A stretch of DNA of 64,000 bases from assembly GCA_963776345.1 (NCBI GenBank), contig CAVZMH010000022.1:384001-448000 (forward strand), given 5' to 3'. Origin of the DNA: an uncultured delta proteobacterium (GTDB lineage: Bacteria > Myxococcota > Myxococcia > Myxococcales > Myxococcaceae). Shown one piece after another: positions 1 to 64,000 of this stretch; position 1 is the stretch's first letter; the number at the start of each line of letters is the position of its first letter. The notes beneath the pieces were generated by a model. It was not told the DNA's origin. It worked only from the letters and a program-made list of their open reading frames with translations, and searched no databases. The translations under genes and the position numbers were made by a program.

Positions 1-1853
1 AGCACCCGATCGCCAGGCTTCACCCCGGTGCGAAGCAGGAAGCTCCCCACCCTCGCCGCCCAGCGGTGGACCTCGCCGTAGGTGAAGCGCTCCTCGCGGT
101 CGTCCTCCACCCGCCGGAAGGCCACCCGGTGCCGGTGGGCGTGCACCGCGGCGTCGAACAGCTCGAGCAGGTCGCGGTGGGCGTGAATCGCCTTGCGCCG
201 CTCGCGCTCCTCCTCGAACCCGGGGAAGACCCACTTCTCCAGCCCCGGCAGGTGCACCTCGAGGAAGTAGCGCCGCCAGTCGATCCCCTGCGGGTCCCAC
301 GGAATCTTCGCCGCGTCCTCCGGCTCCATCGCGGCGTAGAGCGCGCGGGTGTTGTCGCAGCGAAAGACGTACCGGTTCTCCCAGAGGAAGGGCAGGAAGA
401 GGTCGATCAGCGACGAGAGCGAGGAGGCCTGCTCTTCCACCCGCTCCAGCTGGTCCTTGGCCCTGTCCAGGAAAGCCGAGACCCGCGGCGCCCCCCAGCG
501 TGGCCCGTGGTCCTCGATGCCCTGCCTCAGCAGCCGCGCACCGGTGACGAAGAGCGGGGCAGAGCGGGTGAGGAAGGTCCGCTTGGAGACCGGCTGGGGC
601 TCCATCCGGCTCTTGATGTCGTTGAGCAGCGCGCTCCCGGTCTCCTTCTCCCGGAAGAACTTGCGCCGGTAGAGCCCCACCAGCTCCACCGATCGCGCGG
701 CGTAGAACGGGTTCTGGTCCCCGGAGGCCTGCTGGTACACCCGCCGCTCCGGGTGGGTCAGCGCCCGCGCGGTGATGGCGATCAGCGAGCCGGCCACCAG
801 GTCCACCGGGATGATGTCCAGGATGGCGCGCTCGCCGGCGGGCACCAGGCGGTGGCCCTTCAGGCCGGCGAACGCCAGGGGCGCCGAGGTGGTGAAGCCC
901 TCGTTCCACCCGGGGAAGGGGTAGCGCAGCGCGCTCTCCACGATGGTCGGGCGGACGATGGCGTACGCGAGGTCCGGCGTGCCGGCGATGACCTGCTCGC
1001 CGAGCGACTTGGTGTAGGTGTAGGTGTTGGGCCAGCCCCAGCTCCGGGCGCGGTCCATCCCCGCGTCGGTGAGCTTCCGGGTGAGCCAGAGCTTCCGCTC
1101 GCGGCCGACGGCCAGGCGGAGCGTCTTCTCGTCGCGCCCGTCGCGCCCCTCCTCCTCGAGCCGCTCGATGGCGTGGGCCCGGAACTCGGAAGTGAGCGCG
1201 TGGTCCTCGGCCTGCTCGCGCAGCCGCTTCACCAGCCGGGCGGCGTCATCGAGCTCGTTCTGCAGGGAGAAGTCACGTCCGTCCAGGTCGCCCTTCCGGG
1301 GGAAGTAGCCGACGATCTCCTCATCCTCGAAGACCAGCCCGCTCCGGTTGCCGGCGACGAACGCGGTGGAGATGTGCACCAGCGGGACGTTCAGTCGCCG
1401 GCACAGCTCGACCGCGTTCCGGACCCCGTAGGTGTTGATCTTCAGCCCGACCTCGAGCGGCGGGTTGAATGAGACCAGGCCCGCGCAGTTGACGACCACG
1501 TCCACCTGGCCGGCGAGCGCCTGGAGCTCCTCGGCGGAGAGGCCGAACAGCGGGTCGGTGATGTCGCCGTCGAGCACCCTGCAGCGCGCCTGGACGAAGG
1601 CCTCGGCCCGCTCGTCCCCGTGGTGGTCCCGGAGCGGCTGGAACGGCTCGCTCCGGACGACCTTCTCCAGGAAGCGGGCCTCGGCGCTGGTGGCCGAGCC
1701 GCGCCGGACCAGGACCCAGACCCGGCCCAGCACCTCCCCGTAGCGGTGGAGGAGCATCGAGAGGGTGACCTTGCCCAGGAAGCCGGTGCAGCCGGTGAGG
1801 AGGATGCGCTTGCCGGCGAGGGCGTCGGACACCGAGAGCACGGGTGATTCCAT
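1..1853 (-). CDS. Multidomain fatty acyl-CoA reductase-like + AMP-dependent acyl-CoA synthetase, ElbD-like (runs off the left edge)
   Basis: Hand-translated, absent from the ORF track: ATG at 1853, MESPVLSVSDALAGKRILLTGCTGFLGKV (TGxTGFLG NAD motif), GWPNTYTYTK (YxxxK), RPTIVES...PFPGW, then AMP-binding N-terminus FTYGEVHRWAARVGSFLLRTGVKPGDRVL. Confidence 0.85.
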   Translation of the reverse strand, partial: MESPVLSVSDALAGKRILLTGCTGFLGKVTLSMLLHRYGEVLGRVWVLVRRGSATSAEARFLEKVVRSEPFQPLRDHHGDERAEAFVQARCRVLDGDITDPLFGLSAEELQALAGQVDVVVNCAGLVSFNPPLEVGLKINTYGVRNAVELCRRLNVPLVHISTAFVAGNRSGLVFEDEEIVGYFPRKGDLDGRDFSLQNELDDAARLVKRLREQAEDHALTSEFRAHAIERLEEEGRDGRDEKTLRLAVGRERKLWLTRKLTDAGMDRARSWGWPNTYTYTKSLGEQVIAGTPDLAYAIVRPTIVESALRYPFPGWNEGFTTSAPLAFAGLKGHRLVPAGERAILDIIPVDLVAGSLIAITARALTHPERRVYQQASGDQNPFYAARSVELVGLYRRKFFREKETGSALLNDIKSRMEPQPVSKRTFLTRSAPLFVTGARLLRQGIEDHGPRWGAPRVSAFLDRAKDQLERVEEQASSLSSLIDLFLPFLWENRYVFRCDNTRALYAAMEPEDAAKIPWDPQGIDWRRYFLEVHLPGLEKWVFPGFEEERERRKAIHAHRDLLELFDAAVHAHRHRVAFRRVEDDREERFTYGEVHRWAARVGSFLLRTGVKPGDRV

Positions 1854-1959
1854 GGGTTCGAGGATGTGACTATCACCGGCGGCGGCCCCGGGGTGAAGCC
1901 CGGAGCGCCGCGGCGCGTCGCTCGTGGTTCGGGGGGGCGGGCCTGCGACATCCATGGGC

Positions 1960-2190
1960 TAGGCTCGGGCGCGACCGGCTACACCTCCTCGTACCGTACC
2001 AGCTGGGCTCGCCGGCGAGCGGCGTGCTCTGGGGCGTTCTGCCCCACATGCACACCAAGGGGCGGCGGGTGACGGTGAAGGCCGGGGACAGCTGCCTGGT
2101 CGACATCCCGTCGTGGGACTTCCACTGGCAGCAGGCGTACCTCTTCTCCACGCCGGTGCCGATCACCGTCGGGACGCAGCCCTTCGGCCC
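1960..2190 (+). pseudogene. Remnant of a copper type II (PHM/DBH-like) monooxygenase C-terminal domain
   Basis: GVLPHMHTKG...CLVDIPSWDFHWQQAY matches the HMHxxG/WDFxWQ pattern. No start or N-terminal domain. A 5-bp duplication at 1990-1999 shifts the frame. Confidence 0.6.
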
Positions 2191-2214
2191 GCCGGCCTCG
2201 CTCCGCCGCCGGGC

Positions 2215-3002
2215 TCACCAGACCCGGCAGGCGCCGGCCCGCGCCATCGGCTTCCCCGCCGGGCAGCTGAACGCCTCGCGGAACTCGGGCTGGTTCGACA
2301 TCACGTGGTTCACCCGGTACTCGTGCAGCGAGTGGGGGTTGGTCCGGACGATCACCCGCGCGAACTCGGGGCGGATGGCCTGGCACCAGGAGAAGGCGTT
2401 CCCGGCGAAGAAGCGCTGGCGCGCCGTCAACTCCCGCCCTGGTCCACCATCAGGACGGTGGTCTGCGCGTCGGTGAAGTCGGGAGTCGACCCGAATCCGA
2501 AGAGCGCGGCGTCGGTGCCGTTGTTGCCCATCTCCGCGGCGCCGGGCAGCGCGAGGTGGAGCACGGCGATCTCCCGCGCCAGGTCGCGCTTGTCCTTCAG
2601 CCGGCTGATGCGGTCGAGGTCCGGCTTGATCGGGGAGAGCCCGGCCCGCTCGATGCCGGGCTCGTCCATGCAGGCGGCCCAGGCGTCGCCGATGAGGCGC
2701 TGGTTGGGGGAGCGGCCCGGGTCCGGCCGGGCAGCGTCGTCGAGCGTCTGGCGGAGGAGGTCCTTGCTCCAGAGGTTCAGCGGCGAGCTGGTGCCCCAGG
2801 CCACCTCCTCGGCGGGGATGGGATTGGCCCCCAGCCACCTCGAGCAGGTGAAGGCGTAGAAGTCGATGCAGGGGTCCTTGCTCCAGTCGAGGAGCGAGGC
2901 GTCGAACTGCGAGGGCTGCGGTGACTCGAGCGCGGCCGCCCGGGCGGCGGGAACGGCGGCGAGCGCGGTGAGGATCAAGACTCGGCACAGGCTGGGTCCC
3001 AC
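2215..3002 (-). pseudogene. M13 (neprilysin-like) metallopeptidase with large internal deletion
   Basis: Signal peptide + DPCIDFYAFTC...DQGG N-terminus joins out of frame at about 2433 to the M13 C-terminus (QRFF...NPHS..EYRVN..SNQPEFREAFSCPAGKPM..CRVW). No HExxH. Confidence 0.85.
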
Positions 3003-3160
3003 GGGGTCCTCCCTCGGCAGATCCGCGCCGGCTTACCCGTGCCCGAGCTCGGGGACTGGCGCCGCGCAGCGAACGGTCCGGCGCGGGACCGGGGAGGACG
3101 GTACCGGCCGGCGCGCGCCTCTCGCCGACCGCGGTCACCGCTCGGAGCTGAGCCCGGGCC

Positions 3161-5701
3161 TCAGCCCGTCGCCGCCTCGCCGGTCGAGGGCACCGGCTCC
3201 TCGGCGGGGCGCTGTCGCCGACGCCGCCAGAGCTGCGCCGCAGGTAGGACCAGGAGCGCGGCGAGCAAGCACGCCGCCTCGCCGATCACCGCGGTGAGGC
3301 CCAGGCTCCTGACGCCGAAGTTGAGCGAGCGCGTCAGCGCCAGGTAGCCGAGCAGGGTGGTCAGGCTGCAGAGGACCACCGCCCCCCCGGTCCGCCGCAG
3401 CGTCTCCAGCGGATCTCTCAGCTCGAGGTCTCGCTGCACGATGTTCACCGCGTAGTCCACGCCGATGCCGAAGGTGACCGGCAGGGCGATGAAGTTGAGG
3501 AAGTTCAGCTTGACCTTCCAGAGCGCGAGGATGCCCACGGTCCAGAACACGCCGACCAGCAGCGAGAGGATGACCCGGGTCATCGAGCGCCATCGCCGGA
3601 AGCTCAGGGCGACGATGCACAGGGTGGCGATGATGGACACCACGAGCGCCCGGGGGATGTCCTTCAGGATCGCGCTCCACATGTCGGCGTAGATGACCGC
3701 ACGCCCCGAGCCGCGGATCTCGCTTCCGTCGGGGAGGATGGTGCTCCGGTACCCGTCCGCCCAGCGCAGGAGGTAGTGCGCGTCCGAGGTGACGTCGCCT
3801 TCGCCGTCGATGGGGCTGATGTAGAGGATCCGCCCGCGGGTCCCGTCCTTCTCGGTGAAGGGCCGGGCGATGGCGTCGGGCAGCTCGGCGATCCCGAAGG
3901 GCTTCAGGTCCTCCGGGGGCAGGTACGGCTCGACCTTCTCCCAGTCCGGGACCAGCCCCAGCCGGTGCGCCTTCAGGATGCGCCGCCGGAGCTGCATCAG
4001 GATCGGGATCTTGGCCTGCTGATCCCGGGGCACGAAGTCCTCGAGGGTGTGCACTGCCTTGAACGGCTTCGCATCGGCCGGCGCGGCATCCCGGCGGGCC
4101 TCGAGCGCGGCCTTGAGCGGCGCCACCTGGTCCAGCCGGTCGGTCATCACCGCCATCCCGTTCACACCGACGAAGCCGGTGATCCCCAGCGCGACGTGGA
4201 AGAGCCGGTGCACCTCGGAGACCGCCTGCCGGTCGCTCTGGATCTTGTTGGTGTCGTACTCCATCGGGTCGGAGCGGACGTAGAAGACCGTGAGCACGGC
4301 GCCGACGATGGCCAGCAGGCCGCCGACCAGGGTGATGGCCCGCGGCGCGCTGGCGACGATGGCGGCGAAGGGCCGTCCGAAGGGGACGCCCTCGCCCTGC
4401 ACCCGCAGCGCCCGCCGCCACCAGGAGACGCGCTCGAGCGGGACGATGCGCTCCATCAAGAGCAAGATCGGGGGGAGCGAGAGGAAGGCCGCCGCCCAGC
4501 AGAGCAGCATCCCGAGCCCCCCGATCCAGCCGAACTCGCGGAAGCCCTTGAACTCGGTGACCACCAGCGCGCCGTAGGCGGCCGAGGCGGTCGCGGCGGC
4601 GGTCAGGGTCGGCCGCCAGGTGTGGCGCATCGCCTCGACGATCGCCGCCTCGGCAGGTGTCCCCTTCCCCCGCTCCTCGATGTAGCGGGCCATGAGGAGG
4701 ATGGAGAAGTTGATGCCGTTGCCGGCGATGATGGTGAACAGGAAGCCGGTGGCGAGGTTGAGGCGACCGATGAGCAGCTCGGTCAGGGCGAAGGTCCAGG
4801 CGACCCCGATGCCGATCCCCAGGCCCATCGAGACGACGGTCCGGATTCGCAGGTAATAGACGAACACGATGCCGAGGATCAGCAGCGTCCCGGCGAGGCC
4901 CACCTCGGTGAGGTCGCGGTTGATCAGCCGGTACTCCGAGAGGCCGATGATCAGATCGCCACTGAGGTCGAACCGGGCCGCCGGATCGAAGGACCGGAGG
5001 TTCACCCGCCGGACGACCTCGGAGACGCGGGCCACCGCCTCCTCCGCCTGCTTGAAGTCGGCGCCCACCACGCCGCTGCGGATGAGGATGACCGCGGTCT
5101 TGCCGTCGGCGCTCTGGTAGTGCCCGTCGCCCGGGAACTTCCGCTCGTCCTCGGGCTTCACCCCCAGCCCGGCCTTCAGCGAGTCCGGAGCGATGGGTGG
5201 CGGCGGGGCCTCGTCCAGGTCGAGCTGCAGCCCGCTGCGCTTCCCGACCTCGTAGGCGTAGCGGGCCTCCACGTCGTCGCGGAGCTTCCTCAGGGTGGCG
5301 AGGTCCGTGTAGAGGCCGGTGCGAGGCCGGACGAAGGCCAGCGCGTCGTGGACCCCGTTCTCCACCTGCCCCACCCAGGGCGGCCCGATGGCCGCCAGGG
5401 CGGGGACCAGCGCGTCGGAGGCCCGCCGCAGCCCGGCCGGGTCCTGCCCCTCGAGCACCACGAAGATGGTGGAGAGGCTCGAGGTGCGGGCGGAGACCCG
5501 GCGGAGCTCGAGGACGCTCGGCCGCGACTCGGGCAGGAGGCTCTCGAAGCCGGTCTCGAGCCTCAGCCGGGTGGCGAGGACGATCGAGACCGCCGTCAGG
5601 ACGGCAATCGCCGAGAGGACCTGGACCGGGCGCCGGAGCTGCCAATCGATGAGGCGACCCAGGACCCGCTGGAGCGGGGACCTCGCGGGTGGCGAGCTCA
5701 C
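3161..5701 (-). CDS. MMPL/RND-family lipid transporter
   Basis: 846 aa, duplicated TM + periplasmic loop architecture, GIGVDYAVNI motif. Confidence 0.9.
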   Translation of the reverse strand: MSSPPARSPLQRVLGRLIDWQLRRPVQVLSAIAVLTAVSIVLATRLRLETGFESLLPESRPSVLELRRVSARTSSLSTIFVVLEGQDPAGLRRASDALVPALAAIGPPWVGQVENGVHDALAFVRPRTGLYTDLATLRKLRDDVEARYAYEVGKRSGLQLDLDEAPPPPIAPDSLKAGLGVKPEDERKFPGDGHYQSADGKTAVILIRSGVVGADFKQAEEAVARVSEVVRRVNLRSFDPAARFDLSGDLIIGLSEYRLINRDLTEVGLAGTLLILGIVFVYYLRIRTVVSMGLGIGIGVAWTFALTELLIGRLNLATGFLFTIIAGNGINFSILLMARYIEERGKGTPAEAAIVEAMRHTWRPTLTAAATASAAYGALVVTEFKGFREFGWIGGLGMLLCWAAAFLSLPPILLLMERIVPLERVSWWRRALRVQGEGVPFGRPFAAIVASAPRAITLVGGLLAIVGAVLTVFYVRSDPMEYDTNKIQSDRQAVSEVHRLFHVALGITGFVGVNGMAVMTDRLDQVAPLKAALEARRDAAPADAKPFKAVHTLEDFVPRDQQAKIPILMQLRRRILKAHRLGLVPDWEKVEPYLPPEDLKPFGIAELPDAIARPFTEKDGTRGRILYISPIDGEGDVTSDAHYLLRWADGYRSTILPDGSEIRGSGRAVIYADMWSAILKDIPRALVVSIIATLCIVALSFRRWRSMTRVILSLLVGVFWTVGILALWKVKLNFLNFIALPVTFGIGVDYAVNIVQRDLELRDPLETLRRTGGAVVLCSLTTLLGYLALTRSLNFGVRSLGLTAVIGEAACLLAALLVLPAAQLWRRRRQRPAEEPVPSTGEAATG

Positions 5702-7215
5702 TCGGCCCGCCCGCGGGGCAGGCAGGCCCAGAAGTGGTAGTTCTGCACCACCACCCCGGCGCGCTCCACGGCCAGGGTACGGAGAGGCCTGCAGTCACGG
5801 TCCGGCAGCAACGTCGCGGGGTCCTGGTGGTAGTGGTCGTCGTGGATGTACAGCACCGGAGACCCCGGTGGCGGATCGCGGCGTCCGAGAAAGTCGAATT
5901 CGGTCCTCCGCTGCCCCGGACAGTAGACGGGTGGGCGATCGTCCAGCGCGGTGAGGATGTGCGCGCAGAGCGCGTACTGGCAGCTCGCCACCACCGTGCC
6001 CGGACCGAGCGAGGGCGCCGTCCGACCCACCTCGGCCTGGAGCGCGCTCCAGCCGTTCATCTCGTTGAAGAAGTCCCGGTCGGGGTCGTAGGCGCCGGCA
6101 GGGAGGAGCCGGCGCAGGGCGGGGTCCTGGGAGTGGGCATAGACGGCCGCGACGCCGATCACCGCCACCGCGAGGCAGGCCGCGATGTACCACCGGAGCC
6201 ACGCCGAGAGGTGCTCCCATCGCTCGTCCAGCACTCCGCCGCCCGCGACGACCAGCGGGATGTAGCCCACCATCGTCCAGTGGGACTCGGCGTCTCGGAC
6301 CCGCATCATCATGATCAGGAAGAAGAGCAGGACCGGCCAGCTGGCGAGCGTGAGGAACCGGAACCGGTCGTCCCGGCGCGAGCGACGGATGCAGATCGCC
6401 AGGACGACCATCAGGCCGGGGAAGATCAGCGGATGGAACGGCACGAGCTGGCCCACGATGGCCTGCCCCGCGTTGAGGGCGAGCGCCGCGACGTCGGTGG
6501 AGCCCCTGCGCTCCACGAAGTGGAGGACCAGCGAGGGCCACCCGCGCTGGTGGTTCCAGATCAGCACCGGGAGCGCGACTCCGAGGCTCACCAGGCTGCC
6601 GAGGTAGAGCGAGGGACGGCGGAGCCAGCGTCGACCCCGTGGCGAGACCAGGACGTAGAGGAGCCCGACCCCGAGGAGGAGCACGCCCGAGTACTTGGCG
6701 AGGAACGCCAGACCGGCCACCAGGCCCGCGGCGAGCGGGCGCCACGCCTCGTCGTGCTCCCGCATTCCGTCGAGCAGCAGCAGCCCGAGCACCCACAGCG
6801 GCGCCAGAGGGGCCTCGGGATTCAGCGCGTAGCTCGAGCCGAAGAAGACCGGGATGGCGGTGACGATGACCACCGCCAGGAAGCCGGCGCGCGGCGAGAA
6901 GAGACGTTGCCCCAGGCGGTACACCAGAACGCCGAACAGCGCCGCGCAGACCACGGGTCCCGACCGGACCGCCAGCGGCCCGTGCGAGAACTGCGTGGTC
7001 AACCAGGTCATCCAGGCGACCAGCGGTGGATGGTCGTAGTAGCTCAGGGACGGGAAGCGCGACCAGACGTAGTAGTAGGCCTCGCCGTTGGCGATCCCGG
7101 TGGTGGAGACGAACAGCAGCCGGACCAGCGTGGCCCCGGCGATCAGCGCCGCGGTCCGCGCGTCCCATTGCCGCACGTCCTCGGGCACCCCGACGCCGAC
7201 AATCGCGTCAGTCAT
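5698..7215 (-). CDS. GT-C glycosyltransferase (GT39/PMT_2, ArnT-like)
   Basis: EAYYYVWS...LSYYDHPPL, LAFLAKY motif, multiple TM segments; overlaps the MMPL start by 4 bp. Confidence 0.88.
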   Translation of the reverse strand: MTDAIVGVGVPEDVRQWDARTAALIAGATLVRLLFVSTTGIANGEAYYYVWSRFPSLSYYDHPPLVAWMTWLTTQFSHGPLAVRSGPVVCAALFGVLVYRLGQRLFSPRAGFLAVVIVTAIPVFFGSSYALNPEAPLAPLWVLGLLLLDGMREHDEAWRPLAAGLVAGLAFLAKYSGVLLLGVGLLYVLVSPRGRRWLRRPSLYLGSLVSLGVALPVLIWNHQRGWPSLVLHFVERRGSTDVAALALNAGQAIVGQLVPFHPLIFPGLMVVLAICIRRSRRDDRFRFLTLASWPVLLFFLIMMMRVRDAESHWTMVGYIPLVVAGGGVLDERWEHLSAWLRWYIAACLAVAVIGVAAVYAHSQDPALRRLLPAGAYDPDRDFFNEMNGWSALQAEVGRTAPSLGPGTVVASCQYALCAHILTALDDRPPVYCPGQRRTEFDFLGRRDPPPGSPVLYIHDDHYHQDPATLLPDRDCRPLRTLAVERAGVVVQNYHFWACLPRGRAE

Positions 7216-7224
7216 GCAGCGCGC

Positions 7225-7881
7225 TCACCACTCGACCACGAAGTCCGCGTAGTCGGCCTCGGCCGGGGTCTGTGAGTTGTCCCCGTCGGTCATCAGCCCG
7301 ATGGCCACGAAGTCGGGCACGTCCTCCAGCCTTCCGCCGTAGTGCTTCACGAACTCCCTCCTCGGGTCGACCGCGTACGAGTTCCAGACGTCGAGCGGTC
7401 CGCCCACCTGCACCAGGATCGTGTCCCGGTCGAAGAACCACCCGCGCGCCGACTGGCAGGAGGTCCCCACGGTGCCGACCGTGCTCCAGACGTACTTGAT
7501 CACCATGAGCTTCAACCCGGCCTTGAAGGCCAGGAACACCGAGGCGGCGGCGTCGGAGGCGCCCGGCCCGCAGTCGTTCGCGTCCCGGGGGAGCGAGTGG
7601 ACCCGCCAGCGCCAGCTCACCGAGGTGACCGTGTGCCGGGCCTGCTCCGGGACCGTGGCCTTCAGCACCACATTGCCCAGCCCCGGCCGGTAGACGGCCC
7701 GGATCAGCGGCACCCCGTCCTCGGCGCCCACCGAGTAGTAGTTCACCGGACCGGAGTCCTCCTTGAACACGCTGAAGGCCGCCGGGGCGATGACTGTGCG
7801 GTGCCGGGCCTCCGGCGCGGGCGCGGTTCCGTCGCCGCTCGAGGCGAGGGCCAGGAGCAAGAGAGCCGTCGAGAGGGACAT
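7225..7881 (-). CDS. Secreted DUF3047-like protein
   Basis: Signal peptide from ATG 7881; SWRWRV..LP, DAAASVF, IKYVWS, IGLMTDGDNS..A.ADYAD. Confidence 0.7.
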   Translation of the reverse strand: MSLSTALLLLALASSGDGTAPAPEARHRTVIAPAAFSVFKEDSGPVNYYSVGAEDGVPLIRAVYRPGLGNVVLKATVPEQARHTVTSVSWRWRVHSLPRDANDCGPGASDAAASVFLAFKAGLKLMVIKYVWSTVGTVGTSCQSARGWFFDRDTILVQVGGPLDVWNSYAVDPRREFVKHYGGRLEDVPDFVAIGLMTDGDNSQTPAEADYADFVVEW

Positions 7882-7933
7882 GATCGTGGCGCGCACTTGA
7901 CGGCACTCCACGGGCGCGTGTCAAAAGCTTCGC

Positions 7934-9847
7934 GTGGACGTTTCCCCTCTCGAGAGCACCCAGCCGTCGTCGCCAGCCGGTGGGGTGGACCGCGCGACGC
8001 TGGCCCTGGCCGAGGCCATCATCCCGGGGACCAGCACCATCCCCGGCGCCGACGACACGACGGTGCGCGAGGTCGCCGCGCTGGTCGCCCGGCTGTCGCC
8101 GAGGCTGGCCACCGCCTGGACTGCCGCCCACCGTGCGCTCGACGCCGCCGCCCGCCTGCGCACCGGCCGCCCCTTCCACGCCCTCTCCGCGGCCCGCCAG
8201 GAGGCGCTGCTCACGCGGTGGGAGCGCGACCCGCTGCTCAAGATTCCGCTGTCCGTCCTGTCGAGCGTCTACAAGGTCGTCCACTTCGACTCCCCGCACG
8301 TGCAGCGGGCGATGGGGGCGAGGCCCAGGCCGCCCCTTCCGGTCACCGAGCCGCACTGGGCCCGGCAGGTTCACTCCGCCAGCTCGTGGACCGGCGGCGA
8401 CGTCGAGTGCGACGTGGTGGTCATGGGGACCGGCGCGGGCGGGGCAGTGGTGGGGTACGAGCTCGCCGCGCGCGGCCATGCGGTGGTCTTCGTCGAGGAG
8501 GGGCAGCTCTACCACCGGCACAGCTTCGACGGCAGCACGGTGCGCGCCTACGAGCGCTTCTACCGGCCGGCCTTCGCGGTGGGCAACGCGACCTTCCCGG
8601 TCTTCGTCGGGCGGATGGTCGGTGGCTCGACGGGGGTGAACGGCGGCACCGCCTTCCGGACTCCCTCCTGGGTCCTGGACCGCTGGTGCGAGGAGATGGG
8701 GACCGACGCCTTCGAGCCGTCCCGGATGGCTCGCTACTTCGACCAGGTGGAGGCGCACCTCGAGGTGGGCCCGTCCTCTCGCCGCCACGTGGGGCCCATC
8801 GCCGACGTCATGCAGCGTGGGTGCGATGCGCTCGGCTGGAAGCACGGCCAGCTCCTCAGGAACGCGCCGGGGTGCGAGGCGTCCGGCTTCTGCCACGTCG
8901 GTTGCCGGAGCGACGCCCGGCGCAGCACCAACCTCTCCTACGTCCCGCCGGCGCTGGAGCGGGGCGCCCTGCTCTTCACCGGGCTGAAGGCCGACCGGGT
9001 GGTGGTGGAGAGCGGGCGCGCGACGGGCATCGAGGGCCGCGCGCCGAACGGGGCGCGGATCCGCGTGCGCGCCAGGGCGGTCATCCTGGCGGGTGGGACG
9101 ATCCCCACGCCGCTGTTCCTCATGGCGCAGAACCTCGCCAACGCGAGCGGCCAGGTCGGACGGAACCTCACCCTCCACCCGAGCTGCGTGGCGCTGGGCC
9201 TCTTCGACGAGGAGATCCGCGGCTTCGACCACATCCCCCAGGGGTACGGGTCTGAGGAGTTCCTCCGCGAGGGCCTGCTGCTGGTCGCGGCGCAGGCGAC
9301 CCACAACGCAATGCCGAGCATGTTCGCCTCGGTCGGCCGCCGGCTCATGGAGCCGCTGGCCCAGCTCCGTCACGCGGCCGGCGTCGGGCCGCTCGCCGCG
9401 GACGCCACGCGCAACGGCCGGGTGTGGAGGGAGTTCCGGGGGCTCCCGGTCATTCGCTACACGGTCACCCCGGCGGACGTCGCCCGTCTCAAGCGCGGCC
9501 TCGAGCTGTCGATGGAGATGCTGGTCGCGGCGGGAGCTCGCCGCCTGTACCCCGGCGTCCTCGGGGTCGGGAGCCTGGAGCCGCGCCGCGGGCTGGACGC
9601 CTTCCGGAAGCGGGAGGTGTCGGCATCCGACATGGCGCTGGTCAGCTACCATCCGCTGGGGACCTGCCAGATGGGCACCGACCGGCGCACCAGCGTGGTG
9701 GGGATCGATCACCAGTGCCACGACGTCCCCGGGCTGTTCATCGTCGACGGCAGCACGGTGCGCGGACCCCTCGGGGTCAACCCCCAGCTCACCATCATGG
9801 CGATCGCCGCCCGCGCGGCCGACCAGATCTCACCGCAGCTCGGGTGA
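7934..9847 (+). CDS. GMC oxidoreductase (long-chain alcohol oxidase-like) with N-terminal helical extension
   Basis: VVVMGTGAGG FAD motif, VGGSTGVNGG, C..SGFCHVGC, SYHPLGTCQMG, GVNPQLTI. Confidence 0.9.
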   Translation: MDVSPLESTQPSSPAGGVDRATLALAEAIIPGTSTIPGADDTTVREVAALVARLSPRLATAWTAAHRALDAAARLRTGRPFHALSAARQEALLTRWERDPLLKIPLSVLSSVYKVVHFDSPHVQRAMGARPRPPLPVTEPHWARQVHSASSWTGGDVECDVVVMGTGAGGAVVGYELAARGHAVVFVEEGQLYHRHSFDGSTVRAYERFYRPAFAVGNATFPVFVGRMVGGSTGVNGGTAFRTPSWVLDRWCEEMGTDAFEPSRMARYFDQVEAHLEVGPSSRRHVGPIADVMQRGCDALGWKHGQLLRNAPGCEASGFCHVGCRSDARRSTNLSYVPPALERGALLFTGLKADRVVVESGRATGIEGRAPNGARIRVRARAVILAGGTIPTPLFLMAQNLANASGQVGRNLTLHPSCVALGLFDEEIRGFDHIPQGYGSEEFLREGLLLVAAQATHNAMPSMFASVGRRLMEPLAQLRHAAGVGPLAADATRNGRVWREFRGLPVIRYTVTPADVARLKRGLELSMEMLVAAGARRLYPGVLGVGSLEPRRGLDAFRKREVSASDMALVSYHPLGTCQMGTDRRTSVVGIDHQCHDVPGLFIVDGSTVRGPLGVNPQLTIMAIAARAADQISPQLG

Positions 9848-11455
9848 GCGCCGCTTCCGGAAGAACGCCCGCAGCGTCCGCATCCGGCGCCGCAGGAGGC
9901 CGGGCAGCTTCCAGGCGCCCCCCAGGCGGTTGCCCTGGAGATCCGCCAGGACGTCCCCCAGCTCGACCAGCGTCTGGTCGTACGGCATCCAGAAGAGCTC
10001 GGGCGCCCGCCGGCGATCGACCACCAGCGTCCGCGGCCGGACGAAGGTGGCCAGGGCGAAGGCGCTGTTGGCGACGCCGAACCCCGTGGCCCGGGTCCCG
10101 GACCAGGGGAGGCTCGGGATCGCGCCGGTGAACGCGTGGTTGTTGATGCTCACCACCCCGTAGTCCAGCCGCTCCGCCAGGCGCTGGCCGCGGTCGAGGT
10201 CGCTGGTCCAGATGGACGCGCCGAGCCCGTAGCGGAGCTGGTTGGCCGCCCGGATGGCCTCCGCCGGCCCGTCCACCCGGATGATGGCCAGCACCGGACC
10301 GAAGGTCTCGTCGCGCACCACCGACATCGTGTCGTTGCAGTGGTCGAGGAGCGTGGGCGCGAACCAGAGCCCCTCGCCGAGCGGGGCGCCGCCCGAGACC
10401 ACCGTCGCCCCGCGCGCCCTGGCGTCCTCGACGTGCTGCTTCACCAGGCGGAACTGGCGCTCGTTGGCCAGCGGCGCGACGTCGGTCGAGGCTCCATGGC
10501 CGGGTCCGACCCGCAGCCGGGTCCACACCTCGCGCATCCGGGCGACGAACGCCTCGGCCACCGGGCGCTCCACGTAGACGATCTCGATCGCCCCGCAGGC
10601 CTGGCCGGCGTTGCTCAGCGCCCAGTGGGTGATCCCGGCGACCGTGCGCTCCAGGTCGCAGTCGGCAAAGACGAGGGCCGGGTCCTTCCCGCCCATCTCC
10701 GCGCTGCAGGGGATGCCCAGCTCGGCGCAACGGACCGAGACCAGGCGTCCGGTCGCCGTCGAGCCGGTGAAGACACAGGCGTCCGGCCTCGCGTCGAGCA
10801 GGGCCGCGCCGACCTCGCCGCCACCGACCGCGACCTGCACCACGCCCGCCGGCAGGCGTCCGGCGAGCAGCTCGGCGAACCAGCTGCTCGAGCGTGGCGA
10901 GTACTCGCTCGGCTTGAGGATGATGCTGTTGCCGGCCATCAGCGCCGGGAAGACCGAGCGGTACAGGCCGGCGGCCGGGTAGTTCCAGGGGGCGATGATG
11001 GCGACGACCCCCCGGGGGACGGCCTCCACGTAGGCCCGTTTCCCCGGGAAACTCAAGGGGTTGAGCCGGACCCTTCGCCGCTCGAGCACGGGGCCGAGCA
11101 CACGGGCCCAGCCCTTCACCGCGTCCAGCGGGCCGAGCGCCTCGTTGAAGAGCGCCTCCGCCTCGACCTTGCCGACCTCCTCGGCGACGAGCGCCATGAG
11201 CTCCTGACGGCGCTGGAGCATCTCGCGCGCGGCCGCCAGCAGGCACGCCACCCGCTCGGACAGGGGGGTATGCCCCCAGGCCTCCTGGGCATCCCGGGCG
11301 CGGGCCATCCGGGCCACGAGCGGCTCCCCGGGCGTGGCCTGGACCGCGGCCACCGCGCGCTGCTCGCGGCCGGGGATGTGCCCGAGCGCCCCCCCGGGCG
11401 CGTGCGTCCCTTCACGGGCCACGGGCTCGGTCAGGGGCGGATCGGACGGCGGCAT
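9830..11455 (-). CDS. Aldehyde dehydrogenase
   Basis: IAPWNYP, LKPSE, FTGSTATG, EMGGKDP, NAGQAC, ETFGPV. Start uncertain (11455 or 11497). Confidence 0.92.
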   Translation of the reverse strand: MPPSDPPLTEPVAREGTHAPGGALGHIPGREQRAVAAVQATPGEPLVARMARARDAQEAWGHTPLSERVACLLAAAREMLQRRQELMALVAEEVGKVEAEALFNEALGPLDAVKGWARVLGPVLERRRVRLNPLSFPGKRAYVEAVPRGVVAIIAPWNYPAAGLYRSVFPALMAGNSIILKPSEYSPRSSSWFAELLAGRLPAGVVQVAVGGGEVGAALLDARPDACVFTGSTATGRLVSVRCAELGIPCSAEMGGKDPALVFADCDLERTVAGITHWALSNAGQACGAIEIVYVERPVAEAFVARMREVWTRLRVGPGHGASTDVAPLANERQFRLVKQHVEDARARGATVVSGGAPLGEGLWFAPTLLDHCNDTMSVVRDETFGPVLAIIRVDGPAEAIRAANQLRYGLGASIWTSDLDRGQRLAERLDYGVVSINNHAFTGAIPSLPWSGTRATGFGVANSAFALATFVRPRTLVVDRRRAPELFWMPYDQTLVELGDVLADLQGNRLGGAWKLPGLLRRRMRTLRAFFRKRRSPELR

Positions 11456-11588
11456 CGAAAGGGAGGGTGGGGCAGGGTAGGGCGACTCTCTTAACACGCT
11501 CCGCGTTGGCCCTAGGGAGTACGCGGGCCAGGCCAGCTTGGCCGTTGCCAGAGGGGTCGTCGGATGTTACGCAGCCCCGCGTCATTTC

Positions 11589-13169
11589 ATGAAAGTTCGT
11601 CGCGGCGGAGCGGTCATCGGCCCGCTGGCCTGGACGGCGGCAAGGGCACGGGTCGGGGCCTGGAACCGCGTCGCCAGCGGTCGTGACCGGCTACGAGAGG
11701 TCCAGATCGGTGCACTGAGGCAGAACTGTCGGGCGGCTGCCCGGACGGAGTTCGGCCGTGCGCACCGGCTCGCCGAGGTCTCCACCCACGCCGAGTTCCA
11801 GGAGCGCGTGCCGCTGCGAACCTATGCCGACTTCGAGCCCTACCTCGAGCGCATGCGCCACGGCGCGCGGGACGTGCTCTGGCCGGGGTTGATCCGGTAC
11901 TTCGGTCAGTCCTCCGGCAGCTCCCAGACGCTCTCCCAGCACAAGTTCCTGCCCATCTCCGATCAGCAGATCCGGTGGCAGCAGAAGGCCGCGTTCGACG
12001 TGGTGGTCCAGTACGTCACGCACGTCGGACACGCCCGGTTCCTGGGGGGCTTCACCCTCGGGCTCTTCCCGCCCTCCACGCTGAAGCCGGACGGCGCGGT
12101 GAACACCACCAACAACCCGGGGTTGATGCAGCGGAACGTGCCCTGGCCGGTCCGGGACGGGGTCCTGCCCAGGGCAGACCTCCGTGACATCCAGGACTAC
12201 GATGAAAAGCTGGAGAGGATGGCGGCGGCCTACCTGGACCACGACGTCCGGGCCCTCTCGGGGACCACCTGCTGGTTCTCGGTGTTCTTCGACAAGCTGC
12301 TCCGGGCCGCCCGGGCGCGTGGGCGCCCGGTGAGCACCGTCTCCGAGCTGTGGCCGAACCTCGAGGTGCTCTTCGGAGGCGGAATCAACGCCGAGCCCTA
12401 CCGGCCGGTGATCGAGAAGCGCGTCGGTCGACCGGTGGTCATCATGGACAACTACAACGCCACCGAGGGCGGCATCTTCGCGGTCACCGATCGCATCGGC
12501 GAGCCGGGGATGCTGGTGGTCCCCGACCGGGGCGTGTTCTTCGAGTTCGTCGCCGCCTCCGAGCACGGCAAGCCCGGCGCGCGCCGGCTGGCCCTCTGGG
12601 AGGTGGAGCCGGGGGTCGACTACTCCATCGCGGTGAGCACCTCCTCGGGCCTCTTCGGCTACCTGATCGGGGACCTGGTGCAGTTCCAGAGCGTCTTCCC
12701 GCACCGGATGGAGTTCGTGGGCCGGACCTCGGGCGTGCTCTCGCTGACCCAGGAGCTGACCTCCTTCGTGGAGATCGAGCGCGCCATGGAGGCCGCCGTC
12801 CGTGCGGCTGGGTGCTCGGTGGTGGAGTTCTCGGCGGGGGCCGAGGTGGGAGTCGGCGGCACCGGCAAGGGCCGCTACCAGCTCTTCGTCGAGTTCGACC
12901 AGCCGCCGGCGGACCCGCACCGCTTCACCACCGCCTTCGACGAGAGCCTCTGCGCACAGAACCGCGTCTACCGGGAGCACCGGGCCGCGGACGTGGCCAT
13001 CCTCCCCCCGGCGCTCTTCGCCCTGCCGCCCGGGGGGGCCCGCCGCTTCATGGAGGACATTGGCCGGAGAAGCCCGCAGCAGAAGTTTCCGAGGGTGGTC
13101 GAGAATTCTAAGCGGGACATCCTCGCAAAATATGCCACATTGATCGAGTTACCCTGGGAGCGTGCATGA
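11589..13169 (+). CDS. GH3-family acyl-acid amido synthetase
   Basis: SSGSS...KFLP, YNATEGG, YLIGD motifs; C-terminal QQKFPRV. Confidence 0.88.
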   Translation: MKVRRGGAVIGPLAWTAARARVGAWNRVASGRDRLREVQIGALRQNCRAAARTEFGRAHRLAEVSTHAEFQERVPLRTYADFEPYLERMRHGARDVLWPGLIRYFGQSSGSSQTLSQHKFLPISDQQIRWQQKAAFDVVVQYVTHVGHARFLGGFTLGLFPPSTLKPDGAVNTTNNPGLMQRNVPWPVRDGVLPRADLRDIQDYDEKLERMAAAYLDHDVRALSGTTCWFSVFFDKLLRAARARGRPVSTVSELWPNLEVLFGGGINAEPYRPVIEKRVGRPVVIMDNYNATEGGIFAVTDRIGEPGMLVVPDRGVFFEFVAASEHGKPGARRLALWEVEPGVDYSIAVSTSSGLFGYLIGDLVQFQSVFPHRMEFVGRTSGVLSLTQELTSFVEIERAMEAAVRAAGCSVVEFSAGAEVGVGGTGKGRYQLFVEFDQPPADPHRFTTAFDESLCAQNRVYREHRAADVAILPPALFALPPGGARRFMEDIGRRSPQQKFPRVVENSKRDILAKYATLIELPWERA

Positions 13170-14366
13170 GCCGGTTGGGAGTCTGCTTCGTCGGCGCGGG
13201 TGGAGCCGTGGCCAGCACGGTGATCGCGGGCGTCGCCCTGATGAAGCGAGGGCTCGCTCCACGCATCGGGATGGTGACCGAAACCGGGTTGCCCCAGACT
13301 CTCGGTTGCGCGCCGCTCGATAGCCTGGTGTTCGGCGGCTGGGACCTCCGGGACACGAACATCTTCGAGGCCGCGCTCCGCGAGCGCATCGTCCCCGCGG
13401 AGCTGCTGCGGAAGGTCGAGCCGGAGCTGCGGGCGATCAAGCCGTGGCCCGGCGTGGTCTCCCCGAAGTTCCTGGGGACCGCCGATGCGAGCCACGTGGT
13501 CCCCGCCGCCAGCCACCGGGAGGAGCTGGAGATCCTCACCCGCAACGTGAAGGACTTCAAGGCGGCCAACAAGCTCGACCGGCTGATCATCGTGAACCTC
13601 GGCTCGACCGAGCGGCACGCCGAGGTCTCCGACGTGCACCGCACCGTCGCGGCCTTCGAGGCCGGCCTGCAGCGCAGCGACGAACGCATCAGCCCGGCGA
13701 TGAAGTACCTGTACCTCGCCTGCAAGCTGGGAGCGGCCCACGTCAACTTCACCCCCAGCCTGACCAAGGTCCCGGCGCTGGAGGCCCTGGCGGAGAGCTC
13801 GGGCATCCCCATCACCGGTGAGGACGGGAAGACGGGCCAGACGCTCCTCAAGACCGCGCTCGCTCCGGCGTTCGCCGTCCGGCAGCTCAAGGTCGAGGGG
13901 TGGTTCTCCACCAACATCCTGGGCAACAACGACGGCCGGGTGCTCGACGATCCGGAGAGCAACAAGACCAAGGTCGCGAGCAAGCTCTCGGTGCTGGACG
14001 AGATCCTCGGCTACGAGGTGTCCGACCACCAGGTGCACATCAACTACTACCGCCCGCGCGGGGACGAGAAGGAGGCCTGGGACAACATCGACGTGCTGGG
14101 CTTCCTCGGCGAGCGGATGCAGATCAAGAGTCAACTTCCTCTGCAAGGACTCGATCCTCGCCGCCCCGCTGGTGGTCGATCTGGTACGCCTGATGGACGT
14201 CGCCCAGCGCTGCGGGGAGCGCGGCATCCAGCGTCAGTTCTCGCTCTTCTTCAAGGCGCCCTACCACCGGGAGGGCGAGCGCGCGGTGAACGACCTGTTC
14301 AAGCAGAACACCCTCCTCCACGAGTGGGTGGAGAAGGTCGTCCGCCGCGTTCGCGCTGCGGTCTAG
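13166..14366 (+). CDS. ino1: Myo-inositol-1-phosphate synthase, +1 frameshift at about 14129
   Basis: VFGGWD, VNLGSTE, GEDGKTGQT, WFSTNILGNNDG, KEAWDNID. The C-terminus VNFLCKDSILAAPLVVDL lies in the next frame. Confidence 0.9.
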
Positions 14367-14367
14367 C

Positions 14368-15678
14368 GTGCGGTCGCTGGCGATCCACGGCGGCAGCCCG
14401 GCCGTCCCGGCGGGCGCCCACGTCCGCTGGCCGGTGCTCGGGGACGAGGAGCGAACGGCGCTGCTGGGCGTGCTGGAGCGCGGCGTCCTCTCCGGGCAGC
14501 TCGCTCCCGAGGTCCGGGGGCTGGAACGGGAGTTCGCCGCCTTCGTCGGATCGCGCCACTGCCTCGCCACCAACAGCGGCACCTCGGCGCTCCACCTCGC
14601 CCTGATCGGGGCGGGGGTGAAGCCCGGCGACGAGGTCATCGTCCCGGCGTTCACCTTCGTGGCGACGGCGATGGCCGTGCTGCACCAGGGTGCGGTTCCG
14701 GTGTTCGTGGACGTCGAGCCGAATACTTTTGGTCTGGACCCCGCGCGGCTGGAGGCGGCCATCACCCCGCGCACCCGGGCGGTGGTCCCGGTCCACCTCC
14801 ACGGGGTGCCCTGCGAGCTGCAGGCGGTGGTGGACATCGCCGCGCGCCACGGGCTCGTCGTGGTCGAGGACTCCGCCCAGGCGATCGGCGCCCGGTACCG
14901 GGGACGGGCCGCCGGAACGATCGGCCAGTCCGGGTGCTTCAGCCTCCAGTCCTCGAAGAGCGTGACCTGTGGCGAGGGCGGCCTGCTGGTCACCGACGAC
15001 GAGGCCGTCTACCGGCGGGCCCACAGCGCCCGCATGTTCGGCGAGGACAGCCGCCCCGAGGACGAGGCCAGCTACGACCTCACCCACGCCCTCGACGGGA
15101 ACCGCGCCTACGACTCGGCGGCGGTGGGATGGAACTACCGCACCGGCGAGCTGTCGGCGGCGGTGGCCCGGGCGCAGCTCCGCCGCCTGCCGCAGTGGAA
15201 CGCCGGCGCGCTGGAGAACGCCCGGCTCCTGACCCGGCGACTGCGCGAGCTGCCCGGCGTGACCCCGCCCATGGTTCCGGAGGACCGCGAGCCGGCCTTC
15301 CACAAGTACCGCGTGCAGCTCGACGCGACGAAGCTCGGCCTGGACGCGCCGCCGGTGGCGGTGCGTGACGCCATGCTCCGCGCGCTCCGCGCCGAGGGCT
15401 GCGAGGTGGTGCTGTGGCAGAGCCGGCCCGTCCCCGGGCAGACGCTGTTCCAGCGCATGGAGGCGGAGGCCGCCGCTCGCCCGGCGCAGGGCCGCGTCAG
15501 CTACGACCTCGCGCAGTACCCCCAGACCCGGGCGATCCTCGACCGTTCGCTCTGCCTCTTCTCGCAGACCTACCCCATCGCGCCGCAGCCGCGGGCGCTG
15601 GTGGAGGTGTACGCCGAGGCCTTCGCCCAGGTGTGGCTGCGGCTGCCCGAGGTGCTCTCGACGTCGAGGGCCGGATGA
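14368..15678 (+). CDS. DegT/DnrJ/EryC1/StrS PLP aminotransferase
   Basis: NSGTSALH, VPAFTFVAT, EDSAQA, FSLQSSKSVTCGEGG, GWNYR. Confidence 0.93.
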   Translation: MRSLAIHGGSPAVPAGAHVRWPVLGDEERTALLGVLERGVLSGQLAPEVRGLEREFAAFVGSRHCLATNSGTSALHLALIGAGVKPGDEVIVPAFTFVATAMAVLHQGAVPVFVDVEPNTFGLDPARLEAAITPRTRAVVPVHLHGVPCELQAVVDIAARHGLVVVEDSAQAIGARYRGRAAGTIGQSGCFSLQSSKSVTCGEGGLLVTDDEAVYRRAHSARMFGEDSRPEDEASYDLTHALDGNRAYDSAAVGWNYRTGELSAAVARAQLRRLPQWNAGALENARLLTRRLRELPGVTPPMVPEDREPAFHKYRVQLDATKLGLDAPPVAVRDAMLRALRAEGCEVVLWQSRPVPGQTLFQRMEAEAAARPAQGRVSYDLAQYPQTRAILDRSLCLFSQTYPIAPQPRALVEVYAEAFAQVWLRLPEVLSTSRAG

Positions 15679-16667
15679 ACCTCCGCGGACCGGGGTTCTT
15701 CGGACGGCCGCTCGTCCGGCTCGCCTGCGCCGTCGCCGGCACCGCCGTGCTCGCCCTCTCGGTGTGGGCCGCCGGCGCCCAGGAGGTGCTCCAGCGCCTC
15801 GGGGCGAGCGCCCACGCCCTGCCGATGCTCGCCGCGCTCGAGGCCGCGATGGTGGCCTGCAGCACGCTCGCCCTGCGAGCCCTCTACGGCGCGAGCGCGG
15901 CGCAGGTCTCCGCCCGTCAGTGGTTGCGGGTGGGCGCGGCCGGCTATGCCGTCGGCCTCGTGCTGCCGATGGGCCGGGGCTCGGGCGAGGCCGCCCGTGC
16001 GCTTCTCCTCAGCCGGAGCGCCGGCGGAGCACGGGCGGCGGTCGCCGCAGTGCAGATGCAGGGCGTGGTGCTCCTGTCCACCGCGGCGTTCGTGGTGCCG
16101 CTGCTCGTCGCCACGCTGGCGCTGCTCGGGCCGGGCGCGACCGCGGGGCTCGTCCTGGCCAACGGCGTGGTGGCGGGCGTGCTCGGGGCGAGCATCCTCC
16201 TCCTCCGCCAGCGCGCCAGCCCGGGGCGGTTCCTCGGGGGGCTGAGCAAGCGCCTCCACCGCTTCGGCGCCGCCTTCGACGACGCCGCCGGCGCGTCCAG
16301 GGCCGACCTCCTCCGGTCGCTGGCCTGGGAGACCGCCGGCCGGGTGGCGCAAGCGGTCCAGTGCGGCGTCGCCCTGGCCGCCATCGGCCACCCCTCCGGC
16401 CTCGTCCGGGTGCTGGTCACCCGCGGAATGCTGATGGTGGGAAGCGCGCTGGGGGACCTCATCCCCGGACAGCTCGGCGCCACCGAGGCCACGCTGGTGG
16501 TGGGCGCCGAGGCCCTGGCGCTGACGGCGGCGAGCGCCGCCTCGCTCGCCCTGCTCATCCACGGGGCGCAGATCCTCCTCGGCCTCCTGTGCACCGCGGT
16601 GGCCTCCGCTCTCCCCGGTCTCGCCCCGACCGCGGCCGCCGCGGATTCACGCGTCGAATGGCGCTGA
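15675..16667 (+). CDS. Lysylphosphatidylglycerol-synthase TM (flippase-like) membrane protein
   Basis: Multiple TM segments, LPMGRGSGEAAR, IPGQLGATEA; ATGA overlap with the aminotransferase stop. Confidence 0.7.
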   Translation: MNLRGPGFFGRPLVRLACAVAGTAVLALSVWAAGAQEVLQRLGASAHALPMLAALEAAMVACSTLALRALYGASAAQVSARQWLRVGAAGYAVGLVLPMGRGSGEAARALLLSRSAGGARAAVAAVQMQGVVLLSTAAFVVPLLVATLALLGPGATAGLVLANGVVAGVLGASILLLRQRASPGRFLGGLSKRLHRFGAAFDDAAGASRADLLRSLAWETAGRVAQAVQCGVALAAIGHPSGLVRVLVTRGMLMVGSALGDLIPGQLGATEATLVVGAEALALTAASAASLALLIHGAQILLGLLCTAVASALPGLAPTAAAADSRVEWR

Positions 16668-17575
16668 TCCCCCGCATCGTCGTAGGCACCTCGCGCCTGG
16701 GCAGCATCCTCCCCGATGGGCTCGCCCCGGGGTCCAGCCGGGAGAAGGAGCTCCGGTACCTGGACGCGCTGGTGGAGGCGGGGTGCACGGCCTTCGACCT
16801 CGCGGCCTCGTACCAGCTCGGCGGGACCGAACGTCTCCTCGGACGCTGGATGGCCTCGCGCCGCCTCCGGGAGCGGCTCTTCCTGGTCGGAAAGGGCGGC
16901 CACCCCTACCCGGGCATCCGTCCCAACCGGCTCGGCGCGACGGCGCTCTCCCGGGACCTCGAGGCCAGCCTGCGCCGGCTCCGGGTCGAGCGGCTGGACC
17001 TCTACCTCCTCCATCGAGACTCCCCCGGTGCGCCGCTCGAGCCCATCGTCGAGACGCTCGGCGCCGCCCTCCGCTCGGGGAAGATCCAGGCCTGGGGCGT
17101 GTCGAACTGGAGCATCCCCCGCATCCAGGCCCTCGAGGCGGCGGCGCGGCAGGGGGGGCTTCCGCCGATGGCCGCCACGAGCCCCCACTACTCGCTCGTC
17201 GACTGGGTGCGCCCGCCCTGGACCGGCTCGGTGAGCATCGCCGGGCCTGCGAACCGCGAGGCGCGGGCGTTCCACCAGCGCACGCAGCTTCACGTGCTGG
17301 CGTGGGCTCCGCTCGGCTCTGGGTTCCTGACCTCCGAGCGGGTCCGGGGAGGCAGTTACGGCAGTCCCGGGAACGTCGCCCGGAGGGAACGGGCGCGGGC
17401 GCTGGCCAGGGAGCGTGGCTGCACCCCGGCGCAGGTTGCCCTGGCCTACCTCTTCAGCCAGCCCTTCCCCGTGTCCGCGGTGGTCGCCGCCAGCACCGTG
17501 GAGAAGATGCGCCGGAACCTCGAGGCGGGCACGATGCGGCTGTCCGCGGACGAGGTCCAGGCGCTCGAGGGGTAG
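16658..17575 (+). CDS. Aldo/keto reductase
   Basis: FDLAASY, SLRRLRVERLDLYLLH, GKIQAWGVSNW, WAPLGSG, TPAQVALAY. Confidence 0.9.
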   Translation: MALIPRIVVGTSRLGSILPDGLAPGSSREKELRYLDALVEAGCTAFDLAASYQLGGTERLLGRWMASRRLRERLFLVGKGGHPYPGIRPNRLGATALSRDLEASLRRLRVERLDLYLLHRDSPGAPLEPIVETLGAALRSGKIQAWGVSNWSIPRIQALEAAARQGGLPPMAATSPHYSLVDWVRPPWTGSVSIAGPANREARAFHQRTQLHVLAWAPLGSGFLTSERVRGGSYGSPGNVARRERARALARERGCTPAQVALAYLFSQPFPVSAVVAASTVEKMRRNLEAGTMRLSADEVQALEG

Positions 17576-17584
17576 ACAGGATCG

Positions 17585-19246
17585 ATGGAGGTCATCGAGA
17601 GAGCCGAGGGGTGGGATGCGATCGTCGTGGGCTCGGGCGCCACGGGCGGGGTCGCCGCGCTGAAGCTCACCCGGGCGGGCCTGCGCGTCCTGGTGCTCGA
17701 GGCCGGCGCGCCGGTCGTGCGCCGGCGGGACCACGGCTCGTTCCTGACCAATGGCTGCAAGCAGCTCTACCGGCACCTGGTCTCGCACCGCCAGGAGGTC
17801 CAGAAGAGCCACCCCACCTACTGGGCGACCAACCCCGACTTCTTCGTCGACGACGTGGACAACCCTTACACCACGCCGCCCGACAAGCCGTTCCGGTGGA
17901 TACGCTCGCGGCGGGTGGGGGGGCGCTCGCTGGTCTGGGACGCGGTGACGCCGCGCTTCTCCGACTTCGACTTCAAGGCGGCGAGCCGGGATGGCTTCGG
18001 GCCGGACTGGCCCATCACCCACGCCGACCTCGCTCCCCACTACTCGGAGCTGGAGCGCCTGCTCGGGGTCCACGGCTCGCGGGAGGGGCTGCCGCAGCTC
18101 CCCGACGGCGAGTTCCGCGAAGCGCGGCCGATGACGCCCGCGGAGCGCCTCTTCAAGGAGCGCGTGGAGCGGGTGTTCCCCGAGCGCCGGGTCATCATCT
18201 CCCGGGGCCTGTTCGCCCGGAGGCCTCCCGAGCGGGGCGAGACGCTCTCGCGCATCTCCAGCCCCGCGACGACGCTCCGCGCCGCCGGGGAGACCGGCCG
18301 GTTGACCCTGCGGAGCGGGGCGGTCGTCGCCCACGTCCTCGTCGACCGTGACGGCACGCGCGCCACGGGGGTGGAGTTCGTGGACACGGCGACCGGTCGG
18401 ACCGAGGAGGCGCGGGCCAGGCTGGTGTTCCTCTGCGCGTCCACGCTGGAGAGCGTGCGCATCCTCATGAACTCCAGAAGTGCCGCGCACCCCGAGGGGA
18501 TCGGCGCGTCCTCCGGAGTGCTCGGGCGCTACGTGATGGACCACAGCGCCGGCAACGTCTACTTCTACCTGCCGGACGTCCCGGACACCGGCGGGCCCTA
18601 CGAGCTGCTGGGCAGCGACAGCATCATGATCCCCCGCTACCAGAACCTCGGGTCGACGCGGGAGCCGTACCTGCGCGGCTTCGGCCTGTGGGGAGGCATC
18701 CAGCGGCTGCCGGTGCCCAACTTCCTCCGGCGGCACAGGGACGTGGCCTTCGGATTCCTCTGCGCGCGCTCGGAGACGTTGCCCCACCGCGACAACCGCA
18801 TGGAGATCGACCCCACGCTGAAGGACGCCTGGGGCATCCCCGCGGCGCACATCGTCTGCGAGTGGAAGGACGAGGACCTGGTCCTGGCCCGCGCGGCCCG
18901 GGCCGCGGCGAGGGAGATCGTCGAGGCCGGCGGTGGGCGGTGCGCCGAGGTGACCGAGCTCTTCCACACCCCGTTCGTCACCGGCCACATCCAGAAGATG
19001 CAGAAGGAGTGGACGCTCTCCACGCCGGGGATGTTCGTCCACGAGGTCGGGGGCGCGCGCATGGGCACCGACGCGAGGAGCTCGGTGCTCGACCCGACCT
19101 GCCGCTCCTGGGACGTCGGGAACCTCTACCTCACCGACGGCGCCTGCTGGCCCACGTCCGGGTGGCAGAACCCCACGCTCACCGAGATGGCCGTCACCGC
19201 GCGCGCCTGTGACCACGCGGTCGCCACGCTCCGGGGTGATGGCTGA
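17585..19246 (+). CDS. GMC oxidoreductase (sugar/glycoside dehydrogenase-like)
   Basis: AIVVGSGATGG, VGGRSLVW, DWPITHADLAPHY, HEVGGARMG, QNPTLT. Confidence 0.9.
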   Translation: MEVIERAEGWDAIVVGSGATGGVAALKLTRAGLRVLVLEAGAPVVRRRDHGSFLTNGCKQLYRHLVSHRQEVQKSHPTYWATNPDFFVDDVDNPYTTPPDKPFRWIRSRRVGGRSLVWDAVTPRFSDFDFKAASRDGFGPDWPITHADLAPHYSELERLLGVHGSREGLPQLPDGEFREARPMTPAERLFKERVERVFPERRVIISRGLFARRPPERGETLSRISSPATTLRAAGETGRLTLRSGAVVAHVLVDRDGTRATGVEFVDTATGRTEEARARLVFLCASTLESVRILMNSRSAAHPEGIGASSGVLGRYVMDHSAGNVYFYLPDVPDTGGPYELLGSDSIMIPRYQNLGSTREPYLRGFGLWGGIQRLPVPNFLRRHRDVAFGFLCARSETLPHRDNRMEIDPTLKDAWGIPAAHIVCEWKDEDLVLARAARAAAREIVEAGGGRCAEVTELFHTPFVTGHIQKMQKEWTLSTPGMFVHEVGGARMGTDARSSVLDPTCRSWDVGNLYLTDGACWPTSGWQNPTLTEMAVTARACDHAVATLRGDG

Positions 19247-20764
19247 CTAGCGCGGCGCCGCCGAGCGGGCCGGCGCATCGGCGAACGCCCAGAACCGGGC
19301 CCGGAACCAGGCGAGGAACACCAGGACGCTCAGGAGCGTGGTCGCGCCCCAGGGAATGAGGAGCGGCACTGACCGGGGCAGCGCGACCGAGAACTCGGGC
19401 AGGACGGCGAAGCCGACGGCCCACACCCACCAGCGCCGCCACGCCGGCGGGCAGCTCAGGCCGAAGAAGGGCAGCGCGACCAGCAGGTACCAGGACTGGA
19501 ACCTCGGGCTGCCGAGCGTCACCACCGCCACGACGAATGCCCCGGTGGCCAGCGCCAGCCGCTCCTCGTCGAGCCGGCGGAGCAGCCCGAGCCCGAGCGG
19601 GAGGATGGCGGCCAGGGCGAGGAGCGTCGCGAGGACCTGGGCGGCCCGGGTCGCCCGGGCGCGGGCCTGCTGCTGGCGCGCGTCGAAGGTCTCGACCAGC
19701 CGGTCCAGGTTGAGCCTGCCGCTGGCGAACGCACCGGCCACGGTGCCGGCCACGTCGACCAGCGTGCCGCCTGGCACCATGGTGCTCGTGGCGAGGCCGC
19801 GCAGCTGTCCGCGCACCGTGCCGGGGCCGTGCCAGAAGGGGGCATAGGCGAGGGCGGCGGCTGCGCCGAGGCACAGCGCGAGGAGCGCCCCCCTCCGGAC
19901 CCGCTGCGCCCAGCCGCTCGTCCCCGAGAGCCAGAACCAGGGGAAGGCGAGGCCGAAGTTGAGCTTGCCGAGCACGGCCAGCGACCAGGCCATGCCCGCG
20001 CCGACCCGGGGTGCCCGCCGGCGCAGCAGCAGGCCTGCGGTGATGAGGAGGGCGCCCAACAGGTCGGGGTGCAGCTGTCCCGGCCCCTCGACCAGGAACA
20101 GCGGGTTCAGCCAGATCATCGCGTGGAACGCCGGTCGATCGGGGACGGCACGCAGCGAGATCTCGAAGAGCGCCACCAGGGGCACGAGCCAGGCCAGCTT
20201 GAGCCAGGCCTCGGCGCGGTAGGGGTTGGCGCCGCCGAGCACGCTGGGCCAGGCCGCGAGGAGGGTGATCGGGCCATACGGGCTCGGGCTCTCTCGCCAG
20301 CGGATGCCGATCCACGAGAACCACACGCTCTCGGGGTACGCCATGGCCGAGCTGTAGACGTCCTTGCCGCGGCTGCTGAGATCCGCCTGGGCGAGGAGGC
20401 TGAAGAGGTCGTTGCTCAGGAGCGGCAGCATCCCCACCACGGCGAGGAGACCCAGGTAGAACAGCCGGCGCGGGCGCCCGGGCGGGTCGGCGAGCATCCT
20501 GCCCCACCCGGTGACGGCCAGCGCCCACCCGAGGCACATGGCGAGGAGCAGCAGCGTCCCGGCCGCCTGCGACGGGTAGTGCTCGTCCACCTTTGGCGAG
20601 CCCGTCACGAGGCAGCGGGCCCAGGAGCAGAGCGTGAGGATGGACAGGCCCGCCAGCCATCGAATCGCCGCGGCCCGGGACGAGAGGCGGGGCCCGAGGT
20701 CTTCCGGGCCGGACTCGGGCACGAGGGGCGCGCGCGGCGGGAGTTGCTCCACGGGAGTGCTCAT
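19247..20764 (-). CDS. GT-C glycosyltransferase (GT87/MptB-like)
   Basis: PLLSNDLFS, SPYGP, WLNPL..EG.GQLHPD, FQSWYL; many TM segments. Confidence 0.75.
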   Translation of the reverse strand: MSTPVEQLPPRAPLVPESGPEDLGPRLSSRAAAIRWLAGLSILTLCSWARCLVTGSPKVDEHYPSQAAGTLLLLAMCLGWALAVTGWGRMLADPPGRPRRLFYLGLLAVVGMLPLLSNDLFSLLAQADLSSRGKDVYSSAMAYPESVWFSWIGIRWRESPSPYGPITLLAAWPSVLGGANPYRAEAWLKLAWLVPLVALFEISLRAVPDRPAFHAMIWLNPLFLVEGPGQLHPDLLGALLITAGLLLRRRAPRVGAGMAWSLAVLGKLNFGLAFPWFWLSGTSGWAQRVRRGALLALCLGAAAALAYAPFWHGPGTVRGQLRGLATSTMVPGGTLVDVAGTVAGAFASGRLNLDRLVETFDARQQQARARATRAAQVLATLLALAAILPLGLGLLRRLDEERLALATGAFVVAVVTLGSPRFQSWYLLVALPFFGLSCPPAWRRWWVWAVGFAVLPEFSVALPRSVPLLIPWGATTLLSVLVFLAWFRARFWAFADAPARSAAPR

Positions 20765-20837
20765 CGCGCCGAGGGCAGAGTCCCGGGAGCCCGGTCGTGC
20801 GCCGAGGGCAGGAGCGAGGCGGCGCAGGCCGTGGCGC

Positions 20838-21434
20838 TCATGTCCCGAGCACGGTGTCGAACACCACCGCTGCCCGCGGGTCTCCCGAGCCGTCGAGGAC
20901 GACCGGCCGGATGAGCCGCCGGTCCGCGAGGATCGGGTCCTTCGAGAAGTTGTGGTCCGGATCACCAGCGAACGCCGGATCGGTGGCGAAGTAGAGCTGG
21001 GTGACGAGCACCTTCCGGCCCGGCGCGCTCACCCGGTAGTGGATGTGCTGGGCGACGCGCTCCGGGTAGTGCCCGGGCATGAGGGTCTGGAAGCGGTACG
21101 TCCCGTCCGCGGCGGCGACGAGGCGGGAGCGGTAGCGGTAGCCCTCGAGGTCGTAGATGCCGCGCCCGTCCGCGTGCCACACCTCGACGGTGGCCCCGGA
21201 GAGCGGCTTGCCGGAGGAGTCCATCACCTTGCCGCTCACCACCAGCGGCAGACCCGGGTCGCCGGGCACGATGAGGTTGGCCGAGGTCGGCGCGCCCGGC
21301 TTGTAGAACGGGCCCAGCGCGTTCTCGGGCGTGAGGGGCAGCGGGGCCGCGGCAGAGCCGAGCGCAGGCGCGGCGACCATGGCCACGCCCAGGGACAGAC
21401 CGGCTTCGACCAGCTCGCGGCGAGTCAGGGACAC
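20838..21434 (-). CDS. Intradiol ring-cleavage dioxygenase-like protein with Tat-type signal
   Basis: GPFY, VEVWHADGRGIY, PGHY..., HIHY, TQLYF; N-terminal LTRREL. Confidence 0.88.
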   Translation of the reverse strand: MSLTRRELVEAGLSLGVAMVAAPALGSAAAPLPLTPENALGPFYKPGAPTSANLIVPGDPGLPLVVSGKVMDSSGKPLSGATVEVWHADGRGIYDLEGYRYRSRLVAAADGTYRFQTLMPGHYPERVAQHIHYRVSAPGRKVLVTQLYFATDPAFAGDPDHNFSKDPILADRRLIRPVVLDGSGDPRAAVVFDTVLGT

Positions 21435-21520
21435 GGGCGGGCAGCCTAGCGGCGACGCCCGGTCACGCCTAGCGCATCCTCGGTCCCCCGGGGGGTTCGT
21501 GCGGCGCGTCGAGGAACCGC

Positions 21521-22171
21521 TCAGGCCGGCGAGCGGGTCAGCACGACGTGCGTCGCGGCCTCCGAGGGGACGTGCTCGGTGCGCCGGAAGCCGAGCTCGA
21601 GGAGGTCGATGCCCGAGAGGAGGTGCTCTCCCCTCCCCAGGAGGACCGGCGAGAGGGCGAGGTGGACGAGATCGACGAGCCCTGCGCGAAGGTACTGGCG
21701 GATCGTCGACACCCCGCCTCCCAGACGCACGTCCTGGGCCCCCGCCGCGTCGCGCGCCCGCTCGAGCGCCTCGTGGATTCCCCCGGTGACGAAGTGAAAC
21801 GTCGTCCCGCCCTTCATCTTGATCGAGGGCCGCGGGTGATGGGTGAGCACGAAGGCCGGGACGTGGTACGGCGGCTCGTCACCCCACCATCCCTTCCACG
21901 CCTCGTCGGGCCAGGCGCCCCGGATCGGGCCGAACATGTTCCGCCCGAGGATCCAGGCGCCGACGTTCTCGAAGCCTCGGGCCGCGAAGTCGTCGTCGAT
22001 CCCGGTGGTGCCGTCGCCCGGTCCGAACATGCGCCGGAAGGTGCGGGTCGGGAACACCCAGGCGTGCAGCGTCTCACCGCCGACGCCGAGGGGGTGGTCG
22101 AGATCCTGGCCGGGACCGGCGCCGAATCCGTCGATCGAGATCCCGAAGCCGTGAACTCGCAATCGAGACAT
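21521..22171 (-). CDS. Dihydrofolate reductase-like (RibD C-terminal) protein
   Basis: ISIDGFGAG, ILGRNMF, FVLTHH, GGVSTIRQYL, PVLLGRG. Confidence 0.88.
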   Translation of the reverse strand: MSRLRVHGFGISIDGFGAGPGQDLDHPLGVGGETLHAWVFPTRTFRRMFGPGDGTTGIDDDFAARGFENVGAWILGRNMFGPIRGAWPDEAWKGWWGDEPPYHVPAFVLTHHPRPSIKMKGGTTFHFVTGGIHEALERARDAAGAQDVRLGGGVSTIRQYLRAGLVDLVHLALSPVLLGRGEHLLSGIDLLELGFRRTEHVPSEAATHVVLTRSPA

Positions 22172-22715
22172 GACGCTCCTCCCAGGAGAGTGGACTGCCG
22201 ATGCCGGGAAGAATCATCGGTGATGCCCCCCCGCCGTGCCTCACCCGGCCTCGAGCGTCATCCCCACCCGCTGGCAGAGCGCATCGAAGGCGGCCGACAT
22301 CTCCTCCATGGCCTCCCGGCCACCCGCCAGCGTGAGAAGCAGACGCGCGCACTCCGGTGCGCACTCGGTCTGGTTCCAGCTGGCCCGGCGCTTCCTGGAG
22401 GACGCGAGCGCTTTCCGTCCGTCTGATCGCGACCGCTGCGCCTCGCCTTCGATCCTTCGCCGTCGCCCGCGTCGAGGCGCCGGGCAGCGGGACGTCGGGC
22501 CCGCGCCGCGACGCACCCGGTCGCACCGTCGAAAGCCCCGGGAATCACGGCGCCTTCTGCCCCGAGCCCACGGCGATCGCGCCGGCATGTCCGGATTTCG
22601 TCCCGTTTCTCGTGAGGAGTACAGGGCGCCTCCGGCGCTCATCGGCCGGATCTGATTGCGGAGACGCGCTCGGGCGTCGGCCGGACTTCACCCCGATGCC
22701 GGGGGAGGACTGCAC

Positions 22716-24188
22716 ATGGGTCGGCGCCACGAGGGCTTCGGGTGTCTGTTGTCGGCGTTCATCGTTCTGGGAGCAGGGTGTGGCGCCGACGAGCGCGGCG
22801 CGGGCGGTGGAGGCCCGTCCGCGCCTTCGGGCACGGCGGCGCTCAGCGCTGCGCGAGCGGCGTCGAGCGAGGCGCTGGTCCCGAACCGCTTCGGCTTTTC
22901 CCGCACCATCAACGCCGCCGGCGGTCCGCTGCAGGACCCGGCGAACCCCTTCTTCCAGTCGCTGGGGACGAACGGGCGGGCGTGCAGCAGCTGTCACGTC
23001 CCGGAGGCCGGGATGACCATCACCCCGGACGTGGTGCAGCGGCGGTTCCGGCAGACCGCCGGACTCGACCCGCTCTTCCGCGCCGTGGACGGCTCCACGT
23101 CCCCGATGGCCGATCTGTCGACCTTCTTCGCACGGCGGCAGGCATTCGGACTGTTGCTGGACCGGGCCCTCATCCGGGTGGGTCTGGGCATCCCGGGCAC
23201 CGCGGAGTTCGAGCTGATCGCGGTGGAGGATCCCTACGGGTTCGCCAGCGCCAAGGAGCTCTCGCTCTTCCGCCGGCCGCTCCCGTCGACCAACCTTCGG
23301 TTCCTGAGCACCGTGATGTGGGACGGCCGGGAGACCTTCCGGGACGCGACGTCGTCCACCGGATTCGCCGCGCTCCACTTCGACCTGGCCGACCAGTCCA
23401 ACGCGGCGACCCTCGGGCACGCCCAGGCGGCCGCGCCGCTCGCCGACGCGCAGCGGGAGGCCATCGTCGGTTTCGAGATGCAGCTCTTCACCGCCCAGAC
23501 CTGGGACCGGCGCGCCGGATCGCTCGAGCTCGGCGGGGCGCAGGGCGGACCCGCGGCCCTGGTCACCGAGGAGTTCTACTTCGGGATCAACGATCCGCTG
23601 GGCGGCGATCCCACGGGCCGGACCTTCGATCCGACGGCGATGACGCTCTTCGACGCCTGGGCCGGCGCGAGCAGCGACGAGTACGCGGGAGGCCGGGCCA
23701 GCGCCCGAGCCGCGATCGCCAGGGGGCAGGAGATCTTCAACCACAAGCCGATCTCCATCGTCGGAGTCTCCGGGCTCAACGACGACCTCGGGCTGGCGAC
23801 CATCCCCGGGACCTGCACCACCTGCCACGATGCGCCGAACGCCGGCGACCACTCGGTTCCCGCGCCGCTGCGGATCGGCACCGATGTGCCCGACCCGGTG
23901 GGCGGCCTCGACGTCTCGCGGCTGCCGGTCTACACGCTCCGGAACCTTGTCACCGGCGAGCTGAAGACCACCACCGACCCCGGACGCGCGCTGGTCACCG
24001 GGAAGTGGAAGGACGTCGGCCGCTTCAAGGGGCCCATCCTCCGCGGGGTCGCCGCCCGGGCGCCCTACTTCCACAACGGCTCGGCGGCCACGCTCGAGGA
24101 CGTGATCCAGTTCTACGACGCGCGTTTCGGCCTCAGTCTGACCCCGCAGGAGAAGTCCGACCTCCTGGCCTTCCTCGCCGCGCTGTAG
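22716..24188 (+). CDS. Exported di-heme cytochrome c peroxidase/MauG-superfamily protein
   Basis: CSSCH and CTTCH; DPGRALVTG..DVGRFKGPILR..APYFHNGS; lipobox-like LGAGC. Start uncertain. Confidence 0.8.
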   Translation: MGRRHEGFGCLLSAFIVLGAGCGADERGAGGGGPSAPSGTAALSAARAASSEALVPNRFGFSRTINAAGGPLQDPANPFFQSLGTNGRACSSCHVPEAGMTITPDVVQRRFRQTAGLDPLFRAVDGSTSPMADLSTFFARRQAFGLLLDRALIRVGLGIPGTAEFELIAVEDPYGFASAKELSLFRRPLPSTNLRFLSTVMWDGRETFRDATSSTGFAALHFDLADQSNAATLGHAQAAAPLADAQREAIVGFEMQLFTAQTWDRRAGSLELGGAQGGPAALVTEEFYFGINDPLGGDPTGRTFDPTAMTLFDAWAGASSDEYAGGRASARAAIARGQEIFNHKPISIVGVSGLNDDLGLATIPGTCTTCHDAPNAGDHSVPAPLRIGTDVPDPVGGLDVSRLPVYTLRNLVTGELKTTTDPGRALVTGKWKDVGRFKGPILRGVAARAPYFHNGSAATLEDVIQFYDARFGLSLTPQEKSDLLAFLAAL

Positions 24189-24257
24189 CGAGGTGCGTCA
24201 CCCGAGTCCATTCGTACTCACGGTGCATGCCGCCCGGCACCGTGAGAAATTGCTCGG

Positions 24258-24767
24258 GTGGACCACGCCGACGAGCTGCTCCCGCTCCTCTACGACGAGC
24301 TCCGGCGGCTCGCGCGTGCCCGCCTCTCGGGGGGGGGCCGGAACGTCATCCTCGACACCACGGCCCTGGTGCACGAGTCCTTCCTGCGGCTGCAGAAGGC
24401 CGGTCACCTCGAGCTCAAGGACCGCGATCACTTCCTCGCCTACGCCGCGTCGACCATGCGCTCCATCGTCGTCGACTCGATTCGCCGGCGCCAGGCGGAG
24501 CGACACGGGGGCGACGTAGTCCATGTCACGCTCGGGACCGCGGCGGCCTCCGAGCTGGGCGCCTCCGAGGAGGAGATCCTCGAGGTGCATGACGCGCTCG
24601 GGCTGCTGACCAAGGTGAATGCACGGCTCGCCCAGGTGGTGGAGATGCGCTACTTCCTCGGCCTCACCGACGAGGAGATCGGCGCGGCGCTCGGTACGAC
24701 CGATCGCACGGTCCGGCGCGACTGGGAGCGCGCGCGGCTGCTTCTCGGGGGCATGATGGGACGCTGA
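24258..24767 (+). CDS. ECF sigma factor, kinase-associated type
   Basis: LYDELRRLAR, DTTALVHESFLRL, VVEMRYFLGL, TVRRDWERAR. Confidence 0.92.
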   Translation: MDHADELLPLLYDELRRLARARLSGGGRNVILDTTALVHESFLRLQKAGHLELKDRDHFLAYAASTMRSIVVDSIRRRQAERHGGDVVHVTLGTAAASELGASEEEILEVHDALGLLTKVNARLAQVVEMRYFLGLTDEEIGAALGTTDRTVRRDWERARLLLGGMMGR

Positions 24768-24770
24768 GCG

Positions 24771-27705
24771 ATGGGCCCCCCGGTGAACATCGACCCGCAG
24801 GTCTGGCAGCGAATCGACGTGCTGCTCTCCGAGGCGCTGACCTTGCCGGAGCACGAGCGGGAGAGGTGGCTCTCCGGGCTGCCGCAGGAGGATCAGCCCC
24901 TCGCCTCGAGCCTGCGCTCCATCCTCTCCCGGTCGGGCACCACCGACGGCTTCATGCGAAACCCGGTTTCACCCGCGGACCTGGCGGCGGCAGGAGAGGC
25001 CGGCTCACTGGAGCAGGCAGGGACACTGGTCGGCCCGTACCGCCTGCTCCGTGCGCTCGGCGCGGGCGGCATGGGGCAGGTGTGGCTCGCGGAGCGGGTG
25101 GACGGGACCATCCAGCGGCAGGTGGCGGTCAAGCTGCCCGGACCGGCTGGGCGCCGGGGATGGCCGAACGCCTTCAGCAGGAACGCGACGCGCTCGCCGC
25201 GCTGGAGCACCCGCACATCGCGCGGCTCTACGACGCCGGAGCGACCGAGGCCGGGCGGCCGTACATCGCGATGGAGTACGTGGACGGCGTTCCCATCGAC
25301 GCGTACGCCGCCACGCACGCGCTGACGTCCGCGACCGGCTCGCCCTCTTCCTCCAGGTCGCGGGCGCTGTGTCCTACGCGCACGCCCGGCTGGTCGTGCA
25401 CCGCGACCTCAAGCCCTCCAACATCCTCGTCTCGACCTCGCAGGGGGTGCGGCTGCTCGACTTCGGGGCGGCGAAGCTCCTGCGCGAGGAGGGGCCGGGA
25501 GAGTCGGAGCTGACGCGGGAGCTCGGGCCCGCGCTCTCGCCCGACTACGCCTCGCCGGAGCAGATCCGCGGCGAGCGGGTCACGGTCGCCACCGACGTCT
25601 ACTCGCTCGGGGTCGTGCTCTACGAGCTCCTGACCGGACAGCGCCCGTATCGTCTTCCGCGCACGTCCTGGGCTGCGCTGGTCGAGGCGGTGTCGAAGGT
25701 GGAGGTCCCTCCGGCCAGCACCCGCGTCGCGGACGACCCCAAGCTGGCGCGCGCTCTCCGGGGCGATCTCGACGCGGTCCTGGGGAAGGCGCTCCGAGGA
25801 CCGGTGAGCGAGCGGTACGCGAGCGTGCAGGCCTTCGCCGACGACGTCTCGCGCTACCTCTCCGGCGAGCCGGTGCTCGCCAAGGACCAGGGCGTCGGCG
25901 AGCGGGCGTGGAAGTTCGTCCGCCGGCACGCGATCGCCGTGGCCACGGCGGCCACCGTCACCTTGCTCGTCGGGGCCGCGAGCGGCGTGGCCCTGTGGCA
26001 GGCCCGGGTGGCGCGGGCCGAGGCCGAGCGGGCCGCCCGGGTGAAGCAGTTCATCGCCTCCATCCTCACCCGCGCGACTCCGAATACCGGGGTGGGCGGG
26101 GTGGTGACCGCGTCGGACCTCCTCACCGCGGCTGCGGATCGGATCGAAACCGAGCTGTCCGCCGAGCCAGGGGTGGCGGCCGAGCTCGGGGTCATCGTGG
26201 CGCAGAGCTTCGACGGTCTCGGTGAGCTCGCGAAGGCGGAGCCCGTGCTCCGGGCTGCGGTCCCCCGGGCCGAGGCGACGCTCGGCCGCACGCATCCGCT
26301 CACCTTGCAGGCCAAGACGACCCTCGCGGATGCCGTGGTGCTGCACGACGTCCCCGGAGCCCTGGCGATCATCGAGGAGGTCGTCCCCGAGGCGATTCGA
26401 GGGTTGCCGAGGACCGCCGAGCAGGCGGTCAACGGGCTTGCGGAGAAGGCCTACGTGCTGGCCAAGCTCAACCGCGCCGAGGAGTCCTATGCGGCGCTTC
26501 GCGAGAGCGCCCGTCTGGCCGAGAAGCACTTTGGCCCGCTGGACGAGCGCACCATCCACACCCTCGGCGCCCTGGCGAATACCCACGGGCGCTTCGGGGA
26601 CCGGGTGAACGACCTGGCCGTGGCCTCCGACGCCGTCGAGCGTGCTCGCCGTGCCTTCGGTGCGCAGCGCCCGCACAACACGCTCATCATCACCGAGCGG
26701 TTCTACGCCGAGGCGCTCCGGGACAACGACCGGGCCGCCGAATCCGCCGCTATCCTCCGGACCGTGCTCGCCGACCAGGAGCGGCTCGATGCCGCGGAGA
26801 CCACCCGGGTGCGCGACGCGAAGCTCCAGCTCGGCGTCGCGCTCTATCTCAGCGGGCGCCTCGAGGAAGGAATCGCCCTGGTTAGGGAGGCGGTTGCGCT
26901 CGAGCGGAAGCAGAACCCCGCCGAGTCCGATGACCGGCGTGGGTTCGGGATGGCGCTGGCCGCGGGGCTCGGCCTCGCGCAGCGAACGGAGGAGTGGAGG
27001 ATCGTGGAGGAGGAGCTCGCCGGGCTGGTCGCCCGGCTCGGCCAAGAGCCACACCGGTCCGGGGTCATCCGGCGTGCGCGGAGGGCGCGCCTCCTAGCGC
27101 TCGTGGGAGACTCGGCCGGCGCGCAGGCGCTCGCGAGGGAGGCGGAATCGATGGCCAGCCCCTCCGAGGAGGCAGCCCGGGTTGAGGCGGCGGTGGTGGC
27201 CGCGCTCGATGACCGGTTGCAGCTGCGGTTCCCGACGGCGCTCGAGCGGATCGAGCGCACGGTGCGCGAGCACAAGCTGGAGTCGCTGCCACGGAGGATC
27301 CAGGCGGGGGTCGCAGCGGAGCTCGGCACGGTCCGGCTCGAGCTCGGTGACCTTTCCGGCGCTGAGACGGAGTTCCTCCGGTGCCGGGAGCTGTTCGTGC
27401 AGGCGCAGGTCGAGCCCTCGATCCAGGTCACGCCGTGCCTCGTCGGGGCGGCGCGGGTCCAGCTCCATGCCGGGCGGTTTGTCGAGGCGGAACGGCTGCT
27501 CCTGCCGCTCGCGGCGTCGTGGGAGGAAGTGAACCCTGACGGTCCCGGGCGGGGCGAGGTCCTGCACTGGCTCGCTCGCGCCGAGCAGGGCGTGGGGAAG
27601 GGAGCCGCCGCCCGCCGCGATGCCCAGCTCGCGGATGCGCTCCTCCGTCGGTCGAAGCTGCCGGCCCTCCGCCGACTCGCGGACCCCAGGCTCACCACGC
27701 GGTGA
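24771..27705 (+). CDS. Membrane Ser/Thr kinase with C-terminal TPR-like region (frameshifts at about 25138 and 25327)
   Basis: LGAGGMGQV, VAVK | LEHPHIARLYD | HRDLKPSN, DFG, YASPEQ, DVYSLG spread over three frames; a TM segment, then helical repeats. Confidence 0.9.
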
Positions 27706-27714
27706 ACGCCGTCC

Positions 27715-28845
27715 TCAGGCTCCGCACCAGCGCCGGCCGAGCTCCGTGTAGAGCTCCGTGGTCTCCTCGATGCGCCGGACCTCGGCGTACTCGTCCGTCT
27801 GGTGCGCCTGGACCAGCTCGCCGGGCCCGAGGATGACCGTGGGGATGCCGCCGAACGCCGGGGTGAGGATGCTGGCATCGGTGAAGTAGGGCGCGCTGGC
27901 CGGCGCGGGGCGTCGTCCCTGCCGGCGCTGCACCAGGTCGAGGACCTGCTCGATGAACGGGTCGCGCTCGTCGGTGCGCACGCCCGGGACGTCCACCCGG
28001 GAGCTCAGCTCCACCTCCGCGCCGAGCGCCCGGGCCAGGTCCTCGCGCACCTGGGCGTGGCGCTGGGCCGGAACGGTGCGGATGTCGATGCCGATGACCG
28101 CCTCGTCGGGAACGGAGTTCACGTTCAGCCCGCCCCGGATGGTGCCCACGTTCAGGGTGGGCCGGCCGAGCAGCGGGTCCGGCGGCACGTCGAAGCGGAA
28201 CGACTCGAGCGCCGCCACCGCGCGCGCGGCGCGGTAGATGGCGTTCACCCCGCGCTCGGGCATCGACCCGTGCGCGGTCACTCCCCGGGTCCGGGCCTCC
28301 AGCCACAGCGCGCCCTTGTGGCCCACCAGCGGCTGTCCGTCGGTCGGCTCACCCACCACCATCGCCCCGGCGATGCCGAGGGCTCCGGCGGTCCGGGCGA
28401 GGTGGGCCGCACCCTCGCACCCCGTCTCTTCCCCGGCGACGAAGACCAGGGTCAGCCCGGCCTTCCGCAGCGTCCCGGTCCGGACCAGGTCCAGCGCCGC
28501 GCAGGCCAGGGCGGCGATGCCACTCTTCATGTCGCTCGACCCCCGGCCGTAGAGCCGGCCGGCGTCCGTCTCCCCGGCGAACGGGTTCCGGGTCCAGGGA
28601 GTCGCGCCGAGCGGCACCGTGTCGATGTGACCGGCGAAGCACAGCGGCGCTCCGCTGCCACCGGGGGCGCGCGCCACCAGGCTGGCCCGCCCGGGGGCGA
28701 ACTCGTGGAGCCGCACCGAGAACCCTCCGCCCTCGAGCAGCTCGGCGAGGAACCGCGCACAGTCCAGCTCGGGGCTGGTGGGGTTGATGGTGTCGAACCG
28801 GACGAGCTGCTGGGTCAGCGTCACCGGGTCCACGCTCGAGCTCAT
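27715..28845 (-). CDS. M20 metallohydrolase (ArgE/DapE-like)
   Basis: GHIDTVP, GRGSSDMKSG, GEE, VGEPT, AHGSMP, AHQTDE. Confidence 0.92.
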   Translation of the reverse strand: MSSSVDPVTLTQQLVRFDTINPTSPELDCARFLAELLEGGGFSVRLHEFAPGRASLVARAPGGSGAPLCFAGHIDTVPLGATPWTRNPFAGETDAGRLYGRGSSDMKSGIAALACAALDLVRTGTLRKAGLTLVFVAGEETGCEGAAHLARTAGALGIAGAMVVGEPTDGQPLVGHKGALWLEARTRGVTAHGSMPERGVNAIYRAARAVAALESFRFDVPPDPLLGRPTLNVGTIRGGLNVNSVPDEAVIGIDIRTVPAQRHAQVREDLARALGAEVELSSRVDVPGVRTDERDPFIEQVLDLVQRRQGRRPAPASAPYFTDASILTPAFGGIPTVILGPGELVQAHQTDEYAEVRRIEETTELYTELGRRWCGA

Positions 28846-29585
28846 CGCCTCACCTCCGTTCCGCCGCCTCCGAAGTAGGCCGCGTGCATCTGCGGATCGG
28901 CGCGCAGCTCGGCCGCGGTTCCCTCGGTCACCACCCGTCCCTTGGCGAGCACGTACCCCCGGGTGGCGATGCCCAGGGTCTGGTGCACGTTCTGCTCCAC
29001 CAGGAAGATGGTCACCCCCGCCTGGTGGATCCGCTGGAGGACGGCGAAGGTCTCCTGCACCAGCCGTGGGGACAGGCCCAGCGACGGCTCGTCCACCAGG
29101 AGGAGGCGGGGCGCGGACATCAGGCCCCGTCCGATGGAGACCATGGCCTGCTCGCCGCCCGACATCGTCCCCGCGAGCTGCGCCCGCCGCTCGGCGAGCT
29201 GGGGAAAGGTCGCGAACACCTGCTCCAGCCGCCGGGCCACGACCTCGGGCCGGCGCTCGTCGTGGGCGGCCACCAGCAGATTCTCCAGCACCGAGAGCCT
29301 GGGAAACACCCGGCGCCCCTCCGGGATGCAGCCGATGCCGAGGCGGACGATGTGGTGGGTCGGCAGCCGGGTGAGCTCGGTCCCGCGGAAGGCGATCCGG
29401 CCGCTCCGGGGCGGGGTCAGGCCGAGGATGGACCGGATGAGCGTGGTCTTCCCCGAGCCGTTCGAGCCGAGCAGGCAGGTGATGGAGCCGGGCTCGATCC
29501 GGAGCGACACGTCCTGCAGCACGTCCGCCCGGTCGTAGCCGGTGAAGACGTGCTCGATGACCAGCGCCTCGTCCGGCCCCGTCAT
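28842..29585 (-). CDS. livF: Branched-chain amino acid-type ABC ATPase (LivF-like)
   Basis: GSNGSGKTT, PEGRRVF, MSGGEQ, DEPSLGL. Confidence 0.9.
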   Translation of the reverse strand: MTGPDEALVIEHVFTGYDRADVLQDVSLRIEPGSITCLLGSNGSGKTTLIRSILGLTPPRSGRIAFRGTELTRLPTHHIVRLGIGCIPEGRRVFPRLSVLENLLVAAHDERRPEVVARRLEQVFATFPQLAERRAQLAGTMSGGEQAMVSIGRGLMSAPRLLLVDEPSLGLSPRLVQETFAVLQRIHQAGVTIFLVEQNVHQTLGIATRGYVLAKGRVVTEGTAAELRADPQMHAAYFGGGGTEVRR

Positions 29586-30364
29586 GTCAGCCCCAGGTAG
29601 GCCCGTCGGACCTCGGCATCCGTGGACACCTCGGCGAAGGTGCCCTCGCAGAGCTTCTTGCCGTAGTTGAGCACGACGCACCGGTCGGTGACCCGCTCGA
29701 TGACCGACATCTCGTGCTCGATGAGGACGATGGTCAGGTCCCCGAACCGCCGTCGGACCTCGAGGATGTCGTCCATCAGCCGGGTGGTCTCCTCGGCGGT
29801 CATCCCGGCGGAGGGCTCGTCGAGGAGCAGCAGCCGGGGGCGGCTCATCAGCGCCCGGCAGATCTCCACCCGCCGGCGGTCGATCATCGCCACCCCCAGC
29901 ACCGGCTCGAACAGGCGCCGCGCCAGGGGTGGGTCGAAGATCTCCAGCAGCTCCCGGGCGGCGGTGGCGGTGGCGTCCGCCTGCTCCCGCAGGGCCTGGC
30001 GGCGCAGCAGGTTGAACGCCAGACCGTGGTCCAGCCGCTGGTGCGCTCCGATCGCCAGGTTGTCGAAGATGGAGAGCTCCAGGCAGAGCCGCGAGCGCTG
30101 GAAGGTGCGGGTGATGCCGGCGCGGTAGATCGCCTGGGGCGTGGCGCGGGCGAGGGACGTTCCGGCGAAGAGGATCTCGCCCTGGGTCGGCGGGAACAGC
30201 CCGGTGAGGACGTTGAAGAACGTGGTCTTCCCCGAGCCATTGGGCCCGATCAGTCCCAGGAGCTCTCCCCGCCGGACCTCGAGGTCCAGCCCCGCGAGCG
30301 CCACCAGGCCCCCGAAGTGGCGGGTGAGCCGGTGACAGACCAGCAGCGCCTCCGGCACGCTCAT
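29582..30364 (-). CDS. livG: ABC ATPase (LivG-like)
   Basis: FGGLVAL, GPNGSGKTT, RTFQ, LLLDEP, IEHEM. Confidence 0.9.
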   Translation of the reverse strand: MSVPEALLVCHRLTRHFGGLVALAGLDLEVRRGELLGLIGPNGSGKTTFFNVLTGLFPPTQGEILFAGTSLARATPQAIYRAGITRTFQRSRLCLELSIFDNLAIGAHQRLDHGLAFNLLRRQALREQADATATAARELLEIFDPPLARRLFEPVLGVAMIDRRRVEICRALMSRPRLLLLDEPSAGMTAEETTRLMDDILEVRRRFGDLTIVLIEHEMSVIERVTDRCVVLNYGKKLCEGTFAEVSTDAEVRRAYLGLT

Positions 30365-31512
30365 GCGGCGAGGCTCCCGAAGGGACGCCGGGCGATGCGG
30401 CGGATGAGCCCGGTCGGGCGAAGCACCAGGACCAGCACCACCAGCACCGAGAAGAGGAGGTACCGGTACTCCTGGATGGGCTGGAGCTTCTCCGGGAGCC
30501 AGATGACGATCAGCGCGGCCACCGCCAGCCCGGCGAGGTTCCCCAGCCCCCCGAGCAGGAGGATGGATACCAGCACCAGCGACTCCTGGAAGGTGAAGTT
30601 GTTGGGGGCGATGAAGCCCACCATCATCGCCGACAGGCCGCCGGCGACGCCGATGATGGCGTTGCCCAGCGTGAACGCGGCGATCTTCCAGCGTCCGATG
30701 GAGATCCCGAAGCAGGCCGCGGCGGTCTCGTCCAGCCGGACCGCGTCGAGCGCCACGCCGATCCACGAGCGCTCCACGCCCCGGACGAGCCACACCGCGA
30801 GCAGCGCCAGCGCCACCGCCGCGAGGCAGTAGAAGGCGTAGCCGGAGACTTCCACCCCGTGGAGCTGCCGGTCGTCGTTGAAGCTCGCGCCGAGGAGCCG
30901 GAGACCGCCGAGCTTGAGGCCCTGCGGTCCGCCCAGCGTCTCGTTGACCTCGAGGAAGGTCCGGAACAGCAGCCCGAAGGCGATGGTGATCAGCGCCGCG
31001 TAGTGCCCCCGCGTCCGGAGCAGGGGGAGGAGGAGCAGCGAGCCGACGGCGGCGGCCACGGCGCCGCTGGCGAGCAGCACCAGCAGATGCGGGGTCGCCC
31101 CGTGGCCGAGCACCGCGGCGGTGTAGCCGCCCACCCCGAAGAAGGCGGCGCCGGCGAAGTTGGGGACGCCAGCGTCCGCGAGCTGCACGTGCAGCCCGAG
31201 ACAGGCCACCAGGACGAGCAGCGCCCGGGCCATGAGCAACAGCACGAAGGGGTCGTCGTGGAAGACGCCGATCAACGCCACCGCGGCGAAGGCCAGGGCG
31301 ATCAGCACCGCCCGCTCGCCTGCGGCCTGGACCAGCCGGGGGAGCACCTTGCTTCGCAGGCCCCCGGCCACCACCACCACGGCGCCGGCCAGGACCAGGC
31401 CCACCGTCTTCTCCGACTCGGCGGCGAGGAACCCGTAGAGGAGGAGCCCGGCGACGGCGGCGATCGCCGTCGCGGACAGCGCCGCTCGCGCCCCGGCCTG
31501 CGCCGCTCTCAT
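30361..31512 (-). CDS. livM: ABC permease (LivM-like)
   Basis: LRTRGHYAALITIAFG, GGPQG, LGGLGN. Confidence 0.88.
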   Translation of the reverse strand: MRAAQAGARAALSATAIAAVAGLLLYGFLAAESEKTVGLVLAGAVVVVAGGLRSKVLPRLVQAAGERAVLIALAFAAVALIGVFHDDPFVLLLMARALLVLVACLGLHVQLADAGVPNFAGAAFFGVGGYTAAVLGHGATPHLLVLLASGAVAAAVGSLLLLPLLRTRGHYAALITIAFGLLFRTFLEVNETLGGPQGLKLGGLRLLGASFNDDRQLHGVEVSGYAFYCLAAVALALLAVWLVRGVERSWIGVALDAVRLDETAAACFGISIGRWKIAAFTLGNAIIGVAGGLSAMMVGFIAPNNFTFQESLVLVSILLLGGLGNLAGLAVAALIVIWLPEKLQPIQEYRYLLFSVLVVLVLVLRPTGLIRRIARRPFGSLAA

Positions 31513-32423
31513 ACCCGCTCGCCCAGCTCTTCCCCGATGAGGCCGGTGGGCTTCCAGGTCATGAGGAGGATGACCACCGCGAAGGCGAACACGTCCTTGT
31601 AGGCGGAGGCGAATGGCATCACGACGGCGCCCAGCGTCTGGAGCCCGGCGAAGAGGAAGCCGCCGAGGACGGCGCCGGTGAAGCTGCCCAGCCCGCCGAG
31701 CACCGCGGCGCTGAACCCGATGACCCCCAGCAGCAGCCCGGAGCCGAAGTTGATCTCGTTGTAGTACAGGCCGTTCATCACCCCGGCGAAGGCTGCCAGC
31801 GCCGAGCCGATGGCGAAGGTGAGGAGCACCACTCGCCGGAAGTCGATGCCCATGGTACGGGCGGTCTCCTCGTCCTGGGCCACCGCGCGGATGGCCAGTC
31901 CCAGGCGGGTGCGCCGGAGCAGCAGGGAGAGGCCGAGGACCAGCACCACCCCGGCGAGGAGCATCAGGAGGTTGTCCACCCGCAGGTTGAAGCGTCCCAT
32001 CGACCAGGAGGCGGTCGGGAGGAGCGCGGGGAAGCGCTGGGGCTGTGAGCCCCCCGGGTAGAAGAGCCGGATGCACTCGCGGAGCGCCGTGCCGCCCATC
32101 AGCGTGGCGAGGAGGGTGTTCAGCGCCGGCGCTCCCTTGAGCGGAAGGACCAGGACGCGTCCCAGGACGGCCCCGAGGAGCGCCATCGACAGGGTGGCGG
32201 CCAGCGCCACGACGATCAGCTGAGGCACCGCGGCCTGGACTCCGGCGTGGAGCAGCGCGGCGTAGGCGGCGAGGCCCACGAACGCTCCGGCGGTGAGCAC
32301 GTCACCATGGGCGAACTGGACCACGTCGAGGACGCCGAAGAAGAGCGTGAAGCCCAGCGCCACCAGGGCGTACATCAGCCCGAGCATCACGCCGTTCATC
32401 ACGTACTGCGCGAGGAGATCCAC
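31509..32423 (-). CDS. livH: ABC permease (LivH-like)
   Basis: YALVALGFTL..G..FAHG, GLAIRAVAQD, LGGLGS. Confidence 0.9.
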   Translation of the reverse strand: MDLLAQYVMNGVMLGLMYALVALGFTLFFGVLDVVQFAHGDVLTAGAFVGLAAYAALLHAGVQAAVPQLIVVALAATLSMALLGAVLGRVLVLPLKGAPALNTLLATLMGGTALRECIRLFYPGGSQPQRFPALLPTASWSMGRFNLRVDNLLMLLAGVVLVLGLSLLLRRTRLGLAIRAVAQDEETARTMGIDFRRVVLLTFAIGSALAAFAGVMNGLYYNEINFGSGLLLGVIGFSAAVLGGLGSFTGAVLGGFLFAGLQTLGAVVMPFASAYKDVFAFAVVILLMTWKPTGLIGEELGERV

Positions 32424-32448
32424 GGGCCGTCGCCCAGACCGGCGCCGC

Positions 32449-33606
32449 TCAGCGCCCCTTCAGCTTCCGCTTCCCGGCGGCGTACTCGCTGTCCTCCCAG
32501 ACGACCCACTTCCCGTCCTGGACGACATAGGCGGTGATGGCGGCGACCGTGTTCTGGCCGTGGTCGTCGAAGGTGATGGGGCCGACGATGGAGTCCCGGT
32601 TCTTCACCTCGCCCAGGGCGGTGAGAATCTTCTTCCGGTCCGGGCCGACCTTGTCGATGGTGTCCATCAGGAGCGTCGCCGCGGCGTAGGCGAAGGGGCC
32701 ATAGGCCTCGGGCGGGTTCGGGTACTTCTGCTCGGCATACTTCTCGAGGAAGAACTTTCCGCCGGGCAGCTTCTCGGCGGGCGCGCCCTCGCGAAAGGCC
32801 ACCACGCCCTCGGCGAGCGGGCCGAGGGCCTTGATGAAGTCGTCATTGACGATGCCCGAGGTGCCCTGGAACTGGGCGTTGATGCCCAGCTTGTCCATCT
32901 GGGCGCGGATGCGGACGCCGATCGGGGTGAGGCCGCCGAAGAAGATGACCTCGGGGTTCAGGGCCTTGGCCTGGGTGAGCTCGGCGGTGAAGTCCTGCTG
33001 GTCGGCGGTGACGCCGAAGCTGCCGAGGATCTTCCCGCCGCCGGCGGTGGCGAACTGGGTGAAGTACTTCTCGTGGCCCTTTCCGTAGTCGGTGGTGTCG
33101 TGGATGATCACCCAGCGCCGGAAGCCCTGCTTGAGCATCAGCTTCGCCGCGGTCTCGTTCTGGTTGATCATCGTCCCGTTCACCCGGTGGATCTCCTTGT
33201 AGGAGTGGCCGTAGGTGATGTCGGGGAGCACCGCGCCCCAGACGATGGTCGGCAGCCCGAGCCGGTGGAAGGTCTCCACCGTGGCCACCGCCACCACCGA
33301 GCAATAGTGGGTGACGCCCGCGACGATAGACTTGTCGGCCCCGGCCTTGGTGGCGACCTGGACGCCGGTGTCCGGCTTGCACTCGTCGTCCAGGACGACC
33401 AGCTCGTACTGGTACTTCGACTTGGGGTCGGCGTTTCGCAGCTTCACGGCGACGTCGGCCGAGTTCCGGCCGCCGAGGCCGATGGCGGAGTTCCCGCCGG
33501 TGAGGGGGCCGATGAAGGCCAGCTTCACGGTCTCCTTCGCGGAGGCGGGCAGCGCGACCAGGAGCACGAGAAGGGCGAGGCGGAGAAGGGCGAGCGTCCT
33601 GAGCAT
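32449..33606 (-). CDS. ABC substrate-binding protein (LivJ/K-like)
   Basis: Signal peptide, IGPLTG, DDECKP, HYCS, TDYGKG, ITFDDHG. Confidence 0.9.
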   Translation of the reverse strand: MLRTLALLRLALLVLLVALPASAKETVKLAFIGPLTGGNSAIGLGGRNSADVAVKLRNADPKSKYQYELVVLDDECKPDTGVQVATKAGADKSIVAGVTHYCSVVAVATVETFHRLGLPTIVWGAVLPDITYGHSYKEIHRVNGTMINQNETAAKLMLKQGFRRWVIIHDTTDYGKGHEKYFTQFATAGGGKILGSFGVTADQQDFTAELTQAKALNPEVIFFGGLTPIGVRIRAQMDKLGINAQFQGTSGIVNDDFIKALGPLAEGVVAFREGAPAEKLPGGKFFLEKYAEQKYPNPPEAYGPFAYAAATLLMDTIDKVGPDRKKILTALGEVKNRDSIVGPITFDDHGQNTVAAITAYVVQDGKWVVWEDSEYAAGKRKLKGR

Positions 33607-33692
33607 GGTTCTCCCCGGGGTCTGGATCCGGGGCGGTCTACCACGCATCGGTTCGTGAGGGCGGGGAAGCTGAGTGGGGACGAGCCCTGACC

Positions 33693-34649
33693 TCAGCGGT
33701 GGCCGCCGCCGCCGTGACCGCCGCCGCCGAAGCCACCGCCATGGCCGCCGCCACCGAAGCCACCGCCATGGCCGCCGCCGCCGAAGCCACCGCCATGGCC
33801 GCCGCCGCCGAAGCCACCGCCGTGACCGCCGCCGCCGAAGCCACCGCCATGGCCGCCGCCGCCGAAGCCGCCGGGGTGACCGCCACCGCCGAAGCCACCG
33901 GGGTGACCGCCGCTGCCAAAGCCGCCGGCGTGACCGCCGCTGCCGAATCCGCCCGGATGGCCACCGGGCCGCCCGAATCCGCCCGGACTGCCGCCGCCGC
34001 CGAATCCGCCCGGGCGGCCACCGGACCGCCCGAATCCGCCCGGACTGCCGCCGACGCCGACTCCACCCGGACGGCCGTCGAAGCCACCGGGCCGCCCGAA
34101 CCCGCCAGGGTGACCGCCACCGCCGAATCCGCCCGGCCGGACGCCGGGGGCGCCACCCCGGTCACCCGGATGGCCGAAGCCGCGGCCTCCGTAGGGGCCG
34201 GCCCAGCCGCGGTGTCCCCAGTCCCCGCGACCGGCCCAGCCCGCCCCACCGCGAAAGCCGTACCAGCGGCCGTAGCCCCGGCCGTACCATCCGAAGTGGG
34301 ACCACCCGTACACGCCGAAGTAGGGACTCGGCCCGAGCCCCCAGAGCCAGGGCGCGGTCACCCAGCACCATCCGTACGACGGGTAATAAACGTACATGTC
34401 CGGGACGCCGCCGTCGGAGGGGAGGTAGCTGTACGCATCGCCGTAGGGCATCCACACCCATCCGTACTGGCCGGTGTAGACCCACTGTCCCCCGGCGGAC
34501 GGGGTGACGCTCGTCTGGTCAGGGGCGACCGGAGCACCTTCCGGCTGGGGCACGGACGGGGCCTGCATCATGTCCGGGTCCGAGGTGGCCACCTGTGCGT
34601 TCGCCAGCAACGGCCCGAGCAGCAACACCGCGGCAAGAAGTGTCTTCAT
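33693..34649 (-). CDS. Secreted protein with a Tyr/Trp-rich domain and a long Gly-rich tail
   Basis: MKTLLAAVLL signal; GQWVYTGQYGWVWMPY...YGWCWVTAPW; GGFG repeats to the C-terminus. Confidence 0.75.
   Translation of the reverse strand: MKTLLAAVLLLGPLLANAQVATSDPDMMQAPSVPQPEGAPVAPDQTSVTPSAGGQWVYTGQYGWVWMPYGDAYSYLPSDGGVPDMYVYYPSYGWCWVTAPWLWGLGPSPYFGVYGWSHFGWYGRGYGRWYGFRGGAGWAGRGDWGHRGWAGPYGGRGFGHPGDRGGAPGVRPGGFGGGGHPGGFGRPGGFDGRPGGVGVGGSPGGFGRSGGRPGGFGGGGSPGGFGRPGGHPGGFGSGGHAGGFGSGGHPGGFGGGGHPGGFGGGGHGGGFGGGGHGGGFGGGGHGGGFGGGGHGGGFGGGGHGGGFGGGGHGGGGHR
33698..34160 (-). repeat. Coding tandem repeat, mostly 24-bp (GGFGGGGH) and related 27-bp units
   Basis: Repeated gccgccgccgaagccaccgccatg-like units on the + strand. 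Confidence 0.85.
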
Positions 34650-34774
34650 CGTTGCGACCTCAACGACCTTCGACGCCAGGCCGTGCCGCTTATTCCAAGC
34701 AGCGGGTGCCGGACTGCCGAACGGACGGTCGGCCCCCACCCTCGCCAGCAGCGCACCCCGCCGGGAGCGTTCCG

Positions 34775-35599
34775 TCACTTCCCCTCGAACACGGGGGGCC
34801 GGCGCTCGACGAAGGCGGCGATCGCCTCCTGGAAGTCCGCCGAGGGCATCACCGACGCGTTCTGCATCAGCGCCTCGCGGAGCCCGCGGTTCACGCTGTC
34901 GTCGATGCGGGCGTTCATCACCCGCTTGGTCGCGGCCACCGCCAGCGGCGGGTTGGCGGCGATCCGGGCCGCGAGCGCGCGCGCGCGAGCCAGGAGCTCC
35001 GCCGGGTCCTCGAGGACCGCATTGACCAGCCCCATCCGCTCCGCCGCGGTCGCGCCATAGTCGTCGCCGGTCAGCGCCATCTCCCGCGCATGCCCCTCGC
35101 CGACGATGAAGGGCAGCCGCTGCAGCCCACCGAGGTCCGAGACCATGCTCACCTTCACCTCGCGGAGGCTGAACCGGGCCACGGTGGTGCAGAGCCGCAC
35201 GTCGCAGGCGCAGGCGAGCTCGACCCCGGCGCCGATGCACCAGCCATCGATCGCGGCGAGCACCGGCTTGCTGCATGCGGCCACGGCCCGGAACGCCCGC
35301 TGCAACCCCTCGCCTGCTTCCACCAGACGGGCCCGCTCGGCGGCACCTCCGGTCACCAGCGGGAGCACCACCGGGCCCATCGCCATCAGATCCAGCCCGT
35401 AGGTGAAATGCACGCCCTCGCCGCGGACGATGATCGCCCGCACGCCGGCGTCGGATCCGAGGTCGGCGAAGACGCCCGGGGCCTCGGCCCAGAACTCGGG
35501 GCCGAAGGCGTTTCCCTTGCCCGGCCCGATCAGCACCACCTCGACCACATGGGGAAGGCCGCCGCGGTCCACGCGGAGCGACCGGAGCGCCTCGTTCAT
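34775..35599 (-). CDS. Enoyl-CoA hydratase/isomerase (crotonase)
   Basis: FTYGLDL, KPVLAAIDGWCIGAGVEL, SDLGGLQRLP, AFVERRPPVF. Confidence 0.92.
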   Translation of the reverse strand: MNEALRSLRVDRGGLPHVVEVVLIGPGKGNAFGPEFWAEAPGVFADLGSDAGVRAIIVRGEGVHFTYGLDLMAMGPVVLPLVTGGAAERARLVEAGEGLQRAFRAVAACSKPVLAAIDGWCIGAGVELACACDVRLCTTVARFSLREVKVSMVSDLGGLQRLPFIVGEGHAREMALTGDDYGATAAERMGLVNAVLEDPAELLARARALAARIAANPPLAVAATKRVMNARIDDSVNRGLREALMQNASVMPSADFQEAIAAFVERRPPVFEGK

Positions 35600-35745
35600 G
35601 GGGGTGAAGCCTAGCGGAGTCCGGAGCCGGCCCGGAGCGCCCGCTCGCATTCCCCCGGAGCGCAGTGCCGGCGCGGCTCTCGCCGCCGGTCCGCTGCAAT
35701 GGGCGGCGAGCGACCGCGTCCGGGAGTTAGCCTCCGGAGATCGAC

Positions 35746-37110
35746 ATGCTGACCGCGCTCGTCACCCTGACCCTCCTCGCTCCGGCCCCCGGGGTCCCTC
35801 ACGCACCCGCGGGCCCGCCTGCGTCGGGCATCGTCTTTCTCGAGGACGACTACCGGGGCGCGCTGGCCAGGGCGAGGGCCGAGAAGAAGCCGCTCTTCCT
35901 CGACACCTGGGCCACCTGGTGCCACTCGTGCCTGTCGATGCGCGCCTTCGTCTTCCCCGACGCGGGGCTGCGGCCGGCGAAGGACGCGGTGGTCTGGCTC
36001 GCGGTCGAGACCGAGGCGGAGAAGAACCGCGAGGTGGTGGAGAAGTTCCCCGCCGACGGGCTTCCGACCTTCCTCCTCATCGATCCCGACACCGAGCAGG
36101 TGATCGGCCGCTGGCTGGGCTCCTCCTCCGTGAACGAGATGCGGCAGTTCGTCCTGGAGACCACCGCCGCCTGGCAGGCGGCGCGGAAGGGCGGCAAGGT
36201 GTCCGAGGCCACGCGGGCCGAGCAGCAGGGGCACGCGGCGCAGCAGAAGCGCGACCGCGCCGGGGCGGTCGCGGCGTACCGGCGCGCCCTCGAGCTCTCG
36301 GCCAGGAACGACCCGCTGCGCCCGGAGCGGGTGAGCCTGCTGGTGGCGGCGCTGGGCCGCCTCCGCACGCCCGAGGCGCTGAGAGAATGCGTGGCACTGG
36401 CGCGCGCGGAGCTCCCGGGCATGCCGGCGAGTCCGCCCGGCGCGGACTTCAGCACCAGCGCCGCGGAGTGCGCCGCCACCGCCAGGGACATGCCGGAGGC
36501 GAAGGCGTTGCTGCCGGCGGCGCTGGCGCGGATGGAGGCGCTGGCCGGTGACCGGACCGCCGCGCTCTCGGTCGACGACCGGAGCGACCTCTACGCCAAC
36601 CTCGCTGACCAGCTGGACGAGCTGAAGCGCCACGACGAGGCCGTGGCGGCGATGCGCAAGCGCGCGGCGATGCTCGAGGCGGCCGCGGGGGTGGCGCCGG
36701 ACGTCGCGACCGCCGCCACCTTCGACGCGCACCGGACCGAGACCTACCTCTACCTGGGCGAGCTGGCGAAGGCGGAGGCGCTGCTCACCGCGCGCGAGAA
36801 GGAGATGCCCGCGGACTACAACCCGCCGGCGCGGCTCGCCCGGGTGCTCCTCGAGGAGAAGCGGGCGCCCGAGGCGGAGGCGGCGGTGAATCGTGCGCTC
36901 GCGCTGATGCCCCAGGGGCCGCGCAAGGTGGGCATCCTGGGACTGAAGGCGCGCATCCTCGAGGCGCAGGGCAAGGACCGGGCGCCGGTTCTCCGCGAGC
37001 AGCTCGCGCTGCTCAGGACGTTGCCCGGAACGCAGCGGCAGCCGGAGGTCGAGCAGCGCATCGAGGCGGAGCTCAAGGCGATCGGGGCCGCGCCCCACGC
37101 CAAGCTCTGA
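35746..37110 (+). CDS. Exported thioredoxin-domain + TPR-like protein
   Basis: Signal peptide, KKPLFLDTWATWCHSC, helical C-terminus. Confidence 0.82.
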   Translation: MLTALVTLTLLAPAPGVPHAPAGPPASGIVFLEDDYRGALARARAEKKPLFLDTWATWCHSCLSMRAFVFPDAGLRPAKDAVVWLAVETEAEKNREVVEKFPADGLPTFLLIDPDTEQVIGRWLGSSSVNEMRQFVLETTAAWQAARKGGKVSEATRAEQQGHAAQQKRDRAGAVAAYRRALELSARNDPLRPERVSLLVAALGRLRTPEALRECVALARAELPGMPASPPGADFSTSAAECAATARDMPEAKALLPAALARMEALAGDRTAALSVDDRSDLYANLADQLDELKRHDEAVAAMRKRAAMLEAAAGVAPDVATAATFDAHRTETYLYLGELAKAEALLTAREKEMPADYNPPARLARVLLEEKRAPEAEAAVNRALALMPQGPRKVGILGLKARILEAQGKDRAPVLREQLALLRTLPGTQRQPEVEQRIEAELKAIGAAPHAKL

Positions 37111-37115
37111 GCCGA

Positions 37116-37137
37116 AGCCCCCTTCTTTCGGGGGGTT
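37116..37137 (+). terminator. Putative terminator hairpin
   Basis: agccccct-tctttc-ggggggtt just after the stop codon; weak U-tract. Confidence 0.4.
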
Positions 37138-37250
37138 GAAACTGCCTGCCAGCTTTGTCCCTCGTCTTGCGCAATGGGGAGCGCGGGACTGCCCGGCGCT
37201 CGCCGGTTCGACTCGCCTCGGGGCCCACTCGGGGCAAAAGGAGAGGACAG

Positions 37251-38069
37251 ATGCGGAAGCTGATACTGGCGGGATTCGCCGCATTTCTCGGCGCTTGCGG
37301 CGGTGGCAACGGCAACAACAACAACGGGACGCCGGGTCTGAAGACGTTCAGCTACGGGACTCCCCAGGCGCCCACCACGGCGCAGAAGGCCACGGCCACC
37401 AGGGCCCAGACCCAGCTCAACTCGGCGGTGAGCGCCTCGGTGAACGGTCAGGTGTCCGGCGCCGCCGGGCTTCCAACGCTGACCGACTCTCTGGCCGGAT
37501 CGCTTCACGCCCTGATGGCGATTCCGGGCGACCCGGCGCTCACCGCTGGCGAACACTCCCCAGCAGCTCTGTTCGCCCGCCACAGTGGAGCGCTGAATAC
37601 GGGCTGCTACACGTACACCAGCACGAGCATCACCTACAGCAACTGCACCGTCTCGGGCAGCGGCTTCTCCGAGACGCTGAACGGGACGTTGACGGTCAGC
37701 TCCCCCTCGGTCACCTGGAACCTGACCGTGACCTGGAACTACAGCTCCGGGAACATCACCGAGAACGGAACCTACGACTGGACCGGGCAGGTGACGGTCA
37801 CCGCCAGCACCATCGTGGGCCAGGGGCGGAGCAGCTTCACCGGCCATCTGGTGAACGGTTCGACGACGTACGATTACCAGTACACCGCTGGCTTCGACGC
37901 GAACCTCACGTACCAGTCCACGCCGTCGTTCTGCATCACCGGAGGGACCCTGGAGGTCCGCCGGACACTCAACTCGGCCAGCAACGCCGGGGCCATCCCG
38001 GTGCACGACGCGGCGGCCAAGTACACCTGGTCGGGCTGTGGAAGCGTGACCGTCGCCACGGGGACGTAG
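37251..38069 (+). CDS. Thr/Ser-rich lipoprotein of unknown function
   Basis: RBS aaggagagg; MRKLILAGFAAFLGAC lipobox; alternating beta-strand pattern. Confidence 0.8.
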   Translation: MRKLILAGFAAFLGACGGGNGNNNNGTPGLKTFSYGTPQAPTTAQKATATRAQTQLNSAVSASVNGQVSGAAGLPTLTDSLAGSLHALMAIPGDPALTAGEHSPAALFARHSGALNTGCYTYTSTSITYSNCTVSGSGFSETLNGTLTVSSPSVTWNLTVTWNYSSGNITENGTYDWTGQVTVTASTIVGQGRSSFTGHLVNGSTTYDYQYTAGFDANLTYQSTPSFCITGGTLEVRRTLNSASNAGAIPVHDAAAKYTWSGCGSVTVATGT

Positions 38070-38164
38070 GCGCCCCCGCGGGCATCACGCCGGGGGGGCC
38101 GCAGCTCCAGGGCCGAGGTCTGCTCCGGCGTGAACACCGCCCCGGGGTTGGTACAGTCCGCGGG

Positions 38165-39256
38165 ATGGTGGTCGCGCTCCTGGGGTTCGGGCGTTTCGGG
38201 CGAGCGCTGGGGTCGCTCCTGGAGGAGGGGCAGGTCCCGTACCGCGCGCTCGATCCACGGGTCGACGTGCCGCAGCGGGTGCGGGCCGCCGGGCTCCCGG
38301 AACTCGTGGCGGGGGCGAGCTTCGTGGTGCTGGCGGTGCCGGTCCCGCGCACCAGGAGCGCGCTCGAGGCCCTGCGGCCTTTCCTGACCAAGGAGCAGAT
38401 CGTCCTCGACGTCGGCAGCGTGAAGGTGCACCCCTACGCAGATCTGGAATCGGTGCTCGGCGAGGCGATTCCCTGGGTGGCCACCCACCCGCTGTTCGGG
38501 CCGGTGAGCCTCGCCCTCGCCGAGCGCCCGCTGCGGGTCGTGGTCTGCCCGTCACCCCGGCATCCGGAGGCGGCGGCGCGCACGGCCGAGCTCTACCGTC
38601 GCATCGGCTGCGAGGTCATCGAGCAGACGCCCGAGAGCCACGACCGGGTGATGGCCCACACCCACGCGCTCACCTTCTTCGTCGCCAAGGGCATGCTCGA
38701 CGCCGGCGCGGGAATGGACGTGCCCTTCGCCCCGCCGTCGTTCCAGGCCATCTCCCGTACCATCGAGACGGTGCGCTCCGACGCCGGTCACCTCTTCGCC
38801 GCCATCCAGCGTGAGAACCCCTTCGCCCACCAGGCCCGGCAGCAGCTCCTCGAGGCGCTGGCGGAGATCAACCGGGCGCTCGAGGTCACGCCCGAGGACG
38901 CCGTCCCCGGATCGGCGAGCTTCGCCATCCCCGACCTCGGCGCCCGGTCGCCCGAGCTCCAGGAGACGCGCGACCTGATCGACGCGGTGGACCGTGAGCT
39001 CCTCGCCCTCCTCGCACGCCGCGCCACGCTCGCGCAGCGGGCCGGCAAGGCCAAGGCCGGGCTCGGCCATCCCATCCTCGACCCCGCCCGCGAAGCCGGC
39101 CTCCTCGCCGAGCGCCGCGTGTGGGCCGAGTCCGCTCACCTCGACCCCGAGGCGATCGACGAGCTCTTCCGCGCCATCCTCCGCTTCTCCCGCCGCGCCC
39201 AGCGGGGTGAGCCGCGGCCGGCGGCGGAGCCCGGGGACGAGCCGGGCACGGGCTAG
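38165..39256 (+). CDS. tyrA: Prephenate/arogenate dehydrogenase - chorismate mutase fusion
   Basis: GFGRFG, DVGSVK, HPLFGP, HDRVMA; C-terminal LQETRDLIDAVDRELLALLARR..DPARE (AroQ type). Confidence 0.88.
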   Translation: MVVALLGFGRFGRALGSLLEEGQVPYRALDPRVDVPQRVRAAGLPELVAGASFVVLAVPVPRTRSALEALRPFLTKEQIVLDVGSVKVHPYADLESVLGEAIPWVATHPLFGPVSLALAERPLRVVVCPSPRHPEAAARTAELYRRIGCEVIEQTPESHDRVMAHTHALTFFVAKGMLDAGAGMDVPFAPPSFQAISRTIETVRSDAGHLFAAIQRENPFAHQARQQLLEALAEINRALEVTPEDAVPGSASFAIPDLGARSPELQETRDLIDAVDRELLALLARRATLAQRAGKAKAGLGHPILDPAREAGLLAERRVWAESAHLDPEAIDELFRAILRFSRRAQRGEPRPAAEPGDEPGTG

Positions 39257-39275
39257 CGGCGGGGGAGCCGGGCGC

Positions 39276-40238
39276 TCATCCGGCGGCGGCCACCTTGGTG
39301 GGCCCGGCCGCGGCGACCGGCGTCAACCAGTGCTCGAACCCCGGCCGCTGCCCCCGGGCCGCTGCGAAGTACGCACCCTGGAGCTTGCGAGTCACCGGGC
39401 CCATGCGGCCGGTGCCGATGGTGCGGAAGTCGATCTCCCGCAGGGCGACCACCTCGGCGGCGGTCCCGCACACGAAGACCTCGTCGGCCCCGTAGAGCTG
39501 GTCACGGGAGATGGGCTGCTTCACCACCTCGTGGCCCTGCTCGCGGGCCAGGCGGATGATCGAGTCCCGGGTGAGACCCTCCAGGATCGTGGCATCGGGC
39601 GGGGTGAGGAGCGCGCCGTCCTTGACCAGGAAGATGTTCTCCCCGGTGCACTCCGCCACCAGGCCCTGGGCATCGAGCATGATGGCCTCCTCGAACCCGA
39701 GCCGGAGCGACTCGGTCTTCGCCAGCACCGAGTTGGGGTAGTTCCCGCTGATCTTCGCCTTGGTCATCATCACGTTCGGATGGTGGCGGGTGAAGGAGGA
39801 GATGTTGGCCCGAACGCCGTTCTCCACCGCCTCCGCTCCGAGGTACGCCTTCCACTCCCAGACCGCGATCCCGAAGCGGGGCTTGCCCCCATCCATCGTG
39901 AGGTTCCAGCCGCCGTCCGACAGCCAGATCAGCGGGCGCACGTAGCACTCCTGGTAGCCGCTGGCCCGGATGGTCTCCAGGCACGCCTCGGTGAGCTCGG
40001 CGACTCCGTACGGGAGCTCGCGCCAGCCGAGCACCCGCGCCGAGTTGAGCAGCCGCGCCATGTGCTCGGGCAAGCGGAACACCGCCGGACCCCGCGGCGT
40101 GCGGTAGCAGCGGATGCCCTCGAAGACGGCGACGCCGTAGTGCAGCGCCGGGGTGAGAAAATCGATCTTGGCGTCCGCCGCCGCCACCAGCTTGCCGTCG
40201 AGCCACATCGGCGGCCTCTGCGCCTTCAACGTGTCCAC
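39276..40238 (-). CDS. ilvE: Branched-chain amino acid aminotransferase
   Basis: LHYGVAVFEG, AKISGNY, ECTGENIF, ILEGLTR, GTAAEV; GTG start with AGGAG RBS. Confidence 0.95.
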   Translation of the reverse strand: MDTLKAQRPPMWLDGKLVAAADAKIDFLTPALHYGVAVFEGIRCYRTPRGPAVFRLPEHMARLLNSARVLGWRELPYGVAELTEACLETIRASGYQECYVRPLIWLSDGGWNLTMDGGKPRFGIAVWEWKAYLGAEAVENGVRANISSFTRHHPNVMMTKAKISGNYPNSVLAKTESLRLGFEEAIMLDAQGLVAECTGENIFLVKDGALLTPPDATILEGLTRDSIIRLAREQGHEVVKQPISRDQLYGADEVFVCGTAAEVVALREIDFRTIGTGRMGPVTRKLQGAYFAAARGQRPGFEHWLTPVAAAGPTKVAAAG

Positions 40239-40296
40239 GTCCTCTCCTGTGCGTTCGCTTCGGTGATCACCTGCCACTCCGTCCCGGCGCTCCGGC

Positions 40297-41322
<1,026 letters not shown>

Positions 41323-43026
41323 TCACTGCTCCTTGGGGGTTGAAGGGTGTGGGGGGAGGGTGATCGCGCCCTCGGCCGCCGAGGTGACCAGCGCCGCGTA
41401 CTTGGCGAACACGCCCGAGGCGTAGCGTGGGGCCGGCGGCTTCCAGGCGCGCAGACGTGCCGCGATCTCCTCGGCGGGCAGCTCCACCCGGAGGGTGCGG
41501 GCGTTCACGTCGATCGCCACCAGGTCACCCTCGCGGATCGCGGCGATGGGACCGCCGGCAGCCGCTTCCGGAGCCACGTGGCCCGCCATCAGCCCGCGGG
41601 TGGCGCCGCTGAAGCGGCCGTCGGTGATCAGCGCGACGTGCTCGCCCAGGCCCTGGCCGACCAGCGCCGCGGTGACCCCGAGCATCTCCCGCATCCCCGG
41701 CCCGCCCCGGGGGCCCTCGTAGCGGATGACCACCACGTCGCCCTTGCGGATGCTCCCGCTGCGCACCGCGGCGAAGGCGTCCTCCTCGCGCTCGAACACC
41801 CGCGCCGGCCCGCGGTGCGAGGACCGCTCGTGTCCCGTCATCTTCACCACGCACCCCTCGGGCGCGAGGTTCCCGTGCAGGATGACCAGCCCGCCCGTGG
41901 GGCTCACCGGCTCCGAGAGCGGCCGCACCACCCGCTGGCCGGGAGCCTCCCGGGCTCCGGTGGCGTGCTCCGACCAGCGCCGGCCATCGACGGCCAGCGC
42001 CTCGCCGTCGAGCTTGCCGGCCTCGAGGAGGCGCTTGACGAGCAGCGGCACTCCGCCGGCCCGGTCCATGTCCACGGCGACGTACTTCCCGGCGGGCTTG
42101 AGATCGGCCAGGAGCGGGGTGCGCCGGCTGACCCGGTCGAAGTCGTCGATCGCCAGCGGGATGCCAGCCTCGCGGGCGAGCGCCAGCAGGTGCAGCACCG
42201 CGTTCGTCGAGCCGCCGGTCGCGGCGACCGCGGCGATGGCGTTCTCGAACGAGGCGCGGGTCAGGTGCTGGAGCGGCCGCGCGCCCGCCTTCAGCAGCTC
42301 GACCGCCAGCCCACCCGCCGCCCGCGTCGCCTGGTCCTTGCGCGGGTCCTCGGCGGGGATGGTCGCGTAACCGACGGGCGAGAGCCCGAGCACCTCCATG
42401 GCCAGCGCCATGGTGTTGGCCGTGTACTGACCGCCGCAGGCGCCGGCGCCCGGGCAGGCCGAGTCCTCCAGCGCCTGGAGCTGCGCCGCCGACATCCGGC
42501 CCGCGGCATGCGCCCCGACGCCCTCGAAGACGTCCTGGATGGTGACGTCGCGACCCTCGAACCGGCCGGGGCCGATCGAGCCGCCGTAGAGGACCAGCGA
42601 GGGCAGATCGAGCCGCAGGAGCGCCATTGCCGCGCCGGGGATGGTCTTGTCGCACCCGACCAGGGCCACCATCCCGTCGAACAGGTGGCCACGGCCGACC
42701 AGCTCGATGGAGTCGGCGATCACCTCGCGGCTGACCAGCGAGGCCTTCATCCCCTCGGTGCCCATGGTGACGCCGTCGCTGATGGCGATGGTGTCGAACT
42801 CCATCGGGGTCGCGCCGGCGGCACGGATGCCCTGCTTCACCTGCTCCGCCAGGCGGCGCAGATGGTGGTTGCAGGGCATGGTCTCGGTCCAGGTGTTCGC
42901 CACGCCGATCAGCGGGCGGGCCAGGTCCTCCGAGCTGAACCCGATGGCCTTGAGCATCGCCCGCGCGGGCGCCCGGTCGGGACCCTCGGTGAGCGCGCGG
43001 CTCCGGTGGCGCGGATCGCCCGGCAT
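41323..43026 (-). CDS. ilvD: Dihydroxy-acid dehydratase
   Basis: [38 protein letters not shown]. Confidence 0.96.
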
Positions 43027-44132
43027 CAGTGCTCCTCCCTCCGGGTCTCCGCTCTCGCCCTCGCCGGCACGGTGCGGCGGAGCGCACGGAGCACCGCGCT
43101 GCCCGCCTCCTGCGTGGTGGCGGGATGCCGGCCTGGCCCGGCGACGTCCTCGGTCAGCACGCCCTCCTCGACCGCGGCGCCCACCGCGGCCTCCAGGGCC
43201 CACGCCGCCCCGGGCAGCCCGAGCGAGTGGCGGAGCATCATCGCCGCGCTGAGGATCGCCCCGTACGGATTGGCCACCCCGCGGCCGGCCAGGGCCGGCG
43301 CCGAGCCGTGGATCGGCTCGAAGAGCCCCCGCGGCCCGTCACCCAGCGAGGCCGAGGGCAGCATGCCGATGGAGCCTCCGAGCACGGCGGCCTCGTCGGT
43401 GAGCACGTCGCCGAAGAGGTTCTCGGTCACCACCACGTCGAAGGACCGGGGCGCACGGATGAGCTGCATCGCGCAGGAGTCGACCAGCTGGTGCTCGAGC
43501 TGCACGTCGGGGAACTCGTCCTCCACCACCCGGGTGGCCACCTCGCGCCAGAGCCGGGAGGTCTCGAGCACGTTGGCCTTGTCCACCGAGGTGAGCTTCC
43601 GGCGGCGCGCCCGGGCGTAGCCGGCCGCGGCGCGCACCACCCGCTCGACCTCACCCACCGTGTAGGAGCAGACGTCCTCGGCGCGGTCGCCCTCGCGCTT
43701 CTTGCTGCCGAAGTAGATGCCGCCGGTCAGCTCGCGGACCACGAGCAGGTCGACCCCCCGGAGCAGCTCGGGCCGGAGCGGCGAGCTGGGGACGATCTGC
43801 GGATGGATGGTCACCGGGCGCAGGTTGGCGAACAGCCCCAGCTCGCGGCGCAGCGCGAGGAGCCCCTGCTCCGGCCGGACCTTCGCCTCCGGCGGCCACT
43901 GGGGTCCGCCCACCGCCCCGAGCAGAACGGCGCTCGCAGAGCGGCAGAGGGCGAGCGTCTCCTCCGGAAGCGGCGAGCCGGTCTGATCGATCGCACATCC
44001 GCCGATGAGGCCCTCGCGCAGCTCGACCCTCGCCCCGTGCAGCGCTGCCGCCTCGACCAGCGCGCGCGCGGCGAGCTCGGTCACCTCGGGGCCGATCCCA
44101 TCCCCGCCCAGCACCGCGACCAGGTGGTTCAT
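43026..44132 (-). CDS. leuB: 3-isopropylmalate dehydrogenase
   Basis: [43 protein letters not shown]. Confidence 0.96.
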
Positions 44133-44716
44133 GCCCCCTCCTCGCGGCGGCGGGCCTGCTCGTACGCGGTGATCGCCGGGGACTGGGCCAGCAGGAAGCC
44201 CAGCTCGTCCGTCCCGTCGAGCAGGCAGCGGCGGGCGAAGGGGTCGATCGAGAATCGCGCGCGGACGCCTGGCGCGGTGACCTCCTGCGCTTCCAGATCC
44301 ACCGTCATCTCGGCGAACGGCTGCGCCAGCAGCGCCCGGTGCGCCTCCTCGTCCACCACCGCGGGGACCAGCCCGTTCTTCACAGCGTTCGACCGGAAGA
44401 TGTCGGCGATCGACGCGCTGATCACCGCCCGGAAGCCGTGGTCCACCAGCGCCCACGGCGCGTGCTCGCGTGACGAGCCGCAGCCGAAGTTGGGACCGGC
44501 GACCAGGATGCGGGCGTCCTTGGCCCGCGGGTCGTTGAGCGGAAACTCCGGCCGCGGCGCTCCCTGCGCGTCGTACCGCCAGCCGGTGAAGAGAGAGCGT
44601 CCCAGGCCATCGCGGGTGGTCACCTTCAGGAACCGCGCGGGGATGATCTGGTCGGTGTCGATGTCCGCCCGGGACAGCACCACGGCCCGGGAGGTGAGGG
44701 TGTGAAAGGGTTCCAT
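44129..44716 (-). CDS. leuD: Isopropylmalate isomerase small subunit
   Basis: DTDQIIPARFL, NFGCGSSREHA. Confidence 0.96.
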   Translation of the reverse strand: MEPFHTLTSRAVVLSRADIDTDQIIPARFLKVTTRDGLGRSLFTGWRYDAQGAPRPEFPLNDPRAKDARILVAGPNFGCGSSREHAPWALVDHGFRAVISASIADIFRSNAVKNGLVPAVVDEEAHRALLAQPFAEMTVDLEAQEVTAPGVRARFSIDPFARRCLLDGTDELGFLLAQSPAITAYEQARRREEGA

Positions 44717-46173
44717 CAGCTCCTCCCCTCCGCCCGGGCGTCCACCAGGCCGCGGGGATCGGCCAGCGCGCCGGCGATGGCGGCGGCGGCGGCGGTGAGG
44801 GGGCTGGCCAGGAAGGTGCGCGCCCCCGGACCCTGGCGGCCCTCGAAGTTGCGGTTGGAGGTGCTCACCGCGGACTTCCCCGGTCCGACCTGGTCCCCGT
44901 TCATGCCGATGCACATCGAGCAGCCCGGCTCGCGCCACTCGGCCCCGGCCTCGAGGAACACCCGGTGGAGCCCCTCGGCCTCCGCGGCGCGCTTCACCTC
45001 GCGCGAGCCGGGCACCACCAGGGCGCGCACGCCCTCCGCCACCTTTCGCCCGCGGAGCACCGACGCGGCGGCCCGGAGGTCCGAGAGCCGGCCGTTGGTG
45101 CACGAGCCGATGAACACCACGTCGATCGGGTGCCCCTGCAGGGGCTGGCCGGGCCGGAGGCCCATGTACCGGAGCGCCGACTCCAGCGCGCGGCGGGCGG
45201 CCGGCTCGCGTTCGCGGTCCGGCTCGGGCACCCGGCCAGACACCGGCGCCGACATGCCGGGGTTGGTGCCGAAGGTGACGGTGGGCTCGAGCGCCGAGGC
45301 GTCGATGTCCACCGCCGCATCGAACCGCGCCCCGGGGTCGGTGCGCAGCGCGCGCCAGCGCGCCAGCGCGGGTTCCCAGGCCGGGCCCTTCGGCGAGCGC
45401 GGCCTCCGGTGCAGGTATTCGAAGGTGGTGTCGTCCGGGGCGATCAGGCCCGCGCGGGCGCCGGCCTCGATGGACATGTTGCAGAGGGTCATCCGCGCAT
45501 CCATGGAGAGCGCGCGGATGGCCTCACCCGAGTACTCGAGGACGTGACCCGTTCCGCCCGAGACGCCGAGACGGTGAATGATCGCCAGCACCAGGTCCTT
45601 GGCGGTGACGCAGGGCCCGAGCCGGCCGTTCACCCGCACCTCCAAGGACCTCGGCCTCCGCTGGAGCAGGCACTGCGTGGCGAGCACGTGCGCCACCTCG
45701 CTGGTGCCGATGCCGAAGGCGAACGCCCCGAACGCGCCGTGGGTGCTGGTGTGGCTGTCCCCGCAGACCACCGTGCGCCCCGGCTGGGTCAGGCCCAGCT
45801 CGGGCCCGATGACGTGGACGATGCCCTGGTGGTCCGAGCCGAGCGGATGCAGCTCGATCCCGAAGTGGCGACAGTTCCGCTCCAGGGCCTCCAGCTGGGT
45901 CCGGCACTCCGGATCGGTGATCTCCACCTCGCCAGCCGGGCCCGCGGGAGTGGTGGGCGTCGAGTGGTCCATCGTGGCCAGAGTCAGGTCTGGACGGCGC
46001 ACCCGCAGGCCGCGCTCGGCCAGCACCGCGAAGGCCTGGGGGGAGGTGACCTCGTGGACCAGGTGCAGGTCGACGAAGAGCACCGCGGGCGTCTCGGCCG
46101 TCTCGGGGCGGACCAGGTGGCCCTCCCAGATGCGGTCGAAGAGGGTCCGCGGCACTGGCTCAGACTGCGCCAC
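44716..46173 (-). CDS. leuC: Isopropylmalate isomerase large subunit
   Basis: [40 protein letters not shown]. Confidence 0.97.
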
Positions 46174-47737
46174 AGGTGACCTCGGGGATGGCGGGGCTCC
46201 GCCGCGGCAGCCGTCCGGCGGCGATGCGGTTCACCACCTCGAGGTAGGCGAGCGCGCTGGCGACGACGATGTCGGTGTCCACCGCCCGACCGCGGAACTG
46301 CCGGCCCTCCGACTCGACGTCCACCGTGGCCTCGCCCTGAGCGTCCTCCCCGGCGCTGACGCTGGAGATCCGGAAGTCCCGGAGCCTGGCGTTCACCCCG
46401 GTGATCCGGTCGATGCACTTGAAGACCGCGTCCACCGGCCCGTCTCCGGTGGCGGCCTCCTCCACCGTGCGCCCGCCGCGCCGCTGGAGGCGTACCGCGG
46501 CGCTCGGCGGGGTCCCGGTGCCCGAGGCGGCGGTGAGGCTCACCAGCGTCCAGCTGCCCGCGGAGGTCTGGTGGAAGAGGCTCACCAGCAACGCCTCGAG
46601 GTCGCCGTCGTAGATCTCCTTCTTCTTGTCGGCGAGCTTCTTCAGCTCCTCGAACACCTGGTCGATCTGCGCCGGCTCCAGCTCGTAGCCGAGGTCGCGG
46701 AGGCGGGTGGCCAGGGCGTGCCGGCCGCTGTGCTTCCCGAGGACCAGGCTGGTGCTCTTGAAGCCCACGTCCTCCGGCCGCATGACCTCGTAGGTCAGCG
46801 GGAACTCGATCATCCCGTGCTGGTGGATGCCCGACTCGTGCGCGAAGGCGTTCTGCCCCACCACGGCCTTGTTCCGCGCGACCTGGAAGCCGGTGGCCGC
46901 GGCGACGACGCGGCTGGCGTTGCAGAGCTGCTGGGTCCGGATGCCGGTCTGCAGATGGAGGTAGTCGGCCCGGGTGCGCAGGGCCATCACCACCTCCTCC
47001 AGCGAGCAGTTCCCGGCGCGCTCGCCGATGCCGTTCACCGTGCACTCCACCTGCCGCGCCCCGGCCTGCAAGGCGGCCAGGCTGTTGGCCACCGCCAGGC
47101 CCAGGTCGTCGTGGCAGTGGACGCTGAGGACCACCTTGTCGATCCCCCGCACCGTGTGTCTCAGGAAAGCGATCAGCTCGGCGAACTGCGCGGGCACGGC
47201 GTAGCCCACGGTGTCGGGGATGTTGATGGTCGTGGCGCCGGCCTCGATGACCCGCTCCACCACCTCGGCCAGGAACTCCGGCTCGGTCCGGGCGGCGTCC
47301 TCGGCCGAGAACTCGACGTCCTCGCACCGGGACCGGGCGTACTCGACGCTGCTGGTGGCCAGCCGAAGCACGTCGTCGCGCGACATCTTCAGCTTGTGCT
47401 GCCGGTGGATGGGGCTGGTGGCCAGGAAGACGTGGACCCGGGGTCGCTTCGCCTCTGCCAGCGCCTCCACGGCCCGATCGATGTCGCCCCGGCTGGCGCG
47501 GGCCAGCGCCGCCACGGTGGGCCCCTCGAGCGCGCGGGCCACGGCCTGCACCGCCTCGAAGTCCCCCGGGGAGGCCACCGGGAACCCGGCCTCGATCACG
47601 TCGACACCCAGGTGCCCCAGCACCTTCGCCACCTGCAGCTTCTGGCCCAGGTTCATGCTCGCCCCGGGCGCCTGCTCGCCGTCGCGCAGTGTGGTGTCGA
47701 AGACGATGACCCGTTCGGTTCCGCTGCCGTTGTTCAT
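46160..47737 (-). CDS. leuA: 2-isopropylmalate synthase
   Basis: [38 protein letters not shown]; regulatory domain GDGPVDA. Confidence 0.97.
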
Positions 47738-47798
47738 GCTGGTGTCTCCTCGAATCGTGGTGGCGCGCTGGCGCGCGTGGTGTGTCCTGTCCCCGCCC

Positions 47799-48359
47799 TC
47801 AGGCGGCGAGCTCGCCCTCGGAAGCTCCCGCCGCGCCCCGCGTCGCGGCGCCCCGGGCCATCGCCACGGCCCCGGTGCGGACCATCTCCGCGATCCCGAA
47901 CGGCCGGAGCAGCTCGATCAGCCCGTCGAGCTTCTCGGGCGTGCCGGTGATCTCCGCGGTGAGCGACTCGGGCGCGACGTCCACCACCCGGGCACGGAAG
48001 GCCTCGCAGAGCTGGAGGATCTCCCCGCGCCGCTCGGCGCCCGCGCGCACCTTGACGAAGGCCATCTCCCGCGAGACGGCGGGCGAGTGGGTCACGTCGT
48101 GGACCTCCAGCACGTTGACCAGCTTGTAGAGGTTGGCTTCCAGCCGCTGGGCGGTGTCCTCGTCGGACTGCACTACCAGGGTGATCCGCGAGATCCCGGC
48201 CCGTTCGGTGCGGCCGACGGTGAGGGAGTCGATGTTGAAGCCGCGGCGCCGGAACAGCGACACCACCCGGTTCAGCGTCCCGGGCCGGTCCTCGACATGG
48301 ACGATGAAGGTCCGGGCGATGCGCCGCCCGGTGGGGGCGAAGGCGGAGTCATGGCTCAT
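47799..48359 (-). CDS. ilvN: Acetolactate synthase small subunit
   Basis: GTLNRVVSLFRRRGFNIDSL, EMVRTG..AMARG. Confidence 0.95.
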   Translation of the reverse strand: MSHDSAFAPTGRRIARTFIVHVEDRPGTLNRVVSLFRRRGFNIDSLTVGRTERAGISRITLVVQSDEDTAQRLEANLYKLVNVLEVHDVTHSPAVSREMAFVKVRAGAERRGEILQLCEAFRARVVDVAPESLTAEITGTPEKLDGLIELLRPFGIAEMVRTGAVAMARGAATRGAAGASEGELAA

Positions 48360-50115
48360 GGATGCTCTCCTCGATTCGCGACGGACGGCGGATCATCGCG
48401 TGGAGGTCGGCATTGGCCGGAACCATCGGGTAGACCGCCTCCTCGCCTTCCACGCAGAACTCGATCACGGCGGTGCCCGGGGCGTTCCGCGCCGTCTCCA
48501 CCGCGGCGGGGATCTCCTCGCGGCGGGTCACGCGCAGCGCGGTCAGCCCGTGCGCCTCGACCAGCTTGACGAAGTCCGGGCTCTTCAGCGGCGTGGCCAC
48601 GTACCGGCCGCCGTAGAAGAACTCCTGCCACTGGCGGACCATGCCCAGGTAGCCGTTGTTGATCAGGGCCACGTTCACCTTGATCCCTTCCTGCGCGCAG
48701 GTGATGAGCTCGCAGGCGGTCATCTGGAATCCGCCGTCACCGGCCACCACCCAGATCTCGTCCGCCGGTCGGGCGAAGCGAGCGCCCATCGCCGCGGGCA
48801 GGGCGAAGCCCATGGTGCCCAGGCCGCCGGAGGTGATCAGCGAGCGCGGCCGCTCGTGGCGGTAGTACTGCGCCTCCCACATCTGGTGCTGGCCGACGTC
48901 GGTGACCACCAGCGCCTCGCCCCGGGTGAGGTGCCAGAGGTCGTGCAGCACGTGGGGGGCGCGGAGCCGGCCCTCGTGGGGGATGCCCTGGACGTCGCGG
49001 GACGCCGAGTCCCCGCGGAACTCGGCGATCCGCGCGCGCCACTCGCCGTGCTCTCGAGTCTTCACCGCCGGGATCAGCCGCTCGAGCGACCGGCGCACGT
49101 CGCCGATCAGCGCCACGTCGGCCTTGACGTTCTTGTTGACCTCGGCCGGGTCGATCTCCAGATGGATCTTCCTGGCGGTGACCGCGAAGTTCTTGAGGTT
49201 GCCGGTGACGCGGTCGTCGAACCGCATGCCGGCGGCGATGAGAAGGTCCGACTCCTGCACCGCCTGGTTCACCCAGGCCTCGCCGTGCATGCCCATCATC
49301 CCCAGGCTGAGCGGGTGCGAGGCGGGGAAGGCGCCGAGCCCGAGGAGGGTGGAGGCCACCGGGACCCCGGCCTTCTCGGCGAAGCGCAGGAGCTGCTCGC
49401 TCGCGTTCGCCTTGATGACCCCGTGCCCGCAGAGGATCAGCGGACGCTTGGCCCCGTCGATCAGGCCGGCCGCCCGCTCGATCTGCTCGTGGCCCAGCCG
49501 GTGCACCGGGCGCACGCCGGGGAGGCGCACCGGCTCGTCGCTCCAGCGGAAGGGAGCGGTTCCCTGCTGCGCGTCCTTGGTGATGTCCACCAGCACCGGC
49601 CCGGGACGGCCCGAGCGGGCCACCTCGAACGCCTCGCGCAGCGTGTCCGCCAGCTCCTCGGCCCGGGTGACCACGTAGTTGTGCTTGGTGATCGGCAGGG
49701 TGATGCCGGTGATGTCGATCTCCTGGAACGCGTCGCTCCCCAGCAGGGCGGAGGAGACTTGCCCGGTGATGCAGACGATGGGAGACGAGTCGAGCATCGC
49801 CGTGGCGATGCCGGTCACCAGATTGGTCGCCCCGGGTCCCGAGGTGGCGACGCAGACCCCGACCTTGCCCGAGGCGCGCGCGTAGCCGTCGGCCATGTGG
49901 GCCGCGCCTTGCTCGTGCCGGACGAGGACGTGATGGATGCGGCTCGCCGGCAGCGCGTCGTACGCCGGCATGATCGCGCCGCCGGGGTAGCCGAAGACGA
50001 CCTCGACGCCCTCGCGCGCCAGGACCTCCCAGAGGATCTGCGCGCCGGTCATCCGCGCGGGGGTGGTTGCGGGGAGGGCCCTCCGCCACTGCTCCTGTGT
50101 CTCGGCAACATCCAT
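48349..50115 (-). CDS. ilvB: Acetolactate synthase large subunit
   Basis: FGYPGGA, RHEQGA, TSGPGATN, RFDDRVTG, DVGQHQMW, GDGG...NNGYLGMVRQWQ. Confidence 0.97.
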   Translation of the reverse strand: MDVAETQEQWRRALPATTPARMTGAQILWEVLAREGVEVVFGYPGGAIMPAYDALPASRIHHVLVRHEQGAAHMADGYARASGKVGVCVATSGPGATNLVTGIATAMLDSSPIVCITGQVSSALLGSDAFQEIDITGITLPITKHNYVVTRAEELADTLREAFEVARSGRPGPVLVDITKDAQQGTAPFRWSDEPVRLPGVRPVHRLGHEQIERAAGLIDGAKRPLILCGHGVIKANASEQLLRFAEKAGVPVASTLLGLGAFPASHPLSLGMMGMHGEAWVNQAVQESDLLIAAGMRFDDRVTGNLKNFAVTARKIHLEIDPAEVNKNVKADVALIGDVRRSLERLIPAVKTREHGEWRARIAEFRGDSASRDVQGIPHEGRLRAPHVLHDLWHLTRGEALVVTDVGQHQMWEAQYYRHERPRSLITSGGLGTMGFALPAAMGARFARPADEIWVVAGDGGFQMTACELITCAQEGIKVNVALINNGYLGMVRQWQEFFYGGRYVATPLKSPDFVKLVEAHGLTALRVTRREEIPAAVETARNAPGTAVIEFCVEGEEAVYPMVPANADLHAMIRRPSRIEESIHEP

Positions 50116-50142
50116 CGACTGCCTCGTGATTCGCGTGCTCCG

Positions 50143-50181
50143 AAAACGAAAAAGCCCCCGCACCGGGTTGGGTGCGGGGGC
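50143..50181 (-). terminator. Intrinsic terminator of the ilv-leu attenuator
   Basis: Minus strand GCCCCCGCACC-CAACCC-GGTGCGGGGGC (11-bp stem) followed by TTTTTCGTTTT, upstream of ilvB. Confidence 0.9.
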
Positions 50182-50206
50182 CAGGTCCTGACGAATCGTG
50201 CTTCGG

Positions 50207-50371
50207 TCAGGTCGGCGGCCCGCACCCCGCGGAAATCAGGGGCAGCAGGACCAGGCCCAGCAGCAGGCCGACGACCGCAACGGAGGAGAGGACGGACGAG
50301 CGAGGAGCTGAGGGCAGCCGCGGCGCGAGGTCGGTCGCGCGGGCGCTGGCTGCGGTGAGCTCCGACGTCAT
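50207..50371 (-). CDS. ilv-leu operon leader peptide (54 aa)
   Basis: MTSELTAASARATDLAPRLPSAPRSSVLSSVAVVGLLLGLVLLPLISAGCGPPT; 14 of 20 consecutive codons are Val/Leu/Ile. Confidence 0.8.
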   Translation of the reverse strand: MTSELTAASARATDLAPRLPSAPRSSVLSSVAVVGLLLGLVLLPLISAGCGPPT

Positions 50372-50380
50372 GGGCCGCGA

Positions 50381-50409
50381 AGAATCGCCAACCTGAAGCA
50401 GCGTGTCAA
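50381..50409 (-). promoter_or_regulatory. Sigma70-type promoter of the ilv-leu leader
   Basis: TTGACA (50409-50404), 17 nt spacer, GATTCT (50386-50381); AT-rich tract upstream. Confidence 0.7.
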
Positions 50410-50690
50410 ATCCCCCCACGCGATAAATGAAATTGTTCGGGAAAGTTCAGGAGCAGCGGGAGGGGCCTGGGAACTCCGGGCGCGAGCGCGGGGAGCGGCC
50501 GGGCAAGCCCGTTCCAGTGCGGCTGCGGCGGAAACTTCGCGCGGGGCGTGCGACGCGCTTGCCGGAAGGCGCGCGCCGCCGATCGCCGGTTGACCGCGAG
50601 GCCTCAGGCGATCGACACCATGTCTCGCGGCGGGACGCCGGCGCGGTCCCGGACCCTTGTCCTGGATGGACGAGGGAGGCGTGGGACGAG

Positions 50691-52739
50691 ATGCGGCAGC
50701 TTGCTCGACTGGTGGTTCTGGGCTGGCTGGGACTGGGCTGCGCGGGCGGGGTGTCACCGGGCACGGGTGACGGAGGGAGCCAGGCCACCGTCCCGGGCGC
50801 GCCCACCGGAGTCACCGCGCAGGCCGGCGACGGCGCCGCCGCCGTGCGCTGGACGGCACCGGCGAGCGACGGCGGGCGGCCCATCTCCGGCTACACGGTC
50901 GCGGTGTCACCGCCCGCCGCGGGGGCCACCGTCCACGTGAACGCCACCACCGCCTCGGTCACCGGCCTGACCAACGGGACGGCGTACCAGTTCACCGTCT
51001 CGGCGACGAACGCCGTCGGCACCGGTCCGGCGAGCCAGCCGTCGGCGCCCGTCACCCCGACGAGCTCGGTCGGCCTGCCGACCGGTCTCGCCTACGCCAC
51101 CAACCCGGCGAGCTACACCGTCGGGGTCGCCATCCCTCCGGACATCCCGAGCAGCAGCGGGGGAGCGCCGTCGAGCTACGCCGTCTCTCCGGCGCTCCCG
51201 ACCGGCTTGGTGCTCGACCCCTTGACCGGGGTCATCTCCGGGACGCCGGGCGCCCCGGTGGCGAGCGCGGCGTACCAGGTCACGGCGAGCAACGGCGCGG
51301 GGAGCGCCTCGGTGTCCCTGACCATCACCGTCTCCGCGGCCCAGTCGATCTTCCCCCTCGCCATCTCGCCCTCGAAGAACTTACTGGTCGACGCGAGCGG
51401 CCGGCCGTTCCTCGTCCAGGGTGACGCCGCCTGGTCGGCCATCGCCCAGCTCAGCGAGGCCGACGCGCTCCTGTACCTCGACGACCGCCAGAGCCGCGGC
51501 TTCAACGCCATCCTGGTCAACCTGGTCGAACACTCGTTCACCTCGCACCGCCCGAACTGGGCGAACGCCGCGGGCAACGTGCCCTTCACCGGCACCGTCC
51601 CCGGACAGTGCCCGAGCACCGGGGGAACGACCGGCTGCAACGACCTGTCGACTCCCAACGACGCCTACTTCCAGCACGTCGACTGGTTCCTCCAGCGCGC
51701 GCGGGAGCGGAACATCCTCGTGCTCCTCGCGCCGGCCTACCTCGGCTACGCCGGGCCGAACGGGACCGACGGCTGGTTCAACGACATGCAGGCCACGGGG
51801 ACGACGGGACTCACCGCCTACGGCCGGTACCTCGGCGCCCGGTACGGCGCCGCGGCGTACCCCAACCTCCTCTGGGTCAACGGGTGCGACTACACGCCAT
51901 CGGGCTCGCAGGTCGCGCTGGTCAACGCCCTGGTCGACGGCATCAAGGCCGGTGGCGGGACGCAGCTCATGACCGCGCACTGGGGCGGCGAGCCGAGCTA
52001 CGGCAGCTACGGTCCGCAGCCCAGGCCGACCTGGATCGACGTCGACACGGTCTACGTCGAGTCCGCGCCCCACAACTATCAGTTCACGCAGCCCGGCTAC
52101 CTTGCGGACCACGGGGTGCGCCCGGTGCTCTTCATCGAGGGCCCTTACGAGGACGAGGCGGTGGTGGCTCCTCCGGCCCCGACCTCGCCGCTCCAGCTTC
52201 GCTCCGACATGTACCAGCCCATCCTCTCCGGAGAGACCGGATTCGTGTTCGGCAACGATCCGATCTGGAATTTCTGGACGGGACCGGACACCAGCCAGAA
52301 CAACTTCTACGACGCATACGCCGGCCAATTCCCCGACTGGAAGTCAGCGCTCCCGAGCAGCGGCGGCCGGGCCGCGACGATCGCCTCGCAGTTCTTCGCT
52401 CCGCTCGACTGGATGCACCTCGTCCCGGACGACCCCAACGGCAACCAGAACCTCCTGACTTCCGGGACCGGAAGCTGGGGGAGTGACCGCTACGTGCTCG
52501 GAGCCAGAACTCCCGACGGGCGCCTGGGCCTCGCCTACTTCACCTTTCTGTCGACCGTGACCGTCGACATGACCCGGATGTCCGGGTCGACGATCGCCGC
52601 CTGGTTCGATCCCTCGAACGCGACGACGACCGCCGTTCCGGGGGGTCCGTTCGCTGCATCCGGGTCGCGGAGCTTCACCCCGCCGGGGGCCAACGGCGAC
52701 GGCTCCTCGGACTGGGTGTTGTTGCTCCAGGCCAACTGA
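50691..52739 (+). CDS. Lipoprotein: FN3 + putative Ig domain + DUF4038 (apiosidase/GH140-like) catalytic domain
   Basis: LGLGC lipobox; VPGAPTGVTA..WTAPASDGG..YQFTVSATNAVGTG; LPTGLVLDPLTGVISGTP; GRPFLVQGDAAW, YLDDRQSRGFN, YFQHVD, EGPYE, WFDP, DWVLLL. Confidence 0.8.
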   Translation: MRQLARLVVLGWLGLGCAGGVSPGTGDGGSQATVPGAPTGVTAQAGDGAAAVRWTAPASDGGRPISGYTVAVSPPAAGATVHVNATTASVTGLTNGTAYQFTVSATNAVGTGPASQPSAPVTPTSSVGLPTGLAYATNPASYTVGVAIPPDIPSSSGGAPSSYAVSPALPTGLVLDPLTGVISGTPGAPVASAAYQVTASNGAGSASVSLTITVSAAQSIFPLAISPSKNLLVDASGRPFLVQGDAAWSAIAQLSEADALLYLDDRQSRGFNAILVNLVEHSFTSHRPNWANAAGNVPFTGTVPGQCPSTGGTTGCNDLSTPNDAYFQHVDWFLQRARERNILVLLAPAYLGYAGPNGTDGWFNDMQATGTTGLTAYGRYLGARYGAAAYPNLLWVNGCDYTPSGSQVALVNALVDGIKAGGGTQLMTAHWGGEPSYGSYGPQPRPTWIDVDTVYVESAPHNYQFTQPGYLADHGVRPVLFIEGPYEDEAVVAPPAPTSPLQLRSDMYQPILSGETGFVFGNDPIWNFWTGPDTSQNNFYDAYAGQFPDWKSALPSSGGRAATIASQFFAPLDWMHLVPDDPNGNQNLLTSGTGSWGSDRYVLGARTPDGRLGLAYFTFLSTVTVDMTRMSGSTIAAWFDPSNATTTAVPGGPFAASGSRSFTPPGANGDGSSDWVLLLQAN

Positions 52740-52967
52740 TCCGCTGCTCCGGGTGACGCCCGCCCTCGCTCCCCCGCTTGACCGCAGGATTTGCACGCCG
52801 GCGGAGGCCTGTCCGTCGCGCCGGACGAGGGGGCGGCCGCATCGATGCAGCGCGGAGGGTGACGCCGACCTGATTCACTTTTTACCCGTTGTTCGTCACC
52901 GGGAATTGCGTCAAGCCTGCGTCTTCGGCAGCCGCACCTGCTGCGGCGGCTCGGGACAGGGGTCGCG

Positions 52968-55900
52968 ATGCGCTTCCATCGCTCTGCGGAACGGCTCGCT
53001 CTGGCCGTCGTCGCCGGCCTGATCGGCCTGGCGAGCACGGGGTGCGGCTCGTCGGGCCCGGAGGGCCCCGGCACGCCGAGCGGGCTGGCGTACTCGGCCA
53101 ACCCGGCGGTGTACGTGAAGGGAACGCCGATCGCCCCCAACACCCCGCATGCCAGCGGTGGGACGATCCGCTCCTTCTCCGTGTCGCCGGCGCTGCCGGC
53201 AGGCTTGAGCCTCGACCCGACCACCGGCGTCATCTCCGGCACGCCCACCGCGGTCGCCCCACAGACCCGCTACACGGTGAAGGCCTCCAACGCGAGCGGG
53301 AGCACCACCGCCACGCTGACCCTCACCGTCAACGACGTTCCGCCCACGGGGCTGGCCTACGCGACCAACCCTGTCGTCTACACCCGGGGGACGGCCATCG
53401 CCCCGAACGCGCCGAGCAGCGGCGGCGGAGCGGTGGTCTCGTACGGCGTCTCCCCGGCCCTCCCCGCCGGGCTCGGGCTCGACCCGTCGACCGGCGTCAT
53501 CAGCGGGACGCCCGCCGCGGTGGCCGCGACCGCGAGCTACACCGTCACCGCCACCAACTCCGGCGGAAGCGCCACCGCGACCCTGACCCTCACCATCGAC
53601 GACGCGGCGCCGGCCAACCTGGCCTACGCGGCCAACCCGGCCGTGTACACCAAGGGGACGGCCATCGCGCCCAACGTCCCCGGGAATGACGGGGGAGTCG
53701 CGACGTCCTACGCCGTGACGCCAGCCCTCCCGGCAGGGTTGAGCCTCGACCCTTCCACCGGCGTCATCAGCGGGACGCCGACCACGGTGACGCCCGCGGC
53801 GACCTACCTGGTCACCGCGAGCAACGTGACCGGCAGCACCACGGTGGTTCTCACCATCACCGTCAACGACGTGGCCCCGAGCAGCCTGGTCTACGGGAGC
53901 AACCCGGCGGTCTACACCAAGGGCGTCGCCGTTTCGCCGAACGTGCCGAGCAGCGGCGGCGGCTGGGTGATCTCGTACTCGATCGCCCCGGCGCTGCCCG
54001 CGGGGCTGAGCCTGAACACGACCACCGGGGTCATCACCGGGACGCCCACCGCCGTCACCGCGACGGCGAGCTACCTGGTGACCGCGAGCAACACCGGGGG
54101 GAGCACCAGCGTCGGCGTGAGCATCACGGTCAACGACGTGGCGCCGACCAACCTCACCTACGCCACCAATCCAGCGGTCTACACCCGGGGCACCTCCATC
54201 ACGCCGAACGCGCCGAGCAACGGGGGAGGGACGGTGATCTCCTACTCGGTTTCTCCGGTGCTCCCTGCGGGCCTGAGCCTGAACACCAGCACCGGGGTGA
54301 TCGGCGGGCTCCCCACGGCCGTGACCGCGGCGGCGAACTACACGGTGACGGCGAGCAACTCCGGCGGGAGCACCACGGTGACCGTGCGCATCACCGTGAA
54401 CGACGTGCCGCCGGGGACGTTCGTCTACGCCACCAACCCCGCGGTGTACACCAAGGGCACGGCCATCACCCCGAACGCGCCCAGCAACGGAGGAGGAACG
54501 GTGACCTCCTACTCCGTCGCCCCGGCGCTCCCGGCTGGCCTGAGCCTCAACACCACCACCGGGGTGATCAGCGGGACTCCCACCGTGGTCACGCCGGCCG
54601 CGAGCTACACGGTGACCGCCGGCAACACCGGCGGAAGCACCACCGCCAGCGTGAGCATCACCGTGAACGACGTAGCGCCGAGCGCGCTGACGTACTCGGT
54701 GAACCCGGCGGTGTACACCAAGGGGACGGCCATCACGGCGAACACGCCGAGCACCGGAGGAGGGACGGTGACCTCCTACTCCGTCGCCCCGGCGCTGCCC
54801 GCTGGGCTGGCCCTGGACACGACCACCGGCAACATCACCGGGACACCGACGGCGGTGACGGCAACCGCGAGCTACACGGTGACGGCGACCAACAGCGGGG
54901 GGAGCACCGCTGCCAGCCTGACCATCACGGTGAACGACGTGGCGCCGAGCGGGCTGACGTACTCGGCGAACCCGGCGGTGTACACCAGGGGGACGGCCAT
55001 CGCGACGAACCTGCCGGGCAACGCCGGCGGGACGGTGACCGCGTACTCGGTCGCTCCGGCGCTGCCGGCGGGGCTGAGCCTGAACACGGCCACCGGGGCC
55101 ATCACCGGGACGCCCACCCTGGTGCTACCCGCGGCGAGCTACACGGTGACGGCGAGCAACAGCGGGGGCAGCACCACCGTTGGCCTGACCATCACCGTGA
55201 ATGACGTGGCGCCGAGCGCGCTGACCTACTCGGTGAATCCGGCGGTGTACACCAAGGGGACGGCCATCGCGCCGAATGGCCCGAGCTCGAGCGGGGGCGC
55301 GGTGATCTCGTACTCGGTCGCTCCGGCGCTGCCCGCGGGGCTGGGCCTGAACACGGCCACCGGGGTCATCACCGGGACGCCCACCGCCGTCACCACGACC
55401 GCGACCTACACCGTGACCGCGAGCAACACCGGGGGGAGCACCAGCGTCGGCGTGAGCATCCGGGTGAACGACGTGGCGCCGAGCGCGCTGACGTACTCGG
55501 TGAACCCGGCGGTGTACACCAAGGGGACCGCCATCGCGCCGAACACGCCGAGCAACGCCGGCGGGGCGGTGACCTCGTACTCGGTCGCCCCGGCGCTGCC
55601 GGCAGGCCTGACCCTGAACACCGGGACCGGCAACATCACCGGGACGCCGACGGCGGTGACGGCGACCGCGAGCTACACGGTGACCGCGAGCAACAGCGGG
55701 GGGAGCACCACCGTCGGCCTGACCATCACGGTGAACGACGTGGCGCCGAGCGCGCTGACCTACTCGGCGAACCCGGCGGTGTACACCAAGGGGACCGCCA
55801 TCGCGACGAACACGCCGAGCAACGGGGGAGGGGCGGTGACCTCGTACTCGGTCGCTCCGGCGCTGCCCGCGGGGCTGGCCCTGAACACCGGGACCGGGAC

Positions 55901-58900
55901 CATCACCGGAACGCCCACGGCCATCACCCCGACCGCGAGCTACACGGTGACCGCGAGCAACAGCGGGGGGAGCACCACCGTCGGCGTGACCATCACGGTG
56001 AACGACGTGGCGCCGAGCGCGCTGACGTACTCGTCGAACCCGGCGGTGTACACCAGGGGGACCGCCATCGCGACGAACACGCCGAGCAACGGGGGAGGGA
56101 CGGTGACCTCGTACTCGGTCGCTCCGGCGCTGCCCGCGGGCCTGGCCCTGAACACCGGGACCGGGGCCATCACCGGGACGCCGACGGCGGTGGCGGCGGC
56201 CGCGAGCTACACGGTGACGGCGACCAACAGTGGGGGGAGCACCACTGTCGGCGTGACCATCACCGTGAACGACGTGGCGCCGAGCGGGCTGACGTACTCG
56301 GCAAACCCGGCGGTCTACACCACGGGGACGGCCATCGCGGCGAACACGCCGAGCAACGGGGGAGGGACGGTGACCTCGTACTCGGTCTCGCCGGCGCTGC
56401 CCGCGGGGCTGGGCCTGAACACGACGACGGGCGTCATCAGCGGGACACCCACCGCCATCACCGCGACCGCGAGCTACACGGTGACCGCGACCAACACCGG
56501 GGGGAGCACCACGGTCGGCGTGACCATCACGGTGAACGACGTGGCGCCGAGCGCGCTGACCTACTCGTCGAACCCGGCGGTGTACACCAAGGGGACGGCC
56601 ATCGCGGCGAACAGCCCGAGCTCGAGCGGGGGCGCCGTGGTCTCGTACTCGGTCTCGCCGGCGCTGCCGGCGGGCCTGGCCCTGAACACGACGACGGGCG
56701 TCATCAGCGGGACGCCCACCGCCATCACCGCGACCGCGACCTACACCGTGACCGCGAGCAACAGCGGGGGGAGCACCACCGTCGGCGTGAGCATCCGGGT
56801 GAACGACGTGGCGCCGAGCGGGCTGACGTACTCGGCGAACCCGGCGGTGTACACCACGGGGACGGCCATCGTGGTCAACACCCCGACCGTGAGCGGTGGC
56901 CCGGTGGTGACCTGGTCCGTCTCCCCGGCGCTCCCGGCGGGCCTGAGCCTCAACACCATCGACCGGCGTCATCAGCGGGACGCCCACTGGCGTCGCCGCG
57001 ACCGCGACGCTACACGGTCACCGCGACCAACACCGGCGGGAGCACCAGCGTCGGCCTGAGCATCACCGTGAACGCGACCCGCAATCGGCTCGGTACGCCT
57101 TCGCGGCCAACTTCGACGACGGCACGCTCACCACCTACGCGGTGGAGGCGGCCACGGGCCTGCTCCGTGTCACCGGTTACGTGACCACGGGCACCAATCC
57201 CAGGTCGGTGGCCGTGAACCCGGCGGGAACGTTCGCCTACGTGGCCAACCTCGGCTCGAACACCGTGTCCGGCTTCACCATCGACACCAGCGGCGACGCT
57301 GACCAGCGTGGGCGCCGTCACCGCGGCCGGGTCGCAGCCCTTCGCGGTCGCCGTCGACCCGTCCGGGAAGTTCGCCTACGTCACCGCGGCCGGCAGCAAC
57401 CAGCTGCTGGCCTACAGCATCAACCAGACCACCGGTGCGCTCACCGCCGTGGGGCCGGCCTCCACCGGCGCCGGGCCGTCGCTGGTGACCGTCCACCCCT
57501 CGGGCAAGTTCGCCTACGTGACCAACAACGGGGAGAACACCGTCTCCGCCTTCGGGATCGACTCAGCCACCGGTGCGCTCAGCGCCGGTGGGCACGGTGC
57601 CGGCCGGGACCGGCCCTTACGCCGTCGCCGTCGACCCCACCGGCCGCTTCGCCTACGTGGCCAACGCGACCTCCGGGGACGTCTCGGTCTACGCCATCGA
57701 CGGGTCCACGGGGGCGCTGACCAGCCTCGGAGGGGCGGTGGCGTCCGGGCCGAGCCCGAGCGCGGTCGCCGTCGATCCCGGCGGCCGATTCGTCTACGTG
57801 ACCAACTTCGGCTCCAACAGCGTCTCGGTGTTCGCGCATCAACGGCACCACCGGAGCCCTGACCAGCGCCGGCTCCGTCACCGCCGCGAACCCGAACGAC
57901 ATCTCGATCGACGCCTCGGGCGCCTTCGCCTACGTGGTCGACCGCTTCACGAACCAGGTCTCGGCGTTCACCATCGACGGGACCACCGGGGCGCTGACCC
58001 AGCTCCACGCCTTCGCCAGCCGGACCGGCCCGGTGTCGATCGCCTTCGCCCGGGGGGCGACCGCGGTGAAGTACGTCCCCAGGTTCGCGTACGTGGCCAA
58101 CATCGGCTCCGGCACGGTGTCCGGCTACTCGGTGAACGCGAGCACCGGGGCGCTGACCAGCCTGGGCACCCCGGCGACCGCCGGGACGCAGCCCATCGCG
58201 GTGGCGCTCGCGCCGTCGGGGAAGTTCGCCTACGTGGTCAACGTCGGCTCGAACAACGTGTCCATCTTCTCGGTCGACGGGACGACCGGGACGCTGACTG
58301 CCGTCGGGTCCCCCGTCGCTGCGGGGACCCAGGCCGCGTCCATCGCCATCGACCCTTCCGGTCGATTCGCCTACGTGGCCAACGCGGGTGGGAACAACGT
58401 GTCCGGGTTCAGCATCGACCCGGGTAGCGGCGCGCTGACCAGCCTGGGGTCGGCGGTCGGCGTCGGGTCGCAGCCCGTCTCCGTGGTGTTCGATCCCACG
58501 GGCAGGTTCCTCTACGTGGCCAACGCGGTCTCCAATGACGTCTCGGCGTTCTCCATCGACCGGACCACCGGGGCGCTGACCAGCCTCGGGACGGCGGTGG
58601 CCGCGGGGACTGGCCCCACGGGGATCACGGTCGATCCGTCCGGGAGCTTTGCCTACGTGAGCAACTCCGGCGGCACGGTCTCGGTCTACCTGGTCAGCAG
58701 CACCAGCGGGGCGCTGACCGCCGTGGGGTCCCCGGTCGCCGCGGGGACGAACCCCAACGCGGTGGCCGTGGACCCATGGGGTGGGTACGCCTACGTGGCG
58801 AACGGAGCTTCCAGGGACGTCTCCGGCTACTCGATCAGCTCCACCAACGGCGCGCTGACCAGCCTCGGAGCCACGGTGGCGGCGAGCGTCAACGCGTACG

Positions 58901-59070
58901 CGATCGTGGTCGACCCGTCGGGGGCGTTCGTCTACGTGGTGAACGACGGATCCGGGGACATCTCGGGCTACTCCGTCAACGGCGCCACCGGGGCGCTGAC
59001 CAGCCTGGGGGCGACCACGGCCGCGGGGGTGAACCCCCGGTCGATCGCCATCCAGGGGACGATCCAGTAG
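52968..59070 (+). CDS. Giant surface lipoprotein/adhesin: 15 putative Ig repeats + two 7-bladed lactonase-like beta-propellers (several frameshifts 56958-57840)
   Basis: Lipobox-like ASTGC; repeats with ALPAGLSL..TGVISGTP; then DPSGxFAYVxN blades continuing across ORFs 57142, 57308, 57573 and 57934. Confidence 0.82.
53080..57075 (+). repeat. 15 tandem 267-bp coding repeats (89-aa Ig-like)
   Basis: The Tyr codon of YxxNP is at 53091 in the first unit and 56829 in the last (14 x 267). Confidence 0.92.
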
Positions 59071-59278
59071 CGACCCCGGGTCAGGGGAACGAGGTGAACA
59101 GGTCGCTCAGGTCGGTGGCCTGCGCGGCGTCGCAGAGGAAGGGCCGCACCCCGGAGATCTCCTGGAGGCAAACCGGAGAAAGCGACCTCGCCAGCGCGAC
59201 GATCCGGCATGCTCCCCGGTCCGTGACCGTGCGCCGGAGCCTGGCGCGCGATCGCTCCGCCCGGGGAGATGAGACCGA

Positions 59279-60622
59279 ATGACCACGACGAGAGCTGTTC
59301 CCGCAGCCCGTGCCCTGCTGGCCCTTCTGTTGCTCGCAGGTTCGGCAAGGGCGCAGCACGCTCCGCCGCCGGCGGCTCCGCACTTCACCGCCGTCCGCGC
59401 CGGGCGGCTGATCGACCCTTCGACCGGTAGCGTCGCGACGGAGCAGATCATCCTGATCAAGGACAAGAAGTTCGAGGCGATCGGACCGAAGGTCGCCATC
59501 CCGCCCGGGTCCGAGGTGATCGACCTGTCCGGCCTGACCGTCCTGCCGGGGCTGGTCGATACCCACAACCACCTGGCCATCACCTACAAGGTCGATCCCG
59601 AGCGCAACAACTACTACGTCACGGTCATCACCGACAGCACGCCGTTACGGGCGATCCAGGCGGCCTCGAACGGCATCCAGATGCTCGCCTCGGGATTCAC
59701 CATCGTCCGGGACATGGGGAACAACGGGAACTACGCGGACACGGCGCTCCGGCAGGCGATCGAGGAGGGCTGGCTCCCCGGTCCCCAGATCGTCAACGCG
59801 GGGATCATCATCGGGGGAATGGGCGGACAGTTCTGGCCCACGCCCGAGATGGGCATCGACAAGCACGTCGTGTACCCCGAGTACATCGACGCGGACACGC
59901 CCGACGAGATCGTGAAGGCGGTCCGGCAGAACATGCTGTACGGGGCCAAGGTCATCAAGATCTGCGCCGACTGCAAGCCCTGGGGCTACTCGGTCGACGA
60001 GGTGAAGCTGGTGGTCGCCGAGGCGGCGAAGGGCGGGCTCAAGGTCGAGGCCCACGCCCAGACCGTCGAGGGTGCCCGTCGCGCCATCGAGGGAGGGGTC
60101 TGGTCGATCGCCCATGACCTCGGGCTCGACGACGCGAACCACAAGCTGATGGCGAAGAAGGGGACGTTCCGCGCCGGCACCGAGACGCCGCTGTCGCTCA
60201 CCGACCACCAGACCGAGGCCGGCTTCAAGCGCGACGTCGCCAGCCTGCGAAACGCCTGGGAGAACAAGGTCAACATCACCTACTCGACCGACGCCGACTA
60301 CTACGTCCCGGGAAAGACGCGCGGCGAGGTGGCGATCGAGTTCATCGAGACCTGGAAGGCCGCCGGCATCCCCGCGCGCGACATCCTCAGGGCGATGACC
60401 ACCACTGGCTACCGGTGCGCGCAGACCGAGAGCACCCGTGGGCCGATCAAGCCCGGCCTGGCCGCCGACCTCATCGCCGTGCCGGGCAATCCGCTGGAGA
60501 CCATCGACGCCCTCCGCGACGTGCAGCTGGTGATGAAGGACGGGGTGGTCTTCAAGCAGAAGGGGGTGATGACCCCGGGGCCGTTCTTCCACGGCGGGCC
60601 GGTCAACGGGCTGGTCCGGTGA
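59279..60622 (+). CDS. Exported amidohydrolase-family protein
   Basis: Signal peptide; LPGLVDTHNH, GFTIVRDMG, VIKI, EAHA, SIAH, STDA, ADLIAV.GNPL. Confidence 0.9.
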   Translation: MTTTRAVPAARALLALLLLAGSARAQHAPPPAAPHFTAVRAGRLIDPSTGSVATEQIILIKDKKFEAIGPKVAIPPGSEVIDLSGLTVLPGLVDTHNHLAITYKVDPERNNYYVTVITDSTPLRAIQAASNGIQMLASGFTIVRDMGNNGNYADTALRQAIEEGWLPGPQIVNAGIIIGGMGGQFWPTPEMGIDKHVVYPEYIDADTPDEIVKAVRQNMLYGAKVIKICADCKPWGYSVDEVKLVVAEAAKGGLKVEAHAQTVEGARRAIEGGVWSIAHDLGLDDANHKLMAKKGTFRAGTETPLSLTDHQTEAGFKRDVASLRNAWENKVNITYSTDADYYVPGKTRGEVAIEFIETWKAAGIPARDILRAMTTTGYRCAQTESTRGPIKPGLAADLIAVPGNPLETIDALRDVQLVMKDGVVFKQKGVMTPGPFFHGGPVNGLVR

Positions 60623-60819
60623 ACGGCCGGCCGGGGCGGCGCTCTACTCGTCGCCCTCGTCGTTGGCCAGGATGCCCGCGGCGAACCAGCGTCCCTGCGG
60701 ATTGTGGATCAGCAGCACCGGCGTGGTGCAGGGGTTCGGAGGCGGGGGGCTCAGCGTGTCATCGATGCGGAAATCGCCGCTGGACGCGAGCAGCACCTCG
60801 GTTGCGCGGTCGAGTCCCC

Positions 60820-60945
60820 GGTGGTCGGGATCGGGCTCTTCATCTCCTCGCTGAGCTGCACCCAGCAACAGGCAATTCTCGGCGTGGTCCTCTTCGTGAC
60901 GCCCGCGACGATGCTCTCGGGGTTCGCGACATCAATCCCTCCGCT
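60820..60945 (+). pseudogene. ABC-2 permease (YbhR-like) fragment
   Basis: VVGIGLFISSLSCTQQQAILGVVLFVTPATMLSGFAT, with no flanking gene. Confidence 0.6.
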
Positions 60946-61037
60946 GGCGCGGGCGATGCACCCCTCACGCGCAGGCCTCTCTGGAGAGGCTAATGGAGGC
61001 GCAAGCTTTGCGCGCGCGCCCCTCGAAGGAGTGTTCC

Positions 61038-61460
61038 ATGGCACCGGCAATGAAGGTCGAGAGCCTGATGTCGACCGCGCTCGTCACGCTCCGGGAGACG
61101 GACCTGGTCGCCAGGGCGGACATGGAGATGAAGCTGGGCTCGCTGCGTCACGTCCCGGTCGTCGACGAGAAGCAGAACCTCGTCGGCATCCTGTCCGCAC
61201 GGGATGTGCTCGAGGCGCTGGCGAGGGGCAAGAAGCAGGTGCGCGTTGGGGAGTCCATGACCCGCCACGTCGTCACGGTCACGCCCGACACCCCGGTTCA
61301 CACCGCGATCGACCTGCTGCTCGAGAACGGGTTCGGCTCCCTCCCCGTCATCGGAAGCGACGGGCATCTGATGGGGATCGTGACCGAGACGGACTTCCTC
61401 CGGGCCTCCCGCATGGCGTTGCCGATCGACGCCTCGGCCCCCGGGGGAGACTGGAGATGA
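61038..61460 (+). CDS. CBS-pair protein
   Basis: AAGGAG RBS; LRHVPVVD..LVGILSARD, GSLPV..MGIVTETDFL. Confidence 0.9.
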   Translation: MAPAMKVESLMSTALVTLRETDLVARADMEMKLGSLRHVPVVDEKQNLVGILSARDVLEALARGKKQVRVGESMTRHVVTVTPDTPVHTAIDLLLENGFGSLPVIGSDGHLMGIVTETDFLRASRMALPIDASAPGGDWR

Positions 61461-62611
61461 CGGGCGAGTTCGCGCGGCCCGGCGCCACCGGAGCGGAGAG
61501 GCCGGGACGACGCTGGTCCTGGAAGATCGGCCGGCTCTTCGGCATCGACATCTTCGTTCACGCCACCTTCCTCCTGCTGCTTCTCTGGGTCGGGCTCACC
61601 CATCTCTTGCAGGGGGGAGTCCGCGCGGCGCTGGACGGTCTCGGCCTCATCCTGGCCGTGTTCGCCACCGTCGTGCTCCACGAGCTCAGCCACGCGCTGA
61701 CCGCGCGCCGGTTCGGGATCCGGACGCGAGACATCATCCTCCTGCCCATCGGTGGGGTCTCGAGCCTGGAGCGAATGCCCGAGAAGCCGGGTCAGGAGCT
61801 GCTGGTCGCGCTCGCCGGTCCGTTCACGAATCTGGTGGTCGCTCTTGCCCTCTTCGGCATCGTCCGCGCCACCGGCGGCCCGCTGGGCCTCGAGAGCCTG
61901 CAGGTGGTCGGTGGCCTGTTCCTCACCAAGCTGATGTGGATCAACGTCTCGCTGGCCGCCTTCAATCTTCTCCCGGCCTTTCCGATGGACGGCGGACGGG
62001 TCCTCCGAGCGGCCCTTGCGCTCAGGATGAGCCACGCCCGCGCGACGGAGGTGGCCGCCCGTCTCGGTCAGGCCATGGCGCTGGTGCTCGGAATGCTGGG
62101 ACTGTTCTTCAATCCAATACTCGTCCTGATCGCGCTCTTCGTCTGGATGGGCGGGCGGCAGGAGTCCTCGCTCGCCCAGCTGAGGGCGGCCCTCGCCGGT
62201 CTGCCCATCCGGAGCGCGATGATCACCGACTTCAGGGCCATCGGACGCCGGGAGCCTCTCTCCAGGGCCGTGGAGCTGACCCTCGCCGGCTTCCAGCACG
62301 ATTTCCCCGTGGTGGAGGACCATCGAGCGGTCGGAGTCCTGACTCGCGCCGATCTGGTTCGTGGCCTCTCCCAGGCCGGCAACGGCGCTCCGGTCGAGGA
62401 CTGGATGCACCGTGACTTCGGAACGGCCGAGCCCGGCGAGATGCTCGAGGCCGCGCTGAGCAGGTTCGGGGAGCACGAGCCCTCGACCATCGTCGTGGCG
62501 AGGGACGACGAGGTGCTCGGCATCATCACGCCGGAGAACATCAGCGAGCTGGTGCTCTTCGAGACCGCGGCCCGTCCGGATCGACGGGCGTCACCGGGGC
62601 CGGTCCACTGA
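61457..62611 (+). CDS. Site-2 protease (M50) with CBS domains
   Basis: HELSH, LLPIGG, AGP, FNLLPAFPMDGGR; C-terminal CBS pair. Confidence 0.93.
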   Translation: MTGEFARPGATGAERPGRRWSWKIGRLFGIDIFVHATFLLLLLWVGLTHLLQGGVRAALDGLGLILAVFATVVLHELSHALTARRFGIRTRDIILLPIGGVSSLERMPEKPGQELLVALAGPFTNLVVALALFGIVRATGGPLGLESLQVVGGLFLTKLMWINVSLAAFNLLPAFPMDGGRVLRAALALRMSHARATEVAARLGQAMALVLGMLGLFFNPILVLIALFVWMGGRQESSLAQLRAALAGLPIRSAMITDFRAIGRREPLSRAVELTLAGFQHDFPVVEDHRAVGVLTRADLVRGLSQAGNGAPVEDWMHRDFGTAEPGEMLEAALSRFGEHEPSTIVVARDDEVLGIITPENISELVLFETAARPDRRASPGPVH

Positions 62612-62654
62612 TCGGCGTCCCGCCCGAGGGGCGGGATCGGGAAGGAGCCCAGCC

Positions 62655-64000
62655 ATGAGACTGCAGACCGAGGCGTCGAGGTCGTTCTCCCAACCCGCCA
62701 CCACGGCCTCGGCCCGGACGATCCCGGAGCTGCTCCTGGCGAGGGTCGCCGCCACCCCCGAGGCGCTGGCGTTCCTGCACCCCAAGGGAGAGTCGTGGGC
62801 CTCCATGACCTGGAAGGAGGTCGGGGAGCAAGTGCGGGCGGTGGCGTGCGGGCTCCGCTCCCTCGGTCTGCAGATGGAGCAACGCTGCGCGCTGCTCTCC
62901 AGCACCCGCCTGGAGTGGATCGGGGCGGACCTGGGGACGCTCTGCGCAGGCGGCGCCACCACCACCATCTATCCATCCACCACCGCCGACGACTGCGCCT
63001 ACATCGTCAACGACTCGGGAGCGGTCTTCGTGTTCGCTGAGAACGACGACCAGGTCCAGAAGCTCTCCGCTCGCCGGAGCGACCTCCGGACGGTGAAGAA
63101 GGTGATCGTCATCGACGGGACGCCGAGCGGCGATGGGTGGGTGATCAGGATGGAGGACCTGATGGACCTGGGGCGGGAGGCCGATACCCGCGATCCGGCG
63201 GCGTTCGAGGCCACCGCGCGAAAGGTCCGGGCCACGGACCTGGCGACGCTGATTTACACCTCGGGCACCACCGGCCGGCCCAAGGGAGTGGAGCTGACGC
63301 ACGACGCGTGGATCTACGAGGCGGAGGCCATCGATGCGCTGGGGCTGCTCACCGCGGCCGACGTCCAGTACCTCTGGCTTCCCCTGGCGCACATCTTCGG
63401 CAAGGTGCTCGAGGTGGCGCAACTCCGGATCGGCTTCCTGACCGCGGTCGACGGACGGGTGGAGCGGCTGGTGGACAACCTCCCGAAGGTCCAGCCCACC
63501 TTCATCGCCGCCGTGCCCCGCATCTTTGAGAAGATCTACAACCGGGTGATCGGCACCGCCCGCGACGCGGGCGGGGTGACCTACGCCGTCTTCAAGTGGG
63601 CATTCGGCGTCGGAGCGCAGGTCTCCCGGCTGGTGCAGGCCGGCCGGAAGCCGTGGGGGCTGCTCGCGCTGAAGAACGCCCTCGCCACGCGGCTGGTGTT
63701 CTCCAGGCTACAGGCCCGGTTCGGCGGCCGGCTCCGGTTCTTCGTCTCGGGCAGCGCCCCCCTCTCCCGGACGGTGGCGGAGTTCTTCCACGCGGCCGGG
63801 GTGCTGATCCTCGAGGGCTACGGATTGACCGAGAGCAGCGCGGCGAGCTGCGTGAACGTCCCCGCACGGTACCGGTTCGGGGCCGTGGGCCCGCCCCTGC
63901 CCGGCACCGAGGTGAAGATCGCCGAGGACGGGGAGATCCTCATCCGGAGCCGGGGCGTGATGCGCGGCTACCACGGGCTGCCGGAGCAGACGGCGGAGAC
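62655..64000 (+). CDS. Long-chain fatty acid-CoA ligase (runs off the right edge)
   Basis: Hand-translated: LIYTSGTTGRPKGV, LPLAH, AVPRIFEK, SGSAPL, EGYGLTE, IAEDGEILIR. Confidence 0.92.
   Translation, partial: MRLQTEASRSFSQPATTASARTIPELLLARVAATPEALAFLHPKGESWASMTWKEVGEQVRAVACGLRSLGLQMEQRCALLSSTRLEWIGADLGTLCAGGATTTIYPSTTADDCAYIVNDSGAVFVFAENDDQVQKLSARRSDLRTVKKVIVIDGTPSGDGWVIRMEDLMDLGREADTRDPAAFEATARKVRATDLATLIYTSGTTGRPKGVELTHDAWIYEAEAIDALGLLTAADVQYLWLPLAHIFGKVLEVAQLRIGFLTAVDGRVERLVDNLPKVQPTFIAAVPRIFEKIYNRVIGTARDAGGVTYAVFKWAFGVGAQVSRLVQAGRKPWGLLALKNALATRLVFSRLQARFGGRLRFFVSGSAPLSRTVAEFFHAAGVLILEGYGLTESSAASCVNVPARYRFGAVGPPLPGTEVKIAEDGEILIRSRGVMRGYHGLPEQTAE

Follow-up and report, generated by a model that had tools for sequence, protein, structure and literature searches.

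Gene content of the locus

The window analysed here is a stretch of 64,000 nucleotides from an uncultured soil myxobacterium. Between positions 3161 and 20764 it holds, as stated in a preliminary description of this DNA, 12 tightly packed genes (Table 1), and all of them are real coding genes, with GC3 values of 0.90-0.96 and intergenic gaps of -18 to +91 bases. A promoter scan of the window found no promoters, and the three terminator-like sites in the scan equal the chance expectation.

Table 1. Genes encoded between positions 3161 and 20764 of the window.
Feature	Positions	Strand	Supporting match
MMPL/RND transporter, 846 aa, 12 predicted TM segments	3161..5701	-	PF03176 E 1e-33
PMT_2/GT39-like GT-C glycosyltransferase, 505 aa	5698..7215	-	PF13231 E 1.5e-31
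DUF3047 protein, accessory; ORF reaches 7911	7225..7881	-	PF11249 E 3e-15
GMC1 flavoprotein, fused gluconate-2-dehydrogenase-subunit-3-like N-domain	7934..9847	+	family matches
Aldehyde dehydrogenase (ALDH), start uncertain	9830..11497	-	PF00171 E 9e-115
GH3 acyl-acid amido synthetase, 526 aa	11589..13169	+	PF03321/PF23571/PF23572
myo-Inositol-1-phosphate synthase (INO1), extra base 14129/14130	13166..14366	+	PF07994 + PF01658
DegT-family PLP aminotransferase, Asp168, Lys197	14368..15678	+	best solved relative 8GYH/8GYJ (Fic25)
LPG_synthase_TM protein, MprF flippase-domain fold	15675..16667	+	PF03706
Aldo-keto reductase (AKR)	16658..17575	+	PF00248
GMC2, related to fructose/glucose dehydrogenase large subunits	17585..19246	+	family matches
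Polytopic membrane protein, weakly MptA/GT87-like	19247..20764	-	TIGR03459 28 bits

The reading frame of ino1 is shifted in the window by the one additional A, a point absent from the preliminary description. Since this base is missing from the near-identical contigs of all four other runs (4/4), it is probably an assembly error; one 27.6-kb contig covers all 18 kb with 236 substitutions and no further indel within genes. Congeners carry an intact INO1 of 399-401 aa and, given these genes and the four intact runs, a pseudogene is unlikely. In the long-read-like locus L040 several genes are broken. The catalytic Asp and Lys residues of INO1 are invariant in 55 of 55 sequences, and the intact protein of a congener scores 323 bits against 7NWR. 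INO1 is the only such gene of the genome, and its use as a supplier of phosphatidylinositol was ruled out, as the three CDP-alcohol transferases of the genome best match PgsA, ClsA, and PssA, with no phosphatidylinositol synthase among them. The preliminary description was correct that the cluster itself holds neither a phosphatase nor a CDP-alcohol transferase; an unlinked SuhB-like gene lies at G000:C20 (229 bits against the PRK10757 cut-off of 332).

All three domains of the GH3 protein (N, M, and C) are above cut-off and its profile matches plant GH3 structures. When compared with the reference motifs of PMC12493201, the three nucleotide-binding motifs SSGSS..K, YNATE, and Y.IGD proved to be kept, at the positions examined, by 70-72 of 72 homologues, with either Ser or Thr at the position of Ser111. 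The protein is the candidate amide-forming enzyme. The GH3s whose substrates are described in the literature searched are amino acid users, which speaks against an inosamine as substrate.

For the LPG_synthase_TM protein Foldseek by itself gave an E of 0.06 only, while its structural model (pLDDT 92.6) aligned to the MprF flippase domain 6LVF with Z 18.4 and rmsd 4.4 (284 aligned), the next unrelated match being at Z 7.2. The model thus supports the flipping step proposed earlier, and the protein is likely a flippase; it shares the fold of the MprF domain (PDB 6LVF, 9J8Q) but stands alone, lacking the aminoacyl-tRNA transferase domain. The MMPL protein belongs to the same family as the HpnN/BstA-type RND lipid transporters, yet its best NCBIfam scores are far below both cut-offs (HpnN, 231 vs 752 bits; BstA, 151 vs 1400 bits), and outside the genus it is mostly 26-35% identical.

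Conservation of the cluster

Co-occurrence was counted over 80 loci of the same GH3 clade as the window. INO1 and DegT were each found in 63 of these loci, the flippase-fold protein in 53, MMPL in 46, and GMC and ALDH in 40 each, which bears out the expectation of conserved co-localization and, for MMPL, the proposed export; the transporter is likely the exporter. The GH3-INO1-DegT-flippase-MMPL arrangement recurs in Myxococcaceae, Polyangia, Kofleriaceae, and Sandaracinaceae, as well as in a few records with Bdellovibrionota or Chlamydiae in the title; dozens of uncultured species related to that of the window share the cluster, and 11 of 12 congeners keep the cassette. Neither the listed 240 GH3 homologues nor the 80 loci include a named cultured isolate. 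As controls, all 16 INO1 matches with ≥64% identity have DegT alongside, and none of 14 other INO1 homologues has GH3 or DegT within 1.5 kb. In a comparison of 301 genomes, which are kin and for which the orthologue cut-offs were chosen after the lists were seen, the DegT clade of the window was present in 17 and the GMC1 orthologue likewise in 17, all GH3-positive, and the best 20 ALDH matches all came from GH3-positive genomes. A phosphatase, unseen in the preliminary description, sits inside 33 of the 80 loci as an inositol monophosphatase gene.

The 12 genes do not stand as one conserved unit. AKR was found in 10 of the 80 loci, nine of them congeners, GMC2 in nine loci at 86-91% identity, all congeners, and the GT39 gene in 10 loci, all close relatives, and in 11 of 11 congener genomes. 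With these three genes limited to the genus the whole 12-gene unit was ruled out as a conserved entity; the conserved core is smaller, and the 12-gene form is a genus-specific elaboration. Glycosylation, which the preliminary description had inferred from two GT-C enzymes, is not supported as a general feature. The GT-C label of 19247-20764 is the weakest, because the protein has no Pfam match and matches the TIGR03459 mannosyltransferase model weakly (E 9e-7, cut-off 439 bits); this gene is present in two of the nine congener loci reaching that far, so that the position is a variable one. DUF3047, found in 11 of 80 loci, is probably an exported protein.

Exceptions to the core were also noticed. 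INO1 is missing from 13 of the 65 loci in which the sequence continues for at least 3 kb downstream of GH3, and several loci show no amine gene of any kind, which counts against an aminocyclitol product. Three 1.8-Mb genomes keep GH3-INO1-DegT; GMC1 and ALDH orthologues were not found in them, and the GH3 loci read there are without flippase or MMPL.

The aminotransferase and the nature of the amine

Inositol-phosphate synthase, oxidation to inosose, and transamination by a DegT-family enzyme lead into aminocyclitols, as in the streptidine route with StsC. The DegT protein of the window scored 159-181 bits to the 2-deoxy-scyllo-inosose aminotransferases 2C7T, 5W70, and 5W71, the BtrR/RbmB clade, and formed a separate clade from them in the tree; its position outside the inosose-aminotransferase clade argues against the inosamine reading. 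It also matched NDP-keto-sugar aminotransferases poorly: the best score among the ArnB, PseC, WecE, LegC, DesI, and RfbH models was 213 against 631 bits, and none of seven NCBIfam NDP-sugar models reached cut-off. The closest solved relative is Fic25 of ficellomycin biosynthesis (297 bits, vs 205 to perosamine synthase), which aminates a polyhydroxy ketone other than an NDP-sugar, one that is open-chain and bound to an amino-group carrier protein (PMC11726168); this substrate, too, counts against the inosamine reading. Unlike in that system, genes of a carrier-protein pathway do not recur in GH3 loci.

The strongest indication of the nature of the amine comes from loci in which the module has been exchanged. 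In L064, L067, L069, L086, and L199 there is no INO1 beside GH3; the best solved relatives of the aminotransferases found instead are 2-deoxy-scyllo-inosose aminotransferases (381 and 372 bits), IolG is above the TIGR04380 cut-off in all five genomes, and three of the loci additionally have a sugar-phosphate cyclase. In the cassettes of L067 and L199 a clear candidate exists for each step towards the amine. The GH3 proteins of these loci occupy two separate positions in the GH3 trees (FastTree, plus a 23-row tree for the AU test, p 9e-53). Because IolG and an inosose-type aminotransferase replace INO1 and DegT in two GH3 lineages, the amine is most likely an aminocyclitol, as had been proposed, and the window DegT is likely an inosose aminotransferase. 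A PLP decarboxylase, which would be another source of amine, adjoins GH3 in four of the 80 loci.

The preliminary description had taken oxidation to inosose as given, but the step has only candidate enzymes. IolG was found neither in the genome of the window nor in any of 24 INO1-type genomes, and no Gfo/Idh/MocA inositol dehydrogenase (PF01408) was over cut-off in the genome, while such enzymes are present in the IolG-type variant loci.

Redox enzymes and the acid

His573 and Asn616 of GMC1 are kept in 26 of 27 sequences, and the catalytic Glu267 and Cys301 of ALDH are invariant; a fold search with GMC1 gave at best 18-19% identity and pointed to no substrate. As both enzymes accompany GH3 even where INO1 and DegT are missing, they probably make the carboxylic acid. 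Alternatively, GMC1 may oxidize inositol instead of an alcohol of the acid branch. It is present in 20 of the 24 INO1-type genomes, none of which has IolG, and in one of five IolG-type genomes, which would fit this role; on the other hand, four of seven genomes whose GH3 locus is without INO1 and DegT still have it, and it is often paired with ALDH. GMC2 is a genus-limited candidate for a cyclitol or sugar oxidant.

Proposed pathway and its alternatives

On balance, and with modest confidence, we favour a cluster that makes an N-acyl aminocyclitol, in which a hydrophobic acid is held by an amide bond to an amino-inositol, and that likely flips this product and exports it to the envelope. INO1, as its family and catalytic residues suggest, would cyclize glucose-6-phosphate to inositol phosphate, and an inositol monophosphatase, linked in the 33 loci and here perhaps the SuhB-like protein, would strip the phosphate. 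The ring would be oxidized to inosose, for which GMC1, the genus-limited GMC2/AKR pair, or a hand-over of the INO1 keto-intermediate are candidates, and going by the module swap DegT would transaminate inosose to inosamine. Co-inheritance suggests that GMC1 and ALDH convert an alcohol through the aldehyde to an acid, most likely long-chain. GH3, in which the motifs are seen, would adenylate the acid and then form the amide with the predicted substrates; the MprF-fold protein would flip this product, the predicted cargo, and MMPL would move it outward. In the genus of the window GT-C enzymes might perhaps attach sugars outside the membrane. A more far-reaching version is speculative and rather unlikely: a hitherto unknown, phosphorus-free class of N-acyl aminocyclitol envelope lipids in uncultured myxobacteria, built on a fixed GH3-flippase-MMPL chassis with swappable amine modules. 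In its commonest form INO1 would hand keto-inositol phosphate directly to the aminotransferase without a dehydrogenase, and a dedicated GMC/ALDH pair would supply an unusual oxidized lipid or triterpenoid acid.

It is unlikely, but worth weighing, that a sterol or hopanoid acid takes the place of the long-chain one, with GMC1 and ALDH oxidizing a triterpenoid alcohol, GH3 joining it to the aminocyclitol and the HpnN/BstA-like MMPL exporting it. The genome encodes an oxidosqualene cyclase (OSC) above cut-off, next to genes resembling squalene synthase and epoxidase, HpnN and BstA are the best models for MMPL and HpnL for the flippase, the GMC1 orthologue abuts a sterol cluster in the genomes of L112 and L118, and START, P450, and MlaD/Mce genes lie near 5, 6, and 10 of the 80 loci, respectively. 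All the transporter scores are, however, far under cut-off. An obligate sterol link was ruled out, as OSC is present in 13 of 26 GH3-positive genomes (88 of 301 overall) and neither kind of cyclase was found in 18 of 55 GH3-positive genomes; three of these 18 are 96% complete and carry the whole set of enzymes. Unidentified sterol conjugates are described from a myxobacterium in PMC10202945, but these were freed by acid and not by base, and there the authors suggest ether bonds.

Slightly more doubtful still is a GH3 that acts like OlsH, a bacterial GH3 joining fatty acids to an amine (PMC12493201), on an amino acid or simple amine, the aminocyclitol from INO1 and DegT being attached separately or used apart. 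OlsH (NF052613) is the best NCBIfam model for the window protein, and the OlsH/OlsI ornithine-lipid pathway of Singulisphaera acidiphila (PMC12493201) resembles the locus in a GH3 with three nucleotide-binding motifs, an ATP-dependent acid-amine amide (predicted for the window GH3), and a membrane-lipid context. Furthermore, family-f14 loci are GH3-flippase-MMPL without cyclitol genes, some with a PLP decarboxylase. The score is nevertheless 276 bits against a cut-off of 620, and there is no OlsI or OlsG neighbour; an OlsI-type alpha/beta hydrolase was found neither in the window nor among neighbour families recurring in at least three loci. The window GH3 is linked instead to a cyclitol synthase, an aminotransferase, a flippase, and MMPL, its predicted amine being an aminocyclitol and not ornithine; cyclitol-amine genes remain beside GH3 through two replacements, and no further ligase or transferase is conserved among the loci.

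A secreted small-molecule aminocyclitol amide, an antibiotic or signal like hygromycin A and no envelope lipid, is very unlikely. The pathway favoured here shares with the route proposed for hygromycin A (Hyg18/Hyg25/Hyg17/Hyg8; PMC10949010) the MIPS, phosphatase, oxidation, and transamination to inosamine, and the IolG-type variant loci match the full gene set of this branch; plant GH3 enzymes conjugate small acids, and the small-genome loci are missing flippase and MMPL. The window differs in having no Gfo/Idh/MocA dehydrogenase and in having the amide-forming candidate GH3, a lipid flippase, and MMPL. The frequency of flippase fold and MMPL in the 80 loci, the genus-wide retention of the cassette, and the finding that the loci share no regulator, resistance gene, or set of tailoring genes all speak against such a product. 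Finally, an ordinary NDP-keto-sugar aminotransferase feeding a GT-C-built glycan, with GH3 clustered incidentally, is scarcely credible, for although close homologues are automatically named perosamine synthase or dTDP-aminosugar transaminase and the window has two GT-C-like genes, no NDP-sugar model reached cut-off, the core is without nucleotidyltransferase or dehydratase, the GT-C genes are genus-limited, and the DegT clade never occurred without GH3 in the 301 genomes.

Significance of the proposed N-acyl aminocyclitol product

The preliminary description did not recognize this combination as a described pathway, and searches of the literature likewise found no matching pathway or lipid type. 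Being small and soluble, the core enzymes could be tested by expression of synthetic genes, and the predicted product would be a concrete target for environmental lipidomics. If the N-acyl aminocyclitol reading is true, it would extend the membrane lipids of bacteria by a new class of head group, give the first sign of a GH3 using a cyclitol amine in place of an amino acid, and provide a likely cargo for orphan stand-alone MprF-type flippases and MMPL proteins. Aminocyclitol chemistry is familiar from actinomycete antibiotics; here, in a branch of Myxococcota that is widespread and uncultured, it would serve the making of envelope lipids.

Gene content and integrity of the cluster

The window has a GC content of about 72%, the host genome (5.1 Mb) is 98% complete, and its closest titled relatives, among those listed, are metagenome-assembled 'Myxococcaceae bacterium' records. 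All twelve genes of the cluster are real, with GC3 values of 0.90-0.96 and intergenic gaps of -18 to +91 bases. The gene families named in the preliminary description held for eleven of them; the exception is the last one, taken there for a glycosyltransferase, whose sole match was a weak one to a mannosyltransferase. GH3 (predicted acyl-acid amido synthetase), INO1 (myo-inositol-1-phosphate synthase) and DegT are each single copy in the host genome. In this assembly an extra A throws ino1 out of frame; this base was absent from the contigs of all four other runs, a 27.6-kb contig from another run spanned the full 18 kb with no further indel within genes, and the congeners encode an intact INO1 of 399-401 aa. 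The frameshift probably arose in assembly, a lesion specific to this strain being the possible alternative. In the GT39-like protein, as in all 10 of its orthologues, the family motif is NGEAYY and so departs from the usual Asp before the Glu; the activity of the protein may differ.

Features of the window and of two further loci in the host genome (G000)
Location	Feature	Remark
Window 2215-3002	Peptidase M13 N-terminal fragment, before the cluster	191 aa only; probably a truncated gene
Window 3161-20764	Cluster: MMPL, GT39, DUF3047, GMC1, ALDH, GH3, INO1, DegT, LPG_synthase_TM (flippase-like), AKR, GMC2, membrane protein	
Window 5698-7215	GT39-like protein	
Window 14129	Extra A in ino1	
Window 19247-20764	Last cluster gene, membrane protein	
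Window 39000-50200	Branched-chain amino-acid biosynthesis genes	
Window 50427-57059	Apiosidase-like secreted protein and 1363-aa protein	14 He_PIG Ig-like repeats in the latter
G000:C17:47500-55400 (L133)	Oxidosqualene cyclase (OSC) above cut-off	Neighbours squalene synthase-like, epoxidase-like, glycosyltransferase-like, MMPL
G000:C15:336000-343000 (L134)	Second MMPL, 46% identical to the window MMPL	Neighbours NeuB, KdsC-like phosphatase (labelled by sequence motif), SDR, second LPG_synthase_TM gene

Conservation and co-occurrence

A scan of species genomes gave 132 GH3 relatives, and in the loci of the best 80 profile searches found INO1 (63), DegT (63), flippase-like protein (53), MMPL (46), GMC (40), ALDH (40), inositol monophosphatase (33), DUF3047 (11), GT39, AKR and MlaD (10 each), P450 (6), START (5), PLP decarboxylase (4) and IolG, inositol 2-dehydrogenase (3). 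These counts show that the grouping of GH3, INO1, DegT and MMPL, proposed earlier from this one sequence, is conserved in other genomes. Many of the 80 loci end at contig edges; among the 45 loci that have long flanks to either side, the scan found INO1 in 38, DegT in 41, flippase in 36, MMPL in 33, GMC in 29, ALDH in 26 and the phosphatase in 21. One locus (L115, genome G329, marked unpublished) is a single row in the 80-locus counts, the INO1-type genome tally and the flippase alignment, and the conclusions are independent of it. In a control set of 30 INO1 loci, drawn from 36 genomes with a match, DegT adjoined 16 of 16 matches of at least 64% identity, and GH3 or DegT lay within 1.5 kb of none of the 14 more distant homologues. 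Three loci with the cassette (L072, L073, L106) come from records whose titles name Chlamydiae, Oligoflexia and Bdellovibrionota, and they group together on the GH3 tree; transfer or mis-binning is possible.

GH3 was present in 11 of 12 congeners and in 5 of 48 more distant genomes. All 11 GH3-bearing congeners retained the left arm (MMPL, GT39, DUF3047, GMC1, ALDH) and nine had AKR and GMC2, the remaining two reaching contig ends. The last gene occurred in 2 of 9 congeners, and 7 of the 80 GH3 loci had a different GT87 a few kb further outward.

Among 301 genomes of the phylum, each at least 90% complete, 26 carried the GH3 clade. The DegT clade and, at E<=1e-200, GMC1 were each found in 17 genomes, every one of them GH3-positive; two further, weaker GMC1 matches fell in GH3-negative genomes. 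For ALDH, the 20 best matches all came from GH3-positive genomes, against only 3 of the following 14. Fisher values overstate this co-occurrence, since cut-offs were set after viewing the lists, only 4-5 candidates were scored per genome and related genomes are non-independent. No GH3-clade match was found in three heavily sampled large-genome genera (0/31, 0/20 and 0/13) and no named isolate was among the GH3 matches listed, an absence which may be the reason that the system has gone undescribed.

The proposed amine module

The window DegT retains the PLP Asp and Lys and falls below every NDP-sugar aminotransferase cut-off. Its best solved relative (8GYH/8GYJ, 297 bits) is Fic25, which aminates a carrier-bound dihydroxy-ketone (PMC11726168). 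By analogy, this kinship makes a non-NDP substrate plausible; inosose as the substrate does not follow from it.

Stronger evidence for the amine comes from module replacement. Five loci (L064, L067, L069, L086, L199) have the same GH3 without INO1, and their aminotransferases form a clade apart from the window DegT. In these IolG-type loci, IolG and another aminotransferase replace INO1 and DegT. The two of their aminotransferases that were compared with solved structures were closest to 2-deoxy-scyllo-inosose aminotransferases (381 and 372 bits), and IolG above the curated cut-off lay beside the loci or elsewhere in the same genome. L069, L199 and L200 also contain a sugar-phosphate cyclase whose nearest solved relative is 4P53 (ValA). 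The GH3s of IolG-type loci are not one clade (AU p 9e-53; 23 of 87 GH3 rows, LG+G4, group chosen after viewing the FastTree tree), which implies that the amine module was swapped at least twice, in one direction or the other. Each replacement is another route to a cyclitol amine. Some INO1-type loci have an extra inosose-type aminotransferase adjoining an IolE-like gene. Family-f14 loci, with GH3-flippase-MMPL and a PLP decarboxylase or no amine gene, speak against a single rule for the amine. Phosphatidylinositol synthase was not found in the host genome, so that its single INO1 is left with no obvious other sink. Three 1.8-Mb genomes (L060, L068, L192) keep GH3-INO1-DegT, followed in L060 and L068 by a P-loop kinase-like gene; no GMC1 or ALDH orthologue was found in these genomes, and no flippase or MMPL in the GH3 loci inspected there.

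Proposed inositol oxidation and acid branch

IolG was not found in the host genome or in any of the 24 INO1-type genomes, 20 of which have GMC1, and GMC1 as the inositol oxidant fits this pattern. However, GMC1 was also found in 4 of the 7 genomes in which the GH3 locus is without INO1/DegT. In 6 of the 18 cases where GMC1 lies away from GH3, the ALDH orthologue is within about 6 kb of it, and GMC1 is missing from the three 1.8-Mb genomes with INO1-DegT. GMC2, a further candidate, resembles sugar dehydrogenases but is confined to the genus. As a third option, the keto intermediate through which the INO1 mechanism passes might be handed directly to the next enzyme.

ALDH follows GH3 more closely than INO1 does (20 of 26 GH3-positive genomes at the strict cut-off), and in several loci without GMC1 a shorter, different GMC is paired with ALDH near GH3. 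The simplest reading is an alcohol-to-acid enzyme pair on the GH3 side, which suggests an acid other than a plain pool fatty acid. A triterpenoid acid is attractive, as the host genome has an OSC above cut-off and, in the L112 and L118 genomes, the GMC1 orthologue adjoins the sterol cluster; yet OSC was present in only 13 of the 26 GH3-positive genomes, and no cyclase of either the sterol or the hopanoid kind was found in 18 of 55 GH3-positive genomes (completeness given for only 14 of the 55). OSC loci of the L133 type are present in all 12 congeners. At L203 and L204 the GMC1 orthologue and a sterol cluster are arranged head-to-head; the cluster contains an HMG-CoA reductase-SdmB-like fusion, GGR and an epoxidase-OSC fusion. 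Second GH3 paralogues at L096, L098 and L099 are accompanied by P450, short GMC, ALDH and FAD oxidase, with cyclitol genes absent.

Predicted transport and product

The LPG_synthase_TM protein has a confidently predicted fold (pLDDT 92.6) that aligned with the MprF membrane domain over 284 residues (Z 18.4, rmsd 4.4; next unrelated Z 7.2), and Foldseek also ranked MprF first, though only at E 0.06. The fold gives no indication of the cargo. The cluster MMPL has 12 predicted helices. Across most amine modules GH3 is accompanied by flippase and MMPL, which points to a lipid as the predicted product. L134 is a parallel head-group, flippase and MMPL module, its product perhaps a nonulosonate lipid.

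An N-acyl aminocyclitol lipid with a long-chain acid is slightly favoured as the product, and an N-acyl aminocyclitol lipid becomes likely when a triterpenoid acid is also allowed. Neither a GH3-aminocyclitol pathway nor an N-acyl inosamine lipid was found in the literature searched (main texts, few subscription journals); the genomic-context tables in the supplements to PMC12493201 and PMC10949010 may be relevant to this judgement of novelty. By analogy, the cluster would combine amide-lipid synthesis of the OlsH type with an aminocyclitol route of the hygromycin A type, and it belongs to neither. The cluster is unusual, widespread and directly testable.
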